64,000 bases of DNA, taken from IMG/VR virus record IMGVR_UViG_3300009159_008629, positions 1 to 64,000 of that record; one strand, written 5' to 3'. A program made the position numbers and the translations under genes. The number at the start of each line of letters is the position of its first letter. Within the stretch, counting starts at the first letter, position 1. The stretch is from a virus. This document shows positions 1 through 64,000 of this stretch, piece by piece. The notes below the pieces were generated by a model that was given only the letters and a program-made list of their open reading frames with translations, searched no databases and was not told where the DNA came from.

Positions 1-453
1 CATGTTAAGATTTTCAATTATTTTGATTATATCTGTGTAATAATAATGGTTATCTCTCTTTACTTGTTCTTTTTTAATGTAATAGGAAAATGTTTGTTTG
101 TGATCTGTATTAAAAATAGATGGGAATGTCATGCTTTCAAAAAGAATATATTCTGGTACTGCAAAATAAAGACATCCACCTTTTTTGAGTATTCTTGACC
201 AATTATAAAGACTTATCTCTACATCTTCTAAGTGTTCTAGGCAATGTGACGAATAAACAAAATCATAAGTCTCATTTGCAATACTTTTCATTAGCATTGC
301 ATCGCCATTGTTTAAATCCCAACAATCCACACTACCTTCTTCTACTACTAGTTTGTCATTGCCACAACCAATGTCGATTCCTTTTCCTTTTAAATATAGA
401 TCAAAATGACCTTCTTTTTTTCTTGCTTCTTGACATTTAGATGTTTCTTTCAT
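1..453 (-). CDS. Class I SAM-dependent methyltransferase (partial, runs off left edge)
   Basis: Not in the ORF track. Manual translation from ATG 453 (ATGA overlap with the upstream gene) gives MKETSKCQEARKKEGHFDLYLKGKGIDIGCG...YDFVYSSHCLEHL...WSRILKKGG, with SAM-binding DIGCG and the Methyltransf_11-like 'SH.LEH' and 'RILK.GG' motifs. Confidence 0.8.
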   Translation of the reverse strand, partial: MKETSKCQEARKKEGHFDLYLKGKGIDIGCGNDKLVVEEGSVDCWDLNNGDAMLMKSIANETYDFVYSSHCLEHLEDVEISLYNWSRILKKGGCLYFAVPEYILFESMTFPSIFNTDHKQTFSYYIKKEQVKRDNHYYYTDIIKIIENLNM

Positions 454-1331
454 AGTTTTATTTTCTCAAACACCATCTCTGGCGTTATACCTTTCATGCA
501 GGCGTGTTGTGGTTTTTCGTAGGTCTGATTCGGGGGGTTGTCACATAAACCCAAGGATACTCTGCTCATCTTGGGGTCTTCCTTGAAGCACGGCTGGCAG
601 CTCAGCCCCAATGATATGTTGTCGTTGTGCGGGTATCCGCTTGCGTCCGCTTGCGTTGAACCGAAAAGTATGACCCCTTTGGTTCTTCCTTTGTTTCTCC
701 ACCTTATGTTGGTGGTGTGGTTGAAAACCGAGTCCAATCCAAGATGAAGGTTAGCCCAAGCCTGCGCGGCTAGGTTGTCCTCGAACGGATCGCCGCAAAA
801 ACTACCGTCCGTGTTTTCGATCTGCGGGTCTCCCGGACCCCCTATCTGATACACTTCTACATTCGGGATCTTCTGTTTCATGAGATCTATGAGTTCTTGC
901 CAGCCCCACCAGTCCTTGTACGCGGACCATCCGGTCTTGTTCTGGAAGGTCACATATCTCGGATAGTCCTTGTTTTTTATCTTTTTGGGGAATCTGGGGA
1001 GATCGAGATTCAGATTGTCGAAGCTGAAATCCACCCCCATCTCCTTAGCGAAATACTCGACCAGGTGCTTCCCCATTTTCTTGTTTGGGTAGCCTTCGCC
1101 CAGCGGGTAGCCGATAAGGTTGATGTTCGCGTCGAAGTCCTTCGGGTCATGATCATCCAGACTTTTCATCTCGACTATGTCATTCTTGCTCGCGAAGTTC
1201 CTCAGCAAGTCTAGAAGCCTGGAGTTGCAGAAGTAGGTGACATCGTTTCCCGACCTCAATGGTGGCATCGAGTTGAATGTCATTATTATGTCGCCTATCG
1301 AACCGGGTCTGATTAAAGCTATTTTTGCCAT
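450..1331 (-). CDS. GT9 family (ADP-heptose:LPS heptosyltransferase-like) glycosyltransferase
   Basis: N-terminal RPGSIGDII, GLDSVFNH, ILFGST and a C-terminal CQPC..C..C motif, all typical of WaaF/WaaQ-like GT9. Confidence 0.75.
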   Translation of the reverse strand: MAKIALIRPGSIGDIIMTFNSMPPLRSGNDVTYFCNSRLLDLLRNFASKNDIVEMKSLDDHDPKDFDANINLIGYPLGEGYPNKKMGKHLVEYFAKEMGVDFSFDNLNLDLPRFPKKIKNKDYPRYVTFQNKTGWSAYKDWWGWQELIDLMKQKIPNVEVYQIGGPGDPQIENTDGSFCGDPFEDNLAAQAWANLHLGLDSVFNHTTNIRWRNKGRTKGVILFGSTQADASGYPHNDNISLGLSCQPCFKEDPKMSRVSLGLCDNPPNQTYEKPQHACMKGITPEMVFEKIKL

Positions 1332-1370
1332 GTTGTAATATAGTGATTTTGGTCTTGTCTTTACCTTGTT

Positions 1371-1745
1371 TTAAAGATTTATCTGATTGTCGTCCGGTCC
1401 TATGAGGAGAGCCTTCTCGTACCACTCTTCCGGCAGAACGTTGTACTCCCCTTTGGATAGATCCATGGCTTCTTTCTTTGATATCGTCTGCGACGAGATA
1501 CCGCCTCGGTTTCCGTGGTAAGCCAAGTATTGGTCGCTGTTTGGTATCGGGGCGACGAATTTCGACCCCTGGTTCATGGTGGACCCGGAAACCTTGTCCC
1601 TGTACAGTTCCGGGTTTTTCTCGAAAAGCATATCCACCATCTTGACCGGTATCAAGCCGCCGTCCTTGTAGGGTACTTTTATGTTGATTTCATCGGGAAC
1701 CGTAAACCAAGCCATCTCGTTTCTTAGCCATTTTTTGAATTCCAT
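1371..1745 (-). CDS. Hypothetical protein with N-terminal MEFKKWLRNE motif (candidate head internal protein)
   Basis: 124-aa ORF with ATATATA 4 nt upstream of the ATG. Confidence 0.7.
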   Translation of the reverse strand: MEFKKWLRNEMAWFTVPDEINIKVPYKDGGLIPVKMVDMLFEKNPELYRDKVSGSTMNQGSKFVAPIPNSDQYLAYHGNRGGISSQTISKKEAMDLSKGEYNVLPEEWYEKALLIGPDDNQINL

Positions 1746-1749
1746 GAAT

Positions 1750-1756
1750 TATATAT
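1750..1756 (-). promoter_or_regulatory. Late-promoter-like ATATATA box
   Basis: ATATATA-N4-ATG; resembles the T4 late promoter TATAAATA; recurs across the window. Confidence 0.55.
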
Positions 1757-1851
1757 TTGCCGAAACTGAATTTTTCGGATGAATTTTTCCCGCTTGCTTG
1801 TATCGCTTCTGTTTTTTCGATGTCGTGCTGGTTATATATTTAGAGGTAAAA

Positions 1852-2229
1852 ATGCCATTAGTCCAATGGATCATGCAGAACCTGAACAAAATAGTCCTCA
1901 AACAAGAGGGTTCGGGCAAGGTCGTGCTTTATGGCGACGAGACAACTACATCCCAAACGGATTTTTACAGCAATTCAAAATTGGTCAAGTTCAGCATAGG
2001 GGCGAAGGGATACGATGTTTCCGGCAGGGTTTGGGTCATAACCGGGATAAGCGTAAACTCCGACAGCGAGACGGTTTACAAGGCTAAAAAAGGCAACCTG
2101 ACGAAGTTCTTCAATGATTCGGAGATATTCGTCAACCAAAAGAAGAAAGCTTTCGTTTTCCCGAATTTGGACGCCATTCCCCTTGAGAACCTACCGATAT
2201 ACCAGCCAAAACGAATAACCAGGAACTGA
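1852..2229 (+). CDS. Hypothetical protein
   Basis: GAGG RBS before ATG 1852 and TATATA upstream; start moved downstream from the ORF-track 1798. Confidence 0.65.
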   Translation: MPLVQWIMQNLNKIVLKQEGSGKVVLYGDETTTSQTDFYSNSKLVKFSIGAKGYDVSGRVWVITGISVNSDSETVYKAKKGNLTKFFNDSEIFVNQKKKAFVFPNLDAIPLENLPIYQPKRITRN

Positions 2230-2231
2230 AC

Positions 2232-2633
2232 ATGTACAGCTACATCCCAGAAGGGAAAATATTCGTTCGCGGTCAGGCAAGGTCGGTTAGCGACCGTTAT
2301 TCCTGTGTTCCGGAAGGTGGCTTGGAGTCATTCGGCTGCTCCAGGGTCGAGAGGAGAATATCAGTCTCTTACAGGTGGGGAGAAAGATCGATCGTCTATC
2401 TGAAATACAAAGCCATGAGGGGATGCATCGAAAAGGTCGCGATAAAGAGGGTGGTCATGAACAATAAGTATGGGGGTTACATACCGGTATACTGCGACAC
2501 CCTGAACTCCATATACAACGAAAACGAACTGATTACCGAAACCGAAGCCAGGCAATTGGTTCAGGCGTACATAGACAGAAAGAGGTCTGAGATCGCCCAA
2601 GCTGAGAGAAATTGCGAAGCCAACTCTATTTGA
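2232..2633 (+). CDS. Hypothetical protein
   Basis: 133-aa ORF starting 2 nt after the previous gene; AGGA RBS. Confidence 0.65.
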   Translation: MYSYIPEGKIFVRGQARSVSDRYSCVPEGGLESFGCSRVERRISVSYRWGERSIVYLKYKAMRGCIEKVAIKRVVMNNKYGGYIPVYCDTLNSIYNENELITETEARQLVQAYIDRKRSEIAQAERNCEANSI

Positions 2634-3201
2634 TTTTTCCGCGCATGAGCTTTACGACTTGCATCGCGTCGTCGACCGCGCAGTGGATTCCCGATAGTTC
2701 CGAAGTGTAGTTCGACCTCTCCGTGCAAACTTTGAGGTCGGGAAGGCAATAGTCGCCATTCCTGAAGTAGAGTATCGCCGGGTCCAAGAACCTTTTCCTG
2801 AATATTATGTTGTTCCAGTTCTCTTTCGGTATCTTCGCCACCATGAACTGGTAGTCGAAAACCCCAAAGTTCTTCCCGGCGACATTGAGGACTATCTGCC
2901 CGTACTTGTTCGGCTCGACGCCGTTGTCCTGGAGGAAGTTCCCGAAGGAATACATCAGATCCTCTATGAACATGCATTCGTCAGGCTGTTCCGAGAGCTT
3001 CTTGAATATCCTGTGGTGCATGGACGCTGCTCTTGGCTCGCACGCCAGCGGTCCGTTCTTCTTGATGAACTTGTGGAATACGGGTAGTTTGTCGAACGGG
3101 GTTTCCGATTCCGTCCTGTCTATGACGGCTGCGAACTCGATTATGTCGTGGACCAGGGGGTCGGTCCCTGTTGTCTCTATGTCTATTGAAACGTACTGCA
3201 T
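2626..3201 (-). CDS. DEDDh 3'-5' exonuclease (oligoribonuclease/DnaQ-like); C-terminal part of the 574-aa ORF or a separate gene
   Basis: IDIETTG (ExoI), GKNFGVFD (ExoII), HCAVDDA (ExoIII); has its own ATG at 3201. Confidence 0.8.
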   Translation of the reverse strand: MQYVSIDIETTGTDPLVHDIIEFAAVIDRTESETPFDKLPVFHKFIKKNGPLACEPRAASMHHRIFKKLSEQPDECMFIEDLMYSFGNFLQDNGVEPNKYGQIVLNVAGKNFGVFDYQFMVAKIPKENWNNIIFRKRFLDPAILYFRNGDYCLPDLKVCTERSNYTSELSGIHCAVDDAMQVVKLMRGKIK

Positions 3202-3263
3202 TGCATCGCTTTCTGTTTGGTCGCTTCCTTGGGAACATGATCGTATCATGATTGCGGGAAAAT

Positions 3264-4350
3264 TTAAAGGTAACTTGGAACAAAACTTGAGACTGCCCCA
3301 GACCACGCTTCCCTTAGCCCTGCTGGCTGCGGTGTAGTTCCATTTGTTGTTGTCCCACTCCGAACATCTCTGCTCGTACACTATGACCGAATCGAATTCG
3401 TCTCCCTGCGACTTATGGCAGGTTATGCAGTACGCGTAGTCGAAAGGGTGCGCGTCCTGGCTGAAATCGAATTCGTTTTTTTCCTTGCCCCATTGCTTGT
3501 CGTCGAACATGATGTTGTAGTAGTGGATGCCGCGCGAGACGAAGTCGAACCTCTTGCCGCACTTATTCACTTTTGTCACCACCCCCTGCATACCGTTGAA
3601 CAGACCGGCGTCCTTCTTGTTACGGAGGCAAATCACCTTTTCGTCCACGGAAACATAGGTGCATTCGATGTTCTTGAAGGCTCTGACCCGCTCGTTGACC
3701 CTCGTCCTCGTCTTGTTGAAGGCGCATATGACCTGGCTGACCTGGGCAAGGTGCTTGTCCTTGATCGCCGATTCCTTTACGACCTGGACTTTATCGCTTC
3801 CCTTGAAAGCCGTGGCTGGAAGACCCTTGCGCAGATGTTCCGCGAAATGGGCTATCTCCCCGGCGTTGCGGTGCACGGTCTCAAGCCTGTAGTCCGGATC
3901 GCCCATCAGGTTGAACTTGCCGCCTATCGGCTCGAGCTGACCATGGTCGCCGACATACAGTATTGGAACCCCGAAACTTAAAAGGTCGCGGTGTATGTCA
4001 TCTCCGACCATCGAAGCCTCGTCCACGATGAATCCATCGAGGTCGGGAATGTCTATCTTGGATTTCGTAACCCAGGAAACCTTGTTCGTCTCCTGGTCGG
4101 TGATTGGCTGGTATATCGTGCTGTGTATCGTGGACGCGGATATGCCCTTGCTCCTCAGCACGTTCGTGGCTTTGCCTGTGTAGGCGCACACGAGGAATTT
4201 CTTGCCCTTGCGCTTCAGAGCCTCGTGGATCGTCGACACGCACGTCGTTTTCCCGGTGCCAGCGTATCCGCCCATTGTTATGTGGCTGGAGTCGCCGATC
4301 CGCTTGAGTATCGACCGTATGGTGTCTTTCTGGTTTTCTGTTAATTGCAT
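3264..4350 (-). CDS. SF1 Dda/RecD-like DNA helicase (reads in frame into the exonuclease in this assembly)
   Basis: GYAGTGKT, DEASM, GDHGQL, TCHKSQG and YTAASRA helicase motifs. The end coordinate is the alternative stop obtained if one G is removed from the run at 3296-3299. Confidence 0.85.
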
Positions 4351-4357
4351 TTTTCTC

Positions 4358-4573
4358 TCAATGGACTACGCTTGATATGACTAGTGCGATCGCCAGAAGC
4401 AGCGCCGCCACCACTATCCCTACCGAAACGTTGCCGCTCGAAAGTTCTTTTGATATGTCCAGTTTCGGAGTGAGGAGATCGAACGCGAAATATCCCGTTA
4501 TGAACAGGATTATCCCTATCAGCCCAAACATCAACGACCCGATTGCTCCGACGACAAAATTCTCTGGAACCAT
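4358..4573 (-). CDS. DUF350-like small membrane protein
   Basis: Two hydrophobic helices flanking FDLLTPKLDISKEL..GNVSVGIV. Confidence 0.7.
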   Translation of the reverse strand: MVPENFVVGAIGSLMFGLIGIILFITGYFAFDLLTPKLDISKELSSGNVSVGIVVAALLLAIALVISSVVH

Positions 4574-4595
4574 GGTTTTCTCCTTTTTGGTGTTT

Positions 4596-4946
4596 CTACG
4601 CGTATTTCATGCCAGGCTTTTCATTGAATTCGATTATTTCAAAACCCAGAACCTGATCCGGGTTGTCCCTGAAGATCCTCGGGAACCCAAGGACTTCTAT
4701 CTTCCATCTTTTGGAGTTGATGAAGGATATCTGATCATCGTTGAGAAGCACCGCCCCGTGAACCCAAGTCTTCGGTATGTTCCTTTTGGCGAAACGCTTC
4801 GCGGTATCAGCCTCGTCGAAGCACAGCACCGTCACGGATCCGTCCCTGTCCTTGTGTACCGCTATGGGAATCCAAAGGTGCTCGCGGCAGTCATTCTTCA
4901 GGTCGTCCAGTTTTATTTCGCCGTCACTGAATATTACCGCGAACAT
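4596..4946 (-). CDS. Hypothetical protein
   Basis: 116-aa ORF abutting the upstream gene. Confidence 0.65.
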   Translation of the reverse strand: MFAVIFSDGEIKLDDLKNDCREHLWIPIAVHKDRDGSVTVLCFDEADTAKRFAKRNIPKTWVHGAVLLNDDQISFINSKRWKIEVLGFPRIFRDNPDQVLGFEIIEFNEKPGMKYA

Positions 4947-5222
4947 CTAGTGACCTTGCTTTCCTATGGTGGATTTTTCGTCGAAGTGTTTGCATCCTTG
5001 GTGTTCAAAGGTCAGCAGTCCAGACCTTTCGCTCTTTTCGTTCGCGCACACGCCCCAGTCCATTCCTATCTCCCCTCCCAAAGGCAGATAGAAGCAGCAG
5101 CCGGAAGAGCAGTCTCTCCACTCCGACTTGTCTGTTTCCCCGAACGGCTCGAAATCGCTTGGGTCGCGCCTGACGATCTCAAGCAAATGGGAATGAATGA
5201 AGTTGGTGTCGTGGTCTTTCAT
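4947..5222 (-). CDS. DUF3027-like Cys-rich protein
   Basis: CSSGCCFYLPL.G...DWGVCANE.S..SG...FEHQGC pattern. Confidence 0.55.
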   Translation of the reverse strand: MKDHDTNFIHSHLLEIVRRDPSDFEPFGETDKSEWRDCSSGCCFYLPLGGEIGMDWGVCANEKSERSGLLTFEHQGCKHFDEKSTIGKQGH

Positions 5223-5231
5223 GGTTCGAGC

Positions 5232-5260
5232 ATCATAGTGACATGTTATTTTTAAATCAA
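5232..5260 (-). promoter_or_regulatory. Sigma70-like promoter
   Basis: TTGATT-17nt-TATGAT, 9 nt before ATG 5222. Confidence 0.55.
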
Positions 5261-5301
5261 CTGCAAAATCGGATAATGGATTTTAACTGATTTCGCAGTT
5301 G
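5258..5301. terminator. Imperfect hairpin downstream of the CxxCH gene
   Basis: CAACTGCAAAATCGG ... CTGATTTCGCAGTTG inverted repeat. Confidence 0.4.
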
Positions 5302-5310
5302 GAATTCAGC

Positions 5311-6360
5311 CTACTCTTCGTAATTGACGATCCCGTTGCTGATGAAATCCTTGCGTATCTCGGCGCCTTGGTAGATGCCGCGATGCGATATGCATGATGG
5401 TTCGAACGGATGGAAGCTGAATATTCCGTCGCTTCCCCTCACCCGACCATACCAATCCCGCCTAAAGTCGAATTCGTTGGCGTGCTTCAGAACCGATTCG
5501 TGGCAGCGAACGCATGACTTGCTGTTCAGCGCTATGGTTGCCGCGGAATAGTTCTTTGGCACTATGTGGAAGTCGGCGTCGGTTGTCGGGGCGAAAGACT
5601 CCTTGTGCCATTCCTCGCCAATAACATTGACGAAATCCAAGGAGAGAGCCTTCTTGACCAACGACTCCGGTATCGACTTCAGGTTCGTCGCCACAGCCTC
5701 GCCCTTGAAGATAAGGTGGGATTGGGATATCTCCTTTTCCTCGTGCTCGAGGGAGACCCCGTTCTGCGAGCAGAATTGGGAGAACTCCCTCAGATTGCCG
5801 AAAGGCTTGTATATGGCGACCTTCCAGTCGCCGTTAGGTCCTTTCCTTCTGGTCCTGACCTCGAATGTGTAGCTGGTTTCCTTGTGGTATATCTGCAAGA
5901 CCTCTCCGACCACCGTGTCCGTCGGGAAAGTCCAGACGAAGGATTTAATCCTGTCGCCCTCAAGGTATTTCCTCTTCACCTCTATCCTCTTGTCCTTCGG
6001 CAAAAGCAAGAACTTGAAGGAGTTGATGTTTTTCCCTGCAACCATCTCGGTGCCGGCTGGCGAACCCCAGGGGAATTCGACGTTTGGATTGCCGAACCTC
6101 TCGCGAGGCTTGTCTGCCGAAATGTTGTACGACGGGCTGTGTATCCCAGGAAGAGCCCCGACCCAGTCCTGGTACGCCTGCGGAATCTCCTTTTCCGTGT
6201 ATATTATCAACCTCTTGTTGTTCCTTATGGAGTTAAGGACAAGATCCTTGCTGTTCGGTATGTGCGACGCGAGTATGTCGTGCCTTTCCTCCGAAATCAT
6301 CCTGTATGGGTCTTGGCTGACAGCCATGAAAGAGATCAAACCCAAAATGAACGCATGCAT
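5311..6360 (-). CDS. Secreted protein with one CxxCH heme-c motif (cytochrome c-like)
   Basis: AGGAGG RBS before ATG 6360; signal-peptide-like MHAFILGLISFMAVSQ; WTFPTDTVVGEVL..FEVRTR; SCVRCH. Confidence 0.6.
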   Translation of the reverse strand: MHAFILGLISFMAVSQDPYRMISEERHDILASHIPNSKDLVLNSIRNNKRLIIYTEKEIPQAYQDWVGALPGIHSPSYNISADKPRERFGNPNVEFPWGSPAGTEMVAGKNINSFKFLLLPKDKRIEVKRKYLEGDRIKSFVWTFPTDTVVGEVLQIYHKETSYTFEVRTRRKGPNGDWKVAIYKPFGNLREFSQFCSQNGVSLEHEEKEISQSHLIFKGEAVATNLKSIPESLVKKALSLDFVNVIGEEWHKESFAPTTDADFHIVPKNYSAATIALNSKSCVRCHESVLKHANEFDFRRDWYGRVRGSDGIFSFHPFEPSCISHRGIYQGAEIRKDFISNGIVNYEE

Positions 6361-6427
6361 GATGCACCTCCTTGTTTCCATGTCACGATATGTGACAATC
6401 GAAGGCGTAGTATAACAATGAGGATAT

Positions 6428-6455
6428 AATAAACAATACGAAAATATTGTTTATT
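6428..6455. terminator. AT-rich hairpin
   Basis: AATAAACAATA-CGAAAA-TATTGTTTATT downstream of the 6479 gene. Confidence 0.4.
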
Positions 6456-6478
6456 TCAACTTGGGTAATATAAGAAGT

Positions 6479-6736
6479 TTAGGATGTCTTTTTTTCCATC
6501 CATTCTTTGAACGCCAGCTTCTGAAACGTGTTGAGCTGCCTTTCTGGATTAAGCAGTATTTTGTCGATTTCTCGCTCGCCATCGGCGCTGGTGATCCTTT
6601 TCCAGGCTTTGTCTCTGGTGCTTCTTGAGTATTTCGCAAAGGATTTCTTCAGGTTGGAGGCTATGTCGAGGATAGCCTTCTGGAGGTTGGTGTCAACCTT
6701 CTTCGATTCCGGCTTCTTCGCCTGCTCTTTAGCCAT
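6479..6736 (-). CDS. Small basic hypothetical protein ending LAFKEWMEKKTS
   Basis: 85 aa; overlaps the upstream gene; GAGG RBS. Confidence 0.65.
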   Translation of the reverse strand: MAKEQAKKPESKKVDTNLQKAILDIASNLKKSFAKYSRSTRDKAWKRITSADGEREIDKILLNPERQLNTFQKLAFKEWMEKKTS

Positions 6737-6998
6737 TTTTGCCCCTTTGTCCGGATTCTCGACTAGCGAGGAATTCGGCGAACGATTCCGATTTCATTTT
6801 GCGTTTTTTTATGTTGTTGGGTTTTTCGCCTTTCCTTATAGCTTTGTTTTCCTTCGGCGTATTCTGGTCGCTGCAAGCTCCCTGCGGTATGAAGTCGGCG
6901 TGCGGTCCGCAGCCGCCGATGTATGGACCGAAGCTAGCCATCTCCATTTGGTCAATTCTTGTCGGATTCGGAGTTGTTTTCGCGGCATTTCTGTTCAT
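6729..6998 (-). CDS. Hypothetical protein (C-terminal ESFAEFLASRE motif)
   Basis: Start reassigned to ATG 6998, which has ATATATA exactly 4 nt upstream. Confidence 0.6.
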   Translation of the reverse strand: MNRNAAKTTPNPTRIDQMEMASFGPYIGGCGPHADFIPQGACSDQNTPKENKAIRKGEKPNNIKKRKMKSESFAEFLASRESGQRGKNG

Positions 6999-7100
6999 GA
7001 TGTATATATGTTTTTGCCTTGGTTTTATTTCTGTGGTCCAAAACAAACCATTGGATCGATATATATATTAGTTCATTGGCGCAACTAGGAATCCGTTCAC

Positions 7101-7382
7101 ATGAAAACATTCTCAAGCTACATAGAAACCAGATTGGACGAAGCGGACGCACCTTCCGGCGGAGCACCTCCCGGCGGAGCACCTCCTATGGGAGCGCCGC
7201 CTATGGGCGGAGGAGCGCCGCCTATGGGAGCGCCGCCTATGGGCGGAGGAGCGCCACCCATGGGCGGAGGGGCTGGCGGCGGCGCCGTAGCGCCGACAAA
7301 ACCAGCCAAGAAGATAAAATCCCACAGCTTGTGGTCAGCCTGGAAGAAAATATTCAAGGACAAGGACGAGAAGAAAAAATAG
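7101..7382 (+). CDS. Gly/Pro/Met-rich low-complexity protein with N-terminal MKTFSSYIE motif
   Basis: AGGA RBS; ATATATA at 7059-7067; GAPPM repeats; basic C-terminus. Confidence 0.7.
   Translation: MKTFSSYIETRLDEADAPSGGAPPGGAPPMGAPPMGGGAPPMGAPPMGGGAPPMGGGAGGGAVAPTKPAKKIKSHSLWSAWKKIFKDKDEKKK
7152..7270 (+). repeat. Coding tandem repeat (GGAGCGCCGCCTATG[GGCGGA] units)
   Basis: About six GAPP(M/G) units visible in both DNA and protein. Confidence 0.85.
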
Positions 7383-7385
7383 CCG

Positions 7386-7414
7386 TTGATTTGTCTTCCA
7401 TTATGGTGTATCTT
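7386..7414 (+). promoter_or_regulatory. Sigma70-like promoter for the gp47 operon
   Basis: TTGATT-17nt-TATCTT. Confidence 0.5.
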
Positions 7415-7433
7415 GCACCTTTTGGAGACAGAC

Positions 7434-8492
7434 ATGGGCAAGGTTCTTCTTTTCTCCGACATTCACATACACCCGCACAAGAGACGACAGGACAGGCTCG
7501 AGGATTGCCTGTCCGTCCTCGATTGGGTGTTCTCCGTCGCCAAGGACAAGGGCGTCAAAAGCGTCCTTTTCGGGGGAGACCTGTTCCACGACCGCCAGAA
7601 GATAGACGTCTACACCTACCAGAGAACCTTCGAGATATTTTCCAAGTGGTTGCCCAACAACGACTTCAAGGTGTATCTCGTCCTCGGAAACCACGACCTT
7701 TGGTTCAACGAACAGACATCGATAAGCAGCGTAATGCCTTTCTCCTCGATTCCCAACATAGTGATCGTCGACAAGCCTACCAGAATGAAGGTCGAAGGCG
7801 ACTACTGGGATTTCATCCCTTTCACCCATGATCCCATCAAGGCTATGGATATCCTCTCGGAGCAAGAGGGCGAGTTCCAGTATTGCCTGGGGCATCTTGC
7901 CGTGGATGGGGCTGTGCTGCACGGGAGCTCGATATCCGACGTATCGATAGAACACGATGGCGAGATGGTCAAGGTCAGCCCCGGGATGTTCAAAAATTAC
8001 AAGAAGGTTTTCCTTGGTCACTACCACGCGCACCAGAGGCTCGAGCCAAACGTGGAATACATAGGATCGCCGCTCCAACTGTCTTTCGGGGAAGCCTTCC
8101 AGCAGAAGCACATAATAGAGTTCGACGGCAAAACACAGAGTGAGGACTACATTATAAATGAGTTCTCGCCGAGGCATCTGGTGATAAGCCCGAGCGAGGT
8201 CGACAAGCATGACCTGAACAAGAACTTCGTCAGGATAGTCGTGGACGACCTTTCTGCGACCGACCTCATAGACATGAGGAAGGATATCTCCAAGGACAAG
8301 GCGATTGGGTCCTTGGAGATAAGGCAGCAGAAGAAGCGGATAGACAAGACCGTCATAGATGAGGCGAAATCAATCATGCTGAGGGAAGACGACATGATCC
8401 AGCAATATGTGGATCTTGTCGGCGCGAATGGTCTGGACAAGGACAGGCTCATAGAGGTCGGCAAGATGATATGCCAGAAGGAGCTAGATTGA
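7434..8492 (+). CDS. Mre11/SbcD-like recombination nuclease (T4 gp47-like)
   Basis: Metallophosphoesterase motifs SDIH, GDLFH, GNHD, GHL and LGHYH, plus YIGSPLQLSFGE; GGAG RBS before ATG 7434. Confidence 0.9.
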   Translation: MGKVLLFSDIHIHPHKRRQDRLEDCLSVLDWVFSVAKDKGVKSVLFGGDLFHDRQKIDVYTYQRTFEIFSKWLPNNDFKVYLVLGNHDLWFNEQTSISSVMPFSSIPNIVIVDKPTRMKVEGDYWDFIPFTHDPIKAMDILSEQEGEFQYCLGHLAVDGAVLHGSSISDVSIEHDGEMVKVSPGMFKNYKKVFLGHYHAHQRLEPNVEYIGSPLQLSFGEAFQQKHIIEFDGKTQSEDYIINEFSPRHLVISPSEVDKHDLNKNFVRIVVDDLSATDLIDMRKDISKDKAIGSLEIRQQKKRIDKTVIDEAKSIMLREDDMIQQYVDLVGANGLDKDRLIEVGKMICQKELD

Positions 8493-9223
8493 AAACGATA
8501 GTAACCGCTTTTGACGAACTGTATTTCCAGAGATTCGGGGTCGGATGGTTTTCGTCCCTTTCCGAAGCCGGGAAATACAAAGGCAAGATCATCGCCGTGG
8601 CTTTTTCCTTTGGCATGAACAGCTCCGTGGACAAGATGCGATCCATGGGCGTCGAAGTCGTGCACGCCAAGACGTGCGAGGAGATGAGGTCTTGCACCAT
8701 CGGAATGGTGTTGGACATGCAGAAGTCGAACCCGGGAACTTACGCCTATTTCGACATAGACGGTCATTTCGAGGGAGATATAAACCCTCTGTTTGACATT
8801 TCTTCGGATTCGGAACTTTTGGTTTCCGAAAACGGCGATTCCGGGATGGTTTGCGGAGACGAAAAGGCGTGGGGCAGGCTCAGGGAATACAGGAAATTCG
8901 AGTCATTTTGCGGATTCGGGCATTCCATGGGAAATTTCTCGAACATGAACAGGTTCGTCAAGGTTGTTCCGAACAAGTGGAACTACACGAGCCCGACCAG
9001 GATTTCCGAAGAGCCCGACGTAAGGTTCGTGCACTACAGCGGTCAGATGAAATCATACAAGAAGTTCGATTCCATGATCGATTCGATCCTCATATCGAAA
9101 AACCCGGAACTGATGTCGAAATGGAAGTCGGAATTGCTTGGGCAGCACGGAGCCGCCATTCAGAAGCCGATATTCCCTAAGAGGAAAGCCAATGACCCAG
9201 CCGATAATCCTGACTTGGGCTAG
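8489..9223 (+). CDS. GT-A fold glycosyltransferase-like protein (GT8/GT77-like)
   Basis: YFDID (DxD), KWNY and FVHYSG; TTG start overlapping the gp47 stop with AGGAG RBS. Confidence 0.5.
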   Translation: MKTIVTAFDELYFQRFGVGWFSSLSEAGKYKGKIIAVAFSFGMNSSVDKMRSMGVEVVHAKTCEEMRSCTIGMVLDMQKSNPGTYAYFDIDGHFEGDINPLFDISSDSELLVSENGDSGMVCGDEKAWGRLREYRKFESFCGFGHSMGNFSNMNRFVKVVPNKWNYTSPTRISEEPDVRFVHYSGQMKSYKKFDSMIDSILISKNPELMSKWKSELLGQHGAAIQKPIFPKRKANDPADNPDLG

Positions 9224-9983
9224 CAACATAAGCGACAGGAATTGGCTTCAGTACGCTTGTTATTTCCGTTCCGTCAGGGAAAACTCAAATCAAAGTCTGG
9301 CTGTCTGCCTCACGAACGGACTCGACTCCGAATACAGGAAGATCATAGAGGATTTCGGCTTCCAGATCCATTTCATGGAAAAGCCTTCCACCGGAAGGAT
9401 ATTCACGGACAGATGGCATCATTACTGGAGTTTCCTGAGCGGCTTCGACCGCAGCACCCCGGTCTTCATATCCGACAGCCGTGACGTCGTAATCCAGGGC
9501 GACCCCTTCGGTTTCGAGCCAAGGCGCAATGTCGTGCTCTCGAGGGAGGGATTCCTCCACAAGGATTCGCCGTTCAACATGTACGACCAACTTCAGGTGC
9601 AAAAGGCAAATGGCGGCATATCGATGGATTACTATTCGTGGGACGTGGTCAACGCGGGCGTCTGCAAGGGGATCTGCGAGTCCGTGAGGGACTTTTGCCT
9701 GCTGATGTGGAGCAACTGCCTGGTTTACCAGAATTGCACGGACCAAGCCGTGATGAACTTCCTGGTCTCGAAAATCAAGGAAGACAAGAGGTTTTTCCTG
9801 AGCGACCCAAGCGCCGACAGCTTCTGCCTGACCGGCGAGGTTTTCAAGGAGAATTTCCTACCTTTCGAGCCATCGCTGGTCGACGGCAAGGTCTGCGGCT
9901 CGGGCGGAAACCCGTTTCTGGTGTTCCACCAATGGGACAGAACTATTTTTTCGAATCACATCTTGAAATCATTTTTAAAATAA
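9192..9983 (+). CDS. GT-A fold glycosyltransferase-like protein
   Basis: SDSRDVVIQGDPF, VNAG, DQAVMN and HQWDR motifs. Confidence 0.6.
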   Translation: MTQPIILTWASNISDRNWLQYACYFRSVRENSNQSLAVCLTNGLDSEYRKIIEDFGFQIHFMEKPSTGRIFTDRWHHYWSFLSGFDRSTPVFISDSRDVVIQGDPFGFEPRRNVVLSREGFLHKDSPFNMYDQLQVQKANGGISMDYYSWDVVNAGVCKGICESVRDFCLLMWSNCLVYQNCTDQAVMNFLVSKIKEDKRFFLSDPSADSFCLTGEVFKENFLPFEPSLVDGKVCGSGGNPFLVFHQWDRTIFSNHILKSFLK

Positions 9984-9997
9984 ACTATCTTCACGGC

Positions 9998-12019
9998 ATG
10001 AAAAACTTAAATTTCAGCTACATAGGCGCATGGAACTTCCTGTGCTTCGGTCCGCAAGGCGTCGAGATCAAATTCGGCGACTACGGGAAGGTCGTGTTCA
10101 TACGCGGCGAGAACCGCGACGTCAAGAAAGAGGACGAGATGCCTTCGGACGAGGTCAGGGTCTCGTCCAACGGCTCGGGCAAGAGCAGCATACAGGAGAT
10201 CATAGTTTATGGTCTTTACGGGAAATCCATAAAGAAGCCTTCCGCCATACTCAAGGACGGAGTCATAAACAACATCGTCGGCAAGGACTGCAAGATAGAC
10301 CTCATGTGGGACAAGTACAGGGTGGTCAGGACCAGAAAGAAAAACAGCCTGCGGTTCTGGGAGAGCGTGGAAGGCGTCTGGGACGAATCCACGGAACTGA
10401 CGGCGGGATCGATGGACGACACGCAGTCGCTGATAGAGGATTCGATAGGTCTGACCTATGAGGCTTTCGTCAACATATGCATATTCACGGACGACCAGTC
10501 GGCGTCTTTCTTGGAAGCCGGCAGCGCCCTCAAGAGGGAGATCGTGGAGAACCTCCTGTCCTTGTCGAGCTATAGGGAGAAGCAGGACAAGGCTAAGAGG
10601 CTGGTTTCCGAGACGACTTCTGGGATCAAGATGCTTTCCAAGGAATATGAGCTCCTGAAGGCTTCCGAGGACGAATCGTTCAGACGCCTGAATCAGGCTA
10701 TAAAGAAGGAATCGGACTGGAAGGTCGAGAAATCCAAGGAGATAGATTCCATCGGGGCGAGGATAACAGAGAAGAAGTCGCAGCTCGCGAATTCCAGCCA
10801 TGGCGGCGACCTACTGGCGTACAACGAAGCGCAGGCGAGAATCAAGCAGTGCGGCGACGAGATATCCACGCACGAAACCGCCGAGCAGGACGCACGAGAC
10901 AAGATAGAGGCAGCTCGCGAAAAGGACGATAAGTTGAGGGACATGGCTCAGGCGCTCAAGGGGCAAGCCGAATCGGTCAAGTCGAAGATCGCGGAAAGAC
11001 AGCAAAAGATAAAGACGAAGAGACAGCACATGGATTCGGTGAGGTCGAACGAGCACGGATCTACCTGCGAGGTCTGTTACGGCGTCATAGATGTCGGAAA
11101 CATACAGAGGGTCGTGGACTCCGACGAACTGGAGATATCCGCGATAAACGGCGAGATATCACCTCTTCTGGAAGATGCCAAGAAACTTTCCTCCGACATA
11201 CTCGAGCTTTCCGAAAAGATGAAGAGGGTCAAGGACTTCTTGTCGCTCAAGGAGTCTCTTGTCAACAAGTTGGTGCTGGCGATAAGGGACTTGCGCCGCG
11301 AGATGTCTGACCTCGCGAAGATACGGGAGCCAAAGGCTGACAGCATGGAGCTTCTCCTCAACCAGGAGATAGAACAGTTGCAGGAATCCATGTCGATCAA
11401 GACGAACGAGCTCAATTCGAAGTCGCCATACGAGGACATAATAAGCAGCGAGAACGAGTCGCACGAGAACGCGAAGATCACGTCCAAGTCCAAGCACGAC
11501 TCGATAAAGGATTCCGAGGACAACCTCAAGTACTACCAGTATTGGAACCAAGGATTCGGGGAGAAGGGAATCAGGAAGACCGTGGTTGACGGCATCATAC
11601 CGCAGCTAAACAACCGCATAGACTACTGGCTCCAGTTCCTCATCGAAAACAAGATAGTCCTTAGGTTCGACAACGAGTTCAACGAAATCATCGAGAGGAA
11701 TCCCCCCGACGGCGACCCGTTCATCTACCATGCCATGTCGGCTGGTCAAAGGAGAAGGTTGAACCTTTCCGTCTCCCAGGCTTTCGCCGACGTCATGATG
11801 ATAAGCAGCGGGACCATACCTTCGGTGGTTTTCCTCGATGAGGTCACCACGAACATAGACCCGTTGGGCGTCCAGGGGATATTCAACATGATACAGGAGC
11901 TTTCCTTGGACAAGCAGGTTTTCATAACTACGCACGACAAGGATCTCATAAGGATGCTCGAGACTTCCGACATCATCGACCTTGTCCACGAAAAAGGATT
12001 CACGGTCATAAAAAAGTGA
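9998..12019 (+). CDS. Rad50/SbcC-like recombination ATPase (T4 gp46-like)
   Basis: NFLCFG start, Walker A NGSGKSS, coiled coil with CEVC zinc hook, MSAGQ signature, FLDE Walker B and ITTH. True start is ATG 9998. Confidence 0.92.
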   Translation: MKNLNFSYIGAWNFLCFGPQGVEIKFGDYGKVVFIRGENRDVKKEDEMPSDEVRVSSNGSGKSSIQEIIVYGLYGKSIKKPSAILKDGVINNIVGKDCKIDLMWDKYRVVRTRKKNSLRFWESVEGVWDESTELTAGSMDDTQSLIEDSIGLTYEAFVNICIFTDDQSASFLEAGSALKREIVENLLSLSSYREKQDKAKRLVSETTSGIKMLSKEYELLKASEDESFRRLNQAIKKESDWKVEKSKEIDSIGARITEKKSQLANSSHGGDLLAYNEAQARIKQCGDEISTHETAEQDARDKIEAAREKDDKLRDMAQALKGQAESVKSKIAERQQKIKTKRQHMDSVRSNEHGSTCEVCYGVIDVGNIQRVVDSDELEISAINGEISPLLEDAKKLSSDILELSEKMKRVKDFLSLKESLVNKLVLAIRDLRREMSDLAKIREPKADSMELLLNQEIEQLQESMSIKTNELNSKSPYEDIISSENESHENAKITSKSKHDSIKDSEDNLKYYQYWNQGFGEKGIRKTVVDGIIPQLNNRIDYWLQFLIENKIVLRFDNEFNEIIERNPPDGDPFIYHAMSAGQRRRLNLSVSQAFADVMMISSGTIPSVVFLDEVTTNIDPLGVQGIFNMIQELSLDKQVFITTHDKDLIRMLETSDIIDLVHEKGFTVIKK

Positions 12020-12087
12020 TTTTTTCTAAGAAAAAACAGTTTTTGATCCTTACATATATTCCAAACTAAATTTACAAAGAGGTAAAG

Positions 12088-14340
12088 ATGTCATCCAAAG
12101 CACTGTCCGATTATACTTTCGTTTCCAGATACGCCAGATACAACAGCGAGATAAGAAGGAGAGAGACTTGGCATGAGGCTGTGGAGCGGGTAAAGCAAAT
12201 GCACTTGGCGAAATACCCCATGGCTGCCGAGGACATAAATTTCGCCTTCTCCCACGTGCACGAGAAGGTCGCACTCGGAAGCCAGAGGGCTTTGCAGTTC
12301 GGCGGATCCCCCATACTGAAAAAAGAAGCCAGGATCTACAACTGCTCCGCGGCGTACTGCGACAGGACGAGGTTTTTCCAGGAGGCTACGTGGCTGCTCC
12401 TGTGCGGCTGCGGCGTCGGAGTCAGCGTCACGAAGAATCACGTGGACAAGCTGCCTAATTTCCACGCGGGTCTGGAGAGGTCGTCTGACTTGTCGGGCGA
12501 AATCATTTTTCAGATAGATGATTCCATAGAGGGTTGGGCGGACGCTTTCGGGGCTCTAATCGCGTCCTATATGCCACACTCGGAGTTCTATGAGTACTAT
12601 GGCAAAAAGTTGTCTTTTGACTACTCGAAGATAAGACCGCAGGGAGCCATGCTTTCGTATGGCATCGGCAAAGCCCCTGGGGCAAAGCCTCTGGAGGGAA
12701 GTCTCGAGAAGTGCAGAACCCTGATGAACAAGTGCCTCGACTCCGGCATGCGCAGGATGCGACCCATAGACTGCATGGACTACCTGCTTCACGCGTCGGA
12801 TTGCGTTCTCAGCGGCGGAATAAGGAGAAGCGCCGTCATAGTACTGTTTTCGGCGGACGACCAGGAGATGATGACCGCCAAGACCGGAGCCTGGTATTAC
12901 GACAATCCTCAAAGAGCAAGGAGCAATAATTCCGTCTTGCTCGACAGATCGTACACCACCAGGGACGATTTCCACAGCATGTTCGAGTCCACCAGGCAGT
13001 TCGGCGAACCTGGAATCGTCTGGACGGACTGTCCGGCAGAGCAGCTTTTCAATCCCTGCAATGAAATCTCATTGAGAGGATATGACGAGCATGGGAACTC
13101 CGGTTTCCAGTTTTGCAACCTCACCGAGATAAACGGGTCGAAGTTGACGTCCAAGGACAACTTCGCCTTGGCTGCGAAGGTGGCGTCCATCATAGGCACC
13201 CTGCAGTCCGGATACACGAAGTTCGATTATCTGGGAAGGGTGAGCGAGGACATAACGAAAAAAGAGGCTTTGCTCGGAGTTTCCATAACTGGCATGATGG
13301 ACAACCCGGACATATGCTTCGACCCAGCCATCCAGAGGGACATGGCTCATTTGGTCCTCGAGGTCAATGAGGGAATGGCTCGCAAGATAGGCATAAATGT
13401 TTCCGCGAGGTCGACGACGATAAAGCCAGCGGGTACGACTTCTTGTCTGCTCCAGACCTCAAGCGGGATTCACCCGCACCATGCCAAAAGGTACATACGA
13501 AGGGTTCAGAGCAACGCCATGGAGAACCCGATACAGCATTTCGCCAACGTAAATCCCATAGCCATAGAAAACTCCGTATGGAGCGCAAACGGCACTGACA
13601 AGGTCGTTAGCTTCCTCATAGAGACCAAGGGCGGGTCCCTGACGAAGTCCGATATCGACGCCGTGAAACTCCTCGAATACGTCAAGTTGACGCAGGAGAA
13701 CTGGATCAGGAGTGGTACCAGGGAAGAAAAATGTGTAGCCCCTTGGCTCACCCATAATGTCTCGAACACGATCAACGTGAACGATGACGAGTGGGATTCC
13801 GTGGAGCAGTTCATATACGAGAACAAGAATAGTTTCGCCGGCATATCCCTTCTAGGGTCCACCGGAGACCTCGATTACCCGCAGGCTCCGTTCACGAAGG
13901 TGCTGACTGTCGACGAGATAGTCGCGAAGTACGGCAAGGGATCAATATTCGCCTCCGGTCTAATAGTCGATGCCCTTCACGCGTTTCGCGGAAACCTGTG
14001 GAAGGCGTGCGATGCCGCGATGGGCGTTTTGTCCATAGTCGAGCCGTCGAAGCCAGAAAAGCTCGACGATGAGATCGCAGAGAAGATCCAGTCCGAATGG
14101 CTCCATTTCAACCTCCAAAAGGACTGGGTTCGCCGTGCCAACCAGTTCGCCGAGAGATATCTCGGAGGAAACACCAAGGAACTGACCTACCTCCTGAAAG
14201 ATGTCAACAACAACAAGCACTGGGAAGATCTTTCCAGGGTCTACAAGGATGTCGATTACACGACCATGACGGAGCAGGAGGACAACACCAAGCTGGCTGA
14301 GAACATAGCTTGTAGCGGTGGAGCTTGCCAGATGTTCTAA
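12088..14340 (+). CDS. nrdJ: Class II (adenosylcobalamin-dependent, monomeric-type) ribonucleotide reductase
   Basis: YNC, GGIRRSA, NPQRARSNNS, NPCNEISL, FCNLTEIN, TIKPAGT and C-terminal CSGGAC; no NrdB in the window. Confidence 0.8.
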   Translation: MSSKALSDYTFVSRYARYNSEIRRRETWHEAVERVKQMHLAKYPMAAEDINFAFSHVHEKVALGSQRALQFGGSPILKKEARIYNCSAAYCDRTRFFQEATWLLLCGCGVGVSVTKNHVDKLPNFHAGLERSSDLSGEIIFQIDDSIEGWADAFGALIASYMPHSEFYEYYGKKLSFDYSKIRPQGAMLSYGIGKAPGAKPLEGSLEKCRTLMNKCLDSGMRRMRPIDCMDYLLHASDCVLSGGIRRSAVIVLFSADDQEMMTAKTGAWYYDNPQRARSNNSVLLDRSYTTRDDFHSMFESTRQFGEPGIVWTDCPAEQLFNPCNEISLRGYDEHGNSGFQFCNLTEINGSKLTSKDNFALAAKVASIIGTLQSGYTKFDYLGRVSEDITKKEALLGVSITGMMDNPDICFDPAIQRDMAHLVLEVNEGMARKIGINVSARSTTIKPAGTTSCLLQTSSGIHPHHAKRYIRRVQSNAMENPIQHFANVNPIAIENSVWSANGTDKVVSFLIETKGGSLTKSDIDAVKLLEYVKLTQENWIRSGTREEKCVAPWLTHNVSNTINVNDDEWDSVEQFIYENKNSFAGISLLGSTGDLDYPQAPFTKVLTVDEIVAKYGKGSIFASGLIVDALHAFRGNLWKACDAAMGVLSIVEPSKPEKLDDEIAEKIQSEWLHFNLQKDWVRRANQFAERYLGGNTKELTYLLKDVNNNKHWEDLSRVYKDVDYTTMTEQEDNTKLAENIACSGGACQMF

Positions 14341-14351
14341 AAGTTATTGCT

Positions 14352-14380
14352 TTGAAAATACTTTTTTTCATACTTACTCT
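14352..14380 (+). promoter_or_regulatory. Sigma70-like promoter for pyrG
   Basis: TTGAAA-17nt-TACTCT. Confidence 0.4.
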
Positions 14381-14447
14381 ATTAGTTAGATTTGAGTAGA
14401 AGAAACAAGAATTACACAAGTTTACAATTTGTAGAAGGCAGTAGCTG

Positions 14448-16088
14448 ATGGCAAAATACATTTTCGTGGTTGGTGGCGTCATATCCGGCACGGGCAAAGG
14501 TGTTGCCGCAGCCAGCATAGGTCTTCTATTGAGGCTTCGAGGTCATGTCGTGACTTTGGTCAAGTTCGATCCGTACTACAACATCAACGCTGGCATCCTC
14601 GGACCCGGAGAGCATGGGGAATGTTTCTTGTGCGACGACGGCACGGAGACTGACCTTGACTTGGGTCACTACGAAAGGATAGCTGGAATAACGGTCAGCA
14701 AGGACAATATTTGCACCCACGGAATTCTCCAGAAGGAACTGATCGAGGAACAAGAGCAAGGGAAGTACCTCGGCGAGACCATACAGGTCAATCCCCACCT
14801 CACAGACAAAATAGAGAAGAGGCTGGTCGATCTCGGCAAGAACCACGACATAGTCATCGCCGAGGTTGGCGGGACAGTCGGCGACTCGGAAAGCTTTGCG
14901 TTCTACGAGTCGATCAGGCTTTTCAAGCAAAGCCATAGATCCGAGGTGCTTATCGTAATGGTCGCCCCCATATTGTGGATCAAGACCATCAAGGAATTCA
15001 AGACGAAACCCCTCCAGAATGCCGTCAAGGACTTGCAGAGGCACGGCTTGCAGGCTGATGTCCTTCTCTGCAGGGTTGAGAAGCCGATACCGGAGAAGAT
15101 TCTGGACAAGGTGTCTCAACTTTCCAACGTGACCAGGGAATGCGTTTTCGAGGCTCCCGATTTCGAGTCCATATACGAGGTTCCATTAGCCTACTACAAC
15201 CGCCATGTCGACGACTTGTTCGTGGATCTGTTTCACCTCAACAGAAGCGCCTGCAGGATCCACAAGTACCGCGAGGTTGTCGAGAAATACACCAACAACA
15301 ACCTCAGACCGATTTCCATAGGGATTTTCGGCAAGTACGACAATTGCGACGAAGCTTACATATCCCTGAAAGAGGCTTTGCTGCATGCCGGCATAGCGAA
15401 TGACTCCAAGGTGGAGATTCATTGGTTCAAGTCGGAGGATCTGGAGAAGTACAAGGACAACCGTGGTCTGCACAAGTTTTTCGAGAACCTAGACGGGATA
15501 ATCGTACCGGGCGGGTTCGACAACAGGGGGATAGAGGGCAAGATAAGGTGCATACAATATGCTCGCGAGAAGAAAGTTCCATTCCTCGGCATATGCCTTG
15601 GTCTGCAATGCGCCGTCATAGAGTTTTCCAGGAACGTGTGTCGCCTTGAGGGCGCCAACAGCATGGAGTTCGACAAGGAAACCAAGAATCCGGTGGTGAA
15701 GTTCGTTTCTGGTCAAGATGGGCTGACGAAAAAGTCGGCAAGCATGAGGCTTGGTGCATATGATTGCGAGCTCAAGAAGGAAACCATAGCATACGAACTT
15801 TACGGGCAGAAAACGGTGAGGGAGAGACACAGGCACAGATACGAGGTCAACGAGTCCTACATTCAAGGTTTCGAGGAAGCCGGGTTTTTGGTCAGCGGAA
15901 GGAATCCGCAGACGAATCTGGTCGAGATCATGGAGTTGAATGCCGATTTGCATCCTTTTTTCATAGGCACACAGGCTCATCCCGAGTTCAAGAGCAGGCT
16001 CACCGCGGCAGCCCCTTTGTTCAAGGGTTTGATAGCCGCAGCCATAAAGAACAAAAAAGTCGCGCCGGAAAACATAAATAAAGCATGA
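14448..16088 (+). CDS. pyrG: CTP synthase
   Basis: GGVISGTGKG, KFDPY, ETDLDLGHYER, GGTVGD, KTKPLQ, GICLG, ERHRHRYE and HPEF. Confidence 0.97.
   Translation: MAKYIFVVGGVISGTGKGVAAASIGLLLRLRGHVVTLVKFDPYYNINAGILGPGEHGECFLCDDGTETDLDLGHYERIAGITVSKDNICTHGILQKELIEEQEQGKYLGETIQVNPHLTDKIEKRLVDLGKNHDIVIAEVGGTVGDSESFAFYESIRLFKQSHRSEVLIVMVAPILWIKTIKEFKTKPLQNAVKDLQRHGLQADVLLCRVEKPIPEKILDKVSQLSNVTRECVFEAPDFESIYEVPLAYYNRHVDDLFVDLFHLNRSACRIHKYREVVEKYTNNNLRPISIGIFGKYDNCDEAYISLKEALLHAGIANDSKVEIHWFKSEDLEKYKDNRGLHKFFENLDGIIVPGGFDNRGIEGKIRCIQYAREKKVPFLGICLGLQCAVIEFSRNVCRLEGANSMEFDKETKNPVVKFVSGQDGLTKKSASMRLGAYDCELKKETIAYELYGQKTVRERHRHRYEVNESYIQGFEEAGFLVSGRNPQTNLVEIMELNADLHPFFIGTQAHPEFKSRLTAAAPLFKGLIAAAIKNKKVAPENINKA
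16074..16080 (+). promoter_or_regulatory. Late-promoter-like ATAAATA box
   Basis: CATAAATA-N4-ATG 16085. Confidence 0.55.
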
Positions 16089-16621
16089 ACTTCAAACAGT
16101 ACCTATTAATGGAAAACGAGGAAGATTTCGCCAACAAGGTTGGAAAGATATACAACTCATTGAATGACTTGTCCAAAGTGGTAGACGACAAGGGCGTGCG
16201 CCTTGGCGACCTAGCCAACGGCATAGTGGGCGAGATAAAGATTGTCCTCACAGGGATTAGCCCTCCCAAGATGAAGGGTCTGGTCGAGAAGATGCAAGCC
16301 ATAGCCATCATGATAAAGAAGTCCATGGATGGCAAGGAGAAAGACAAGGAAGCCAAGTCTCTCCCAGAAGCCATAAGGATAGCGTTGGCTGACATGGAAA
16401 AGATCAAATCGCAGATGGGCTTGCCGATCAACGACCTTGGAAGCCCCAACGACGACGTTCCGGCAAAAGACGACGCTGCGGTCTCGAATCCAGTGGAGAA
16501 GGAAAAGAAATCAGTCGTTCCCGATTCGAAGTCGCTGGTGGAGCCGACCGCTCCAGGAACAATACCGCCAGACAACGCCCCGTCACTCGGCGGAAGCACT
16601 GGCACACTAAAAAACCTGTAG
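16085..16621 (+). CDS. Hypothetical protein with N-terminal MNFKQYLLME motif
   Basis: 178 aa with a Pro-rich tail. Confidence 0.7.
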   Translation: MNFKQYLLMENEEDFANKVGKIYNSLNDLSKVVDDKGVRLGDLANGIVGEIKIVLTGISPPKMKGLVEKMQAIAIMIKKSMDGKEKDKEAKSLPEAIRIALADMEKIKSQMGLPINDLGSPNDDVPAKDDAAVSNPVEKEKKSVVPDSKSLVEPTAPGTIPPDNAPSLGGSTGTLKNL

Positions 16622-16629
16622 GTGAAAAC

Positions 16630-17784
16630 TTGTGCGGCATAGCTGGATACATAGGCGAATCGAACGACCGAAACGCCACTTGGAGCATAATATCCAAAGT
16701 CTTCGAGAAACTCGAGGTTAGGGGCGTCGACGCGGCTGGTTTCTGGATGTCCGAGAAGGGTGATTCGGGCAAGATCCTGCACCACAAGCAGCCGGGAAGA
16801 TCAAGCGATCTGGTCGGCTCGAAAGCGTGGAATGAGGTTGCCGCATTTGATTGCGACCTGTCCATAGTTCACGCTAGGGGAGCCAGCAAGGGCTACGGAA
16901 ACCCTTTGGTCAACCAAAACAACCACCCTTTCATCAGCGAGTCCGGGAACATCGCCTTGGCTCACAACGGCAAGATCGACGATGAAGAATACCAGTTACT
17001 CAAAGAGAAATACGGCGTCCAGTCCGAATGCGATTCCGAGATACTTTTGCGGGTGTTCGAACACGCATCCAGGCGATACAGCCTCAATGACCTGGAGGGT
17101 TATGTCGGCGACTTGCCGTATCCCCACAGGATGGCTGGGATCAAAGACATATTTTCCCTTATAAACCATGGGCACATGGCGGTTTCCATAGGTGAGTACG
17201 ATGTGGGCGGCAAAAGGTGTCTGTGGCTGTTCCGGAACAGGTTCAGACCCATGTGGGTTTTCGATCTCCGGTCGTCCCTGGGACAGATATTCTTTGCCTC
17301 CGAGCCAAGCATATGGAGGGAGGCTGCGTCCGAGGTCGGACCGTACCGCAAGATAATGAACTCGGCGAAGATGACCAAGCTCCCGGACGAGGAACTTTGG
17401 TTCTTCCATATAGACAATGATTCCAGATTCGTGAAAAGCCCGATCAAGATGATGGTTTCGAAGTCCAGCCCGAAGAAGTGGGTGTTCGACGGATTCAAGG
17501 TCGAGCCGCAGGGTGACGACATAGATGTGGATCTGGTTACTACTTTAAATGAGGCTGATCCAGAAGAGGAATACCACAACGACGATGGCTTGGCTTCCGA
17601 CATGGTTCTTTCCGAGATAGAAAGGCAGACGAAAAGCATATGCGACATATGCAATTCAATATGCTCAACCTCGCAGGTCCTGCTTGGAAACAACACCATT
17701 TCGGCGACCGAAGCCGAACAGGTGCTTTCCTTGCTCGAGGAGCAAAAGTCATCGATGGCGGAGATACAAAACATACTTAATTAG
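16630..17784 (+). CDS. Class II (Ntn) glutamine amidotransferase
   Basis: (M)CGIAG N-terminal nucleophile, RG.DAAG, HAR.AS, NNHPF, HNG.I and DSE. Confidence 0.85.
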   Translation: MCGIAGYIGESNDRNATWSIISKVFEKLEVRGVDAAGFWMSEKGDSGKILHHKQPGRSSDLVGSKAWNEVAAFDCDLSIVHARGASKGYGNPLVNQNNHPFISESGNIALAHNGKIDDEEYQLLKEKYGVQSECDSEILLRVFEHASRRYSLNDLEGYVGDLPYPHRMAGIKDIFSLINHGHMAVSIGEYDVGGKRCLWLFRNRFRPMWVFDLRSSLGQIFFASEPSIWREAASEVGPYRKIMNSAKMTKLPDEELWFFHIDNDSRFVKSPIKMMVSKSSPKKWVFDGFKVEPQGDDIDVDLVTTLNEADPEEEYHNDDGLASDMVLSEIERQTKSICDICNSICSTSQVLLGNNTISATEAEQVLSLLEEQKSSMAEIQNILN

Positions 17785-17791
17785 AGGGAAA

Positions 17792-18355
17792 ATGAAAGAC
17801 AACATTGGCGAAAACGAGGATGATTTTTTCATAGAGGACATCATAAAGAACCGCCAGTCTAAGAAAAAGAAAGTCAACGGCAAGAAGAAGGGAAGCAGGG
17901 TCGAGAGGGAACTCACCAAATTGCTCAACAACAGGTTCTCCTGCGAAGACTTCTCTAGGTCGGTCGGGTCCGGCAACAGGTGGGGTCAGGTTAATCATCT
18001 TCCAAAGCACGCCAGGGATGTTTTTTCCGGCGATCTCATAGTTCCTTCCAACTTCAAGTTCTGCATAGAGTCCAAGGGCGGATATGACGGCATAGACTTG
18101 AATTCGGTGTTCACGCATGGGTCCAGCGAACTGGACGTCTTTCTCGAACAAGCCGAAATAGACTCGTCCAGATGCAACCGAAAGCCGATGATGTGCTGGA
18201 AGAGAACCAGGAAACCATGGCTTGTTTTCGTGAAATCTTCGGAATTGGAAGGAGTGGAGTTTAAATACAGTATCAGGTACGGCGAGTGGACAGGGGTGTC
18301 TCTGGAAAGCCTGATGGAAATGGAAGATTCATTTTTCATAGGAGGACAGACATGA
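17792..18355 (+). CDS. Holliday junction resolvase-like PD-(D/E)XK nuclease
   Basis: NGKKKGSRVERE, RSVGSG, GDLI and IESK. Confidence 0.7.
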   Translation: MKDNIGENEDDFFIEDIIKNRQSKKKKVNGKKKGSRVERELTKLLNNRFSCEDFSRSVGSGNRWGQVNHLPKHARDVFSGDLIVPSNFKFCIESKGGYDGIDLNSVFTHGSSELDVFLEQAEIDSSRCNRKPMMCWKRTRKPWLVFVKSSELEGVEFKYSIRYGEWTGVSLESLMEMEDSFFIGGQT

Positions 18356-18672
18356 AACTAATAGAAGCTAGGGAAGATGGCGACATAGTCATGATCAGTT
18401 TCAAGGAAGAAAGGATATACGACGAGTCATCGATAGCCGCTATAGGAGAAGAACTTTATTCCTTGGTCGAATCCCGCCCCAAGGCGAAAGAGTTCACCAT
18501 AGATTTCTCGAAGACAAGCTACCTTTCAAGTTCTATGTTGGGGAAGCTCATATCCGTCAACAAGAAAGCCAAGGCGAACAACGCGGTTCTTTCCTTCAAG
18601 TCCATGAACGACAACGTCAAGGAGATTTTCCAGATCACGAAGATAGCCGGGTTTTTCAAGTTCATCGATTAA
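18352..18672 (+). CDS. STAS-domain anti-sigma factor antagonist (SpoIIAA/RsbV-like)
   Basis: IDFSKTSYLSSSMLGKLI and EIFQITK; GGAGG RBS. Confidence 0.8.
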   Translation: MKLIEAREDGDIVMISFKEERIYDESSIAAIGEELYSLVESRPKAKEFTIDFSKTSYLSSSMLGKLISVNKKAKANNAVLSFKSMNDNVKEIFQITKIAGFFKFID

Positions 18673-18890
18673 AAATGCGGCATTTCATCGATGAGTTTCA
18701 TGATGTCAAGTATTCCCTCGAATTCGTCGTCATGTCCGGGAACGCTGTATTTCCCGTTCTCGTACTCTATCTTGTATTTCTTGTATGTTCCCTTGGACTC
18801 GTCTATCTGGTCTGAGACCAATGGGAATTTACTCAACAATATCTTCACTCGTCTTAATTCAGAAAAAACTTCATCCATGACGACCTCCAT
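18669..18890 (-). CDS. Hypothetical protein
   Basis: Short ORF filling the gap; start uncertain. Confidence 0.5.
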   Translation of the reverse strand: MEVVMDEVFSELRRVKILLSKFPLVSDQIDESKGTYKKYKIEYENGKYSVPGHDDEFEGILDIMKLIDEMPHF

Positions 18891-18945
18891 GATTTTTTTC
18901 GACAAGATAATATATTTTCAAGGAACGTTTTTGTAAATAGCAAAA

Positions 18946-20250
18946 TCACTCGAACTGCGACAAGTCGTATATCCTCGAACACCTCTGGTCTATCCAGACC
19001 TTGGATCCGCCGCTCGTGAGGAACCAAAACCATTTGTCCGGGGCGTTGGTCCTTATCGAGTCTCCATATCCGTCGGTTATGACGAACACCGTCGGGTGTT
19101 TTATTTTTTTAGACCGCGTTTCCGCCTCGACGAATTTCTGCAATATAGAGAACATGGTGCCGCCGCCGCCGTATATCCTCCTGGACGCGAGGGTGGTTTC
19201 GCGCACCATGGTGTCAAAGCAGAAGAGCCGTATGTTGAACTTTTTTGGGTTCAACGATCTGGCAGCCTCGAAGAACCTTTCTTTCAGGCTCCAGCAGCTT
19301 CCCGATGTGTCCATGAAGAAGAATACGTCGATCTTGTCGTCTTCCTGACCGAAGCAGTGGGTTTCCATCTCGCTTGGAAGGAAGAGGGAACTGGACATCT
19401 CCTGGCTTCTTCTGGATTTCCTAGTCCATTGTTCAGACTGGTCGTAAGTGTTTTTCATGGCGCTTATCTCCCAACGCCTTATGACGGACTCCCATTTCCT
19501 TTTTCCCTTGGATTTCCCGTTCGCCAAGGAAACCCAAGACCCTTCAAGCGTCCCAGCCTCATCGCCATACGCGAAATGTTTGTCGACGAATCTTTTTATC
19601 GACTCCTTCTCCTCTTCCGTGGACTCGCCGGATATCTTGTTCATGACCTCCTTCCAGTCGGCTTCGGAAAGGGCGGCGTGGTCATCGAGGCATCCGGAGT
19701 TAAGGTTCATCGCTATGCTTGGGTTGCCGTCGCCGAACGTCTCCTTGTACATGTTGAAATAATATTCGTAACAATCGTTTTTCGACACGTTTTTGCCGTG
19801 GAATATGGTGTCTATCCAGCAGAGCCTGTCGCCGTCTCCCGCGCTTTCGCCAGAGCAAAGGTCTATGGCTTTGGACACCGACGATTCCACTTTCGTCCTG
19901 GAGAATCCGAAATTCGTCACCAGGCTTTGGTTTATGACTATGTCCATGCATATGTTGGCTGCGATCTTTTGTTGGTTGGACGCGCTTTTGGATCTTACGC
20001 CATGGTTCAGCATGACATGGAGCATCTCGTGGCACACGACGAAAAGCTTGCCGTCCATGTCCAAATTACCCCAGAACTTACTGTTGAAGGAGAACTTGAC
20101 GAATTTCCCGACCTTGTCGAATTGTATGGCTGCCGTCTCTATGGAATCGTCAACGATCGGCTTGCCGATCGACCAAATCTTGTAGAATATCGCATGGTGC
20201 TCCTCCAGCCTTCCAGCTATTTCCATCCATTCAGATGAAGGTATGCTCAT
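18946..20250 (-). CDS. DUF2201-like metallopeptidase plus vWA domain protein
   Basis: HEMLH (HExxH) and N.CMD..IN; C-terminal MIDAS DTSGS...GGGT..ITDGY. Confidence 0.8.
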   Translation of the reverse strand: MSIPSSEWMEIAGRLEEHHAIFYKIWSIGKPIVDDSIETAAIQFDKVGKFVKFSFNSKFWGNLDMDGKLFVVCHEMLHVMLNHGVRSKSASNQQKIAANICMDIVINQSLVTNFGFSRTKVESSVSKAIDLCSGESAGDGDRLCWIDTIFHGKNVSKNDCYEYYFNMYKETFGDGNPSIAMNLNSGCLDDHAALSEADWKEVMNKISGESTEEEKESIKRFVDKHFAYGDEAGTLEGSWVSLANGKSKGKRKWESVIRRWEISAMKNTYDQSEQWTRKSRRSQEMSSSLFLPSEMETHCFGQEDDKIDVFFFMDTSGSCWSLKERFFEAARSLNPKKFNIRLFCFDTMVRETTLASRRIYGGGGTMFSILQKFVEAETRSKKIKHPTVFVITDGYGDSIRTNAPDKWFWFLTSGGSKVWIDQRCSRIYDLSQFE

Positions 20251-21311
20251 TTGTCCGATACCTTTATGAGTTCGGAAAAATGCTTCGCCGCTTCAGGGTT
20301 CTGCGTGAAAATCTTCTTTATCTTGGAGATCATCTTGATGTCGTTGCCGGCTAGCATCACGTCCCTGCAAATCTCCCGGAACGGTCTGACCTCAAGGACA
20401 TTCGATATCACGAACTTGAACACCTTGTCGTTCTGGCTCATGAGCGAGACTATCTTCTCCTTGCTCATTAGCTTGACGAACCACTCCATCAGGGTTTTGC
20501 TTTCGACTATGTATTTCGTGGCGGAAGCGAAGTTGTTCTCGTTCTGGAGCCATGTCCTTGCCTCTTCCACGTCATCGCCCTTCATTAGATTGGACAGCTT
20601 TTGCCCCGTCGGTCCTTCCTTCAGTGACTGCAACAGCTTGGAGACGCCACTCTCCATCGGCAACACGTCGCGAAGGTCGCCTTGGACAGAATGCAGGTTG
20701 AGGGCGTACTCGAGCCTTCTCGGGGACACCAAGTCCTTCGTGGCGACATCCAATTCGTTCCACCAAGATATGGCGCTGTCCGCGACTTCCAAGCCGAACT
20801 TTTTCCTGAAATAGTCCGCGTCCGGCTTGTATTCTATGTTCCTGTGGACCTCGAACCTGTCCAGCTGGGCGGGATCGAGCCTCTCGACGTCATATGAACC
20901 GATTTCGTCGTCTGGGTTTACCGCAGCCCATATCATGCGCAAGTTCGGGAATTTCTCGCCATTTATGCTCTTGAACTGGAGCAACTCCAGGACGGCGTTC
21001 CTGACCTTTTTCGGTCCACGGTTGAACTCGTCTATGAATATGGCTTCGACCTCTCCGAGAGCGAACTCCAGAGGTCTGATCATCTTGAGGTAGCTCACCT
21101 CTCGCCCATCGATCGACATTGTCGTCTCTTTCGGTATTCCCACGAAATCGACCCACGGGTCCATCGTAGCGGCGCTGAAGTATTTCCACCGGAGCTTGTT
21201 TCTCTCGAAGGCGCTCTTGACCATGGCGGTCTTTCCGACCCCGTGCTTTCCTATGAACAGAGCGTTTTGATTGGTTTTGATCCAGAAATCTAGCTTGTAA
21301 TCCAATGACAT
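20247..21311 (-). CDS. MoxR-like AAA+ ATPase
   Basis: GKHGVGKT, FIDEFNR, AAVNP and LDPAQLDRF; coupled to the vWA gene by an ATGA overlap. Confidence 0.85.
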   Translation of the reverse strand: MSLDYKLDFWIKTNQNALFIGKHGVGKTAMVKSAFERNKLRWKYFSAATMDPWVDFVGIPKETTMSIDGREVSYLKMIRPLEFALGEVEAIFIDEFNRGPKKVRNAVLELLQFKSINGEKFPNLRMIWAAVNPDDEIGSYDVERLDPAQLDRFEVHRNIEYKPDADYFRKKFGLEVADSAISWWNELDVATKDLVSPRRLEYALNLHSVQGDLRDVLPMESGVSKLLQSLKEGPTGQKLSNLMKGDDVEEARTWLQNENNFASATKYIVESKTLMEWFVKLMSKEKIVSLMSQNDKVFKFVISNVLEVRPFREICRDVMLAGNDIKMISKIKKIFTQNPEAAKHFSELIKVSDK

Positions 21312-21375
21312 AGCAGTCTCCGTGTGTTGGCGGACAATGCTACCACGAATCGTTTTTTTTTGGAATCTGATTATT

Positions 21376-22119
21376 TCATTCGAAAATCTGAAGCTGGTTC
21401 TTTTCCGAGACGAATACGCTCTCGGCGTAGGCTAGCTCGAACCAGACGTTGTATATGCCCGGGTCGTAATCGTTCGTGTCCACGAACAGATATGCGTACA
21501 TCTTTTCCCTGTAGTCCACAAGTTGCCGATCCACCACCAATCTTAAGTCTTTCTCTTGCGGGACACAATCGCCGCAAGCCTTTTCGATCGATACTCTCAA
21601 ATCTGAGACTATGGCGAGATTTTCGTAGTACGGCAGTAGATCGGCTCCTCGCGGAACGTTTGGCTGTATCTGGATCACCAGATACCTCTTTGAACCTTTA
21701 ACAATCCTGTTCGGCTTGAAGCCGAACGAGAAATCGTAAACTGGGGGAATTGGGGAAGTAAACCAGAGGTCTGGATAAAGCCTGAATGAGTTGGATATTT
21801 CGGCCGTCGAACATTCGTTGGTCTCGAACGTGACCGACCATATGTCCAGATAGTCTCCTATCGTGTACAGAGGGTCTTGAGTGGAGACGTCAACATAGTA
21901 CGATCCCGTACCCTCGGACACGACATCGTCGCCGCTGACGCTCTCAACAAACCTTCTGCCGTCTGGGTTGACCTGGGAGACCCCGTTTTGGTCGAGATGG
22001 TAGATGTCCACCTTGTCGATAGATTTCATGTTCGCCCTGTTGTTGCTGTTGTAGCTGAACAACCGCAATCTCACGGTGTCGTTACAGGTTGGGTTTTGAA
22101 GTCTTTCTTTTGTGGACAT
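21376..22119 (-). CDS. Hypothetical (probably virion structural, beta-rich) protein
   Basis: 247 aa, cotranscribed after the gp26-like gene. Confidence 0.6.
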   Translation of the reverse strand: MSTKERLQNPTCNDTVRLRLFSYNSNNRANMKSIDKVDIYHLDQNGVSQVNPDGRRFVESVSGDDVVSEGTGSYYVDVSTQDPLYTIGDYLDIWSVTFETNECSTAEISNSFRLYPDLWFTSPIPPVYDFSFGFKPNRIVKGSKRYLVIQIQPNVPRGADLLPYYENLAIVSDLRVSIEKACGDCVPQEKDLRLVVDRQLVDYREKMYAYLFVDTNDYDPGIYNVWFELAYAESVFVSEKNQLQIFE

Positions 22120-22122
22120 CTG

Positions 22123-22350
22123 TTACTTTCTCTGCTTTGATTTTCTTCTTTCGGCTTCCATCGCATCGTTCTCTTTCTGCTTTTGATCGATGAACCTGTT
22201 GACGAGCCATTTTCTGGCGTGCGTCGGCATGCTAAGAGTGTCATGCATACTCTGGTGGAGGTGATACATGAAAAAAAATATTTCTTCAAGGAGGTTAGTT
22301 TGAAGCTCTAAGCTTGGGGATTCTTTTCCCTCTTCCTCCGGGGGAAGAAA
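22123..22350 (-). CDS. Frameshift extension of the tail/baseplate chaperone (gp51-like or 'GT' portion)
   Basis: LLEEIFFFMYH...MPTHARKWLVNRFIDQKQKEN; no convincing start of its own; lies in the -1 frame of the upstream gene. Confidence 0.65.
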   Translation of the reverse strand, partial: FLPPEEEGKESPSLELQTNLLEEIFFFMYHLHQSMHDTLSMPTHARKWLVNRFIDQKQKENDAMEAERRKSKQRK

Positions 22351-23342
22351 AAATTTGTTTCTAGCGGCAGATCTATAGAGAATTCGGCGGAGCAAGAAGG
22401 ACAGTTGATCTCGATCTTGGTGTCGACGCCGAATGGAGGCTCGTTGATCACGCCCCGAATGTAGGAAACGTCGTTGATCGGCAGGTTCTTGAGAAGGATT
22501 TGCAGTTCGGTCTTGTCGTTGATCCCATCGATCTCTTCTAGAAGTTGCGCCGTCCTGTATGTCAGAGTGTCGTCCGTGGCGCTGTCGCCGAACATCTTCA
22601 TGCGACGCTCTCTGTAGTCGTTGATTTCTTGCTCATCCTTGCCTGTCGACAACCTGTAGCGGAATCTCAATTTGGTGTTCGGGAGTACGTCCTCCATGAT
22701 CGGACCGTATTCCATCGGGCAGGTCTCGACGTAAAGGCTGCTTAGATCCACGTTGGTGCTGAATTTGGAACTGCATTCGGAACACTTGACTTCCACGTCG
22801 TAACTTGAGGAATAGGAAATGCCTCGGAGGTACAGCAATAGATATGTTCTGTCCACGGTAAGGAGGTTCTCGACCTTGAAGTTCTCCTTGATGCATTTCT
22901 GGAAGATCATGTTGATCGCCTGACCCTTGCGGACGAACCGCGGGGTCGCAAGGATTTGCTCCTCTTCGCCGGTCATAGGTCTCAGGCTCACTATGCCGTT
23001 GGACGGACCGTTCGTGCCATCGTAGAACCTTCCCTTGGAAGGCAATTGCACTTCCTCGTATTGGGAACTGTTTCCCTTGAGTGTCTCAAGCAGTTCCTTG
23101 AGATGCCCGGACGAGTTTTGGCTCACTGGTTGCGGAGAAGTTCTTGGGTTCACCGGCGCGTTGGTGTTTTGCTCGCGGTTCATCGATGAAAAACTGTTGT
23201 TTGGCTTTTGGAGCGTAGATTCGGGTGGCGCGGATTCCTTCTGCTGTTGCAAAGCTTTGGCGAACTCGGGAGGTATGTTGCCCTGTATGGAAAGTTCTGG
23301 GGCGCCTTCTGGCTTCTGCGGTCTGAAAGTCTCGTCTGTCAT
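22308..23342 (-). CDS. T4 gp26-like baseplate hub / tail assembly chaperone
   Basis: LPSKG.FY, RPMT..EE.IL, DR.YLLLYLR, two CxxC motifs and LPLETNFF. Confidence 0.7.
   Translation of the reverse strand: MTDETFRPQKPEGAPELSIQGNIPPEFAKALQQQKESAPPESTLQKPNNSFSSMNREQNTNAPVNPRTSPQPVSQNSSGHLKELLETLKGNSSQYEEVQLPSKGRFYDGTNGPSNGIVSLRPMTGEEEQILATPRFVRKGQAINMIFQKCIKENFKVENLLTVDRTYLLLYLRGISYSSSYDVEVKCSECSSKFSTNVDLSSLYVETCPMEYGPIMEDVLPNTKLRFRYRLSTGKDEQEINDYRERRMKMFGDSATDDTLTYRTAQLLEEIDGINDKTELQILLKNLPINDVSYIRGVINEPPFGVDTKIEINCPSCSAEFSIDLPLETNFFFPRRKREKNPQA
22347..22356 (-). other. Candidate -1 ribosomal frameshift site (A AAT TTT TTC)
   Basis: Two overlapping X XXY YYZ heptamers in the frame of the gp26-like gene; the -1 frame is open to 22123. 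Confidence 0.65.
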
Positions 23343-23359
23343 TTTTATCTCCTAATGGG

Positions 23360-23388
23360 TTGCTTAAAAAAGCCTTTTGTTTTAGAAT
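23360..23388 (+). promoter_or_regulatory. Sigma70-like promoter, probably leaderless transcript
   Basis: TTGCTT-17nt-TAGAAT, 7 nt before ATG 23396. Confidence 0.55.
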
Positions 23389-23395
23389 AGTATCA

Positions 23396-23758
23396 ATGGA
23401 GATAAATCTGAGAAATATTGAGGAAATTATTTTCAGTAACCCCGATGTTTGGAAGCACATGCCAAACATGTCACACTACCGCGACGAGTGGATGGTGGCG
23501 CAGAGGGTTCCCGGGATGCGCGGGCTCGGCAAGAGATCGGTTCTGGGCTTCCTTTCGAAGGCTGGCGCGGAACAGATAGAAGCTATGGAATCCCATTTCG
23601 GCGAGCCGGTCGTCATAAACAAGATAGATCCAAGTGTACACGGGAATCTCGAATGCGATATCGCGGATCTCGAGGGCAGGATCTGCGAGTTCGGGGATTT
23701 CGGCGAAGTCTGCATCAGCAGGAACAAGGAAACCGTAAAATTGTCTTTCTGGAGGTAG
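23396..23758 (+). CDS. Hypothetical protein
   Basis: First gene of a tightly packed + strand operon. Confidence 0.65.
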   Translation: MEINLRNIEEIIFSNPDVWKHMPNMSHYRDEWMVAQRVPGMRGLGKRSVLGFLSKAGAEQIEAMESHFGEPVVINKIDPSVHGNLECDIADLEGRICEFGDFGEVCISRNKETVKLSFWR

Positions 23759-23760
23759 TT

Positions 23761-24099
23761 ATGGAAGATTTTTGTCTGTTTTTATTGGCGACCATAGGCA
23801 TGTCCCACATCATAGTCGATGGTTCCATCATGGAGCCTTTCAGGAATCTCGTGAAGTACGTTTCCGAGAAAATCAAGATGCCGAAGGTCGGGGAGTTGGT
23901 CGAATGCTATCTGTGCTCCGGAACCTGGTGCGGATTCCTGATGGGCTATATATTCTTCGTGAATCGAAGGGAGGAGCTCGACCTTAGGTGTTTCATGGTC
24001 GTCTTCGCCTGCGGGTGCGCCGGCGGCTTCGTTTCCAACTTGGCTGCCATGGTCCTCAACTGGATTGAGGCTGCGACCATAGTTAACATGCCGGAATAA
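23761..24099 (+). CDS. DUF1360-like membrane protein
   Basis: GGAGG RBS; GELVECYLCSGTWCG motif with hydrophobic helices. Confidence 0.55.
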   Translation: MEDFCLFLLATIGMSHIIVDGSIMEPFRNLVKYVSEKIKMPKVGELVECYLCSGTWCGFLMGYIFFVNRREELDLRCFMVVFACGCAGGFVSNLAAMVLNWIEAATIVNMPE

Positions 24100-24101
24100 C
24101 G

Positions 24102-24359
24102 ATGAAAAACTACAAGTACCTGATATATTGCCAGATATGCCACTACAAGAGACTCGTCACGGACGATGACATCAAGGACTTGTCCATATCCAAGAGCAGC
24201 GACATACAGGCGGGCATACCGAAACAAGATCCCTTGACGAAAAAGACCGAGATACCAAAGAACAAATTGGGTAAAAGCAAGGTCAAGTGCCCAAATTGCG
24301 GCAGGGTCATATTCATCGGAAAGTACAAGGACACAAATGAGACCAATAACCCTTCTTGA
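24102..24359 (+). CDS. Zinc-ribbon protein
   Basis: CQICH ... CPNCG. Confidence 0.65.
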   Translation: MKNYKYLIYCQICHYKRLVTDDDIKDLSISKSSDIQAGIPKQDPLTKKTEIPKNKLGKSKVKCPNCGRVIFIGKYKDTNETNNPS

Positions 24360-24714
24360 AATAAAACAGGCTCTCAGGGACGCCAGGTTCAGGGAGTCCA
24401 TCCCGGCGAACCTCACCGAGGATTTGCAGAAGTACCTGAAGAACCCATCCTGCGCGTGCAACACGCCCTTCTACAAGAAGATACTTAAAGAGTGCAAGGA
24501 CCAGATCCTAGCTTACTTCCCGGGAAGGGAGGTCGGCGAAATCGAGAACGAGATAAGGAAGATAGCCGAGAACAACTGGTCGGTAATAAACTGTTCCGTT
24601 GGCGATCTCGAGTCCAAGCTGAGGAAGCTTGGACCGGGAAGAAAACAGATAGCCATTTCGAGATACGAAGATCAAGTCACCCTAGTGGTCAACGAGCTCG
24701 ATGTCATCTATTAG
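24337..24714 (+). CDS. Hypothetical protein
   Basis: 125 aa with NPSCAC; overlaps the previous gene. Confidence 0.65.
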   Translation: MRPITLLEIKQALRDARFRESIPANLTEDLQKYLKNPSCACNTPFYKKILKECKDQILAYFPGREVGEIENEIRKIAENNWSVINCSVGDLESKLRKLGPGRKQIAISRYEDQVTLVVNELDVIY

Positions 24715-25654
24715 CGATGTAAAGCTTTGACTTTCCCTTGATGTCCGCGCAGTTTTTCATCATGCTCTCTGGATGCTTTTTGTATTTGTCTATTTGGAAC
24801 GGCCAATCATCGTTCTTGAGTCGTCTAGAGCCTAGGATCATGGCGTTCTCGTAGAAAGAGTAAGCCTTGTCGTATATGTCGAGGGAATGGTATATGTCGC
24901 CGAGAAGGCACCAGAATTCAGCCATGAGCGGCTTCGTGGCTATGCACTCGAACACGTTCTTCGAGGCTTGGTGGTAATCCTTGTTGACATAGCAGTAGAC
25001 CATCCCAAGATAATATTTCGTCATCACGTACGGCATCGATCCGGGCTTCCCCTTGAACAGGTAGTGGTTCGCGCAGCCGATGAACTCCCTGTACTTCCGC
25101 TGCGACAGGTAGACGCAGCTCTTGTAGTATTGCGGCTCGAGAGCCAACGGAGACCTTTCCTGCCACCTTCTGATTATCTCCATGTTTTCCTCTCCGCGGT
25201 CGACCATTGAGGCTTTGACATATATATCCGAATAGCCGGCTTCACAAGAAAGGTGTTCGAAAGTAGGGTTGTTGAACCTCGTTCCGCCTGAAGGTCTCCA
25301 GATTCTTATAGGCTTGGTCACGACTTGCTCCTGGACGACCGATATCCTGGACGGACTAGTTATGTCGGGCACGCTTTCGGCTCCCTTCACTATGGATTCG
25401 TTTGCGTCCAAAATGAGTGCGAATTCCGTGCGCACGGAATCAGCAAGCTTGTTCTTGCATTCCGAATAGTTGTGGCGGAAATCCAGCCTCAACACCTCGT
25501 CAGCGTAAGCTTTGGCTATGTCTGCGGTTCTGTCGGAACTGCCGATGTCGCCAACGATGATGGTGGCGTCGATCCCGACCAGCGACTTGAGGCACGACTC
25601 GATGGTCGACTCACTGTTTCTCGCCGCCACTAGTATTGTCATTTTTTTCATCAA
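24704..25654 (-). CDS. GT2 glycosyltransferase with C-terminal TPR repeats
   Basis: ARNSE..I..CL.S, DIGSSDRT, LDANE and FEHL; TPR-like AEFWCLLGDIY. Confidence 0.75.
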   Translation of the reverse strand: MMKKMTILVAARNSESTIESCLKSLVGIDATIIVGDIGSSDRTADIAKAYADEVLRLDFRHNYSECKNKLADSVRTEFALILDANESIVKGAESVPDITSPSRISVVQEQVVTKPIRIWRPSGGTRFNNPTFEHLSCEAGYSDIYVKASMVDRGEENMEIIRRWQERSPLALEPQYYKSCVYLSQRKYREFIGCANHYLFKGKPGSMPYVMTKYYLGMVYCYVNKDYHQASKNVFECIATKPLMAEFWCLLGDIYHSLDIYDKAYSFYENAMILGSRRLKNDDWPFQIDKYKKHPESMMKNCADIKGKSKLYIANR

Positions 25655-25796
25655 ATTTTTTGCTTATGAGAAAAGACAAGGCTTTAGCCTCATTGTCCAT
25701 TCCGGAACGATTATAATACTCTTGTAGTTCCTTGTAGAACCTCGGAGTGAAAGGGTTATCTATGATCCCTGCGAAAATTTCAGAAAGACTCAACAT
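25611..25796 (-). CDS. Small hypothetical protein
   Basis: 61-aa ORF from ATG 25796, overlapping the start of the GT2-TPR gene. Confidence 0.4.
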   Translation of the reverse strand: MLSLSEIFAGIIDNPFTPRFYKELQEYYNRSGMDNEAKALSFLISKKFDEKNDNTSGGEKQ

Positions 25797-26673
25797 GAAC
25801 AAAACAGCCCCTTCGCGCAACAGCCTTCAGGCATTCAAGCCTTGGGAGGGAGAATACAAGACCAAGCCATGGCACAGAAAAGTAACCGTGGTGATACCAG
25901 TGATCGACACCTTCGAACAATTAAGTATATGCGTCGAGCTGCTTAGGTGTCAATCCGTCAAGCCATACATAGTCGTCATCGACACCGGCAGCGACGATGA
26001 AAACCTCGAGAGGATATGCGGTCTCAGGGACGAAGACATAGAGGTTCATTCCTTGAGGCTGAACGCGGTCAAGCACCCAAGCGATTTCCCCGCCATCGCC
26101 ATGGATCTTGGGTTCTCCCTGTGCAGAACCGAATACCTTTTCGCCACCCACACGGATGTTTTCGCGAAGAGGATCGACCTCCTGGAGCATTTCCTTGGAT
26201 TGTGCGAAAAGGAGTCGCCGGTTGTCGGATACCAGATTTCACCCAGAGCCCACGATGACTGGGTTGGCATGGTGTCACATACCGCCACGATGTACCACAT
26301 GCCGACGATGGACAAGGTCGGTTTCGGGTGGAGCCTCAGAAGGCTATGCAACACCTTCGGCATCGCGGACCACAGACCGAACCCGATGAGACCATGCTGG
26401 CCAGACACCGAATTGTTGGGCAATTACATACTGAGGCAGAATGACATAAAGCCTCATTTGATTGGAAAGGAGGAGAACTTCAAGATGACAAGAGATGACA
26501 ATATTGATCATTTTAGGAGTTTTACTTCTGGAAAATTGTATAGCCATTCCTACTTTAGTGTAGCCAATGAGTGGTACGAACAAGCCAGGAAAGAAGCTCT
26601 TGATCGAATAGAAGAATGGAAAGCAGTCGGTGACCAGTATACGACCGTGAAAAACAAGGAGCTTAATGGCTAA
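25795..26673 (+). CDS. GT2 family glycosyltransferase
   Basis: VTVVIP, VIDTGS and TEYLFATHTD. Confidence 0.7.
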   Translation: MNKTAPSRNSLQAFKPWEGEYKTKPWHRKVTVVIPVIDTFEQLSICVELLRCQSVKPYIVVIDTGSDDENLERICGLRDEDIEVHSLRLNAVKHPSDFPAIAMDLGFSLCRTEYLFATHTDVFAKRIDLLEHFLGLCEKESPVVGYQISPRAHDDWVGMVSHTATMYHMPTMDKVGFGWSLRRLCNTFGIADHRPNPMRPCWPDTELLGNYILRQNDIKPHLIGKEENFKMTRDDNIDHFRSFTSGKLYSHSYFSVANEWYEQARKEALDRIEEWKAVGDQYTTVKNKELNG

Positions 26674-27208
26674 TGAGTATCTCAACAACAAAAACTTCGA
26701 GGCTTTAATCTCCAAGTTCATAAGAATCAAAAAAAGTAAAGTCAAGTACGAGACGCTTTTGGAGGAAATCAACGAAACCCAGTTGAGGTTGTCCGTGCGC
26801 AAAAAGCACGAGAAGCCGGAATGCTGGGAAGAGGTTGAGCGCGAGTTCAAAAGCTACCTGTCGCAGTACCAGGACCTCCAGAAAGACCTCACGATAGCAT
26901 TTTACCTGCTTTCCGAGAACATAGTCAGATACAGGAAATTCAACCTTATAGACCCAGATGACGCCATACAAGAGGGCGTCCTCATATGTTTCGAGAAAGT
27001 TGACAGGTTCGACCCTAGCAAGGGCAAGGCGTTCAACTACATGACGACCTGCATCATAAACCACTTCAGGCAGCTCTACAGGACCGCGAGGAACTACAAC
27101 GAACTCAAGAGGAAGTACCACGAACACTTGAGCGTCACCATAGAACAAGTCGGAAACTCAAGCAGGGGAAGGTCGACAAACAAGAACAATCAGAGCAATG
27201 ACAGATGA
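26666..27208 (+). CDS. Phage late-transcription sigma factor (T4 gp55-like)
   Basis: YLNNKNF N-terminus and sigma region 2 DDAIQEGVLICFEKVDRFDPSKGKAFNYMTT; no region 4. Confidence 0.8.
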   Translation: MANEYLNNKNFEALISKFIRIKKSKVKYETLLEEINETQLRLSVRKKHEKPECWEEVEREFKSYLSQYQDLQKDLTIAFYLLSENIVRYRKFNLIDPDDAIQEGVLICFEKVDRFDPSKGKAFNYMTTCIINHFRQLYRTARNYNELKRKYHEHLSVTIEQVGNSSRGRSTNKNNQSNDR

Positions 27209-27224
27209 ATTTTCGTCCAATGAG

Positions 27225-27253
27225 TTGAAAGTTTCGTTCTCGAATTTTATACT
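27225..27253 (+). promoter_or_regulatory. Sigma70-like promoter
   Basis: TTGAAA-17nt-TATACT. Confidence 0.55.
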
Positions 27254-27297
27254 TATATCAGTGGATGTTGTATGCCACTGTATATCAAGGTTAAAAT

Positions 27298-27555
27298 ATG
27301 AGCAATGTTATTGATCAGATCGAAAAGCAAGAGTTAATCCAGAAACTTATAGACAAGGGCTACGCGCCCCTTATAGACGCCCTTCTCGGCAACGAGAAGG
27401 ATGTTTACACCAAAAAGGGCAGGCTCAACAAGAGCGGCGCGTGCAGGGTGCTTGGATGGAAGCCAAAAGACCTAGAGCAGGCTCTGGAATCGTGCAAGGA
27501 AATACTGAAGAACGATCTTTTCTTTTCGAATCCGAAAGACGAAAAAGACGAATAG
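27298..27555 (+). CDS. Small HTH-like protein
   Basis: LNKSGACRVLGWKPKDLE resembles a helix-turn-helix. Confidence 0.55.
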   Translation: MSNVIDQIEKQELIQKLIDKGYAPLIDALLGNEKDVYTKKGRLNKSGACRVLGWKPKDLEQALESCKEILKNDLFFSNPKDEKDE

Positions 27556-27571
27556 GAGCGGCTGGAGCGAA

Positions 27572-28081
27572 TTATATCTTCTTGTATGCCCTGTCGTATT
27601 TTAGGCTTAGGTCTATCATGCACACGTCGGAAGACGTGTAGTCGAGGTCGCCGAAATCTGCACTCTCTATGTATATGTTCTCCAGAACCCATTTCTCTAT
27701 GACCTCCCCGCAGCCATCGTACAGCTCCAGGGTGGCTTCTTTCTTGAAACCGTTGGTGGCGACCTTGTATGTCGCCGAACTTTGCGTGACCTCGTAAATC
27801 TTGCTTATCCATTCTATGACCGGGTTCTTGCTCTTCTTGAGGTCGAACAGGGTCAAGCTGATGGGCTTCCACTCCGGCTTCGAAGGGAAGTTTATAGTCT
27901 CGCTCATGTGCTGCGCTTCCATGCTCTTGAACGATAGGCTTGGTCTGCCAGCCTTTGAAGGGGGAAGCGTGTCAACCCCGGTAGCCGAAACCTCGGGTAT
28001 CTTCAGAAGCCACCGATACTTCCTTTTGAAGCATGCCGACTTACTTTCTAGTCCGAAGTCGAAAGACATTCTCTGTCCCAC
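27572..28081 (-). CDS. Tail tube-like protein (gp19 family paralog)
   Basis: KRKYRW, RPSL, W.PI..T.FD, YDGCG...E.W.L, FGDLDY.SS and L.YD. Confidence 0.8.
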   Translation of the reverse strand: MGQRMSFDFGLESKSACFKRKYRWLLKIPEVSATGVDTLPPSKAGRPSLSFKSMEAQHMSETINFPSKPEWKPISLTLFDLKKSKNPVIEWISKIYEVTQSSATYKVATNGFKKEATLELYDGCGEVIEKWVLENIYIESADFGDLDYTSSDVCMIDLSLKYDRAYKKI

Positions 28082-28097
28082 TTTTCACCTCTTATGC

Positions 28098-28141
28098 AAG
28101 AAAAGCCACAACCCAAATGAGCTGTGGCTTCTTTTTTTTTT
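28098..28141. terminator. Intrinsic terminator between the two tail tube genes
   Basis: AAGCCACAAC...GCTGTGGCTT stem flanked by A and T runs. Confidence 0.6.
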
Positions 28142-28164
28142 GAAAGGAAAATCTAAATCTAGCT

Positions 28165-28734
28165 TTAGCAGCCCAAACATACTGGAGTTGGGTTGGTATC
28201 GCATTTGGCTTGGTATTTAGCCATGTAGTATCGCAGAGTCAACTCCACAGTCGCTTCTTCCGATGAACTGTAATCCAAGTCGCCGAAATTCACGGCGGAT
28301 GGCCAAATGCCGCTCAAAGTCCAGGTTTCAAGTGATTTGCCGCAACCATCATACATGTCGAGCGTGGCGACCCCAGCCCAGCCACCATTTGATCCAGTAC
28401 CTTGAATGGTAGTCTGTTTCATCGAGTCGTCCTGGAAGTTGTAGATGCTGGCGAGCCATCCATAGACGTTGTCAACGCCATCACTGGTGGCTCTAGCCAC
28501 GTCGTAGAAGGTGACGGTAATGGATTCCCAAGAAGCCTTGCCTGGTATCCACATCTTTCCGTGCATGTAGTTGATTTCGGTCTCTTCTATCGTAAGGTTT
28601 GGACGAGAGGCTAGTTTAACATAGCTCTTGCCCAAATTCTTGCCATTCCATTTTAAATCAAAAGTCCATCTGTATTTTCTCTTGAAAACTAAGTTCTTGT
28701 TTACAGCTAGTTCTCCCAAATTCATAGTTGCCAT
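28165..28734 (-). CDS. Tail tube protein (T4 gp19-like)
   Basis: Follows the sheath gene; GKASWESITVTFYD and WPSAVNFGDLDYSS. Confidence 0.85.
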   Translation of the reverse strand: MATMNLGELAVNKNLVFKRKYRWTFDLKWNGKNLGKSYVKLASRPNLTIEETEINYMHGKMWIPGKASWESITVTFYDVARATSDGVDNVYGWLASIYNFQDDSMKQTTIQGTGSNGGWAGVATLDMYDGCGKSLETWTLSGIWPSAVNFGDLDYSSSEEATVELTLRYYMAKYQAKCDTNPTPVCLGC

Positions 28735-28756
28735 ATTAAAATCCTCCCCTCAAAAA

Positions 28757-31153
28757 TTAGAATGCGTTTGTGGATTCAGTAAAGTTGCTACCCGTTCTGT
28801 GGATGCTGAATTCAAGGAATATGAACTCAACCGCTCTGGTCGGGATCACGCCGATCCTTGCCCTTAGCTCGTTTCTGTCAATTACGTCGGAGGTGTTGAG
28901 GACCTCGTCGCACTGGATTTTGTAATCGGTAACGCCACGACCAATCAGAACCTCTTGCATTACCACATCAGCTATCCTGATGAATTCGGCTCTCAGTATT
29001 TCGTCGTGCGGTTCGAAAAGCAGAGCTCTGGATCGAGCCTTGAGCTGTTTTTCGATATAGAACATGAGTCGTCGAACATTGACTCGGTCGAGCGCGGTAG
29101 GTCTTCGCTGCATGGTCTTCTGACCCCATACGCAGAAACCGTCGGTGTCTGCGAACTGGACGATTGGATTGATGCAGTTTCTGTAGCCGTACATCAAGTC
29201 TCGCTCTTCCTGGGTAGGTCGCGCGTAGACGTCGTTGATTCCAGGAACCATGCCACGGTTCAAGCCGGCTGGGGCGAACCAAGGTCGCGCTAGACGGTCG
29301 TTCTGCGCGTACACAGCCATCACTGAGCCGCTGGGAGGAGCCCATACGTCGACCCTGTTGTAGTTGTCACGCAGGCGAACCCACGGCCAGTACAACGCGC
29401 CGAAGTCGCTGTCGAATCTCGTGCTGTTAAGAGGATGCGTACCGTTCTGCCATGCTATGATCTCGTTCACGGTCAGACCGAAAGGAGAATCGATGATCGC
29501 CATGCAGTCCATGCGGAAATTCTGACACATGTAGAGGAGTTCCGTCACCACAGTCGTGCTGGTGTGACCTGGAACCGCGATAAGGTCGATGTCGAACTGT
29601 TCGGATTCGCTGACCGTGTAGATGCCAGTGTATGCGGTGGAATTCCCGATCAGGAGCTCGTCTTGCTTGTCTGGGTCAGAAGGAATGCCGTCAGAGCCGC
29701 CGACAAGGTCGTAGGTGCCGTCCGCCGGTCCAGCCTGGATCGCGGTGTTGTCCTCGATGTTGATGTATTCGGACACCAGGGCGAAGTAGCTGCCGACGTA
29801 GAACGTGCTGGCGTCATTCTTCGTGATGTTGCCCCAAGATTCCACTTGGCTGCCGTTGCTGTAGATCTCAACGTTGAAGGAGCTTTCGCGAGTGTTGTTC
29901 TTGATGACAACCTGCGTCAAGTTGCCTTCGATGCCGACGCTGTCAGCCTTGACGGTGAAGGATACGTCGCCACCCGTGTTCGAGTCGCCGTTTACCCTTC
30001 CGAATGTCTCGATGCCTGTATCGCCGGTTACGCCCGGAGGGGTTTCGCCGATTGCGGTCGCAGAATCGAAGTCGAATATTGCGATCGCGGTAGAGTCGGA
30101 CTTGATCCTCAGTCTGGCGTCACGACCGTGGCTGAGGGTGCTGAACACCAAATTGAAGCCGTCGTCGCCACCCGCGGATGCAACCCATCCGCCAGGAAGA
30201 TCGCCGCCTTCGGATGATCTCTGAGCGTTGATTACGTCCACGATGTCGCCGATGATGTTCATTTGGCTTTCCAAGGAGGAAAGATCGATGGACTGAACGA
30301 CATTGTCGATCAGTACGTTGTCGGTGCCATCCACCACAATATTGAGGTTTAAGCCGGTGACGCTGTTGGGGAATTCGTAGTGACCTGGGGTCTGGTATCC
30401 AACATCCGGAAACTTGTCGAGTCCTCCCATTGTCGAAGCAACTTCCATCGCTTGACCAAAGCCGGTGACGTTGCCGTCCGGTACCGAGCCGCCGTAGATG
30501 GCGTTCTGCACGGATACGAACTCGAGTTCCGCTTCTGGACCGTAAGCCCATAGGGTTCTCACGCTGATGCAGTTCGTGACATTCGCGTAGAATTCGATGC
30601 CGTCGTTCTCGGCGTCTATCTGGTCGTTGAGGGCTGCAACCAGTTCGGCAGTTGTATATGTAGGTCCGCTTGGTAAGGGATTATCCTCGAACACGACCAA
30701 GGTCCTCTCGCTGAGAACACCATTGAGCCTCCAGCGGAAGAAGTGGGTGCCAAGACCGGTGAAGTCATATGGTCCGGGTTCGTCCGATTCGATCTCTATC
30801 ACGGTTCCAGCTGCTGGAACGTCAACTTCGGCTAGGGTCGCCGATTCATCGCTCACTGGGTCAGTGTCGGCTACGCGAATGACGTAAAGTTCGTTGGCGA
30901 TTAGCAGATACTGTTCAGCGGCATATAGAAGATAAGGATCGCCGCTCTGTGGATGTGGGTTTCCGAAAGTCCTATGGAGCTGTCGGCTGGTCGCTATGAT
31001 GGTCGGAATGTTTATCGGACCTTTGCTCGCGAACCCAATGAGAGCAGCTCTGTGGAGAGTTTGCTCGGGAGCGATGAAGCTCAAGTCTTTTTCGGCAATC
31101 CGAACGCTTGGGCTGATTGTGTTTGATGGTGGAAAACCTCTAAGTATCGCCAT
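28757..31153 (-). CDS. Contractile tail sheath protein (T4 gp18-like)
   Basis: SPSVRIAEKDLS, ASKGP, YWPW, PPSG, WFAPAGLNRG, INPI, WGQKT and LDRVNVRRL. Confidence 0.95.
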   Translation of the reverse strand: MAILRGFPPSNTISPSVRIAEKDLSFIAPEQTLHRAALIGFASKGPINIPTIIATSRQLHRTFGNPHPQSGDPYLLYAAEQYLLIANELYVIRVADTDPVSDESATLAEVDVPAAGTVIEIESDEPGPYDFTGLGTHFFRWRLNGVLSERTLVVFEDNPLPSGPTYTTAELVAALNDQIDAENDGIEFYANVTNCISVRTLWAYGPEAELEFVSVQNAIYGGSVPDGNVTGFGQAMEVASTMGGLDKFPDVGYQTPGHYEFPNSVTGLNLNIVVDGTDNVLIDNVVQSIDLSSLESQMNIIGDIVDVINAQRSSEGGDLPGGWVASAGGDDGFNLVFSTLSHGRDARLRIKSDSTAIAIFDFDSATAIGETPPGVTGDTGIETFGRVNGDSNTGGDVSFTVKADSVGIEGNLTQVVIKNNTRESSFNVEIYSNGSQVESWGNITKNDASTFYVGSYFALVSEYINIEDNTAIQAGPADGTYDLVGGSDGIPSDPDKQDELLIGNSTAYTGIYTVSESEQFDIDLIAVPGHTSTTVVTELLYMCQNFRMDCMAIIDSPFGLTVNEIIAWQNGTHPLNSTRFDSDFGALYWPWVRLRDNYNRVDVWAPPSGSVMAVYAQNDRLARPWFAPAGLNRGMVPGINDVYARPTQEERDLMYGYRNCINPIVQFADTDGFCVWGQKTMQRRPTALDRVNVRRLMFYIEKQLKARSRALLFEPHDEILRAEFIRIADVVMQEVLIGRGVTDYKIQCDEVLNTSDVIDRNELRARIGVIPTRAVEFIFLEFSIHRTGSNFTESTNAF

Positions 31154-31157
31154 AGTC

Positions 31158-31385
31158 TTATTCTCCCTTTTTTAGCAAAATATTGTTCGGTAACTGTTTG
31201 ACGGTGATGAGACCGTCATTGGCTGCTCTGTCTATATATTCAGTAGCCCTCTCATCTTCTAAATAAAAAATATTTTTTCCACATCCTATCCCTGGGATGT
31301 TCAACACGGTAAAAGACCGAGGCGCCTTTCTTGACCTTATAATCAGCTGAACTGGAAATCTCTGCTTGTTCTTTATTTCTAACAT
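31158..31385 (-). CDS. Small hypothetical protein
   Basis: Lies between the gp15-like and sheath genes with tight spacing. Confidence 0.65.
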   Translation of the reverse strand: MLEIKNKQRFPVQLIIRSRKAPRSFTVLNIPGIGCGKNIFYLEDERATEYIDRAANDGLITVKQLPNNILLKKGE

Positions 31386-32372
31386 TTAAGTTCCTTTAAG
31401 TTCTTTTACGCTCTCTTCCAATCTCGCCATAACCTGCGTTATCTCTTCCTCTGCCAATCCGTCCACAAGATCGATCCTCGTGCCTAGGACAGCCTTCTTC
31501 CTTGTTATCGGCTGTGGTATGTATGTCTCGGCAGTCATGTTGAATTGGTACTTGATCACTCTTATGGCTTGGTCCCCAGGCTCGTAGTCCTGGTTGTTCG
31601 CTATAGAGTCAAGCTTCACTATGACCTCATAGGGCACGCCTATCACTTTTATATATGCAGTCTGGCTGAATTTTAGAATAATTTGTTCCAGAATTTGGTT
31701 CATGTCCTCCTGGTACATAGTCCACACGTAGAGCGTGTACGTTATGTCTACCGGCAGCCCCCTCGCGAAACCGAAAACGGTATCCCTTTCATATTTTTCG
31801 CTGGACGTGAATCCCGGCTTGCCGTCCAGACCGCGCCTGTAGTCGAGAGCCTTGTGGTAGACGTACCTGTTGGCGTTGAACTGGAGGTCGCTGTCGTGTA
31901 TAGCCAGCATCGGGAGCTTTATCCTGTCGACAACCAAGGTATCGTCCTTTCTCACGTTGTCCATCAGTATCGCGGCGACAGCCCGCTCCTGCGTTCCCCA
32001 TATTATCGGTATGGGATGAGCCTTCCCGTTCTCGTCTATGACGACTATGTCCGTGAAGAGGTCCCTCATGGCGTCGTCGCAGCCCCTCTTGGACTTCGAG
32101 TACCTGTATATCGTGGACCTGTCCGGGTTTGACGGGTCGTTTATTATCTTGCCGGCTTGCATCGGGTCGCAGTTGCCGGAAGATCCCAGTCCGACCTTCT
32201 TGTCGCCGAGATCCTTGATCCAGCTCAGTTCCTCGCTGCCGACGTCCCGGCTGTTCGGTTTCCCGTCATTCCCGCACATCTGTGGTATTGGATCGAGATT
32301 CGGGTTATAATTGATCGGGCTTCTGTCGTTGCACTCATTCAGACCTTTGCCGGGATGATTGATGTCGTTCAT
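31386..32372 (-). CDS. Tail completion / sheath stabiliser (T4 gp15-like)
   Basis: PIIWG..ER, LPM, PVDITYTL and DMNQILEQI; position upstream of the sheath gene; ATACATA at 32389-32395. Confidence 0.75.
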   Translation of the reverse strand: MNDINHPGKGLNECNDRSPINYNPNLDPIPQMCGNDGKPNSRDVGSEELSWIKDLGDKKVGLGSSGNCDPMQAGKIINDPSNPDRSTIYRYSKSKRGCDDAMRDLFTDIVVIDENGKAHPIPIIWGTQERAVAAILMDNVRKDDTLVVDRIKLPMLAIHDSDLQFNANRYVYHKALDYRRGLDGKPGFTSSEKYERDTVFGFARGLPVDITYTLYVWTMYQEDMNQILEQIILKFSQTAYIKVIGVPYEVIVKLDSIANNQDYEPGDQAIRVIKYQFNMTAETYIPQPITRKKAVLGTRIDLVDGLAEEEITQVMARLEESVKELKGT

Positions 32373-32411
32373 TGTTTTTCCTTTTCCTTATGTATGGAGC
32401 ATGGTGGCAAA

Positions 32412-33269
32412 ATGCACGAACCTATTAGAGTAAAATACCGCTATTGGCATCAGGGAAAACCGCCGAAACCAATCAGGCTCCAGATACCCGGGTGGAGCGG
32501 CATCGACAACCAGCACACGAACGGGAGCAAGGCTCAGCCTTGGCACTGCCAGCCTTTCGTGGACGGAAGCACGTACGGTCTCGAGCTTTGCTACCCTTTC
32601 GACACGGAATGCCACATCCAGGTGAGGGACGGCAAGCCGGAGTTCGTCGGGGATTTCGAGGAGGAGAACAAGGTGACGATGCTCCAGAACGTCAAGCTAC
32701 CCCCGTTCTCAAGCTTCGCCGAAGGGCATTTCGGCATGACTTCCTGCCTCGACCTGCAGGTCCCGGACGACATGGTCCTCAGGATCGAGTCGCACCCTAG
32801 GTTCTACACTGACACGACCAACACCGTTCCGTGCGTCGTTCCCGGACATTTGCAGACGTCATGGTGGACTAAGATTTTTTTTGTGGTTTTCAAGAATCCC
32901 GTCGAGGGTCAGAAGTACATATTCAGGAAGGGAGAGCCATACGCCCAAATTCTTGTCCTCCCGAAAAAATGCAGCTATGACGTTGTCGAGATGACCGAGA
33001 ACGAGAAGTTCAAGAGGGGGACCCAGGACAACATCATAGTGGATTTCGCCAGGAACATAGCTGGCAACACATGGGTTTCCGAAGCCGGGCACGAGTTCGA
33101 CGACAAATACAAGAAGCTTTCCACCGTGGCGGCGAAGAACGGATGCCCCTACATGACCAAGCATCTCGAGGACATCAAGAACAAGCCGAAAGTATCAATC
33201 AAGAGGAAACTCCTGAAAAAGAGGAAAGATGAAGATTCCGCCGTACAAGATAAAGAAAAAGACGCATAG
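32412..33269 (+). CDS. DUF6065-like beta-rich protein
   Basis: PWHCQPF...YGLEL..P, G.LQTSWW and FRKGEPYAQI. Confidence 0.5.
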   Translation: MHEPIRVKYRYWHQGKPPKPIRLQIPGWSGIDNQHTNGSKAQPWHCQPFVDGSTYGLELCYPFDTECHIQVRDGKPEFVGDFEEENKVTMLQNVKLPPFSSFAEGHFGMTSCLDLQVPDDMVLRIESHPRFYTDTTNTVPCVVPGHLQTSWWTKIFFVVFKNPVEGQKYIFRKGEPYAQILVLPKKCSYDVVEMTENEKFKRGTQDNIIVDFARNIAGNTWVSEAGHEFDDKYKKLSTVAAKNGCPYMTKHLEDIKNKPKVSIKRKLLKKRKDEDSAVQDKEKDA

Positions 33270-33393
33270 CCTGAAGCCCTTGATATTCCCCGGCAGGGAG
33301 AGGCTCCAGACCCCGAAGATTCCTCTGCGTCTTTTCGTGAACGTCCACGAACCCAACCTCTACGAGTTCTCGGAAATCATCGTTAGGCAGTAG
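33229..33393 (+). CDS. Small basic hypothetical protein (54 aa, not in ORF track)
   Basis: GAGGA RBS; MKIPPYKIKKKTHSLKPLIFP... Confidence 0.4.
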   Translation: MKIPPYKIKKKTHSLKPLIFPGRERLQTPKIPLRLFVNVHEPNLYEFSEIIVRQ

Positions 33394-33877
33394 GTTCGCC
33401 CTGGTTTCCGATGGGAGCCGCGGCAAGCTGTGGCGGTGGTGGAGTTCCCGGCGGAGCGCCGGCGTCAGGAGGAGCCCCCGGTGGAGCTCCCGGTGGAGCG
33501 CCGGCGTCAGGCGGAGCCCCCGCGTCCGCTTCCGGAGGTTTCTCGGCTGGCTTGTCGTCGGACAGGAAAGCCTCTAGTTTATCTCTGTTGAATTTCTTCA
33601 GCATAGGTGATTTCATGGCTGTGTCGATGGCGTCGAGCACCCCTTGGTATGCCTCGTCGCCTGCTGGGTCCTCGAGACCGCTGTCTGGGTCTTTGGAGTT
33701 TGACTGACCGGGATTCTCCGGAGGAGCCTTCTGCGCCTGCTCTGGCGGCACTGATGGCGGTTGACCCGGCGCTTGCGGCTGGGCTGGAGGCTGGTCTTCC
33801 TCGAACACCATCCTCATGTCTCCGTTCAGTATCTTCTCGTTCCTTATCTGCTCCATAAACTCAAAAAAGCTTTTCAT
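33383..33877 (-). CDS. Pro/Gln-rich protein with N-terminal MKSFFEFME motif and GAPP repeats
   Basis: AGGAG RBS before ATG 33877; AGAPPDAGAPPGAPPGAPPDAGAPP. Confidence 0.7.
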   Translation of the reverse strand: MKSFFEFMEQIRNEKILNGDMRMVFEEDQPPAQPQAPGQPPSVPPEQAQKAPPENPGQSNSKDPDSGLEDPAGDEAYQGVLDAIDTAMKSPMLKKFNRDKLEAFLSDDKPAEKPPEADAGAPPDAGAPPGAPPGAPPDAGAPPGTPPPPQLAAAPIGNQGEPTA

Positions 33878-33885
33878 TTTTTCTC

Positions 33886-34425
33886 CTAGACTATCTTGAT
33901 TTTCTGATCCGGTTGCTTCTGGGTGACCGTGCCCTCTCCCGTCGTCACAGATTCCTGGAATCTCTGACATATAAGCTCGAGCCGCAGGGCTCCCCAAAGC
34001 TTGAATTCCCCGAGGTTCCTCTGCACGACGACCCAGTTCTCCCTGAGGTGCGGCGTGAATATCCTGGACCCTATCTTTGGCGGGTGACCTATCGACTTCA
34101 AAGCCGTCCTGTAGTTGACCTCGAACACCATCTCGTCCGGGGAGTCGATGCCGAACTGGGTCAGGGCGTTTTGCGAAGGTATGGGCTCGTAGTTGCACCA
34201 CAGCATGATCGGGTTGTTCGAGAATATCTTGCCCCTGTCCTCAAGGTACAGCGGGTCCACCGTCTGGCTCTGTATGAAGACCTCGTAGTAGTACAGCGGA
34301 GATCCGCCGCGCACCATCGACTCCTGGTCCCACTGGTTGAACAGGTCGTGTTCCGGGGCGCCCGGGTTGTATTGCTGCGTGCTTCCGAGCGTCTTGTAAC
34401 ATGTTCCGTCAAGGTTTCTGAGCAA
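33886..34425 (-). CDS. Neck / head completion protein (T4 gp14-like)
   Basis: VDPLYLED..K.F, LTQFGI..PDE and P..G..I; AAGGAG RBS with TTG start. Confidence 0.7.
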   Translation of the reverse strand: MLRNLDGTCYKTLGSTQQYNPGAPEHDLFNQWDQESMVRGGSPLYYYEVFIQSQTVDPLYLEDRGKIFSNNPIMLWCNYEPIPSQNALTQFGIDSPDEMVFEVNYRTALKSIGHPPKIGSRIFTPHLRENWVVVQRNLGEFKLWGALRLELICQRFQESVTTGEGTVTQKQPDQKIKIV

Positions 34426-34434
34426 AGATTCTCC

Positions 34435-36138
34435 TTATAGTTTCGCGGCTGTCGCTGCTACGTGGGCTGGCGTATTCTTGAGATCTTCGACTAGTTTCGT
34501 GTAAGCCCCAGGCGTATTGCCGTCAAGCTGTCTCACGGTCAAGTCCAAAAGACCAACGAAATTGTTTTGCAGCACTCTTCTGAAAAAAGTCTCGTAGGGA
34601 TGACCAGGTGTTGTGGGGGAATCAGGAAATTCAACGCCATGCTCTCTGTAAAACGTATCTTTGAACAGAGATGTGAGCCATTTGCTCAAGTAGCCGCCTT
34701 TCCCAGCCACTTTGTGCTCAGGTCCGAAAAGCTTGCTTGCCGCGTCTCGAAACATACTTTGGAAAAGTCCTTTTGGGTCGGCAATTTTTTTACCCTTGAA
34801 AGGGGATTGCGAGTTTTGCTCGAATTTTTTAAAATAATCTTCATATAATTGAACTATTGTTGAATATTCGAATCCATCTACGTGTCTCGTTAGTTCTTCC
34901 CTGACTTTCTCTAGCATCGCAATCATGCTTGCCCTTCCGGTATCTGTTTTCATTCCTGTCGCCGTGGCGGCTCCAGAGATGGCGAGATTCATACTTTGTA
35001 TTTTATCGTCGAGAGCTTTCCAATAGTCATTCATTTCTTCTTCGATATTCAATTTCGTACGTCCGAAATCGCCAGCATCGTCTTTTTCGAGAATCCAGTC
35101 TCTCATCCGAATTAATTCCTCTCTAGATCTGGAAGATACGCCTGTTTCTCTCATATGTATTTCTTTTATGTCTTCTGGCGTTGTACTGGACTTGAGGAAA
35201 TCGTTAATTGCTTCAGTATCCTCTAATCTTCCAATTTCCAAGGAAAACCGATCTCCCTGAACATTTTTTTGCGTGCTTTGTGGTATGTTGGCTTCAATGC
35301 CGCTGGCGCTTACATCCGCCACCTTATTTTTCTTTATCACCGCTTTTTTGGCGTTGGGCACAAGTTTACCAAGTCTATTTCTCCAAGTAGACGCCACTCT
35401 TTGTTCGAAGACTCCCCTGTTTCTGCACATTATCACCCCAAGCATCGCAACGTCAAACCATCCGGAGTTGAAATAGTTGAAGATAGCCGAGTTTTGCCCC
35501 TTTTCTGGCTCTTTTTCTCCTTTCCCCCTGTTGATAGCCAATACTTTGGCTCTTTTTTCTGATTCTTTATTCATCCATCCGCCATCCTTGTAGATATGGG
35601 TCATGACTCTTCCTGGATCCCCAGATCGTGACACGTAATGACCTCTTATGATCTGGTCAAATAAGTCTTTGGCAGGAACATCATTATCTTTGTTTTTTAT
35701 TGCAATATCTTTGAGAATACCATGGAAGTCAAAGTCACCAGTCTCGTCGAACTTGTTTTCCCTCATGTACTTTCTGCATTCGTCTTCTATGGTTTCTGGG
35801 GTTATCGGTATCGATTCGCCTCGTATTTCTATTTTTTTTGGCAGTTTGGCATTCCAGTCCTTGAATTCCGGGTGCTCGAGGTTTTTTTCTTTCCCAGTAA
35901 GTTTTCCGCCTATGGACATGTTCCTGACTGATTTTTTTTCGCCACTTGATCTGATGGCGACCGTCTCGGCGTCTTCGCCCTTTTTGTCCTCTATGCCCAG
36001 ATTGATTCTTTTGGCGAACTGAGCTATCCTGAAATTGAACTCTCGATTAAAATCTTCTTTGTAGTCATCCAGTCCATCTAAAATACCTGGGATTAGTCTT
36101 TGGTTTTCGAACAGCCATGTCTTAAAGGAAAATCTCAT
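34435..36138 (-). CDS. Large orphan protein with N-terminal MRFSFKTWLFE motif (AT-rich gene)
   Basis: GAGGTG RBS; ATAGATA at 36158-36164. Confidence 0.75.
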   Translation of the reverse strand: MRFSFKTWLFENQRLIPGILDGLDDYKEDFNREFNFRIAQFAKRINLGIEDKKGEDAETVAIRSSGEKKSVRNMSIGGKLTGKEKNLEHPEFKDWNAKLPKKIEIRGESIPITPETIEDECRKYMRENKFDETGDFDFHGILKDIAIKNKDNDVPAKDLFDQIIRGHYVSRSGDPGRVMTHIYKDGGWMNKESEKRAKVLAINRGKGEKEPEKGQNSAIFNYFNSGWFDVAMLGVIMCRNRGVFEQRVASTWRNRLGKLVPNAKKAVIKKNKVADVSASGIEANIPQSTQKNVQGDRFSLEIGRLEDTEAINDFLKSSTTPEDIKEIHMRETGVSSRSREELIRMRDWILEKDDAGDFGRTKLNIEEEMNDYWKALDDKIQSMNLAISGAATATGMKTDTGRASMIAMLEKVREELTRHVDGFEYSTIVQLYEDYFKKFEQNSQSPFKGKKIADPKGLFQSMFRDAASKLFGPEHKVAGKGGYLSKWLTSLFKDTFYREHGVEFPDSPTTPGHPYETFFRRVLQNNFVGLLDLTVRQLDGNTPGAYTKLVEDLKNTPAHVAATAAKL

Positions 36139-36172
36139 TTTTAACACCTCTTTGATTTATCTATATGCCAAG

Positions 36173-36212
36173 AAAAAAAAATGGGGTAATTTTTTGAAAA
36201 TTACCCCATTTT
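36173..36212 (-). terminator. Intrinsic terminator
   Basis: Perfect 16-bp stem AAAATGGGGTAATTTT-TTG-AAAATTACCCCATTTT followed by a U-tract on the - strand. Confidence 0.8.
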
Positions 36213-36233
36213 GATTTGTTTGTCCTACGCAGA

Positions 36234-36662
36234 TCAATCCAGGCTTATCCTCGGCGATATGGCTATCTGACCGCCGCCGGCGGGCAGTATGAAAGGCGCA
36301 CCGGAGAATCTCTCCAGCCAAAGAAGGGCTGGCGACCCATAGATGGTCGTCACGTAGTAGCCGTATACCGTCACCGCCGTGGTGAAGGTGAATGTCTGTT
36401 CGCTGTATACCGCGGTGGTCGTGCCGGATGTCTGCGTGGTCGTCCAGCTAGATCCCACCAGCGTCACCGGAAGGTAGCCGGAAGCGCCCAGAGCCTCGGT
36501 CACCGTCGACAGCGTGGTGTTTTCGGCTGGTGTTAGGTTGTTCGTGAAAAGACGAAGAAGTCGTTCGCCGTTAGCCGGCGCGGCTGTTCCGTCGGTTGAA
36601 ATCATGTTGACCAAATATTGAAGCATCAGTATTTCGCCGATGTCTGGTACGAGTAAGCTCAT
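36234..36662 (-). CDS. Probable virion structural (tail/fibre-associated) protein
   Basis: Thr-rich; LRLFTNN.TP, VYGYYV and LLWLERF; AAGGAG RBS; CTACATA upstream. Confidence 0.6.
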   Translation of the reverse strand: MSLLVPDIGEILMLQYLVNMISTDGTAAPANGERLLRLFTNNLTPAENTTLSTVTEALGASGYLPVTLVGSSWTTTQTSGTTTAVYSEQTFTFTTAVTVYGYYVTTIYGSPALLWLERFSGAPFILPAGGGQIAISPRISLD

Positions 36663-36769
36663 TTTCGATTCTCCTTGTTTCTGTATTATGTAGAATTAAA
36701 CGGTGAAATTTTTCTCTTTTTTTCGTAAATACCGCACACCTATGAATGAGTTTCGGGAATAAAAATAAA

Positions 36770-37363
36770 ATGACACTAAAAAACAAAGACGGTTCGGTCT
36801 ACAGGCTCCGCAGCCCAAACGCCCTCATGAGGGACCAGACGGTGTGGAACGGATACACCATCCACAACATGAAGTGGGACCCGATCACGCAGGAGAGCAA
36901 GGATGAGGTCATTCCCATGCCCAGCGATTTCTCCGTCAGGGATTCGTTCGTGGAGGAACTGGAATCCAACAAGCCGCCTGCGCACGAGGCAGAACCAAAG
37001 TCTCCCATCGAAAGTCCGAAAGCAGAGGAGAGGAAACAGGATGGCAAAGGCGTCGGTCTCGGGGTCGAGACGACGTTCGTCTGGTGCCTGCCGGCTGTCC
37101 TGAAGAGAAAGAGGGACTCCCTGTACGACGAGGAATACGTCACGGTAAGCTATGGAAACCCGTATTCCTTCGAGGCTGTAATGGTGGAGGAGGGCGACCT
37201 CTCGTTCTCCATGTGGACCACGGCGACGATCGAGAGGGGAAGCGTCGTCTTCCCCAAGACGACGTTCAAGAGGTGGTGGAGGGTCGACGATATAAGGGAG
37301 AAGACTGGCGGATTCCTCTACAGCGGAATGCCTTCCGACTACCAGCCGCACTTCGAGATCTAG
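36770..37363 (+). CDS. Hypothetical protein
   Basis: MTLKNKDGSVYRL; the N-terminus resembles that of the gp14-like gene (MLRNLDGTCYK). Confidence 0.7.
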   Translation: MTLKNKDGSVYRLRSPNALMRDQTVWNGYTIHNMKWDPITQESKDEVIPMPSDFSVRDSFVEELESNKPPAHEAEPKSPIESPKAEERKQDGKGVGLGVETTFVWCLPAVLKRKRDSLYDEEYVTVSYGNPYSFEAVMVEEGDLSFSMWTTATIERGSVVFPKTTFKRWWRVDDIREKTGGFLYSGMPSDYQPHFEI

Positions 37364-37638
37364 GAGTTCGGCGAGGTTATCTTGACTTCGAACCCGAGCT
37401 TGGACAGCTTTTCCCTGTGCTCGTCGACAGCCCTGACGAAACCGACCTCGTAGATTTCCACCATCATGGACACGAAGTCCTTGATGTCCTTGTCGGTCGC
37501 CAGGCTGTGCGACACCCTGTCTATTATCTGCTCATGCTTGGGATACCTTTCCTTGAGTATCTCGAACATGGTCTTCTTGAGCATGTGACCCCTGGGGTTC
37601 GACATGAGGTTGAACCAGCCTTCGTTTGAATCTGCCAA
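37360..37638 (-). CDS. Hypothetical protein
   Basis: AGGAG RBS with TTG start; 92 aa. Confidence 0.65.
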   Translation of the reverse strand: MADSNEGWFNLMSNPRGHMLKKTMFEILKERYPKHEQIIDRVSHSLATDKDIKDFVSMMVEIYEVGFVRAVDEHREKLSKLGFEVKITSPNS

Positions 37639-37639
37639 T

Positions 37640-40270
37640 TTACGTCTCCTTTGGGAATCTTATTTTGAGCTGGTCGTCTATCAACCTGATAGCGGCGTTG
37701 TAGTCGCCAGGAAGAGTCGTTGCCTTCTTCTCGATGATCTTCTTTTTAAGGTTGTTGAGGCTCTCCTCGTTCCTGCGCGTGATATAATATGGGTGGAACG
37801 CCAGGGCTAGGAATTCCTTTTTCTCCTTCAGTTGGTCCGGGTGATGTTCGGAAGCCATCTTGATGATCTCCGGTCTCGGACCATCTTCGGTCTCGGAGCC
37901 GACACCAGGCGTAGCCGCCGTTAGCTTCAGTCTCGGAGCCGCCATATTTATCGGCGAGGACGAAGAAGTCTGCGCGGGAGTTCTGTTCGCGTCCCTATCC
38001 ATGACGTTCCCGGACATGAAGTCTTGAACTATCGTGAGTTGGGAGAATTGGGTCAGCATCTGCGCCATCGTTTTCTTCTGGTTGACGACCGTGTCCAGCA
38101 CGTGTGTGGCTTCCCGCTCCAGTTCGTTGCCGACGATGCCTTTCTCGTCGTGTATCATCTCCTTCAGTAGCGTGTGCATGGCGTCAAGGAGGTTCATCTT
38201 CCTCGTGAATTTATCCTTGAACAGGTTAAGCAGGGCTGTCGTGGTTTCCCCGTGGGGTATGTTCCCGGACGTGTTGAGGCTGTCTGCCTCCTCAGCCTTG
38301 TCGATGAGGTGCTTTACGATGTTCCTCAGCTGATGTCCGCGGTACGGGAACACGAACCTTCCCGTTATTGGTTTCCTTCCACGCTCCGAAAGATGGTCCA
38401 GCTTGTCGTGCAGGTCGGAGCCGAATTCGATGTCGTCCTGGGATATGAGGGTCGTGGGCATGACCTGCGGAACTCCCATGCTTCCGTCTCTGGTTTTCCT
38501 GGTGCCGCCGCCATGCACGCTCTGCTGCAGGAGGTTCGTCGTCTCGTTCCTCGCGTACAGCTTCCTTCCGGATTTGGTGGACAGGGCGTCCTCGAGCAGG
38601 TTCCTCTCCATCTTGGCGACCACGATGTCGTGTATCTCCTTCACGTTACTCATGGCTATGGTGTGTTCCCAAGCCGTGACTCCTCTGCTATCGATCCTGA
38701 TCTGGGATATGCCTTCTACTATATCCTTGTACAGACCAGGATACTTCGGGTCCGAGTCCGGGTACTTTTTCATTTTCCCGAATATCCTCGCTATGGCTTC
38801 GTCGTATCCATTAGTTCCGAACTTGATGGATCTCTCTTTCGGCTTGTTCTGGTTCGGGTGGATCGAAGCGCCGCTCTGGTGTCCCGGTATAGCCTTGTCG
38901 TACTCGTCGTGGTCAAGCGGAACCTTGTCTTTCTTGTATCCCACCCTCCTTTCCATCCTGTCGTCGGGCTTGGCTTCCCTGTAGTACCTGGCTGGGTTGA
39001 GGTAGGGCATTTCTACTTCCACATCTTTGCCGTTCACCTTCACCGTCTTTTTGAAGACCGGCAGGTGCACTGATTGTTCTTTGTCCAGAGTTTTGCCCGC
39101 GCTGTCGGTTTGGTGTCCGGGTATCGGCGGACCCTTGATGTTTTTCAGGCTTTCGTCGCTCTTCTTTTTGTGTTCGAATTCCGCTTTGGCTATTTTCGTG
39201 ATGAATATGCCGTAGCTCCGCTTGTCGTAAATTTTAATCTTGTATTTTTTTCCATTGGGCTCGTTCACGTGCACCTCGCTCGATCCGTCCTCCTTCGTCA
39301 GCTTGGTGCCGTCTTCGAGCGAGACGTCGAAAGCCGGCATCGGACCCCTGAATTTTTCGAAAGGTATGATGTTGAAGAACTTGGATTTGTAAATATTGAC
39401 GAATTTTTCCGTCAGTTTCGTGTCGATGAAGTCTGTTTCCTTCCATCTTTCTATCTTGACCTCCTTCCCACCAGGTATGTTCTTGGTCTCGCCGGATTCT
39501 GGAAGGTCTCCGTATATCCTGTGGAAGTTGTCGGCGATGAGCTTGTGCACGGCTCTGGATATGGTTTTCGCGAGCGGCATCTGCATGCCGGCTGTTCCCC
39601 TCGGAAGCTTACCTTGTCCCGGGTGTGGTTTCGTTAGGTCGAAGCCGTATCTTCCGTGCGGGTGCTCGTCATTGTCGAGACCGATGGCGGAATGGGTTTC
39701 GCCCGCGGTCCTCTCGAGCTTGTGTGCAAGCCTGTTGATGAACGGCTTCGCGTCCACGTTGATCACTTTGGTACCGAACTTGAACGTGTACGTCCTCACT
39801 TGGTTTTCGTTCTCCGGCACGTCGCGCTTGACCCTCTCGACCATGTAGAACGCGAGGTTGTTCGCGACGTTGTTGCTGGCGTCATTGATCCTGCCCTTGT
39901 GCTTTTCCCTCCATTCCTTCCCGTAATCCCTCTTGATCTCTTGGACCATGTCTCTCGTGAAAAGACCGGGCTTGTCGTTGACGAGGTACTTGTTGTGCCT
40001 TCCGCTCTTGAGAGCCCTGTATATCTGCGTCTTCATTTCCTTGGATATCTGCCTCCTTGACCTTTCCCTTTCGGAAAGAGCCTTGTAGAGATCTCTGTTG
40101 TATCTCTGGAGGAGGGCGCTAGCCCATAGTTTTTGTCCCTCGTATTCGAACGGGAACTGGTAGAGGAACTCGAGGTCGTCCTTGTCGATCTTGACCGCGC
40201 CCCTCTCCACCGCCCCGTGGAGAGCCATTTCCAGCAGGTTTTTCTTTTCCAGATATTCAAGGAATCTCAT
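37640..40270 (-). CDS. Large basic orphan protein with N-terminal MRFLEYLE motif
   Basis: 876-aa ORF; GGTGG RBS; CTATATAG upstream. Confidence 0.8.
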   Translation of the reverse strand: MRFLEYLEKKNLLEMALHGAVERGAVKIDKDDLEFLYQFPFEYEGQKLWASALLQRYNRDLYKALSERERSRRQISKEMKTQIYRALKSGRHNKYLVNDKPGLFTRDMVQEIKRDYGKEWREKHKGRINDASNNVANNLAFYMVERVKRDVPENENQVRTYTFKFGTKVINVDAKPFINRLAHKLERTAGETHSAIGLDNDEHPHGRYGFDLTKPHPGQGKLPRGTAGMQMPLAKTISRAVHKLIADNFHRIYGDLPESGETKNIPGGKEVKIERWKETDFIDTKLTEKFVNIYKSKFFNIIPFEKFRGPMPAFDVSLEDGTKLTKEDGSSEVHVNEPNGKKYKIKIYDKRSYGIFITKIAKAEFEHKKKSDESLKNIKGPPIPGHQTDSAGKTLDKEQSVHLPVFKKTVKVNGKDVEVEMPYLNPARYYREAKPDDRMERRVGYKKDKVPLDHDEYDKAIPGHQSGASIHPNQNKPKERSIKFGTNGYDEAIARIFGKMKKYPDSDPKYPGLYKDIVEGISQIRIDSRGVTAWEHTIAMSNVKEIHDIVVAKMERNLLEDALSTKSGRKLYARNETTNLLQQSVHGGGTRKTRDGSMGVPQVMPTTLISQDDIEFGSDLHDKLDHLSERGRKPITGRFVFPYRGHQLRNIVKHLIDKAEEADSLNTSGNIPHGETTTALLNLFKDKFTRKMNLLDAMHTLLKEMIHDEKGIVGNELEREATHVLDTVVNQKKTMAQMLTQFSQLTIVQDFMSGNVMDRDANRTPAQTSSSSPINMAAPRLKLTAATPGVGSETEDGPRPEIIKMASEHHPDQLKEKKEFLALAFHPYYITRRNEESLNNLKKKIIEKKATTLPGDYNAAIRLIDDQLKIRFPKET

Positions 40271-40306
40271 TTTTAGTCACCACCAAATAGATTGAAACGG
40301 TTATGT

Positions 40307-40314
40307 CTATATAG
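40307..40314. promoter_or_regulatory. Palindromic CTATATAG, candidate bidirectional late promoter
   Basis: Lies between divergent genes 40270(-) and 40319(+); CTATATA ends 5 nt before ATG 40319. Confidence 0.5.
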
Positions 40315-40318
40315 TATT

Positions 40319-41191
40319 ATGGACAACAATATGTTATATATACCGCAACCATCGTCGGAACAATACAAGTGTCTTTCCGAGTGCGGCGGCTGCACCGACC
40401 TTGGTCCCACGGACCCGCTCGTCAAGATAGGTCCGAGGAAATCGAGGCTCAAGGTGCGGGAGCAGATAAGGGAATACGTACTCACGATGCTTGGCGCACC
40501 CGTCATAACGATAGAGCTGGACGAGCAGCAGGTGAGCAACTCGATAGACTTCGCTCTCCAGATATTCGAGGAGTATGCCCCGATGGAATACTTCCAGTAC
40601 TACACCTTCTTCACGGTCCCCGGTCAGTCGGTATACGAGATGCCGAACGACGTGGGCTACATAAGGCAGGTCTCCTACAAGGAAACGGCTCAGTACGCGT
40701 TTTCCGCGTCAGACCTCGGCGGCGTGATACCTTTGGAGTACATGGGCGCCGGGGCTTACGGGAGCATAGCCGGCGGCATCAACCCGCAGTCGCCCGTATG
40801 GGGCAAAATGAACGAGTGGGTCCTCTACAAGCAATACGAGGACATGTACAACAGAGCAAGCGGTCAGCAGGGCGGATGGGAATGGCTCGGCGGATACAAC
40901 ACGATAAAGGTGTATCCTTCCCCATACAGGGTTTATCCCGTAATGGTCAGGTATCTCCAGAAGAGACCCGACTTCAAGCAGGTCACCCAGGCTATGCAGG
41001 AGGGGTCCCTTGCGTTCGCGAAGATAATACTCGGCAGGATACGGAGCAAGATATCGAACCCTCCCGGTCCGAACGGCGGCGTACAGCTAGACGGACAGCA
41101 GATACTGCAGGAGGGTCTGGACGAGAAGAAGGATTGGGAAGAGAAGCTTCTCAACAAGTTCGGGGACATCCTCGGACCATCTATGGGATAA
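40319..41191 (+). CDS. Neck protein (T4 gp13-like)
   Basis: YVLTMLGAPVITIELDEQQ and LGRIRSK..PGPNGGVQLDG. Confidence 0.85.
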   Translation: MDNNMLYIPQPSSEQYKCLSECGGCTDLGPTDPLVKIGPRKSRLKVREQIREYVLTMLGAPVITIELDEQQVSNSIDFALQIFEEYAPMEYFQYYTFFTVPGQSVYEMPNDVGYIRQVSYKETAQYAFSASDLGGVIPLEYMGAGAYGSIAGGINPQSPVWGKMNEWVLYKQYEDMYNRASGQQGGWEWLGGYNTIKVYPSPYRVYPVMVRYLQKRPDFKQVTQAMQEGSLAFAKIILGRIRSKISNPPGPNGGVQLDGQQILQEGLDEKKDWEEKLLNKFGDILGPSMG

Positions 41192-41206
41192 AAACAAGGT
41201 GGCGCG

Positions 41207-41752
41207 ATGACAGATTACAACACATGGCTGTTGAGGAAGAACCAGGAACTCCACTCGAAATACATCGAGTGCCGCGAGGAACTGCTCGGCTTGGTCTCCA
41301 GGGAATTCAGCAAGAAAATAGTGACGGAATCCGCCCAGGCTTCCAGGTACAGCATCCACGTAGACTATCGTACCGACATGGAGGAGGTCTTGGTCTCCTT
41401 CGCGAAGCTCGTCCTCGGCTACGTGAGCGCCGGGCTGAAGAAGATGAGTTTCCACACCAAGCACGTGTTCGACGAGAAGCCCCTTAGGCTTCTGGTCTCA
41501 TCGAGGAACTGGGATGACGGCGAATGGGTCGGCATAGTTTCGTGGAGCGAGAAGGATCGTTGTTTCCTTGTGTCCAAGGGCTATTACAACAAGGACAGGA
41601 AGACCGTCTCGGTCAAGTCCACGAACAAGTGCCCGGGAACGGCGTCCGACATCACGAAGGACGTCAGCAACATGATGCACCACCTCAAGACGCAGCCGGA
41701 CAGGCATGTCGAGAAACTGAAGCCCGTGCCTCTCAAGAGGGGTCCTAAATGA
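41207..41752 (+). CDS. Hypothetical protein (MTDYNTWL N-terminus)
   Basis: 181 aa; AAGGTGG RBS. Confidence 0.7.
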   Translation: MTDYNTWLLRKNQELHSKYIECREELLGLVSREFSKKIVTESAQASRYSIHVDYRTDMEEVLVSFAKLVLGYVSAGLKKMSFHTKHVFDEKPLRLLVSSRNWDDGEWVGIVSWSEKDRCFLVSKGYYNKDRKTVSVKSTNKCPGTASDITKDVSNMMHHLKTQPDRHVEKLKPVPLKRGPK

Positions 41753-41813
41753 TCTGCGATAACTGCAAGGAACACACGGATTCCGAGATTTGCCGCGCCT
41801 GCGGCTCATGGGT

Positions 41814-43136
41814 CTACATCCTCGAGTCCTTGCGGAGGTATATCACGCTTTCCCGCAGGAACTCCTTGTAGTCCGCCGTCCTGGCGCATTGCTGCGAACT
41901 TGTCACTATCAACCTCGCCACCTCTATCTCTTCCACCACGAAGCCGCGGCGTTCCGCGTGTTTCGCGAGCAGCAGGTCAGTCGGAACGACTATGCCGCCG
42001 TAAGCCGAGTTGCTGACGGTTATCACGCAGAAGCCCCCGGGCTGAATGGCGGAATGCAGGTCGTCTATGACCTTGAACATGTCGACGAAATAGGACAGCA
42101 CCATGTCGGGTATCTTCTCGTCGCACATGTCGGATGATCTGAGGTCTGAAACCAATTCGGAAAGCTCAGGCTCCTCGTCCGGGCACGCGGAGTTCATCTT
42201 GACGTTTGGGTTCTTCAGGTGAGACCTCAGCGACTCGCACCTAAGGAGCTTCAGGTCCTCGTACCTTTTGACGAACCCTCCCATCCAGAGCTCCACCTTG
42301 TAGATCTCTGTGTAGTTGAAGCAGTTGGCGTAAGGCGGCGAGAATATGGCGCCTCCGATCGATTCCGCCCCCATGTGGTCGGTCATGCGCAGAGCCGTGT
42401 CGCAGACCACGTTCGGCTCGCGCCAGCCGATCCCTATGGCGTAGTCCATGTCGGAAATCATTTCGTCCATCTTCGACTCGAGTATGGAGCGCGCCCTCGC
42501 GGCGTCCGGCACCGGGAAGTTGGAGGCTTTCCTTTTCCTTATGCCGTTCCCGTCTTTCCTGAAAGGCGAGCAGTCCTCCAGTATCGACAGCCATGCCAGC
42601 TTAGCCAGATCGATCGATTTCTCGGATACACCTTCCGAATCCTCTATGGCTCTCCTGCACCTCAGGAGGAACTCAAGGGAGTCGGGAGCGAAAAGGTTGT
42701 CTATTATTTCGAGAGATGGTTTGCCGCACGGTTCGAATTTCTCGACGCCAGTCGAAATCACGTTCCGTATGTGCTCGAGACCGGACTTGTCATCCTTGGA
42801 ATAGTTCCTCGTCTTCACCCTGGACAGCAGGCATGCGAACGGGTTGACCTCGAACCCCATCGAATCCAGACCCATGCGCTTGGCTTCAAGGAGGGTGCTC
42901 CCGGAACCGCAGAAAGGGTCAAGTATGATTTTGTTACCTTCCGTTCCGTACCTTTGTATTATTCCACGAACTAGGCTGGTAGAATATCCTTCCCTGTACC
43001 TGTACCATCTCTGTATCGGGGTTGACATGTCGTCGGTGTAGTTCACTGGCGACCTGTATGTCGCCCCGGCGATTTTCTGGAAGGACACGTTGAGCGAGGA
43101 ATTGATCGACTTGAGGTTTCGGTTCGAAAGGCTCAT
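41814..43136 (-). CDS. Orphan DNA methyltransferase (N4-C-like, FxGxG before SPPY)
   Basis: WYRYREGYS, LDPFCGSGST and FSPPY; ATGA-coupled to the upstream gene. Confidence 0.85.
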   Translation of the reverse strand: MSLSNRNLKSINSSLNVSFQKIAGATYRSPVNYTDDMSTPIQRWYRYREGYSTSLVRGIIQRYGTEGNKIILDPFCGSGSTLLEAKRMGLDSMGFEVNPFACLLSRVKTRNYSKDDKSGLEHIRNVISTGVEKFEPCGKPSLEIIDNLFAPDSLEFLLRCRRAIEDSEGVSEKSIDLAKLAWLSILEDCSPFRKDGNGIRKRKASNFPVPDAARARSILESKMDEMISDMDYAIGIGWREPNVVCDTALRMTDHMGAESIGGAIFSPPYANCFNYTEIYKVELWMGGFVKRYEDLKLLRCESLRSHLKNPNVKMNSACPDEEPELSELVSDLRSSDMCDEKIPDMVLSYFVDMFKVIDDLHSAIQPGGFCVITVSNSAYGGIVVPTDLLLAKHAERRGFVVEEIEVARLIVTSSQQCARTADYKEFLRESVIYLRKDSRM

Positions 43137-43876
43137 TTCTTCTTTTTCCGATTCCTGCTCATCTCGCCGACCTTGGCGCAGGCTTCCATGTATCCGTCTA
43201 TGTTCTCCCCGGCGTCCATCCACCAGCCCTTGACCTTTATGGCTTTTAGCATCTTGAGCTTCAGGTACATGTTGTTTAGGTCGGTTATCTCAAGCTCGTT
43301 CCGCGAAGACGGCGAAAGGCTCGTTATGAGGTTCCACACGGACGAGTCGTACATGTACAGACCCGTCGCCACGCTGTTGGTCTTCGGGTTCTTCGGCTTT
43401 TCCTCTATTGAGGTCACGTTGCCCTTGGCGTCGAAATCGACTACGCCGTAGTGCTGCGGGTTCTTGACCTTCGTGACGAATATCCTGGCTCCAGTCGGAT
43501 CACCCTCGAAATCAGACACCGCGTCCCCGAAATGGTTCTCGAAAAGGTTGTCCGCCAGAACCACGGCTATAGGGCTGTTGTCCGCCCAGTCTTGTGCCAA
43601 GCTCAGCGCGTCGGCTATGCCCCTCGGCTCCGACTGGTACGTGTAGTGCAGGTGCTTGAGCCCGAACTCCTCGCCGTTGCCGAGTATCCTCAGGAACTCC
43701 CCGGCTGCGTTGCCGCCGCAAACTATGAGTATGTCCTTTATGCCGCTCTCGACCATCGAGTTTATCGGATGGTATATCATCGGCTTGTCGTACACCGGGA
43801 GAAGGCACTTGTTCGTCACCTTCGTGAGTGGGTGCAACCTCGTCCCTAGACCGCCTGCAAGTATTACGCCTTTCAT
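43133..43876 (-). CDS. rmlA: Glucose-1-phosphate thymidylyltransferase (RmlA/SpsI-like)
   Basis: GVILAGGLGTRL.P.T...NK.LLPVYDKPMI, Q..P.GIA.A, EEKP, R.ELEITD and W.DAG. Confidence 0.85.
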   Translation of the reverse strand: MKGVILAGGLGTRLHPLTKVTNKCLLPVYDKPMIYHPINSMVESGIKDILIVCGGNAAGEFLRILGNGEEFGLKHLHYTYQSEPRGIADALSLAQDWADNSPIAVVLADNLFENHFGDAVSDFEGDPTGARIFVTKVKNPQHYGVVDFDAKGNVTSIEEKPKNPKTNSVATGLYMYDSSVWNLITSLSPSSRNELEITDLNNMYLKLKMLKAIKVKGWWMDAGENIDGYMEACAKVGEMSRNRKKKK

Positions 43877-44322
43877 GGTTTCCCGCCAATTTCCATTCGC
43901 ATGTGGGTTCCGGATTTGTTGAACCCAAGATTATCATAGTATTCCGCCATGCTTTCGTCGCAGTCGAGGATCGCCTTGTAGCATCCGGACGACTCGGCTT
44001 CCTCGACAAGCCTTCTGACGATCGCCTTGCCGACTCCGAGACCACGTTTGCCAGGCAGCACCGCGACGTCCTCTATGTGCGCCACCCTGCCGCCGCCGTG
44101 TATGAACTTCTGCTCCAGAACAACGGTGCCGCAGCCTATGACGGTTCCCGATTCTACGGCTACGAATATGTTGATGTTGGGCGGCATTGATGCCAGTATG
44201 AACGAAGCCTGGTCCGGCGAAAGACCGGTAGGTCTAAGAGATCCGATTGTTTCGAGGAATCCCATGTAGAGGTGCTTGTTCTCCAGGCGGGTCACGACTA
44301 AATTTTCTTCTTGATGAACCAT
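43873..44322 (-). CDS. GNAT acetyltransferase, glucosamine-6-phosphate N-acetyltransferase (GNA1)-like
   Basis: EQKFIH..G...HIEDVAV...RG.GVG and GCYK.ILDC....YY...GF. Confidence 0.75.
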   Translation of the reverse strand: MVHQEENLVVTRLENKHLYMGFLETIGSLRPTGLSPDQASFILASMPPNINIFVAVESGTVIGCGTVVLEQKFIHGGGRVAHIEDVAVLPGKRGLGVGKAIVRRLVEEAESSGCYKAILDCDESMAEYYDNLGFNKSGTHMRMEIGGKP

Positions 44323-44807
44323 GCGTATGGCGACACCCCACAAAGGTTTGATGTTCCGCAGACCTCGCAGTAAGCCTTGTGGTACTGGAGGTAGTGCTGC
44401 GCGAATATGTATTTATTATACCATCCGTGGCGACCGTAGACGTTGACGCAGAAGAATTGGTCGTCGGTCATGTCGGATATTATGAAGAAGTGACCCTCGA
44501 CCTTCTTGGGTCGCAGAAGGTAGCTTGACTTCATCACCACGATAGACTTGGACTCGATGGATTCCTCTATCGAGGCTATGGTCGGCAGATTCTTCTGCAG
44601 GACGGAGGTGTTCTTGATGTTGTCGAGGCATTTCTGGAAGGAATACTGGTGCGTCCCGTCTTTCGTGCACTTGCATTTCTGGCTCAAGAACTTGTAGTCT
44701 TTCTTGTAGTTCACCTGCAAGCCAGCCCATTTCATGACATTCAGTATTGCTATAGGACCACAAGAATATTCGTTTCTTTGGGCTATCCACCGAATGTTGT
44801 TCATCAT
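44298..44807 (-). CDS. Stand-alone C39-like cysteine peptidase
   Basis: QRNEYSCGP (Q..C), GT and GHF. Confidence 0.65.
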   Translation of the reverse strand: MMNNIRWIAQRNEYSCGPIAILNVMKWAGLQVNYKKDYKFLSQKCKCTKDGTHQYSFQKCLDNIKNTSVLQKNLPTIASIEESIESKSIVVMKSSYLLRPKKVEGHFFIISDMTDDQFFCVNVYGRHGWYNKYIFAQHYLQYHKAYCEVCGTSNLCGVSPYAWFIKKKI

Positions 44808-44836
44808 GAAACCTCATTTGCTTGGATTTGAATTGG

Positions 44837-44874
44837 CAAGTTATCTATTTTGATGTCTCAAAATAAATAACTTG
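44837..44874. other. 17-bp inverted repeat containing TAnATA boxes in both arms
   Basis: CAAGTTATCTATTTTGA-TGTC-TCAAAATAAATAACTTG with one mismatch. Confidence 0.7.
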
Positions 44875-44922
44875 TTTATCCAAAATTTCAAGAAACCTTC
44901 ATGATGTACATTGGTACAGCAT

Positions 44923-45357
44923 CTAGTTCGTAATGATCTCGACGCCGTCAACTGGGTTTTCGGTCAGGAGCACATCGTGCTTATGCTTGTTTTCGGTTGA
45001 GTCGTGGAGTTTTTGGGTGGCGGACATTTCATCCACCACATGTTCCACTTTTCCCTTGGACGTGACGATGTCTGGTTGGTCGAGTATGAGTTTGCTTTCG
45101 TTCATTTCTTTTTTCTCCTCTTGTTTGATCTCGGATATAAACCGAAGCATGTTGTGCGGAGCCTTGACAAGCATCATGAAGTAGCTGTCGCCCTCGAATC
45201 TCTCTTTTGGGGCAATTGTCTTCTTGCCCTGGTTGGTAGGCTTCGGGAGGTTGAGATGTCCGCTGGTATTGTTCTCGTATATATAAAGCCCAGTCCCCCT
45301 TAAATTGTCCTGCATTTTTTTCAATCTTTCTTCGCTGGTCATTCTGTTTCTCTTCAT
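44923..45357 (-). CDS. Hypothetical protein
   Basis: 144 aa; AGGA RBS. Confidence 0.7.
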   Translation of the reverse strand: MKRNRMTSEERLKKMQDNLRGTGLYIYENNTSGHLNLPKPTNQGKKTIAPKERFEGDSYFMMLVKAPHNMLRFISEIKQEEKKEMNESKLILDQPDIVTSKGKVEHVVDEMSATQKLHDSTENKHKHDVLLTENPVDGVEIITN

Positions 45358-45487
45358 TTTGGTTTCCTGTTTTCTTGAGTGCTGGGCATTGATACACTAT
45401 CATAGTCTGTTTGAGGCAATAGTTTTAAGTTATTCTGGGCGCGTTACTATTTTACAGTCAACATGGCGGTTCACGCCGGAGGTATAA

Positions 45488-45805
45488 ATGAAAAACTGGA
45501 CTGAGGTTTATCCGCAGGGAAGCAAGGAGGGCGATGAGGAGCAGGGTTTCTTCATAGCCGTATCCAGGCATCCGAAATGGACTTGGCGGAGTGTCGCCCA
45601 GATTTCCAAGGAAGCCAACCTTTCCAAGCAGAGGGTCGAGGAGATCATCCAAAAGTACCACAAGAGGGGCATGGTCATACAATGTCCGTCCAACGAGGAC
45701 ATGTGGGGTTACTGGGAGAACCACAAGGAAATGCTACCGAAGAAGCGCAAGTCGTCCACCGAAGAGGACCACGACAACCGCCTTGATTCCGCTAAGGCAT
45801 GGTAA
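45488..45805 (+). CDS. Hypothetical wHTH-like protein
   Basis: GGAGGT RBS; WRSVAQISKEANLSKQRVEEII. Confidence 0.65.
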   Translation: MKNWTEVYPQGSKEGDEEQGFFIAVSRHPKWTWRSVAQISKEANLSKQRVEEIIQKYHKRGMVIQCPSNEDMWGYWENHKEMLPKKRKSSTEEDHDNRLDSAKAW

Positions 45806-45844
45806 AAAAGCAAGACCCCCTTTCGGGAGTCTTGCTTTTTTTTC
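45804..45844. terminator. Bidirectional intrinsic terminator
   Basis: AAAAAGCAAGACCCCC-TTTC-GGGAGTCTTGCTTTTT between convergent genes. Confidence 0.8.
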
Positions 45845-45862
45845 CAGTTCCGTCATTTTAAT

Positions 45863-46111
45863 TTAATCCATGTGGTCATGGTTTTTATAAGTGAACTGTC
45901 CGTGATCCACCTTGTCGTCATCGACCTTTTTGCCCATCTTTTGGATGGCGTCAGCCGATGTTGGCATGAAGTAGGCTGCGGGGTAGTGGCTTCTGATGTA
46001 TGCGTCCGGGTAAGCCCAGCTCATAATGCCGCCCCTAGTCGTCTTCTCGGTCAAGTCGTAAACGGGCAATTCTTTCTTGGTTACTTCGCAGAATTTGATA
46101 AAAGACTTCAT
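45863..46111 (-). CDS. Small protein with N-terminal MKSFIKFCE motif
   Basis: GAGG RBS; CTAGATA at 46170-46176. Confidence 0.7.
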   Translation of the reverse strand: MKSFIKFCEVTKKELPVYDLTEKTTRGGIMSWAYPDAYIRSHYPAAYFMPTSADAIQKMGKKVDDDKVDHGQFTYKNHDHMD

Positions 46112-46297
46112 GTTTAACCTCTTTGCTATGTTTGAAAACTGACTTAAGCCAGCTTAAGGTCATATGTCCTATCTAGAGCCCTGACCTTAAAATTTCTCAA
46201 AATATTATGCTGCCTATCGTTGGTTTGATCTTTAACAATCAAATGCAATCGTCTATATTGACCACCATATCAACTGGTTAATCTGGCGGTGCGAAGT

Positions 46298-46939
46298 ATG
46301 TATGAACACAAAGTGGAATTTTTTCCCGTAAACTCCAAAATAAATGGCGAGATATCCGATGAATTCTCCAAGATATGCCTGTTCTGCGGGAAGGAGGTTT
46401 CGATAAGCCAGTCCAACTTGCGAAAGATGCCAAGGTCGCTTGTCGAAAACGATTTCTTCTGCCGGTTCTGCAACCTAAGAAGGAATTCGCTGCCGAGAAC
46501 TTTCGTGTTCTCACTCAAGGCTCTGATACACCATTACCATGAAATTTTCTACCTCAAGGGAACGCAGCTTTGGGCATCGCAGATAGAGGAAATGGTCGAG
46601 CAGCACAGGATTTCCGGTCTAAGGAACTCGTCGATGGACTACGACGACGAGAGCTTCAACTGGTTCGTGGATTCCTCGCTGGTCGGGGAAGGTGACGAAA
46701 AGGTCGGGATCGACGAGGTCTACAAGAGCATCATAGAGATGATCTCCTGCTTCAACATGTGGAACTTCGGAATCGACCAGTTATTGGTGTTCAGGCAGAC
46801 AAAAGAGGCGATGTCGTCGTTCCATGGCTGGACCGGCGATTCGCCGATGGTGTTCATGCCGCCTCCGTCAAGCCTAAAGGTGGTTTGCGCGGCAGCCAGA
46901 AACATGAGGCGTTCGGACATCTGCCCGAGGTCATCCTAG
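46298..46939 (+). CDS. Hypothetical protein with two CxxC motifs
   Basis: CLFCG and CRFC. Confidence 0.65.
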   Translation: MYEHKVEFFPVNSKINGEISDEFSKICLFCGKEVSISQSNLRKMPRSLVENDFFCRFCNLRRNSLPRTFVFSLKALIHHYHEIFYLKGTQLWASQIEEMVEQHRISGLRNSSMDYDDESFNWFVDSSLVGEGDEKVGIDEVYKSIIEMISCFNMWNFGIDQLLVFRQTKEAMSSFHGWTGDSPMVFMPPPSSLKVVCAAARNMRRSDICPRSS

Positions 46940-47751
46940 CCCCGCTTGGACAGGACGGATTCCAATTGCGCTATCTTCGCAAGACCCGATGAGCCGCCAC
47001 GCTCGATGCCTTCCATCTTTTCCACGCAATCCCCGTCGCTGGTTTCGTATATCCTTGATTTCAGGACTGATTCCAGGTACGACAACGCCCAACCGTCGAT
47101 CTCACCGCGAATCTCCTCGGAAAATATCTGGGTCGTTATGTCGGCGTGGAAAGACATCCCGGGTATGCTGACGCATAACCTCCTGTTGCTTGACTTGGAG
47201 AGTTCGACGAATATGTCGTGGTCGTTCGGGTGCATCGTCGAGCAGTGTTTTCGGAAGACTTGCTGGTCCTCCCTTATCGTCTCGACCTTGCACGCGAACG
47301 TCATGGTCGTGCTGACGGATGTCCTCCAGTGCCGGTTTCCCTTCCTGAACACTGTGCATTCCTCCCCGCCGCCATAAGACTTCCCGTACTTGTCCGGGTG
47401 GTCGTACAAGGTCGCGTAGTCGCCGAAAGCCAGACCATCCTCTATCGCCACACGGCTGCCTTCATTGTGGAGGTAATCGTCCTCGACGAAATATATGGTC
47501 TCGCCATCCTGCTCTGCCATGGACATGTCCATCGCATATATGAAAGACGGGGCGTTGCCAAGACTCGTGGTCACAACGTTGAGTCCGACGTCGGACAGCC
47601 AGGACAAGGTCTCGTCATGGCAGTTGTCGGCTACGACGACATCTATCTTGCCGAATTTCTCAAGGAAGTTCTCCAGGCAAACCTTCTTGCCGGCTCCGGG
47701 AAGCTTCTGTTTTCGGTATCCGTTGTCGCTTATCCTGTAGAAAACCTTCAT
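46936..47751 (-). CDS. GT-A fold glycosyltransferase-like protein
   Basis: ADNC, YFVEDDYLH, YDHPDKY and STTMTFA. Confidence 0.65.
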   Translation of the reverse strand: MKVFYRISDNGYRKQKLPGAGKKVCLENFLEKFGKIDVVVADNCHDETLSWLSDVGLNVVTTSLGNAPSFIYAMDMSMAEQDGETIYFVEDDYLHNEGSRVAIEDGLAFGDYATLYDHPDKYGKSYGGGEECTVFRKGNRHWRTSVSTTMTFACKVETIREDQQVFRKHCSTMHPNDHDIFVELSKSSNRRLCVSIPGMSFHADITTQIFSEEIRGEIDGWALSYLESVLKSRIYETSDGDCVEKMEGIERGGSSGLAKIAQLESVLSKRG

Positions 47752-49262
47752 TTCATGCCCCTTATGATTTCCTCTATTGCGGCAAAGGCTTCCGACCACC
47801 CGGCGTTCTTGTCCTGCCGGAAAAGCGTGACGCTGTCATACCAGTCGTTGTCGCTCCCGTCGCGTTTCCACCTCCAGTCGCCGTTGCAAGATATGAGCGC
47901 AATGGTCCTCTTCCCAAGAGCCCCGGCAAGGTGAAGCACCGCCGTGTCTACGGTGACCACAATGTCCATGCATTTTATTATGGAGGCGGTCTTCTCGAAG
48001 TCCGTCTGGAACTCCGAGACATCGACCACGCTCATGTTCTCCGTGCCATCTGTAAGGTCAACAGGCTCGTCCTTGAACCTGTACATCCTGGGTCTCGTGT
48101 CCTTCTGCAGGTTGAACAGCTTGACCCCGGGGATATCGTGTATGCCCTTGAACAGCTTGAGTTGGCATGACCTTTGGGCGTCATTCGGATGCTGTGGGTT
48201 CCCAGCCCATGCTATCCCGACTTTCGTGAAGCCGGAATAGTCGGAGGCATTGAAGGTGGTTGAGCAATCGAGGTATGGGGCTTTAGGTATGCTCGTGGAT
48301 CTAAGGAGGAACGGCAAGCTCACGATGGAGCATTGGTAGTCATGTGGCGGAATGCCGAACGAGCCATCCCTGTGTTCGTATATTGGTATTTGCGACGGGT
48401 CCTTGACGTAAACCTCGTCTACATACGGTTCGAACAGGCTTTGCAGGCTATCCCAGCAGTGCATGACGACGCGGGCGCCCTTTTCCCTGAGGAACTTGAC
48501 ATACCTGAAGAAATGGATGACGTCGCCGGTTCCTTGTTCGGAGTGAACCAACACGGTCTTGCCGGAAATGTCGTCGATTCCGTTCCATTTGGTTTTCGGG
48601 TCATATATCTTGTCCCAGAACTTGGTCTGGTCGTATACCTTGAATCTCCACTCGTATTCTGGCCAAGCCTTGTCCCATTCCCCGCGCAGCTGGTGTATAG
48701 ACGCCAGGTCGACGTGACCAGCCGCGAAATCGGGATTCAGGTCCAGGGATTTCCTGAAGCACCTTTCCGCCTCATCCAGGTTCCGCAGCTCTCCGTAGCA
48801 TCCTCCAAGCATTCCCCATGTCTCCGGGGTTTCCTTTATCGATATTGACTTGAGGAATGAGTCTATCGCCTTTTCGACCTGCTTGTCGTTGCGGTATTGC
48901 AGACCAAGGTTGCTGTGGACGAAATTAAGACCGGGATTTATGTCTATCGCCTTCAATATGGACTCTATCGATTCCTTGTACATTCCCATCCCCGCATAGC
49001 AGAGACCAAGGTTGTTGTGGTTCTCGTAGTTAGACCCGTCTATGGATATAGCCCTGTCGAAGTGCTTGACGGCAGAATCGAAATCCCCCCTCTTGTGGCA
49101 TATGAGACCAAGAAGCTGGATGACGTTGGCGTTTTCCGGGTCGATCTTGATCACCTGGTTGGCGAGAAGCTCGGCATCCCTGTCGTTGCCCTCGGAGAAT
49201 TTCTTGAGCATGAGCTCGCTGGCTTTCTTCTTGAGATCGGCAATTTGCACTTCATCAAACAT
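47748..49262 (-). CDS. TPR-repeat protein fused to a GT9-like glycosyltransferase domain
   Basis: Several TPRs, then YEWR, EQGTGD.I.F.RY, VGIAWAGNP, VTVDTAVLHLAGALG and DWRW. Confidence 0.85.
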   Translation of the reverse strand: MFDEVQIADLKKKASELMLKKFSEGNDRDAELLANQVIKIDPENANVIQLLGLICHKRGDFDSAVKHFDRAISIDGSNYENHNNLGLCYAGMGMYKESIESILKAIDINPGLNFVHSNLGLQYRNDKQVEKAIDSFLKSISIKETPETWGMLGGCYGELRNLDEAERCFRKSLDLNPDFAAGHVDLASIHQLRGEWDKAWPEYEWRFKVYDQTKFWDKIYDPKTKWNGIDDISGKTVLVHSEQGTGDVIHFFRYVKFLREKGARVVMHCWDSLQSLFEPYVDEVYVKDPSQIPIYEHRDGSFGIPPHDYQCSIVSLPFLLRSTSIPKAPYLDCSTTFNASDYSGFTKVGIAWAGNPQHPNDAQRSCQLKLFKGIHDIPGVKLFNLQKDTRPRMYRFKDEPVDLTDGTENMSVVDVSEFQTDFEKTASIIKCMDIVVTVDTAVLHLAGALGKRTIALISCNGDWRWKRDGSDNDWYDSVTLFRQDKNAGWSEAFAAIEEIIRGMK

Positions 49263-49289
49263 TATTCGTTACTCCGGCATAAATAAACT

Positions 49290-49463
49290 ATGTTAAAGGA
49301 AGAACCTAAAAAGCATCAAGATGTTTCTGACAAAAAAACCATGGAGGCGACTCCAGCGGACCCGAAGCCTAAAGGCTGTGGCTGCGGGGGTGGAGTGAAG
49401 GTTACTAGAGAAAAGATGCTTCAGGAACTCCACGAAAAAATGAAAAAAACCAAGTATCTTTAG
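49290..49463 (+). CDS. Small protein with GCGCGGG motif (57 aa, not in ORF track)
   Basis: ATAAATA exactly 4 nt before ATG 49290; MLKEEPKK...PKGCGCGGG...KYL. Confidence 0.6.
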   Translation: MLKEEPKKHQDVSDKKTMEATPADPKPKGCGCGGGVKVTREKMLQELHEKMKKTKYL

Positions 49464-49472
49464 GAGGCTATT

Positions 49473-49715
49473 ATGCCATGCGGATGCAGAAAGAACACGT
49501 TCAAGAGCAGGTCCGCCCCGGTCATGGGACCTAGCAGGGCTAATTTCCAGCCGAATTCCAACAACAAGATAATAGCTCCGGCAAACGTCAACAAGGCGTC
49601 GCATGCCGGATCGCAGACCCCGACACCAAGCCGAAACTCATCATCGGAGTCCAACGAAAGGAGAAAAATCCAGAACGTGAGGCGAGACGCGATAAAGAGG
49701 GCTTTCAACAAATAG
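49473..49715 (+). CDS. Small basic protein starting MPCGCRK
   Basis: AGGAGG RBS. Confidence 0.7.
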   Translation: MPCGCRKNTFKSRSAPVMGPSRANFQPNSNNKIIAPANVNKASHAGSQTPTPSRNSSSESNERRKIQNVRRDAIKRAFNK

Positions 49716-50465
49716 TCAGTTACCGATGTCGAATTTCGGTCTGATCTGGGGCATAGTCCAGACTTCCTTTCTTATTACTGTATTGACGGTGGCGTTCCGG
49801 ATTGTCCATTCCATCGATATGCCTTCTTTGTACCATATGATGTGAATCTTTCTCGGCACGAATGTTTTCCCAGGAAAATCGTATTCCGAGATCTCGGAGC
49901 TGGCTGTCATCGAGCCGTCCTCTCCATACAAATAGCTTCCTTTTATTGCCCCAGATTCGCCCACGAGGGTTCCTATCGTTGTTTTCTCGCCTAGATGGTT
50001 TTTCTCCTCCTTGAGGAACATTTGGCTTCCCCCCATCTTGATCTTTTCCCCTGTGGATTCCACCTTCGGTCTGACGCATGTCAGCATCCATTTGGGGTCC
50101 AGGGCTGGCTTCAGTTTGGTTTTCCCAATGTTGTCGAGGCTGGAGAAGTACAACCCATACGGCTTTCCGCGCCGTGACCAGTACCAGAGTTCGGAATCGT
50201 TTATTCCGACATCTATCTCCTTTCCAAGAACGCTTGAAGCCACCAGCCTGAATTTGTCGCCCTCGACACATATCGTGCCGTGAAGGCTGACGGAGATTCT
50301 TTGCCTAACCGTTATGAGTATTTCCGCATGCATGTTCTCGTAGGCAGCCAAAGGTTTCTCTTTGCCAGCAAGCCCTTCGCTTGTGCCTTTCGCTGATTTT
50401 GGATCGATTTTAATGGCAAAAAAAACGATTGGGATGATAAATAGAATCAAGAGTAGTTTTTTCAT
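49716..50465 (-). CDS. Exported LolA/DUF4292-like beta protein
   Basis: Signal anchor MKKLLLILFII...; KFRL...GKEIDVGINDSELWYWSRR. Confidence 0.5.
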   Translation of the reverse strand: MKKLLLILFIIPIVFFAIKIDPKSAKGTSEGLAGKEKPLAAYENMHAEILITVRQRISVSLHGTICVEGDKFRLVASSVLGKEIDVGINDSELWYWSRRGKPYGLYFSSLDNIGKTKLKPALDPKWMLTCVRPKVESTGEKIKMGGSQMFLKEEKNHLGEKTTIGTLVGESGAIKGSYLYGEDGSMTASSEISEYDFPGKTFVPRKIHIIWYKEGISMEWTIRNATVNTVIRKEVWTMPQIRPKFDIGN

Positions 50466-50498
50466 TACAGATACATAGTTTCAAACACGGAGAAAATC

Positions 50499-51275
50499 AT
50501 GATACCTTACCGCAAATGGAAGTTCCTAAACGAAAGCATATTCAACAGGACGCTCGGAATCACGAACCACCAATCGCTGGGGTTGATCAGCCCTTTCCTG
50601 ACCGCGCAGGATGGAGCTCAGGAAGTTACGTCCAACCAGGACGGGGAAGAAAACGTTCTCGTGGACGAAAAAAGCTCGCACGGCAAGAAAAAGAAGTCAG
50701 AGATGGAGAAAATGGAGAAGTGCAAATATTGTGGGTCGAAGATGAAGAAAGAACACATGGATGAAGACGAATATGAAAGTGACGAAGATGAGAGTGGCGA
50801 AGAGGATGAAGAGGAGGAAGAAGAGGAAGGCGAAGGCGAGGAAGAAGAGGAAGGCGAAGGCGAGAGTGGCGAAGAAGATGAAGATGGTGAAGACGAGGAT
50901 GAGGATGAAGATGGTGAAGATGAGGATGAGGGCGACATGGATGAATCCAAGAAGCATAAATCAAAGAAAGGCATGAAGCACATGAAGTGCATGAAGTGCA
51001 TGAAGGAATCCTTCAAGTACAATTTCATGAAGGGAAAAAAGGGCAAGAAAGTCAAGAAGGGCAAGAAGGTAGACAAGAAATCGGAAGGCGATGTCGCCGC
51101 CGATGGCAGTATTGACGCCATGGTAAAGAAACTCGTCAAGAAGGGAATGCCCGAGAAATTCGCGATGGTTATCGCCAAGAAGAAAGCAGAAAAGGCAAAG
51201 AACGAGTCGTCCTGGATGAATGATATTTTCGGCGGCGATCCCAACAAAAAGAACTATGACGGCATCAACGATTAG
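50499..51275 (+). CDS. Low-complexity protein with a long Glu/Asp tract and Lys-rich segments
   Basis: About 60-residue acidic run; GGAG RBS; ATACATA at 50471-50477. Confidence 0.7.
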   Translation: MIPYRKWKFLNESIFNRTLGITNHQSLGLISPFLTAQDGAQEVTSNQDGEENVLVDEKSSHGKKKKSEMEKMEKCKYCGSKMKKEHMDEDEYESDEDESGEEDEEEEEEEGEGEEEEEGEGESGEEDEDGEDEDEDEDGEDEDEGDMDESKKHKSKKGMKHMKCMKCMKESFKYNFMKGKKGKKVKKGKKVDKKSEGDVAADGSIDAMVKKLVKKGMPEKFAMVIAKKKAEKAKNESSWMNDIFGGDPNKKNYDGIND

Positions 51276-51304
51276 ATTTTAAGTCAATCAAATCCTCAAG
51301 TTTA

Positions 51305-51340
51305 AAAAAAGCCCCAAGTTTAAAAACTTGGGGCTTTTTT
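51305..51340. terminator. Bidirectional intrinsic terminator
   Basis: AAAAAAGCCCCAAGTT-TAAA-AACTTGGGGCTTTTTT between convergent genes. Confidence 0.8.
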
Positions 51341-52216
51341 CATTTCTTCTGCCATTCTCGAGATCCCCTCTTTGATTCCCACTTTTGGGATGAAGCCAAT
51401 TTCCCTTCTGGCTTTATCCATGCAAGCCAAGGTGAATGGCTGGTACGCCGACTCGTAAGGGTTGTCGATGTACTCGACCCCAATGTCTTTTCCCGTGGCT
51501 TCCTTTATTCCCTTCACGATGTCGTTCATGGATGTCGAAACGCCGCTCCCTATGTTGAAGACGTCGCTTTTCTCGTAATCGAGGCATTTGACGTTGGCGT
51601 CCACCACGTCATCCACCGAAACCCAGTCGCGACTTTGCTCCCCCCACTTGAAAAGCTTCAGGGTCTCCCCTTCAGTCGCCTTCCTGCACATCTGGTAGAC
51701 CATGCTGGCTCGCTTGCCCTTGTGGCTCTCCCTTGCCCCGTAAACGTTGAAGTAACGAAGCCCAATGGTCTGCACCCCAAAAAACTTCCCGAAGTCGGCA
51801 GTGAGCATTTCCAGTATGTCCTTGGACATCGAGTATGGACTCAACGGCGAGGTCTCCATGTCTTCCCTGTACGGAGGCTCGAGCTTCCCATATACGGACG
51901 CGCTGCTGGCATAGATTATTTTCCTGCACCCTAAAAGCCGAACTAAGCCGAACACGTCCAGCGACCACTTGCAGTTGGACCGGAACATGCTTTCCCTGTC
52001 GCTGTCAGTCGTGTCGTTGTTCGCAGCTTGGTGAAAACAGACATCTATCTTCCCCAAGCTCCTCAGATCGCTCAAGGTGTTGACGAAGTGGTGATGGTTG
52101 CATTTCTGTTCGGAAGGCGAACCCATTATTGCCACCTCGTGTCCGAGACGGTGCAGCTTGTCGGCGAGACAAGAGCCTATGAATCCGGTGCCGCCAGTAA
52201 CAAGAATTAAAGACAT
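51320..52216 (-). CDS. hldD: ADP-L-glycero-D-manno-heptose 6-epimerase-like SDR
   Basis: GGTGFIG, YASSASVYG, YSMSK, LRYFNVYG.RESHKG.RASMV, RDWV.VDDVV and YQPFT.A. Confidence 0.7.
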   Translation of the reverse strand: MSLILVTGGTGFIGSCLADKLHRLGHEVAIMGSPSEQKCNHHHFVNTLSDLRSLGKIDVCFHQAANNDTTDSDRESMFRSNCKWSLDVFGLVRLLGCRKIIYASSASVYGKLEPPYREDMETSPLSPYSMSKDILEMLTADFGKFFGVQTIGLRYFNVYGARESHKGKRASMVYQMCRKATEGETLKLFKWGEQSRDWVSVDDVVDANVKCLDYEKSDVFNIGSGVSTSMNDIVKGIKEATGKDIGVEYIDNPYESAYQPFTLACMDKARREIGFIPKVGIKEGISRMAEEMKKAPSF

Positions 52217-52217
52217 A

Positions 52218-52246
52218 TTGAAAATTTAACCTCACGCCATTAAAGT
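52218..52246 (+). promoter_or_regulatory. Sigma70-like promoter
   Basis: TTGAAA-17nt-TAAAGT. Confidence 0.45.
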
Positions 52247-52274
52247 AGGGTCGAATTCATGTTTTGGGGAAAAA

Positions 52275-52994
52275 ATGAGAAAAAACATCTTATTCTATTT
52301 CGACAATTACTGCAATATCGGGCTAAGCCCGATTGTCGTCAACTTCATGTCCAAGAAACCGGTGCTGGCTGGCTGGAACGAAAACTACAACCAAAAAAGG
52401 TGGAGATCCATATTGTGTCGCGACGAACGCGACTTCAACATAGCCATACTTCTCGGCAGGATCGTGGACGTCGAGGCTGACTCAGACGAGGGCAACGAAC
52501 TGCTTCAAAGCCTCATAGGCGACAGCAAGCATCCATGTTTCAAGAGCAGCAGGTCGGTCCACCACCTTTTCCTGAACCCAGACCCGTCGCTGACAATGAA
52601 GGTGTACCACGGCATAGAGTTCAGGGGGAACAAGGTTTGCAGCGTGATGCCGCCATCGGTGCACGAGGACGGAACGGAGTACAGGTTCCTCAAGTCGAGC
52701 CAGCTTCCGATACCCCAGATGCCGGACGACCTCTTGCGTTTCTATTGGGGTAACAGGAAGGCGGAGATGGATTTGGCGTCACCAAGGAAGCCAGCCAAGC
52801 CGAAAGTGAAGAAGGACCACAAAAGGCTTGCCTGCCCGGAGTGCAAGAAGACTGTCTACATCCACAAGAAGAGGCTGGTCTTGGAGGTTCGTTCCTTTTC
52901 CCAAAAAGGCATGTCTTGGTCATGCAGGTCATGCAGGACGATAGATGTCAGGGATTCATGCAGGACGATAAGGTCACAGACCGCAAAGGAATGA
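52275..52994 (+). CDS. Bifunctional primase-polymerase (Prim-Pol) domain plus C-terminal zinc ribbon
   Basis: KKP...W, NIAI, VDVE, HH.F and PPSVH..G..Y; CPEC...CRSC. Confidence 0.65.
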   Translation: MRKNILFYFDNYCNIGLSPIVVNFMSKKPVLAGWNENYNQKRWRSILCRDERDFNIAILLGRIVDVEADSDEGNELLQSLIGDSKHPCFKSSRSVHHLFLNPDPSLTMKVYHGIEFRGNKVCSVMPPSVHEDGTEYRFLKSSQLPIPQMPDDLLRFYWGNRKAEMDLASPRKPAKPKVKKDHKRLACPECKKTVYIHKKRLVLEVRSFSQKGMSWSCRSCRTIDVRDSCRTIRSQTAKE

Positions 52995-53576
52995 AGCCGC
53001 GTATTCCACGTCCACCTTGGTTATCGAGTGACCGCCGTCTTGCTTCTCTATCGTGGTGATCACGTGACCTTCCCTGAGAAGGGCGTTCTTGGTCGGCATG
53101 AACCTCTCGCCGTAGCCGAACGTGTTGTCGTCCCGCGCGTGGATCATGAGGCATGGGGTCCTGTGCTGGTTTTTCTTGACTCTCGAAACGTCCAGGATGC
53201 ATCCGCTGTGGCACACGGCAGCCATGAACCGGTTCGACATGGATACCTCCAGCGCCATCACCCCTCCGGCGGAGTATCCCGAAAGTATTGTCTTGAGAGG
53301 GTCGACGTTTTCGTCCGACGACAGCCTGTTCACGAATTCGTTGACGTTCTTCACCGACTTGCATATGCCAGACACGGATTCGGACTGGTTCAGAAGTCCG
53401 TTCGGCTTGGGATACCATTCCGTCTCGGGACTCATGGCTATTAGGTTGAACGACTCTTCTATCTTCTTGTTTTCCCGATAGAGGCTCATGAGTTCTTCCG
53501 GGTCTTGACCCCTTCCCGAGAATATGAGTATCGTCTTTTCCTTTTTCGTATTTTTTCTTTTCAGGAAACTGAACAT
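52974..53576 (-). CDS. Alpha/beta hydrolase (phospholipase/carboxylesterase family)
   Basis: GYSAGG nucleophile elbow, H...D and GHSI. Confidence 0.75.
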   Translation of the reverse strand: MFSFLKRKNTKKEKTILIFSGRGQDPEELMSLYRENKKIEESFNLIAMSPETEWYPKPNGLLNQSESVSGICKSVKNVNEFVNRLSSDENVDPLKTILSGYSAGGVMALEVSMSNRFMAAVCHSGCILDVSRVKKNQHRTPCLMIHARDDNTFGYGERFMPTKNALLREGHVITTIEKQDGGHSITKVDVEYAASFLCGL

Positions 53577-54487
53577 TTGATGTTCCACTCCTTGTAGAAG
53601 TCGAATTTCTTGTCCTGCATCTCGTATATCTGCGATATCAGGCTGTGCGGCAGGTGCCCTTCGACTATGTGCATGAAGTTGCTTGCCTTTTTGCGGTCGC
53701 AGGAGTTTATGCATTGCCTGAGAAGGTCTATGTCGTACCCGAAACAGGAGTGAGCCTTCAAGACGTCATCGTCGTCGAGGAGCGACTCATCCACCGCCCA
53801 GAATTTCTTGTGACCGCCATCCTCCACGAAATCTATGGTGAACTCCGTCAGGTCGTAAACCAACTCGAGAAGCTTGGGGCTTTTGACCCAGAAGTTTCCT
53901 AGGCACCTGTACTCGAGTCCGTGCTCGGGGATCCTGTGGCTTCCCGCGTGACCGTACACGTTCCTCCGGAAGACCTGTGTGGCGTCATGGTCGAGAAGTA
54001 CTGATGGAAGACCTATGAACAGGTCCATCATCCTTATGACGTTGAGCATCTCCATGCCATCGTTGAGCAGTTCGTTTTCGCCGATGTGGATGTGTCCCCC
54101 GGCTGTCCTGAATCCGGTGGTCTCTATGATCTCCTGGGGCGGGAGGACTTGCTCGAGCGTGTACGCGCAGTACTCCGGGTTGCAGCCGGCTATCCTCGCC
54201 TCCCTTTCGGTGAGTTCGCTGTCCGGGAACCAGTTGGACGACTCGACCTTTATCTCGTGTTCGTGCAACTCCTCGTTGAGGAGGTCGATGGCGTCCCTGA
54301 AGTTGTCGACGGCGTTCATCTTGCTGTAGCTTGGCTTGACCTGCATCTCGGCAAGCACGTTGTCGTAGTACACGGACGCGCCATTCACGGTTTTTCTTTT
54401 TTCTTTGCTCGGAAGCAACCGTATGGCGCTCCTTAGATTGCCATTGTTGGAAACAAAGACTTCTGGGTCTGAACCGAAAGAGAACAT
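53561..54487 (-). CDS. phiEco32-like COOH-NH2 ligase type 2 (amidoligase)
   Basis: FGSDPEVF, DNVLAE, GCNP, RTAGGHIH and YG.AG..R....GLEYR.L.NFW; AGGAGG RBS. Confidence 0.85.
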   Translation of the reverse strand: MFSFGSDPEVFVSNNGNLRSAIRLLPSKEKRKTVNGASVYYDNVLAEMQVKPSYSKMNAVDNFRDAIDLLNEELHEHEIKVESSNWFPDSELTEREARIAGCNPEYCAYTLEQVLPPQEIIETTGFRTAGGHIHIGENELLNDGMEMLNVIRMMDLFIGLPSVLLDHDATQVFRRNVYGHAGSHRIPEHGLEYRCLGNFWVKSPKLLELVYDLTEFTIDFVEDGGHKKFWAVDESLLDDDDVLKAHSCFGYDIDLLRQCINSCDRKKASNFMHIVEGHLPHSLISQIYEMQDKKFDFYKEWNIKCSVS

Positions 54488-54495
54488 GAGACCTC

Positions 54496-55251
54496 CTAGA
54501 AAAGGTGCCACCTTGGTACAACCACACTTGAACCAGCTATTTTCTTTCTAATTTCGTTAGTATATGATAGTATGCCCGTATCATTATGGATGCGGTCTGC
54601 CGTCAGATTTGGGTAGTTCTTTTCCATCTTTTTGTAGAATATCTTCCCGTCGCCCATCTTGATGATCTTCTCCATGCCGAGGAACGAGTCTCTGAGGAGC
54701 GTGGAATCCTTGTTCTGGTATGGCTTTATCCTTTCCGAGATCATGTCGCCAACGGTCTTTTGGAACGAGTTTCCGGGCTTGTGAGCCATGCCAACCCTTA
54801 CGAGAAGAACGAACAGGGATATCATCGGCGGGGCTTTCAGCCATCTTTTTGAGCCCCTCACCATCCAGCACCCTTTTTCGCACCTTCTGGTCTCGCTCTT
54901 TCTCATCCCCAACATTTTCTCCATCTCGTTGATGAACAGGATGGAGTTCCCGATGTTCTCGTCGAAATTAGCGTCGCCGTTGCTCCTGAAAAGCATGCGG
55001 AGCTCGTCCATGTGCATCCTCGGATTCCTTTCCGGGTTGTACATGAAGTTGAATATGTTTATGGGTTTGTTGCGTATGTTGGAGAAAATTATGGTCTGGA
55101 GGAAGTCCTTGCAGAACAAAAATTCGTGGCATTGCTCGTATTCGTCCGAAACGAACGAGAACTCCAGACCTTTCTTGTATATTTGAAGTATGTTCAAATT
55201 TCTTCTCTTTGATTCATACCACTTGATTCTACGAGAACAATTTTCCATCAT
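54496..55251 (-). CDS. Hypothetical protein cotranscribed with the amidoligase
   Basis: 251 aa with CKDFLQ and W...P.MISL..LL.R; sigma70-like TTGAAC-18nt-TATAAT upstream. Confidence 0.7.
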   Translation of the reverse strand: MMENCSRRIKWYESKRRNLNILQIYKKGLEFSFVSDEYEQCHEFLFCKDFLQTIIFSNIRNKPINIFNFMYNPERNPRMHMDELRMLFRSNGDANFDENIGNSILFINEMEKMLGMRKSETRRCEKGCWMVRGSKRWLKAPPMISLFVLLVRVGMAHKPGNSFQKTVGDMISERIKPYQNKDSTLLRDSFLGMEKIIKMGDGKIFYKKMEKNYPNLTADRIHNDTGILSYTNEIRKKIAGSSVVVPRWHLF

Positions 55252-55297
55252 AGGTCCTATTACTTCAAATTATAAGGTAATTCGTGAATCTAGTTCA

Positions 55298-55304
55298 ATA
55301 TATA
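55298..55304 (+). promoter_or_regulatory. Late-promoter-like ATATATA box
   Basis: Exactly 4 nt before ATG 55309. Confidence 0.55.
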
Positions 55305-55308
55305 ATTT

Positions 55309-55608
55309 ATGAAAGGTTTCACGCAATTTCTTGAAAATAACAATGTCGACTCAGAAATAATACACATGTATCTGAATGGCGACGGAGTCTCCGTTTCCGA
55401 TATAGGTGCGAACTATGGGAAATCCGAGACGGATGTATATAGGATTCTGAGGGCGAACAGCATCAATCCGAACAGGAAAGGTGTCCACCACGAGAAGGTC
55501 AGGAGTCTTTCCAGGCTTGGGTGGGGAATTCACGAGATATCCTCCATGACCGGATACTCTACTAGGAACGTTCGTTACATACTTAAGAGGGAACATGGCT
55601 CTATCTGA
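55309..55608 (+). CDS. Tandem HTH protein with N-terminal MKGFTQFLE motif
   Basis: SVSDIGANYGKSETDVYRIL and GIHEISSMTGYSTRNVRYIL. Confidence 0.7.
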   Translation: MKGFTQFLENNNVDSEIIHMYLNGDGVSVSDIGANYGKSETDVYRILRANSINPNRKGVHHEKVRSLSRLGWGIHEISSMTGYSTRNVRYILKREHGSI

Positions 55609-56437
55609 TGGCGACATAAAACTGTTTTACTCCGGAGGTGTCGGCAACAATGACCCGGACACCAGCCTCGGAGGCGATATATCGAACACGCCATTGACCA
55701 GCACGAGGATTTTCGACCTTGTGACTTCCACGCAGGCAGCAGCCGGCAGCATAGACTACAGGTGTATGTACTTCAACAACATAAATGAGGTTTCTTCCCT
55801 GTACGACTCCTTGGTCTACATAGAGAGCCAGACGGAGTTGGGGGCTGAAATCTCCATAGGGGCGGAGTCATTGGACGAAAGGCAGGACGTGTACGTCACG
55901 AAAGCCACGTCCGTATCCAGTGGCTCTTTCATCATGAGTCACTATGATTTCTTCACGGATTCCGACATTCATTTCACCGTGGCAATGGATCCGAACATAT
56001 CTGTATGGGCTTCCAATTTCCAGACCGCGATCAGATCGGTATCGGGATTGGAGACGGTAACGGTTAACGCCTCGTACTACGGGACGACGGCGCAGTTCAG
56101 CGTCCTGTTTGGAGGAGACGCTTCCGGGAAAAGATACTACGAGTCCATGAATCTCGTGAGCCTTTCGCAGTCGTTTATTGATGTCGGAAGTTCGCTGTCC
56201 GTCATCGATGTCTTCAAGGGTGCGCCGAAACTCAAGGTTGCCGAGGAGATAAACAGCGAGACGACGCTGCCCGCGAACATATCTTTCCTTTCGAACTCCT
56301 TGTCGTCGCCGATCAACGTGGGCGAGTTCAAGGCTGGGGAGTTTTTCGCAGTATGGGTGAGAAGAGTGGTCGCAGCCGGCACCGCCCCCATGGAGAACGA
56401 CGGATTCAGGATCAGGATCAAGGGTGGCACCATATGA
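55595..56437 (+). CDS. Probable virion structural protein
   Basis: SGG..N.DP..SLGG, IDYRC.Y..N and GE...VWVRR.V.AG; Ser/Thr-rich. Confidence 0.6.
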   Translation: MALSDGDIKLFYSGGVGNNDPDTSLGGDISNTPLTSTRIFDLVTSTQAAAGSIDYRCMYFNNINEVSSLYDSLVYIESQTELGAEISIGAESLDERQDVYVTKATSVSSGSFIMSHYDFFTDSDIHFTVAMDPNISVWASNFQTAIRSVSGLETVTVNASYYGTTAQFSVLFGGDASGKRYYESMNLVSLSQSFIDVGSSLSVIDVFKGAPKLKVAEEINSETTLPANISFLSNSLSSPINVGEFKAGEFFAVWVRRVVAAGTAPMENDGFRIRIKGGTI

Positions 56438-56952
56438 TTCGCATATTTAGCTTGATGCTTGCGTTTTCCCTCATGGCTGGAGAGCAGCACCAGCAATATT
56501 CTCCGACCGTGGCTGAATACGAAAGCAAGGTTGAGCAATCGAAGAAAATGACGATTGGCGTGTTTTCCCACAAGACATGGGAGAAAATAATCCTCAAGAG
56601 GAAGTCCGATGGGGCGGAGACTGCTTGGTCCGACCTGGACCAGCACGACAAGGACGTTTTCTGCTTCGTCGTAGGAAACAGGACGCTCAGTTCCCTGATG
56701 AAGCTGGAGGAGTTCTGGGTCGAGGAACTCAAGAAGTTCGAAAAACCGAACCACAAGCTGATCGGTTCATCCGATTCCAGACCAGCCGTCAGGTCTGAGG
56801 TCAACGCGTATCTGGATAGCATTGTTTCCACCAGAAAGTCTTTTGCCGCGGAATTCGAGATTTTCAGCAAATATTTTTTTTCTAGGTACGCAGATGAGCT
56901 TACCCGGGAAGACATCATGAGTTATAATAATAAGATATCAAACTCGAAATAG
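56434..56952 (+). CDS. Exported hypothetical protein
   Basis: Signal-peptide-like MIRIFSLMLAFSLMA; ATGA overlap with the previous gene. Confidence 0.6.
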   Translation: MIRIFSLMLAFSLMAGEQHQQYSPTVAEYESKVEQSKKMTIGVFSHKTWEKIILKRKSDGAETAWSDLDQHDKDVFCFVVGNRTLSSLMKLEEFWVEELKKFEKPNHKLIGSSDSRPAVRSEVNAYLDSIVSTRKSFAAEFEIFSKYFFSRYADELTREDIMSYNNKISNSK

Positions 56953-56959
56953 GTCATTC

Positions 56960-57388
56960 ATGGAAAATTGTCCTCTGTCGAACCAGCCCTGCAGCAACTC
57001 GAAGAACCTCCAGTACACGTTTTCTCAGGAAGAGGATTTCGTTTCGCATAACATATGCCAGAACTGCCCTTATTTCTTTATATTCAAGGATCTTCTTTTT
57101 TTGACCTGCGAACTTTGCGGCACATGTTACATGGAAATACAGAGGACGAAGAAATTCGGCTGCCCCAAGTGCTATGAGAAATTCAATGAGGTCGCGAAAT
57201 CATTCTTTTCAATTTGCCAAACTTCGCTCACGCACACCGGCAAGAAGCCTGACATTCTAAATTCGCTCGACGTAATCCAGCTTGTTCAAAAGATGGACAA
57301 AGCCATATTTGCCGAGGACTACGAACTTGCCGACAGGTGCAAGAAGATAATCATTCAGAGAGCCATGAGTCAATATCCGAAGGATTGA
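56960..57388 (+). CDS. McsA-like protein (CxxC motifs plus UVR domain)
   Basis: CQNC, CELCG, FGCPKCYEKF, HTGKKP and AIFAEDYELA. Confidence 0.7.
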   Translation: MENCPLSNQPCSNSKNLQYTFSQEEDFVSHNICQNCPYFFIFKDLLFLTCELCGTCYMEIQRTKKFGCPKCYEKFNEVAKSFFSICQTSLTHTGKKPDILNSLDVIQLVQKMDKAIFAEDYELADRCKKIIIQRAMSQYPKD

Positions 57389-58292
57389 TGATACCGAATC
57401 CCTCGAAGAACTTGTCTTTGGCGAATTTGGGATTGCTCACCGGTATTGTGTTCTTCTTGAAGACCCTTCTGTAGTCGTCCGAACAACCAAGCTTTATCTT
57501 GTTGCCCTTGGACCTGTTGTATGAAAGAAGAAGCGCCGCTACCCCCACCGCAAACGGGTTCGCCATGGATGTGCCCGATAGTATCGCGTACCATGATTCC
57601 GGGACGGTGCTGAATATATCGTTCCCGGGAGCAAGGAAATCAAGGTCTTGACCGGTGCAGCTGAAGTTTGACCTGTCCATGTCCTCGTCTATCGATCCTA
57701 TGCCTATAGTTTCCGGATAGTTTGCCGGATAGAATATCTGTCTTGTCTTGCCCGCGTTCCCGGCTGCGCAGAAGGTTATTATCCCCTTCGACTCAGCCAG
57801 TTGTATCGCCTTCCTCACCTGCTGGACCGGGTTCGGAGATCCTAGGCTCAAGGTTATGAAGTCTACTCCCTGTTCGATAGCCCACCTGATTCCTTCTGAG
57901 ACCGTGATGAGATCGCCGGATCCCTTGGAATCCAGGACTTTTATCGGAACCACCTTGGATTTCGGGGCTACCCCAACCATCCCTATTTCGTTGTTCATGG
58001 CGCATATTATCCCGGCGACATGCGTCCCGTGACCTGCATCGTCGTGTGGCGGCTTTTTCTTGTTCACGAAATTCATGCCTGGAAGGAGGTTATCCTTCAG
58101 GTCCGGGTGGTCAAGGTCGACGCCGGTGTCTATCACGGCTATCTTGACCCCTTCGCCTTGGGTTTCCCCCCAAGCCTCTGGCAGGTTGAACGCCGTTATG
58201 CCCCATCCGTGCTTTTGCTTGGATGACTGTATGGAGACAACTTCCTTCCTTTTGAATGGAAGCAGGCTGCATTTATTGTTTCCCTTCTTCAT
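57351..58292 (-). CDS. Subtilisin-family (S8) serine protease
   Basis: Catalytic triad motifs IDTG, GHGTHVAG and SGTSMA, plus AAGN. Confidence 0.92.
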   Translation of the reverse strand: MKKGNNKCSLLPFKRKEVVSIQSSKQKHGWGITAFNLPEAWGETQGEGVKIAVIDTGVDLDHPDLKDNLLPGMNFVNKKKPPHDDAGHGTHVAGIICAMNNEIGMVGVAPKSKVVPIKVLDSKGSGDLITVSEGIRWAIEQGVDFITLSLGSPNPVQQVRKAIQLAESKGIITFCAAGNAGKTRQIFYPANYPETIGIGSIDEDMDRSNFSCTGQDLDFLAPGNDIFSTVPESWYAILSGTSMANPFAVGVAALLLSYNRSKGNKIKLGCSDDYRRVFKKNTIPVSNPKFAKDKFFEGFGIINPSDIDSWLSE

Positions 58293-58695
58293 TAGCCTCC
58301 ATTTTCCAGTATCCGCTCCTGTATTTCTGAACCATGAAGTCGATCATTTGGCTGACAATGACGTCCACCACTATTTTCTTGGCTATCCCGGAAAACGGCT
58401 TCATGACCATCGGAAGGTTCGCTATGATGATATAGTCGAACAGCTTTCCGCTGACAAGCATGACCGTCTCCTTCTTGTCCTTCCCTTCCGGTATCAATCC
58501 CTCGACGAACTGTATCATTTCATCTGTGGAGCTCAACAGAAACATCGTTCCCTTGACTATGATGTCCTTCGGAAGGCTTACCCATCCAGATGTTTGCGGT
58601 TTTTCCGCGTCCCACCTTTTTTTGAGGTCGGACAGGTAGTTTTCCACGTCAAGTATGATTTTCCTCACATCGTCTGTCGTAAGTTGCTTTTTCAT
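58273..58695 (-). CDS. Hypothetical protein
   Basis: 140 aa with GKDKKETV; GGAG RBS; ATATATA at 58718-58724. Confidence 0.7.
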   Translation of the reverse strand: MKKQLTTDDVRKIILDVENYLSDLKKRWDAEKPQTSGWVSLPKDIIVKGTMFLLSSTDEMIQFVEGLIPEGKDKKETVMLVSGKLFDYIIIANLPMVMKPFSGIAKKIVVDVIVSQMIDFMVQKYRSGYWKMEANEEGKQ

Positions 58696-58759
58696 TTTTT
58701 CTCCGTGATTGGACGAGATATATAGTTGCCTTCAAACTAATTTAATGGGGAGCAAAAAA

Positions 58760-59617
58760 ATGAACATTCTGGTAACTGGCGGCGCTGGCTTCGTTGGGAG
58801 CAACCTGGTCGACAAGCTTGTCGCGCGGGGCGACAAGGTATGCGTGGTGGACAACCTGTCCACCGGCAAATTGGAAAACATAAACAAAGATGCAATGTAC
58901 GTCGAATTCGACATACGCGGCGAATGGTCGTCGATAAGCTTCGAGCCGGACTTGATATACCACATAGCCGCCCTCGCAAGGATACAGCCGAGTTTCGGCA
59001 GACCACACGAGACCATCAGCGCGAACTGCCAGGGCACCGTCAGGGTTCTCGACTACGCGGTCTCTAAAAGGTGCAGGATGGTTTACGCCGGATCTTCGTC
59101 ATTCTATTTCGACCCGCACGCCAGCCCGTATTCGCACTCGAAATGGATAGGCGAGGAACACTGCAGGATGTACAACAAGGTCTATGGGGTTTCCGTAGCC
59201 GTAGCGAGGTTCTTCAATGTCTACGGACCAAGGCATGTCAGGACGGGCTCCAACGCCAATGTTCTCGGAATATTCGAAGACCAGAAGATTCGAAATGTTC
59301 CGCTCACGATAACCGGCAACGGCGAGCAGCTCAGGGACTTCACGCATGTGGACGACATATGCTCCGGTTTGATGCTGATGGGCGACTCCCGCTGGAACGG
59401 CGAGGTTTTCAATCTCGGCAGAAGCCACAACTATTCCATCAACGAGGTCGCAGCCATGTTCGAGCCTGTCGGAATGGAATATTTGCCGGCAAGGGCTGGC
59501 GAGGCTAAGTCCACGCTGGCTGACATATCGTTCTCCAAGTCCAGGCTCCGGTGGGAGCCAAAGGTGAACCTCCCGGATTACGTTGGCTTTTTCCTGAAAA
59601 GCATAGGTGGAAAATGA
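58760..59617 (+). CDS. NAD-dependent nucleotide-sugar epimerase/dehydratase
   Basis: GGAGFVG, DNLSTG, YSHSK, RFFNVYG and RDFTHVDD. Confidence 0.9.
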   Translation: MNILVTGGAGFVGSNLVDKLVARGDKVCVVDNLSTGKLENINKDAMYVEFDIRGEWSSISFEPDLIYHIAALARIQPSFGRPHETISANCQGTVRVLDYAVSKRCRMVYAGSSSFYFDPHASPYSHSKWIGEEHCRMYNKVYGVSVAVARFFNVYGPRHVRTGSNANVLGIFEDQKIRNVPLTITGNGEQLRDFTHVDDICSGLMLMGDSRWNGEVFNLGRSHNYSINEVAAMFEPVGMEYLPARAGEAKSTLADISFSKSRLRWEPKVNLPDYVGFFLKSIGGK

Positions 59618-60450
59618 TGAAAAAAGTTGGCATTGTCGGCTACGGCTATGTCGGAAGGGCGATGCACAGGTTCTTCGGAAGCCATTACGACGTCCTCGTG
59701 AACGACATCAACGTGAGGGATGAGGACAAGGGGCTGGCGAACTTCGTTGGACCAGACGAGATAAACGGATGCGACCTTTCCCTCATCTGTGTGCCGACTC
59801 CGTCCAAGGAAGACGGAGGTTGCGATGTCTCAATGGTGGACGAGGTCGTGAGCTGGATCGACACGCCGCTCGTTATATTGAAGTCTACCGTCGAGATAGG
59901 AACCACGGACAGACTGTCCTTGGAAACCTCAAAACCGATAGTTTTCTCCCCGGAGTATTGCGGCGAATCAAGGTATTGGTCGCCTTACCTTTGGGACAGG
60001 GACGTGAAGGAAATGCCGTTCTTCATATTCGGGGGAAAGGGCGAGCACACCTCGATGGCTGTCGACTTCTACGCCATGGTGGCTGGACCGGTCAAGAAAT
60101 ACGTCCAGACCACAGCCTCCGCGGCGGAGATGGCGAAGTACATGGAGAACAGCTTCTACGCCACCAAAATACTTTTCTGCTATGAGATGGCTGAGATATG
60201 CGTCAAGGCTGGGATAGACTACAACTCCGTCAGGGAGCTTTGGCTCATGGACCCAAGGATCAACCCCATGCACACTGCCGTTTTCAGCGCCAACGACATG
60301 CCTTTCTCCGGCAAGTGCTTGCCAAAGGACATAGAGGCTTTGAGACGGTATTCCGTCGACAAGCTCGGGTACGACCCCGAGTTTCTTAAAGGCGTCATCG
60401 AGACCAACAATAAAATCGGCAACAACAGAAAAAAAAGGAAAACAAAATGA
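59614..60450 (+). CDS. UDP-glucose/GDP-mannose dehydrogenase family protein (short form)
   Basis: GYGYVG, CVPTP, KSTV, SPEY, AEMAKY.EN, DPRI and G.CLPKD. Confidence 0.85.
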   Translation: MMKKVGIVGYGYVGRAMHRFFGSHYDVLVNDINVRDEDKGLANFVGPDEINGCDLSLICVPTPSKEDGGCDVSMVDEVVSWIDTPLVILKSTVEIGTTDRLSLETSKPIVFSPEYCGESRYWSPYLWDRDVKEMPFFIFGGKGEHTSMAVDFYAMVAGPVKKYVQTTASAAEMAKYMENSFYATKILFCYEMAEICVKAGIDYNSVRELWLMDPRINPMHTAVFSANDMPFSGKCLPKDIEALRRYSVDKLGYDPEFLKGVIETNNKIGNNRKKRKTK

Positions 60451-61394
60451 AAGTATTGCAGATAGTTCCAGCCGAGAATACGGCGATAACCACCCTGGCT
60501 GTAAACATAATGAACCACAACAAGGGAAAGTGCGACATCAAGATTCTGACATTTCACCCGAAAAAGCCTTCGGCTTCCGAGATCTCAATGCTCCGCAAGA
60601 GTTGGGGTTGGGCTGACTTGATCGACGTCCAGTATTGGAAATCCGGATCTAAGGTCAAGGAACTGTACAAAAACCTGTGGATCACCAAACCAAAGGTTTT
60701 GACCCATCACAATCCATACAACCTCCACGAGGAAAAATGGGATGATTACAAGGAGGTGATTGTCGTCAACAATTATCAGAAATCCGAGCTGCCGAAATCG
60801 AGGCTGGTGCCGTTGTGCGTAGACATGGACTTCTTCAATTTCGGTAGTTCATACGCAAACGACAAGAGCGTCAACATGGTGGTAAACAGGATAGAAGGAA
60901 ACAAGGGAGTCTTGGAGGTCGCGATCGCTTGTCGAGAACTTGGCTATAAATTCAACTTGGTCGGAAGGATCTCAGATGGGACTTACATGAATGCCGTAAC
61001 GAAAGAGGGTGGTCCGACACTTGATTTCAAGAACGGCGTTTCCGACCAAGCTGTAAGGCAGTCTTACTACGATTCGTCCATCCATGTCTGCAATTCGAAA
61101 GACAACTTCGAGGCTGGAACTCTTCCGATGCTGGAGGCTATGGCTTGCGGGACTCCGGTCTTGAGCAGGTTGGTAGGTCATGTCCCGGACATCTACAACG
61201 GACACAACATATGCCTTAACAAGGCTGAGAAATCGGACAAGGAAAGCCTGAAAATACTTCTCAGCGAATTGATGGAGGACGAAAGCCGCAGGCTGAAAAT
61301 GAGAGAGATCGCCAGGGATTCGATAAAACACAGGACTTCGTCGTGGCGCGCCGAAGAATATCTGAGGATATACAAGAGTCTAATCGGAAGATAG
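60447..61394 (+). CDS. GT4-like (GT-B) glycosyltransferase
   Basis: RI...KG and EAGTLPMLEAMACGTPV (E-x7-E). Confidence 0.85.
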   Translation: MKVLQIVPAENTAITTLAVNIMNHNKGKCDIKILTFHPKKPSASEISMLRKSWGWADLIDVQYWKSGSKVKELYKNLWITKPKVLTHHNPYNLHEEKWDDYKEVIVVNNYQKSELPKSRLVPLCVDMDFFNFGSSYANDKSVNMVVNRIEGNKGVLEVAIACRELGYKFNLVGRISDGTYMNAVTKEGGPTLDFKNGVSDQAVRQSYYDSSIHVCNSKDNFEAGTLPMLEAMACGTPVLSRLVGHVPDIYNGHNICLNKAEKSDKESLKILLSELMEDESRRLKMREIARDSIKHRTSSWRAEEYLRIYKSLIGR

Positions 61395-62048
61395 AGCCTT
61401 CAATGTCTTCAGAAGCGACCTGAGCTCCTTCCAGCCATTGGAGATATCGATCTCCCAGGAATGTCCGAATAGGTGGAATACGGAATCTGGCATGGACTTG
61501 GATTTTTCGACCATCATTTCCGCGAATTTACCCCATGGCAAACCGCCGTACTGAGACCTGTCGAAGCCGACATGCACGGTGGTTGGGGTCTCGTATGGGT
61601 CCGAGCCGCCGTCCAGAGATCCAATTTCGGTAGACCTGGCGTTTTTGTAGCCGGCTTTCTCGACAAGTTTTTTCACCTCACCAGTGAACTTGCCGGAAGG
61701 GTAGGAGAACGAATCGACGTCTTGACCTGTCGTGTCCTGCCAAAACATCCTTGACCTTACGATTTCCCCGTTCACTTGCCTCATGGTTGAACAGGCGAAA
61801 GGGTATTTCTTGCATTCCTCGCCGGACTTCAGTATCGTGTGGTTGTAGCCATGCGAGCCAACATTGAAGAAGGCGGCGATCTCCTTGCAGTCGCTCATGG
61901 TAAGAAACTGCTTTACCCTGTCCAGGTTTTTTGACTTTTCCAGGGCGCACGGCCAGTAGAATGTGGCGTCGACGCCCTCTTCGTAAAGCATATCGGCCAA
62001 TCTTAGATCCTTGCGGCAACCATCGTCCCACGAAGTGAGCAGTTTCAT
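61380..62048 (-). CDS. Polysaccharide deacetylase (NodB/CE4)
   Basis: TSWDDG, GSHGYNH, FSYP.G and HLFGHSWE. Confidence 0.85.
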   Translation of the reverse strand: MKLLTSWDDGCRKDLRLADMLYEEGVDATFYWPCALEKSKNLDRVKQFLTMSDCKEIAAFFNVGSHGYNHTILKSGEECKKYPFACSTMRQVNGEIVRSRMFWQDTTGQDVDSFSYPSGKFTGEVKKLVEKAGYKNARSTEIGSLDGGSDPYETPTTVHVGFDRSQYGGLPWGKFAEMMVEKSKSMPDSVFHLFGHSWEIDISNGWKELRSLLKTLKALSSD

Positions 62049-62911
62049 CGGAATGTCTCCTCGTATTTGACTGACATTTCTTCTATGGATATGGGTTTTT
62101 TCGAGAATTGCTCTATCACTTCCCTTGTGCCTCCGACCTCGTTGGACAACAGCACCTTGCAGCCGCAGGCTATAGCCTCGCCAACGGTGTTCGGGGATGC
62201 ATCCGCGAAAGCCGGGAAGTAAATATATTGGCATGAACGGTATATATCGCCCATCTCCTTTCTGCTTTCGACCGGTGGCTTGTAGGAGATTTTTTCGCCG
62301 CTGAAAAAGTCGAAATTGTAAGCAACGAGTTCCTTGGTGAAGTTGCCGACGATTCTAAGGGAAGGCTTCGGTCTGCTCTCGGATACGGCGGACATGTGCC
62401 TGACATGGAAGTCATAGGCTGCCTCCGGAAACCTCTTGTTCTCATCCGTGTTGAACGTGGTGAACAAATAAGTCTCCCCTCTTTTCTCTGGTTTGTCGGA
62501 GTGGTTGAAGAACTTCGTGTCCACCCCGTTGTATATGACCACCGACTTGCCCATGTCGATTCCGATCGAGTCAAGATGCCCACCGACATACTCCCTAGCC
62601 CATAGGCTTTGGAACACTATGACATCAGCCCACGAAGCGTAGTCCTTCATCCTGCTGAATGACGTTCCCCTGTTCCTGCTGTCTTTCGGCATGTTGTCGA
62701 TGCGCAGGACGATTTTCTTGCCGGCGGACTTGGCTTCTGAAACCTCGGCTCTTTCCACCATGGTGACGGATGGTATGAAGTACGTGCTGCAGGATTTACA
62801 GTTGGAAACGAAAGAAATGTTCTTGTTGGAAGCCCGCATCAGATTGTCTATGAAGACGAATCCCCCGCCTAGCTTCTGCTTGCTTTGGTTGGCAATGTAT
62901 ACTTTTTTCAA
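62045..62911 (-). CDS. GT4-like glycosyltransferase
   Basis: GG..F, IYNGVD and DASPNTVGEAIACG. Confidence 0.8.
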   Translation of the reverse strand: MKKVYIANQSKQKLGGGFVFIDNLMRASNKNISFVSNCKSCSTYFIPSVTMVERAEVSEAKSAGKKIVLRIDNMPKDSRNRGTSFSRMKDYASWADVIVFQSLWAREYVGGHLDSIGIDMGKSVVIYNGVDTKFFNHSDKPEKRGETYLFTTFNTDENKRFPEAAYDFHVRHMSAVSESRPKPSLRIVGNFTKELVAYNFDFFSGEKISYKPPVESRKEMGDIYRSCQYIYFPAFADASPNTVGEAIACGCKVLLSNEVGGTREVIEQFSKKPISIEEMSVKYEETFR

Positions 62912-62915
62912 ATTT

Positions 62916-63569
62916 TCATCCCCATATCTTCCTCAGAAGTTTTTTCATTTCCTCTATGTGCGACGGCTTGTAGTCCCACCCGCTGCTCTTGCATACCTGC
63001 TTGGCTTTCGCCTCTGGGACATACAAGAACTTGAACCCTTGACTTTTGCACCTGTTGAATATCTCCCTTGTCATGCCCCCGTATTTGTCTATTCGCTCAA
63101 GGAACATCCCGGCGTTCACGACGTTATCCCTCCTCACTACGGAGAAGTTCTCCACGAACGACTTTTTCTGCGCCCCCTTGTCGCCGAACGTCCAAAGCTT
63201 ATCCTTGGTTTTCGCCACTGGAAACGCTAGTTTCTCGAGGGAGTTGTGATTGTCGGTCGTTATCCTGTCGTCCATGAAGGCGACCAGTTCAGTGTTGGAC
63301 TCTATTATTCCCATGTTCCTGCATCTCGCCAGACCATAGTCCTTTTTGCCGTCAAGGTCGAACCTGGCGCAGTAGATGTACGAAGCGTTGAGGTCGACGA
63401 GGCTTTTCTTGAATCCATCATGCCCTTTCCTGTAATAGGATGAGTCGCTGTCGTCGCACACTATTATCTGCAGGTTTTCGTACTTTTGCTCTCTTAGGTT
63501 TTTAAGGTTCTGCAGGGCTACATCATACCTGTTGCATGTCGGCATTATGACCGTAAGGCTGTTTTTCAC
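62916..63569 (-). CDS. GT2 family glycosyltransferase
   Basis: VIMPT.NR, IVCDD, GLARCRN.G and FMDD. Confidence 0.8.
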   Translation of the reverse strand: MKNSLTVIMPTCNRYDVALQNLKNLREQKYENLQIIVCDDSDSSYYRKGHDGFKKSLVDLNASYIYCARFDLDGKKDYGLARCRNMGIIESNTELVAFMDDRITTDNHNSLEKLAFPVAKTKDKLWTFGDKGAQKKSFVENFSVVRRDNVVNAGMFLERIDKYGGMTREIFNRCKSQGFKFLYVPEAKAKQVCKSSGWDYKPSHIEEMKKLLRKIWG

Positions 63570-64000
63570 TTATGAACCCCCATGTATGCAATCGTCTATC
63601 ATCATTTTATAGGATAGACCGACACTCTGTATAGATATTTTTTGTCTTAGGTTTTTCGCAAAATTATTCGTTTCTTCCCAGTATTTCTCGGAAAACCACA
63701 TCTTCGTGTCATGAGGTTCCGCCAAAGTGAAGCCCCTCTTGCTGAAATACTCGAAACTGTAGCTTTCCTTGTTGGTGGCGAAAGGTATGGACGAAGAGAC
63801 GTATTTCTGGGCTTTTGTTGGCGGCTTGAATTTCTGGCTGAAATGCTTTACGTACTTGACATCAATTGCAGCCTTTGACTCTGACATCATCTCAAACTGA
63901 TTCCTCTCGGACCAATCGAAAAGCTTAAATCCGTTGACTGTTTTTTTTTCTTCGGATATATTCATTTTGATGCCAAGATTTTTGGATCTAAGTTTGGCTT
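63570..64000 (-). CDS. C-terminal part of a gene entering from the right edge (possibly a GT-B glycosyltransferase)
   Basis: Frame stays open upstream of ATG 63965 to the window end; AIDVK..KPPTKAQKYVSSSIP resembles a GT-B C-terminus. Confidence 0.45.
   Translation of the reverse strand, partial: AKLRSKNLGIKMNISEEKKTVNGFKLFDWSERNQFEMMSESKAAIDVKYVKHFSQKFKPPTKAQKYVSSSIPFATNKESYSFEYFSKRGFTLAEPHDTKMWFSEKYWEETNNFAKNLRQKISIQSVGLSYKMMIDDCIHGGS

Follow-up and report, generated by a model that had tools for sequence, protein, structure and literature searches.

Candidate capsid-targeting tags at the N-termini of many unrelated proteins in a huge freshwater phage

The window analysed here is the first 64,000 nucleotides of IMG/VR record IMGVR_UViG_3300009159_008629, a contig of 74,272 bp on which our own gene calls place 99 genes coding for 22,708 residues. 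The contig covers about 15% (CheckV completeness) of a huge freshwater phage, a myovirus of some 500 kb with a T4 backbone, and about one-eighth of the genes on this fragment start with a short tag. The initial annotation had listed ten such N-termini in the window, and all ten were confirmed at the coordinates below. The strong members all carry F/Y at residue 3–5, followed by F/W/Y three residues on; an aliphatic residue comes directly after the second aromatic and a Glu 1–3 residues later. Conservation falls on positions 4 and 7 (aromatic), 8 (aliphatic) and 9–10 (Glu); in many tags the aliphatic and the Glu lie one residue closer together than in T4.

In the starts quoted here, a slash marks the end of the tag or of a longer leader. 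The gene at 1371..1745 (minus strand) codes for a 124-aa orphan (MEFKKWLRNE/MA); a TATATA box ends 4 nt 5' of its ATG, and no Shine–Dalgarno (SD) site is present. The 93-aa orphan encoded at 7101..7382 (plus strand; MKTFSSYIE/TRLDE) has a body of low-complexity GAPPMG repeats and a pI of 9.8. At 16085..16621 (plus strand), a gene for a 178-aa orphan (MNFKQYLLME/N) has CATAAATA 4 nt before its ATG. Its orthologue in LR756511.1, a 595-kb relative that is syntenic with the contig at 25–65% amino acid identity, lies in the same place after pyrG (452013-452474), begins MEFKKFLITE and is about 22–25% identical. SD sites precede both 33383..33877 (minus strand), which codes for an acidic, Pro/Gln-rich orphan of 164 aa (pI 4.2; MKSFFEFME/QIRNE), and 34435..36138 (minus strand), which codes for a 567-aa orphan (MRFSFKTWLFE/N) and has TAGATA further upstream; neither gene has a counterpart at the same position in LR756511.1. 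Orthologues of the 164-aa protein in IMG/VR relatives begin MGIFFEFLEKIRIE, and homologues of the 567-aa protein retain MRFSFK[TR]WLFEN at 65–92% identity, more distant ones beginning MINILFRKWFLEN. Homologue searches with the 567-aa and 178-aa proteins returned close relatives only (65–98% identity), which are uninformative on the leader boundary.

The largest tagged orphan, a basic protein of 876 aa (pI 9.4; MRFLEYLEKKNLLE/MA), is encoded at 37640..40270 (minus strand). An 82-aa orphan at 45863..46111 (minus strand; MKSFIKFCE/V), preceded by an SD site, has orthologues in IMG/VR relatives that begin MKSFIEFCQE. The gene at 55309..55608 (plus strand), with a TATATA box ending 4 nt 5' of its ATG, codes for a tandem helix-turn-helix protein of 99 aa (MKGFTQFLE/N), and the orthologue in LR756511.1 (489466-489780; 34% identity) is tagged too (MDGFKEFFAE/N). 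Two proteins had been listed as weaker members. Support for the first, a 181-aa protein encoded at 41207..41752 (plus strand; MTDYNTWL...IVTE41/SAQASRYS), comes from its family, most of which is tagged: about 14 of 24 representatives start with a clear tag. The second, a 258-aa orphan at 50499..51275 (plus strand; MIPYRKWKFLNE), is only a possible member: its aromatics stand at 4 and 7, but the aliphatic is replaced by Lys, and the protein gains no comparative support. Overall, the window proteins range from 82 to 876 aa and from pI 4.2 to 9.8, and several are acidic or of low complexity. Pfam and PHROGs searches of the ten recovered only the helix-turn-helix of 55309..55608, and nine of the ten have no recognisable domain or fold. 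The remainder of the contig, outside the window, contains further tagged genes, at 66665-66940 and 66940-67167 (minus strand) and at 71448-71984 and 71981-72532 (plus strand).

Across the whole contig, the pattern M-x(1-3)-[FY]-x-x-[FWY]-[LIMC]-x(0-2)-E, as originally proposed, matches 10 of the 99 gene starts, compared with 2 of 615 internal Met positions taken as a null. The 22,708 residues contain 15 copies of its core, [FY]xx[FWY][LIMC]x(0-2)E, eight of them beginning at residue 3–6; the expectation for 99 N-termini is about 0.13 (binomial P about 2e-12). LR756511.1 shows the same bias of the core towards protein starts. We also used a looser pattern, aromatic-xx-aromatic-hydrophobic beginning at residue 2–7, with no Glu and no fixed register. 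It was found at 11 of 97 starts on the contig against 1.6 expected (P = 7e-7) and at 65 of 1025 starts in LR756511.1 against 20.6 expected (P = 2e-15). The motif enrichment that had been suggested as a check on the N-termini is therefore above chance in the contig, with internal Met as the null, and again in LR756511.1. With T4 as a control, the same score selected 3 of 266 genes: ipII, ipIII and a single small ORF.

As had been claimed, the tag is absent from enzyme and tail genes, including those for the recognised tail, sheath, tube and baseplate proteins. The only enzyme to score 6.0, a class-II amidotransferase beginning MCGIAGYIGE, was judged a false positive, as were a TPP enzyme and a MoxR AAA+ protein of LR756511.1 that appeared tagged by the loose score. 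When 49 tag-trimmed proteins were compared all against all by blastp, the only matches were cross-genome orthologue pairs; the tagged proteins are thus mutually unrelated, and the tag is the sole part they share. Three or four of the orthologue pairs, at 22–62% identity, retain the tag. The tags are conserved as residue classes (F/Y, W/F/Y, L/I/M/V/C, E) and not as DNA: the invariant Phe is encoded by TTT in 23 cases and TTC in 18, and the aliphatic position by eight different codons. Since synonymous codons vary at conserved residues, selection acts on the peptide.

In the families of the 876-aa protein and of 41207..41752, a hydrophobic-x-Glu site is kept at the junction of a leader, variable in length, with the conserved body. 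Full-length homologues of the 876-aa protein (28–39% identity) all begin with a tag and keep hydrophobic-x-E-[MI]-A directly ahead of the body. Its AF2 model (pLDDT 66) has low confidence over residues 1–24, with a lone helix at 3–17; this model gave no fold below E = 0.35 against the PDB, and the protein had no usable match in the ESM Atlas and none by tblastn against GenBank phages. In the 41207 family, a nearly invariant hydrophobic-x-E lies 3–7 residues before a conserved RYSVEV body. The AF2 model (pLDDT 87) consists of a helix at 2–36, disorder at 37–43 and a folded alpha/beta body, which places the site in the only disordered stretch, between the N-terminal helix and the folded body. 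A fold search with this model found nothing convincing (best E = 0.017, TM 0.33).

Protease, scaffold and capsid genes were not found on the 74-kb contig (CheckV 15% complete), nor were head genes found on a 57-kb close relative, itself a fragment (12% complete). LR756511.1 carries a head module in T4 order: portal, gp21-family protease, scaffold and gp23 capsid protein. The protease (Peptidase_S77, E = 6.7e-28) adjoins the scaffold and gp23 (E = 5e-87). The scaffold is a gp22-like coiled-coil protein with 21 hydrophobic-x-E sites, among which are only two tag-like stretches (LHKFLE and LDKILE); a likeness of the tag to a scaffold repeat unit is thus not supported in this relative. A Peptidase_S77 protease is also present in three further relatives, one of which, a 76-kb contig, has three tagged orthologues in common with the window. 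From these relatives, we infer a similar head module for the contig's own phage, although the want of one on the contig itself counts against the capsid-targeting reading. Short RNA contigs from two metatranscriptome libraries map within the 567-aa and 876-aa genes, although they are without 5' ends and may be DNA carry-over.

The T4 leaders MKTYQEFIAE (IPII and IPIII) and MKTFKEF...ITE (IPI), taken from the T4 genome record, are nearly the same as tags of this clade such as MKTFSSYIE, MRTFQEFFMAKE and MKTFKEFAALKE. Like the T4 capsid-targeting sequence (CTS), the tag occupies the extreme N-terminus, spans about ten residues and is fused to otherwise unrelated proteins. Some members resemble IPI in having a longer leader that ends in hydrophobic-x-Glu, and the relatives, like T4, combine a protease of the gp21 family with a gp22-like scaffold and a gp23 capsid protein. 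The ADP-ribosyltransferase Alt of T4 (682 aa; leader MELITELFDE in the same genome record) is packaged and injected, and loses N- and C-terminal propeptides to gp21. It provides a precedent for loading a large protein via a short cleaved N-terminal leader, with which the tagged 567-aa and 876-aa proteins may be compared; the enzymatic function of Alt is known, whereas the large tagged proteins have no Pfam, PHROG or PDB fold match. In T4, cleavage follows the Glu of (L/I)xE. Here, the Glu often stands directly after the aliphatic (W-L-E), so that P3 is aromatic and not L/I, which argues against a CTS. The same is true of cargo number and type. The ip genes of T4 number three, to which Alt, with a looser leader, may be added, whereas the 74-kb fragment has at least 13 tagged genes and the 595-kb relative about 40–50; to our knowledge, at least 13 cargo genes in 74 kb is far above any studied phage. 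Unlike in T4, the tagged genes are dispersed along the genome, and a promoter box stands 4–5 nt before the ATG of many. IPI–III are small, highly basic and DNA-associated; the tagged proteins resemble them only in the tag, the predicted cargo of the clade covering lengths of 57 to about 1,050 aa and including acidic as well as basic proteins. Genetic work on IPIII assigned targeting to CTS residues 4 and 7 and processing to residues 8 and 10 (PMC9026906), determinants with which the aromatics, the aliphatic and the Glu of the tag coincide. In giant phages of the phiKZ type, many ejection and inner-body proteins within the head are trimmed of N-terminal propeptides by a prohead protease related to that of T4 (gp245 in SPN3US). 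This enzyme also cleaves after Glu, but its motif is A/S/G-x-E, and most of the propeptides are 111–254 residues long (PMC10052503, PMC5694885). Our literature search found no paper describing this expanded tag.

Altogether, the agreement with the T4-mapped positions, the head genes of relatives, the orthologues that keep the tag and the boundary site in two families give in silico support to the capsid-targeting reading of the initial annotation, and we consider it fairly likely that the tag is a T4-type CTS. Since about one in eight gene starts matches the key residues of the T4 tag, the phage probably pre-packs many unrelated proteins into its head. We hypothesize that the tag forms a short amphipathic helix (an aromatic at 3–5, a second aromatic three residues on, then an aliphatic) that would bind the scaffolding core of the assembling prohead, so that any protein bearing it would be enclosed when the gp23-type shell closes. 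The gp21-family protease would then cut after the nearby hydrophobic-x-Glu, either directly after the tag (E9–E11) or at the end of a longer leader, freeing a mature protein inside the head that would leave with the DNA at infection. Many tagged genes have their own late-type box just before the ATG and would therefore be made during prohead assembly; this TAnATA placement fits late expression. The initial annotation had placed TAnATA upstream of eight of the ten window genes; we found it within 60 nt upstream of seven. Members that are acidic or of low complexity may belong to the head core or resemble scaffold, and need not be the anti-defence or host-takeover effectors that the initial annotation thought conceivable.

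That last group bears on another reading, in which the tag serves in docking with, or sorting to, a different partner (an assembly chaperone, another virion part, or the scaffold itself, with the tagged proteins as disposable core material) instead of loading proteins into the head for injection. The acidic protein of 33383..33877 and the GAPPMG-repeat protein of 7101..7382 do resemble filler or scaffold more than enzymes, two large tagged genes sit within the neck/tail gene cluster, and none of the cargo can be assigned a function. However, agreement with T4 at functionally mapped residues, a conserved hydrophobic-x-Glu boundary suited to a gp21-type protease acting inside proheads, and the untagged state of the recognised tail, sheath, tube and baseplate proteins make this reading rather unlikely. 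Simple chance, composition bias or wrong gene starts might be suspected, given that the motif was defined after viewing the sequences and that the starts come from a simple home-made caller. We tested and rejected this explanation, which is barely credible: looser patterns not fitted to the data gave P values between 1e-7 and 1e-15, the enrichment repeats in an independent genome, and internal Met provided the null, with T4 as positive control and baseline.

The promoter boxes raise a further question. In LR756511.1, TAnATA lies no more than 16 nt before the start of 26 of 35 tagged genes (74%) against 63 of 995 others (6%), with a spacer of mostly 4–8 nt in the tagged genes, and about half of 78 box-bearing genes start with the tag or a degenerate form. 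This strong co-occurrence, with the box 4–5 nt before the ATG, may point to some link with the transcript start, and counts against a CTS; the shared start could then be a translation requirement of leaderless or near-leaderless late mRNAs. We regard this as improbable, as synonymous codons vary freely at the conserved residues, what is conserved being amino-acid classes, ordinary SD sites precede the tagged genes at 33383, 34435, 37640 and 45863 as well as the T4 ip genes, and the other half of the box-bearing genes have unrelated N-termini. It is also quite improbable that the tag has no present function of its own and was inherited from a mobile cassette of promoter plus gene start, from which recombination seeds new genes. 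Such a cassette would suit tagged genes that often bring a promoter with them and interrupt the conserved backbone, the missing counterparts of 33383 and 34435, and T-even ip loci, which vary yet keep the CTS (PMC9026906). However, only residue classes and not tag DNA are conserved, and orthologues at 22–34% identity still keep the tag. Nor are tagged genes more strain-specific than others, about 40% of each class having an LR756511.1 orthologue.

If the tag works as a CTS as in T4, the loading mechanism would be old, reaching distant 500-kb phages, and would scale from three cargo proteins to dozens. A nine-residue pattern would then list, from sequence alone, the proteins carried into the cell. 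More tentatively, and with rather less confidence than an even chance, we propose that in this clade of freshwater phages, with genomes of ~500 kb, the T4 head-loading tag operates at the scale of a proteome, dozens of unrelated proteins being pre-packed and injected with the DNA as an arsenal. Tagged proteins in the relatives include DNA-binding regulators, a C39-type cysteine protease, a 2H phosphoesterase and orphans of about 900–1,050 aa. If this proposal is true, the proteins that uncultured huge phages inject could be predicted from nothing but the tag, and they form an almost wholly uncharacterised set in which first-minute anti-defence and takeover functions are to be expected.

Ten proteins of the window begin with a common N-terminal tag, M-x(1-3)-[FY]-x-x-[FWY]-[LIMC]-x(0-2)-E, which is weaker in 41207 and only possible in 50499, and reading the sequence confirmed every N-terminus listed in the initial annotation. 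Their genes lie at 1371-1745 (-), 7101-7382 (+), 16085-16621 (+), 33383-33877 (-, 164 aa), 34435-36138 (-, 567 aa), 37640-40270 (-, 876 aa), 41207-41752 (+), 45863-46111 (-, 82 aa), 50499-51275 (+) and 55309-55608 (+).

The window covers the opening 64 kb of one 74,272-bp virus record (the contig). CheckV puts this record at 15% completeness, which implies a full genome of probably about 500 kb. The backbone of the window is T4-type, with genes for a Dda-like helicase, gp46/gp47-type SbcCD, ribonucleotide reductase, CTP synthase, baseplate hub, tail tube, gp15-type sheath stabiliser, neck adaptor and gp18-type sheath. One close relative is a 57-kb contig in IMG/VR (~90% identity); LR756511.1, an uncultured phage of 595,163 bp analysed as a complete record, is syntenic with the window at 25-65% protein identity. 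Relative to LR756511.1, the tagged 164-aa and 567-aa genes are extra, as are genes 32394-33269 and 36234-36662; these genes are inserted among conserved gp15-like, gp14-like and adjoining neck genes and are common to several IMG/VR relatives. Window 33300-40400 is present in freshwater, lake and estuary metagenomes from at least 17 studies, and one lake run covers it about 30-fold. Two freshwater metatranscriptome libraries contain short contigs inside the 567-aa and 876-aa genes, and one DNA run carries many small indels at 34440-34709, close to the 3' end of the former.

Among 99 genes called on the contig by a codon-usage caller, the tag expression matches at 10 gene starts; in a null set of internal Met residues it matches at only 2 of 615. 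The 22,708 residues contain 15 instances of its core, [FY]xx[FWY][LIMC]x(0-2)E, of which eight begin at residue 3-6 (~0.13 expected at N-termini, P ~2e-12). Because the expression was defined post hoc, with the data already seen, we added looser tests for an aromatic-xx-aromatic-hydrophobic pattern starting at residue 2-7, with Glu optional. This pattern was found in 11/97 cases on the contig (1.6 expected, P=7e-7) and in 65/1025 in LR756511.1 (20.6 expected, P=2e-15). Motif frequency at N-termini, which the initial annotation proposed to check, is above chance with strict and looser patterns alike. By position, Phe is in excess in LR756511.1 at residue 4 (88 versus 45, P=4e-9) and residue 7 (74 versus 45). 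As a control, the strict score picked out 3 of 266 T4 genes, namely ipII, ipIII and one small unannotated ORF. Beyond the window, the contig has further tagged starts (MVSFCKLME, M(DM)PSFKDWIYGE, MGFHDFVKIEE and M(M)KNNFQSFIDE), giving ~13 well-supported tagged genes of roughly 100. The observation of a shared N-terminal tag is solid. The gene starting MGFHDFVKIEE (71448-71984, +) has CATAAATA 4 nt upstream, and its product has a SWIM-like CxC...CxH motif.

The tagged proteins had been described as mutually unrelated, and comparing 49 proteins of the contig and LR756511.1, trimmed of their tags, all against all by blastp bore this out, giving only three matches, all cross-genome orthologue pairs. 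These pair 16085 with LR756511.1 452013 (22%; MNFKQYLLME and MEFKKFLITE, both tagged), 55309 with 489466 (34%; MKGFTQFLE and MDGFKEFFAE, both tagged) and 41207 with 473554 (62%). A fourth pair, 71448-71984 with LR756511.1 182493-183005 (47%, both tagged), emerged after correcting a start. In all these pairs the tag is kept at low identity. The invariant Phe is encoded by TTT 23 times and TTC 18 times, proportions that match the genome as a whole; eight different codons occur at the aliphatic position, and Glu is encoded by both GAA and GAG. Since synonymous codons vary while amino-acid classes stay conserved (F/Y; W/F/Y; L/I/M/V/C; E), selection acts on the peptide and not on the nucleotide sequence.

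Tagged genes are often preceded by a TAnATA box. In LR756511.1 this box lies at most 16 nt before the start of 26 of 35 tagged genes versus 63 of 995 others, with a spacer of mostly 4-8 nt. About half of the 78 boxed LR756511.1 genes have the tag or a weaker form at their start; the other half are untagged and include genes for very large proteins (1,640 and 522 aa). The box is not required for the tag, nor the tag for the box. Of the window's tagged genes, four lack a Shine-Dalgarno site and have the box placed exactly 4 nt upstream of the ATG; four others have ordinary Shine-Dalgarno sites. The box ends 4-5 nt before starts lacking a Shine-Dalgarno site at 1745, 16085 and 55309, and the LR756511.1 spacer peaks at 4-5 nt. 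Boxed genes of this kind suggest leaderless or near-leaderless late mRNAs. We read the link between box and tag as late, individually promoted expression, which fits prohead cargo.

The tag resembles the T4 capsid-targeting sequence (CTS). In the T4 genome, we read the leaders of head-packaged proteins as MKTYQEFIAE (IPII and IPIII), MKTFKEFTSTTTPVSTITE followed by ATLTSE (IPI) and MELITELFDE (Alt). According to a review of Black's work, amber suppression in the IPIII CTS assigned targeting mainly to residues 4 and 7 and processing to residues 8 and 10, and propeptides are 10-19 residues long (PMC9026906); cleavage adjoins the CTS and any fused protein is retained (PMC8442874). The tags described here conserve these mapped positions, with aromatics at 4 and 7, an aliphatic at 8 and Glu at 9-10, and some LR756511.1 tags are near-identical in sequence to those of T4, e.g. 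MRTFQEFFMAKE, MKTFKEFAALKE and MKTFREFLQVRE. Unlike the uniformly basic T4 internal proteins, the tagged proteins have pI values of 4.2-9.8. T4 itself may have a further, overlooked protein with a CTS: an ORF of 54 aa at 18952-19116 (minus strand) of KJ477684.1, left unannotated in that record, follows a Shine-Dalgarno site and begins MKTFKEFIKED, which is similar to the start of IPI, MKTFKEF.

Two families show where such a leader might end. Homologues of the 876-aa protein (37640-40270) share 28-39% identity, and every full-length member has the tag at its start, e.g. MKFSNFIKRKIF or MKAVNFKDFFQNKFF. All of these also carry hydrophobic-x-E-[MI]-A directly ahead of the conserved body (LLEMA, FSEMA, FNEMA, LFEMA, LVEMA or VSEMA); the LR756511.1 positional orthologue reads MLLKFKEFLDN...VLSEMAMAGG. 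The family, a conserved, always-tagged large orphan of the clade, has 72 invariant alignment columns, including an HGGGTRR-like motif; searches of Pfam, PHROGs, the ESM Atlas and PDB folds gave no match for it. Among 51 representatives of the 41207 family, ~14 of 24 complete members have a clear tag, and leaders range from ~9 to ~100 residues; the conserved RYSVEV body is preceded, at a distance of 3-7 residues, by a nearly invariant hydrophobic-x-E. In the 41207 AF2 model (pLDDT 87), an N-terminal helix (2-36) is joined to the folded body by a single disordered segment, 37-43, and this segment contains the site, IVTE41. In the 876-aa model, residues 1-24 are of low confidence and contain a lone helix. 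This predicted anatomy is as expected for a cleavable leader. Cutting after the predicted Glu would give mature N-termini such as SAQASRYS... for 41207 and MALHGAVER... or ALHGAVER... for the 876-aa protein.

Peptidase_S77 had no match on the contig or its 57-kb relative, both of them genome fragments, for which such a negative says little. The LR756511.1 head module lies on one strand in T4 order: portal, gp21-family Peptidase_S77 protease (525953-526621, E=6.7e-28, starting MREGVMLLNE), a 310-aa coiled-coil scaffold with 21 hydrophobic-x-E sites, and gp23 capsid protein (E=5e-87, starting MSANAKFLNE). The protease also occurs in three further relatives with a member of the 876-aa family; one protease-bearing relative, a 76-kb contig, shares tagged orthologues of the 82-aa, 164-aa and 567-aa genes. 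Far from the LR756511.1 head module, a weaker Peptidase_S77 match (242621-242989, minus strand, E=3.5e-9, 304-aa frame) is a possible second prohead-protease paralogue.

We consider capsid targeting the best explanation of the tag, and a fairly probable one, in which the tagged proteins would be packaged, cleaved and injected; the contig, a fragment, carries no head genes. Its chief competitor is a tag used for docking that leads to some other endpoint. A translation-related signal would fit the boxes close to many tagged starts, but it is unlikely given codon variation under conserved amino-acid classes and the untagged half of the boxed genes. Chance is likewise unlikely in view of the looser patterns in both genomes and the rarity of matches at internal Met, and we also regard a recombination remnant as improbable.

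If capsid targeting is correct, the cargo would be varied. The "orphan" label given to the window proteins holds for nine of ten, which lack Pfam and PHROGs matches; the tenth (55309-55608) is the tandem-HTH protein already noted. Structure models of the 876-aa and 41207 proteins gave no fold match. Tagged LR756511.1 proteins include a Peptidase_C39-like cysteine protease (429897-430484, E=5e-14) and a 2H phosphoesterase (tRNA_lig_CPD; 411779-412324, E=8e-9), both candidate pre-packed effectors, and a protein with DUF5661. Low-complexity members, as the initial annotation proposed, are present: two in the window, one acidic and Pro/Gln-rich, the other built of GAPPMG repeats. Both may serve to fill the head core instead of acting as effectors.

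The CTS of T4 and CTS-like leaders of its close T-even relatives were already known (PMC9026906, PMC3012670). Our literature search, which covered few subscription-journal papers, found no paper tying huge or jumbo phages to a CTS-type tag. As in T4, signal and machinery family are the same. What is new, and unlike T4, is a T4-type signal in a very distant lineage, with a putative cargo set that is larger by an order of magnitude and far more diverse, and with a characteristic promoter arrangement at the tagged genes.
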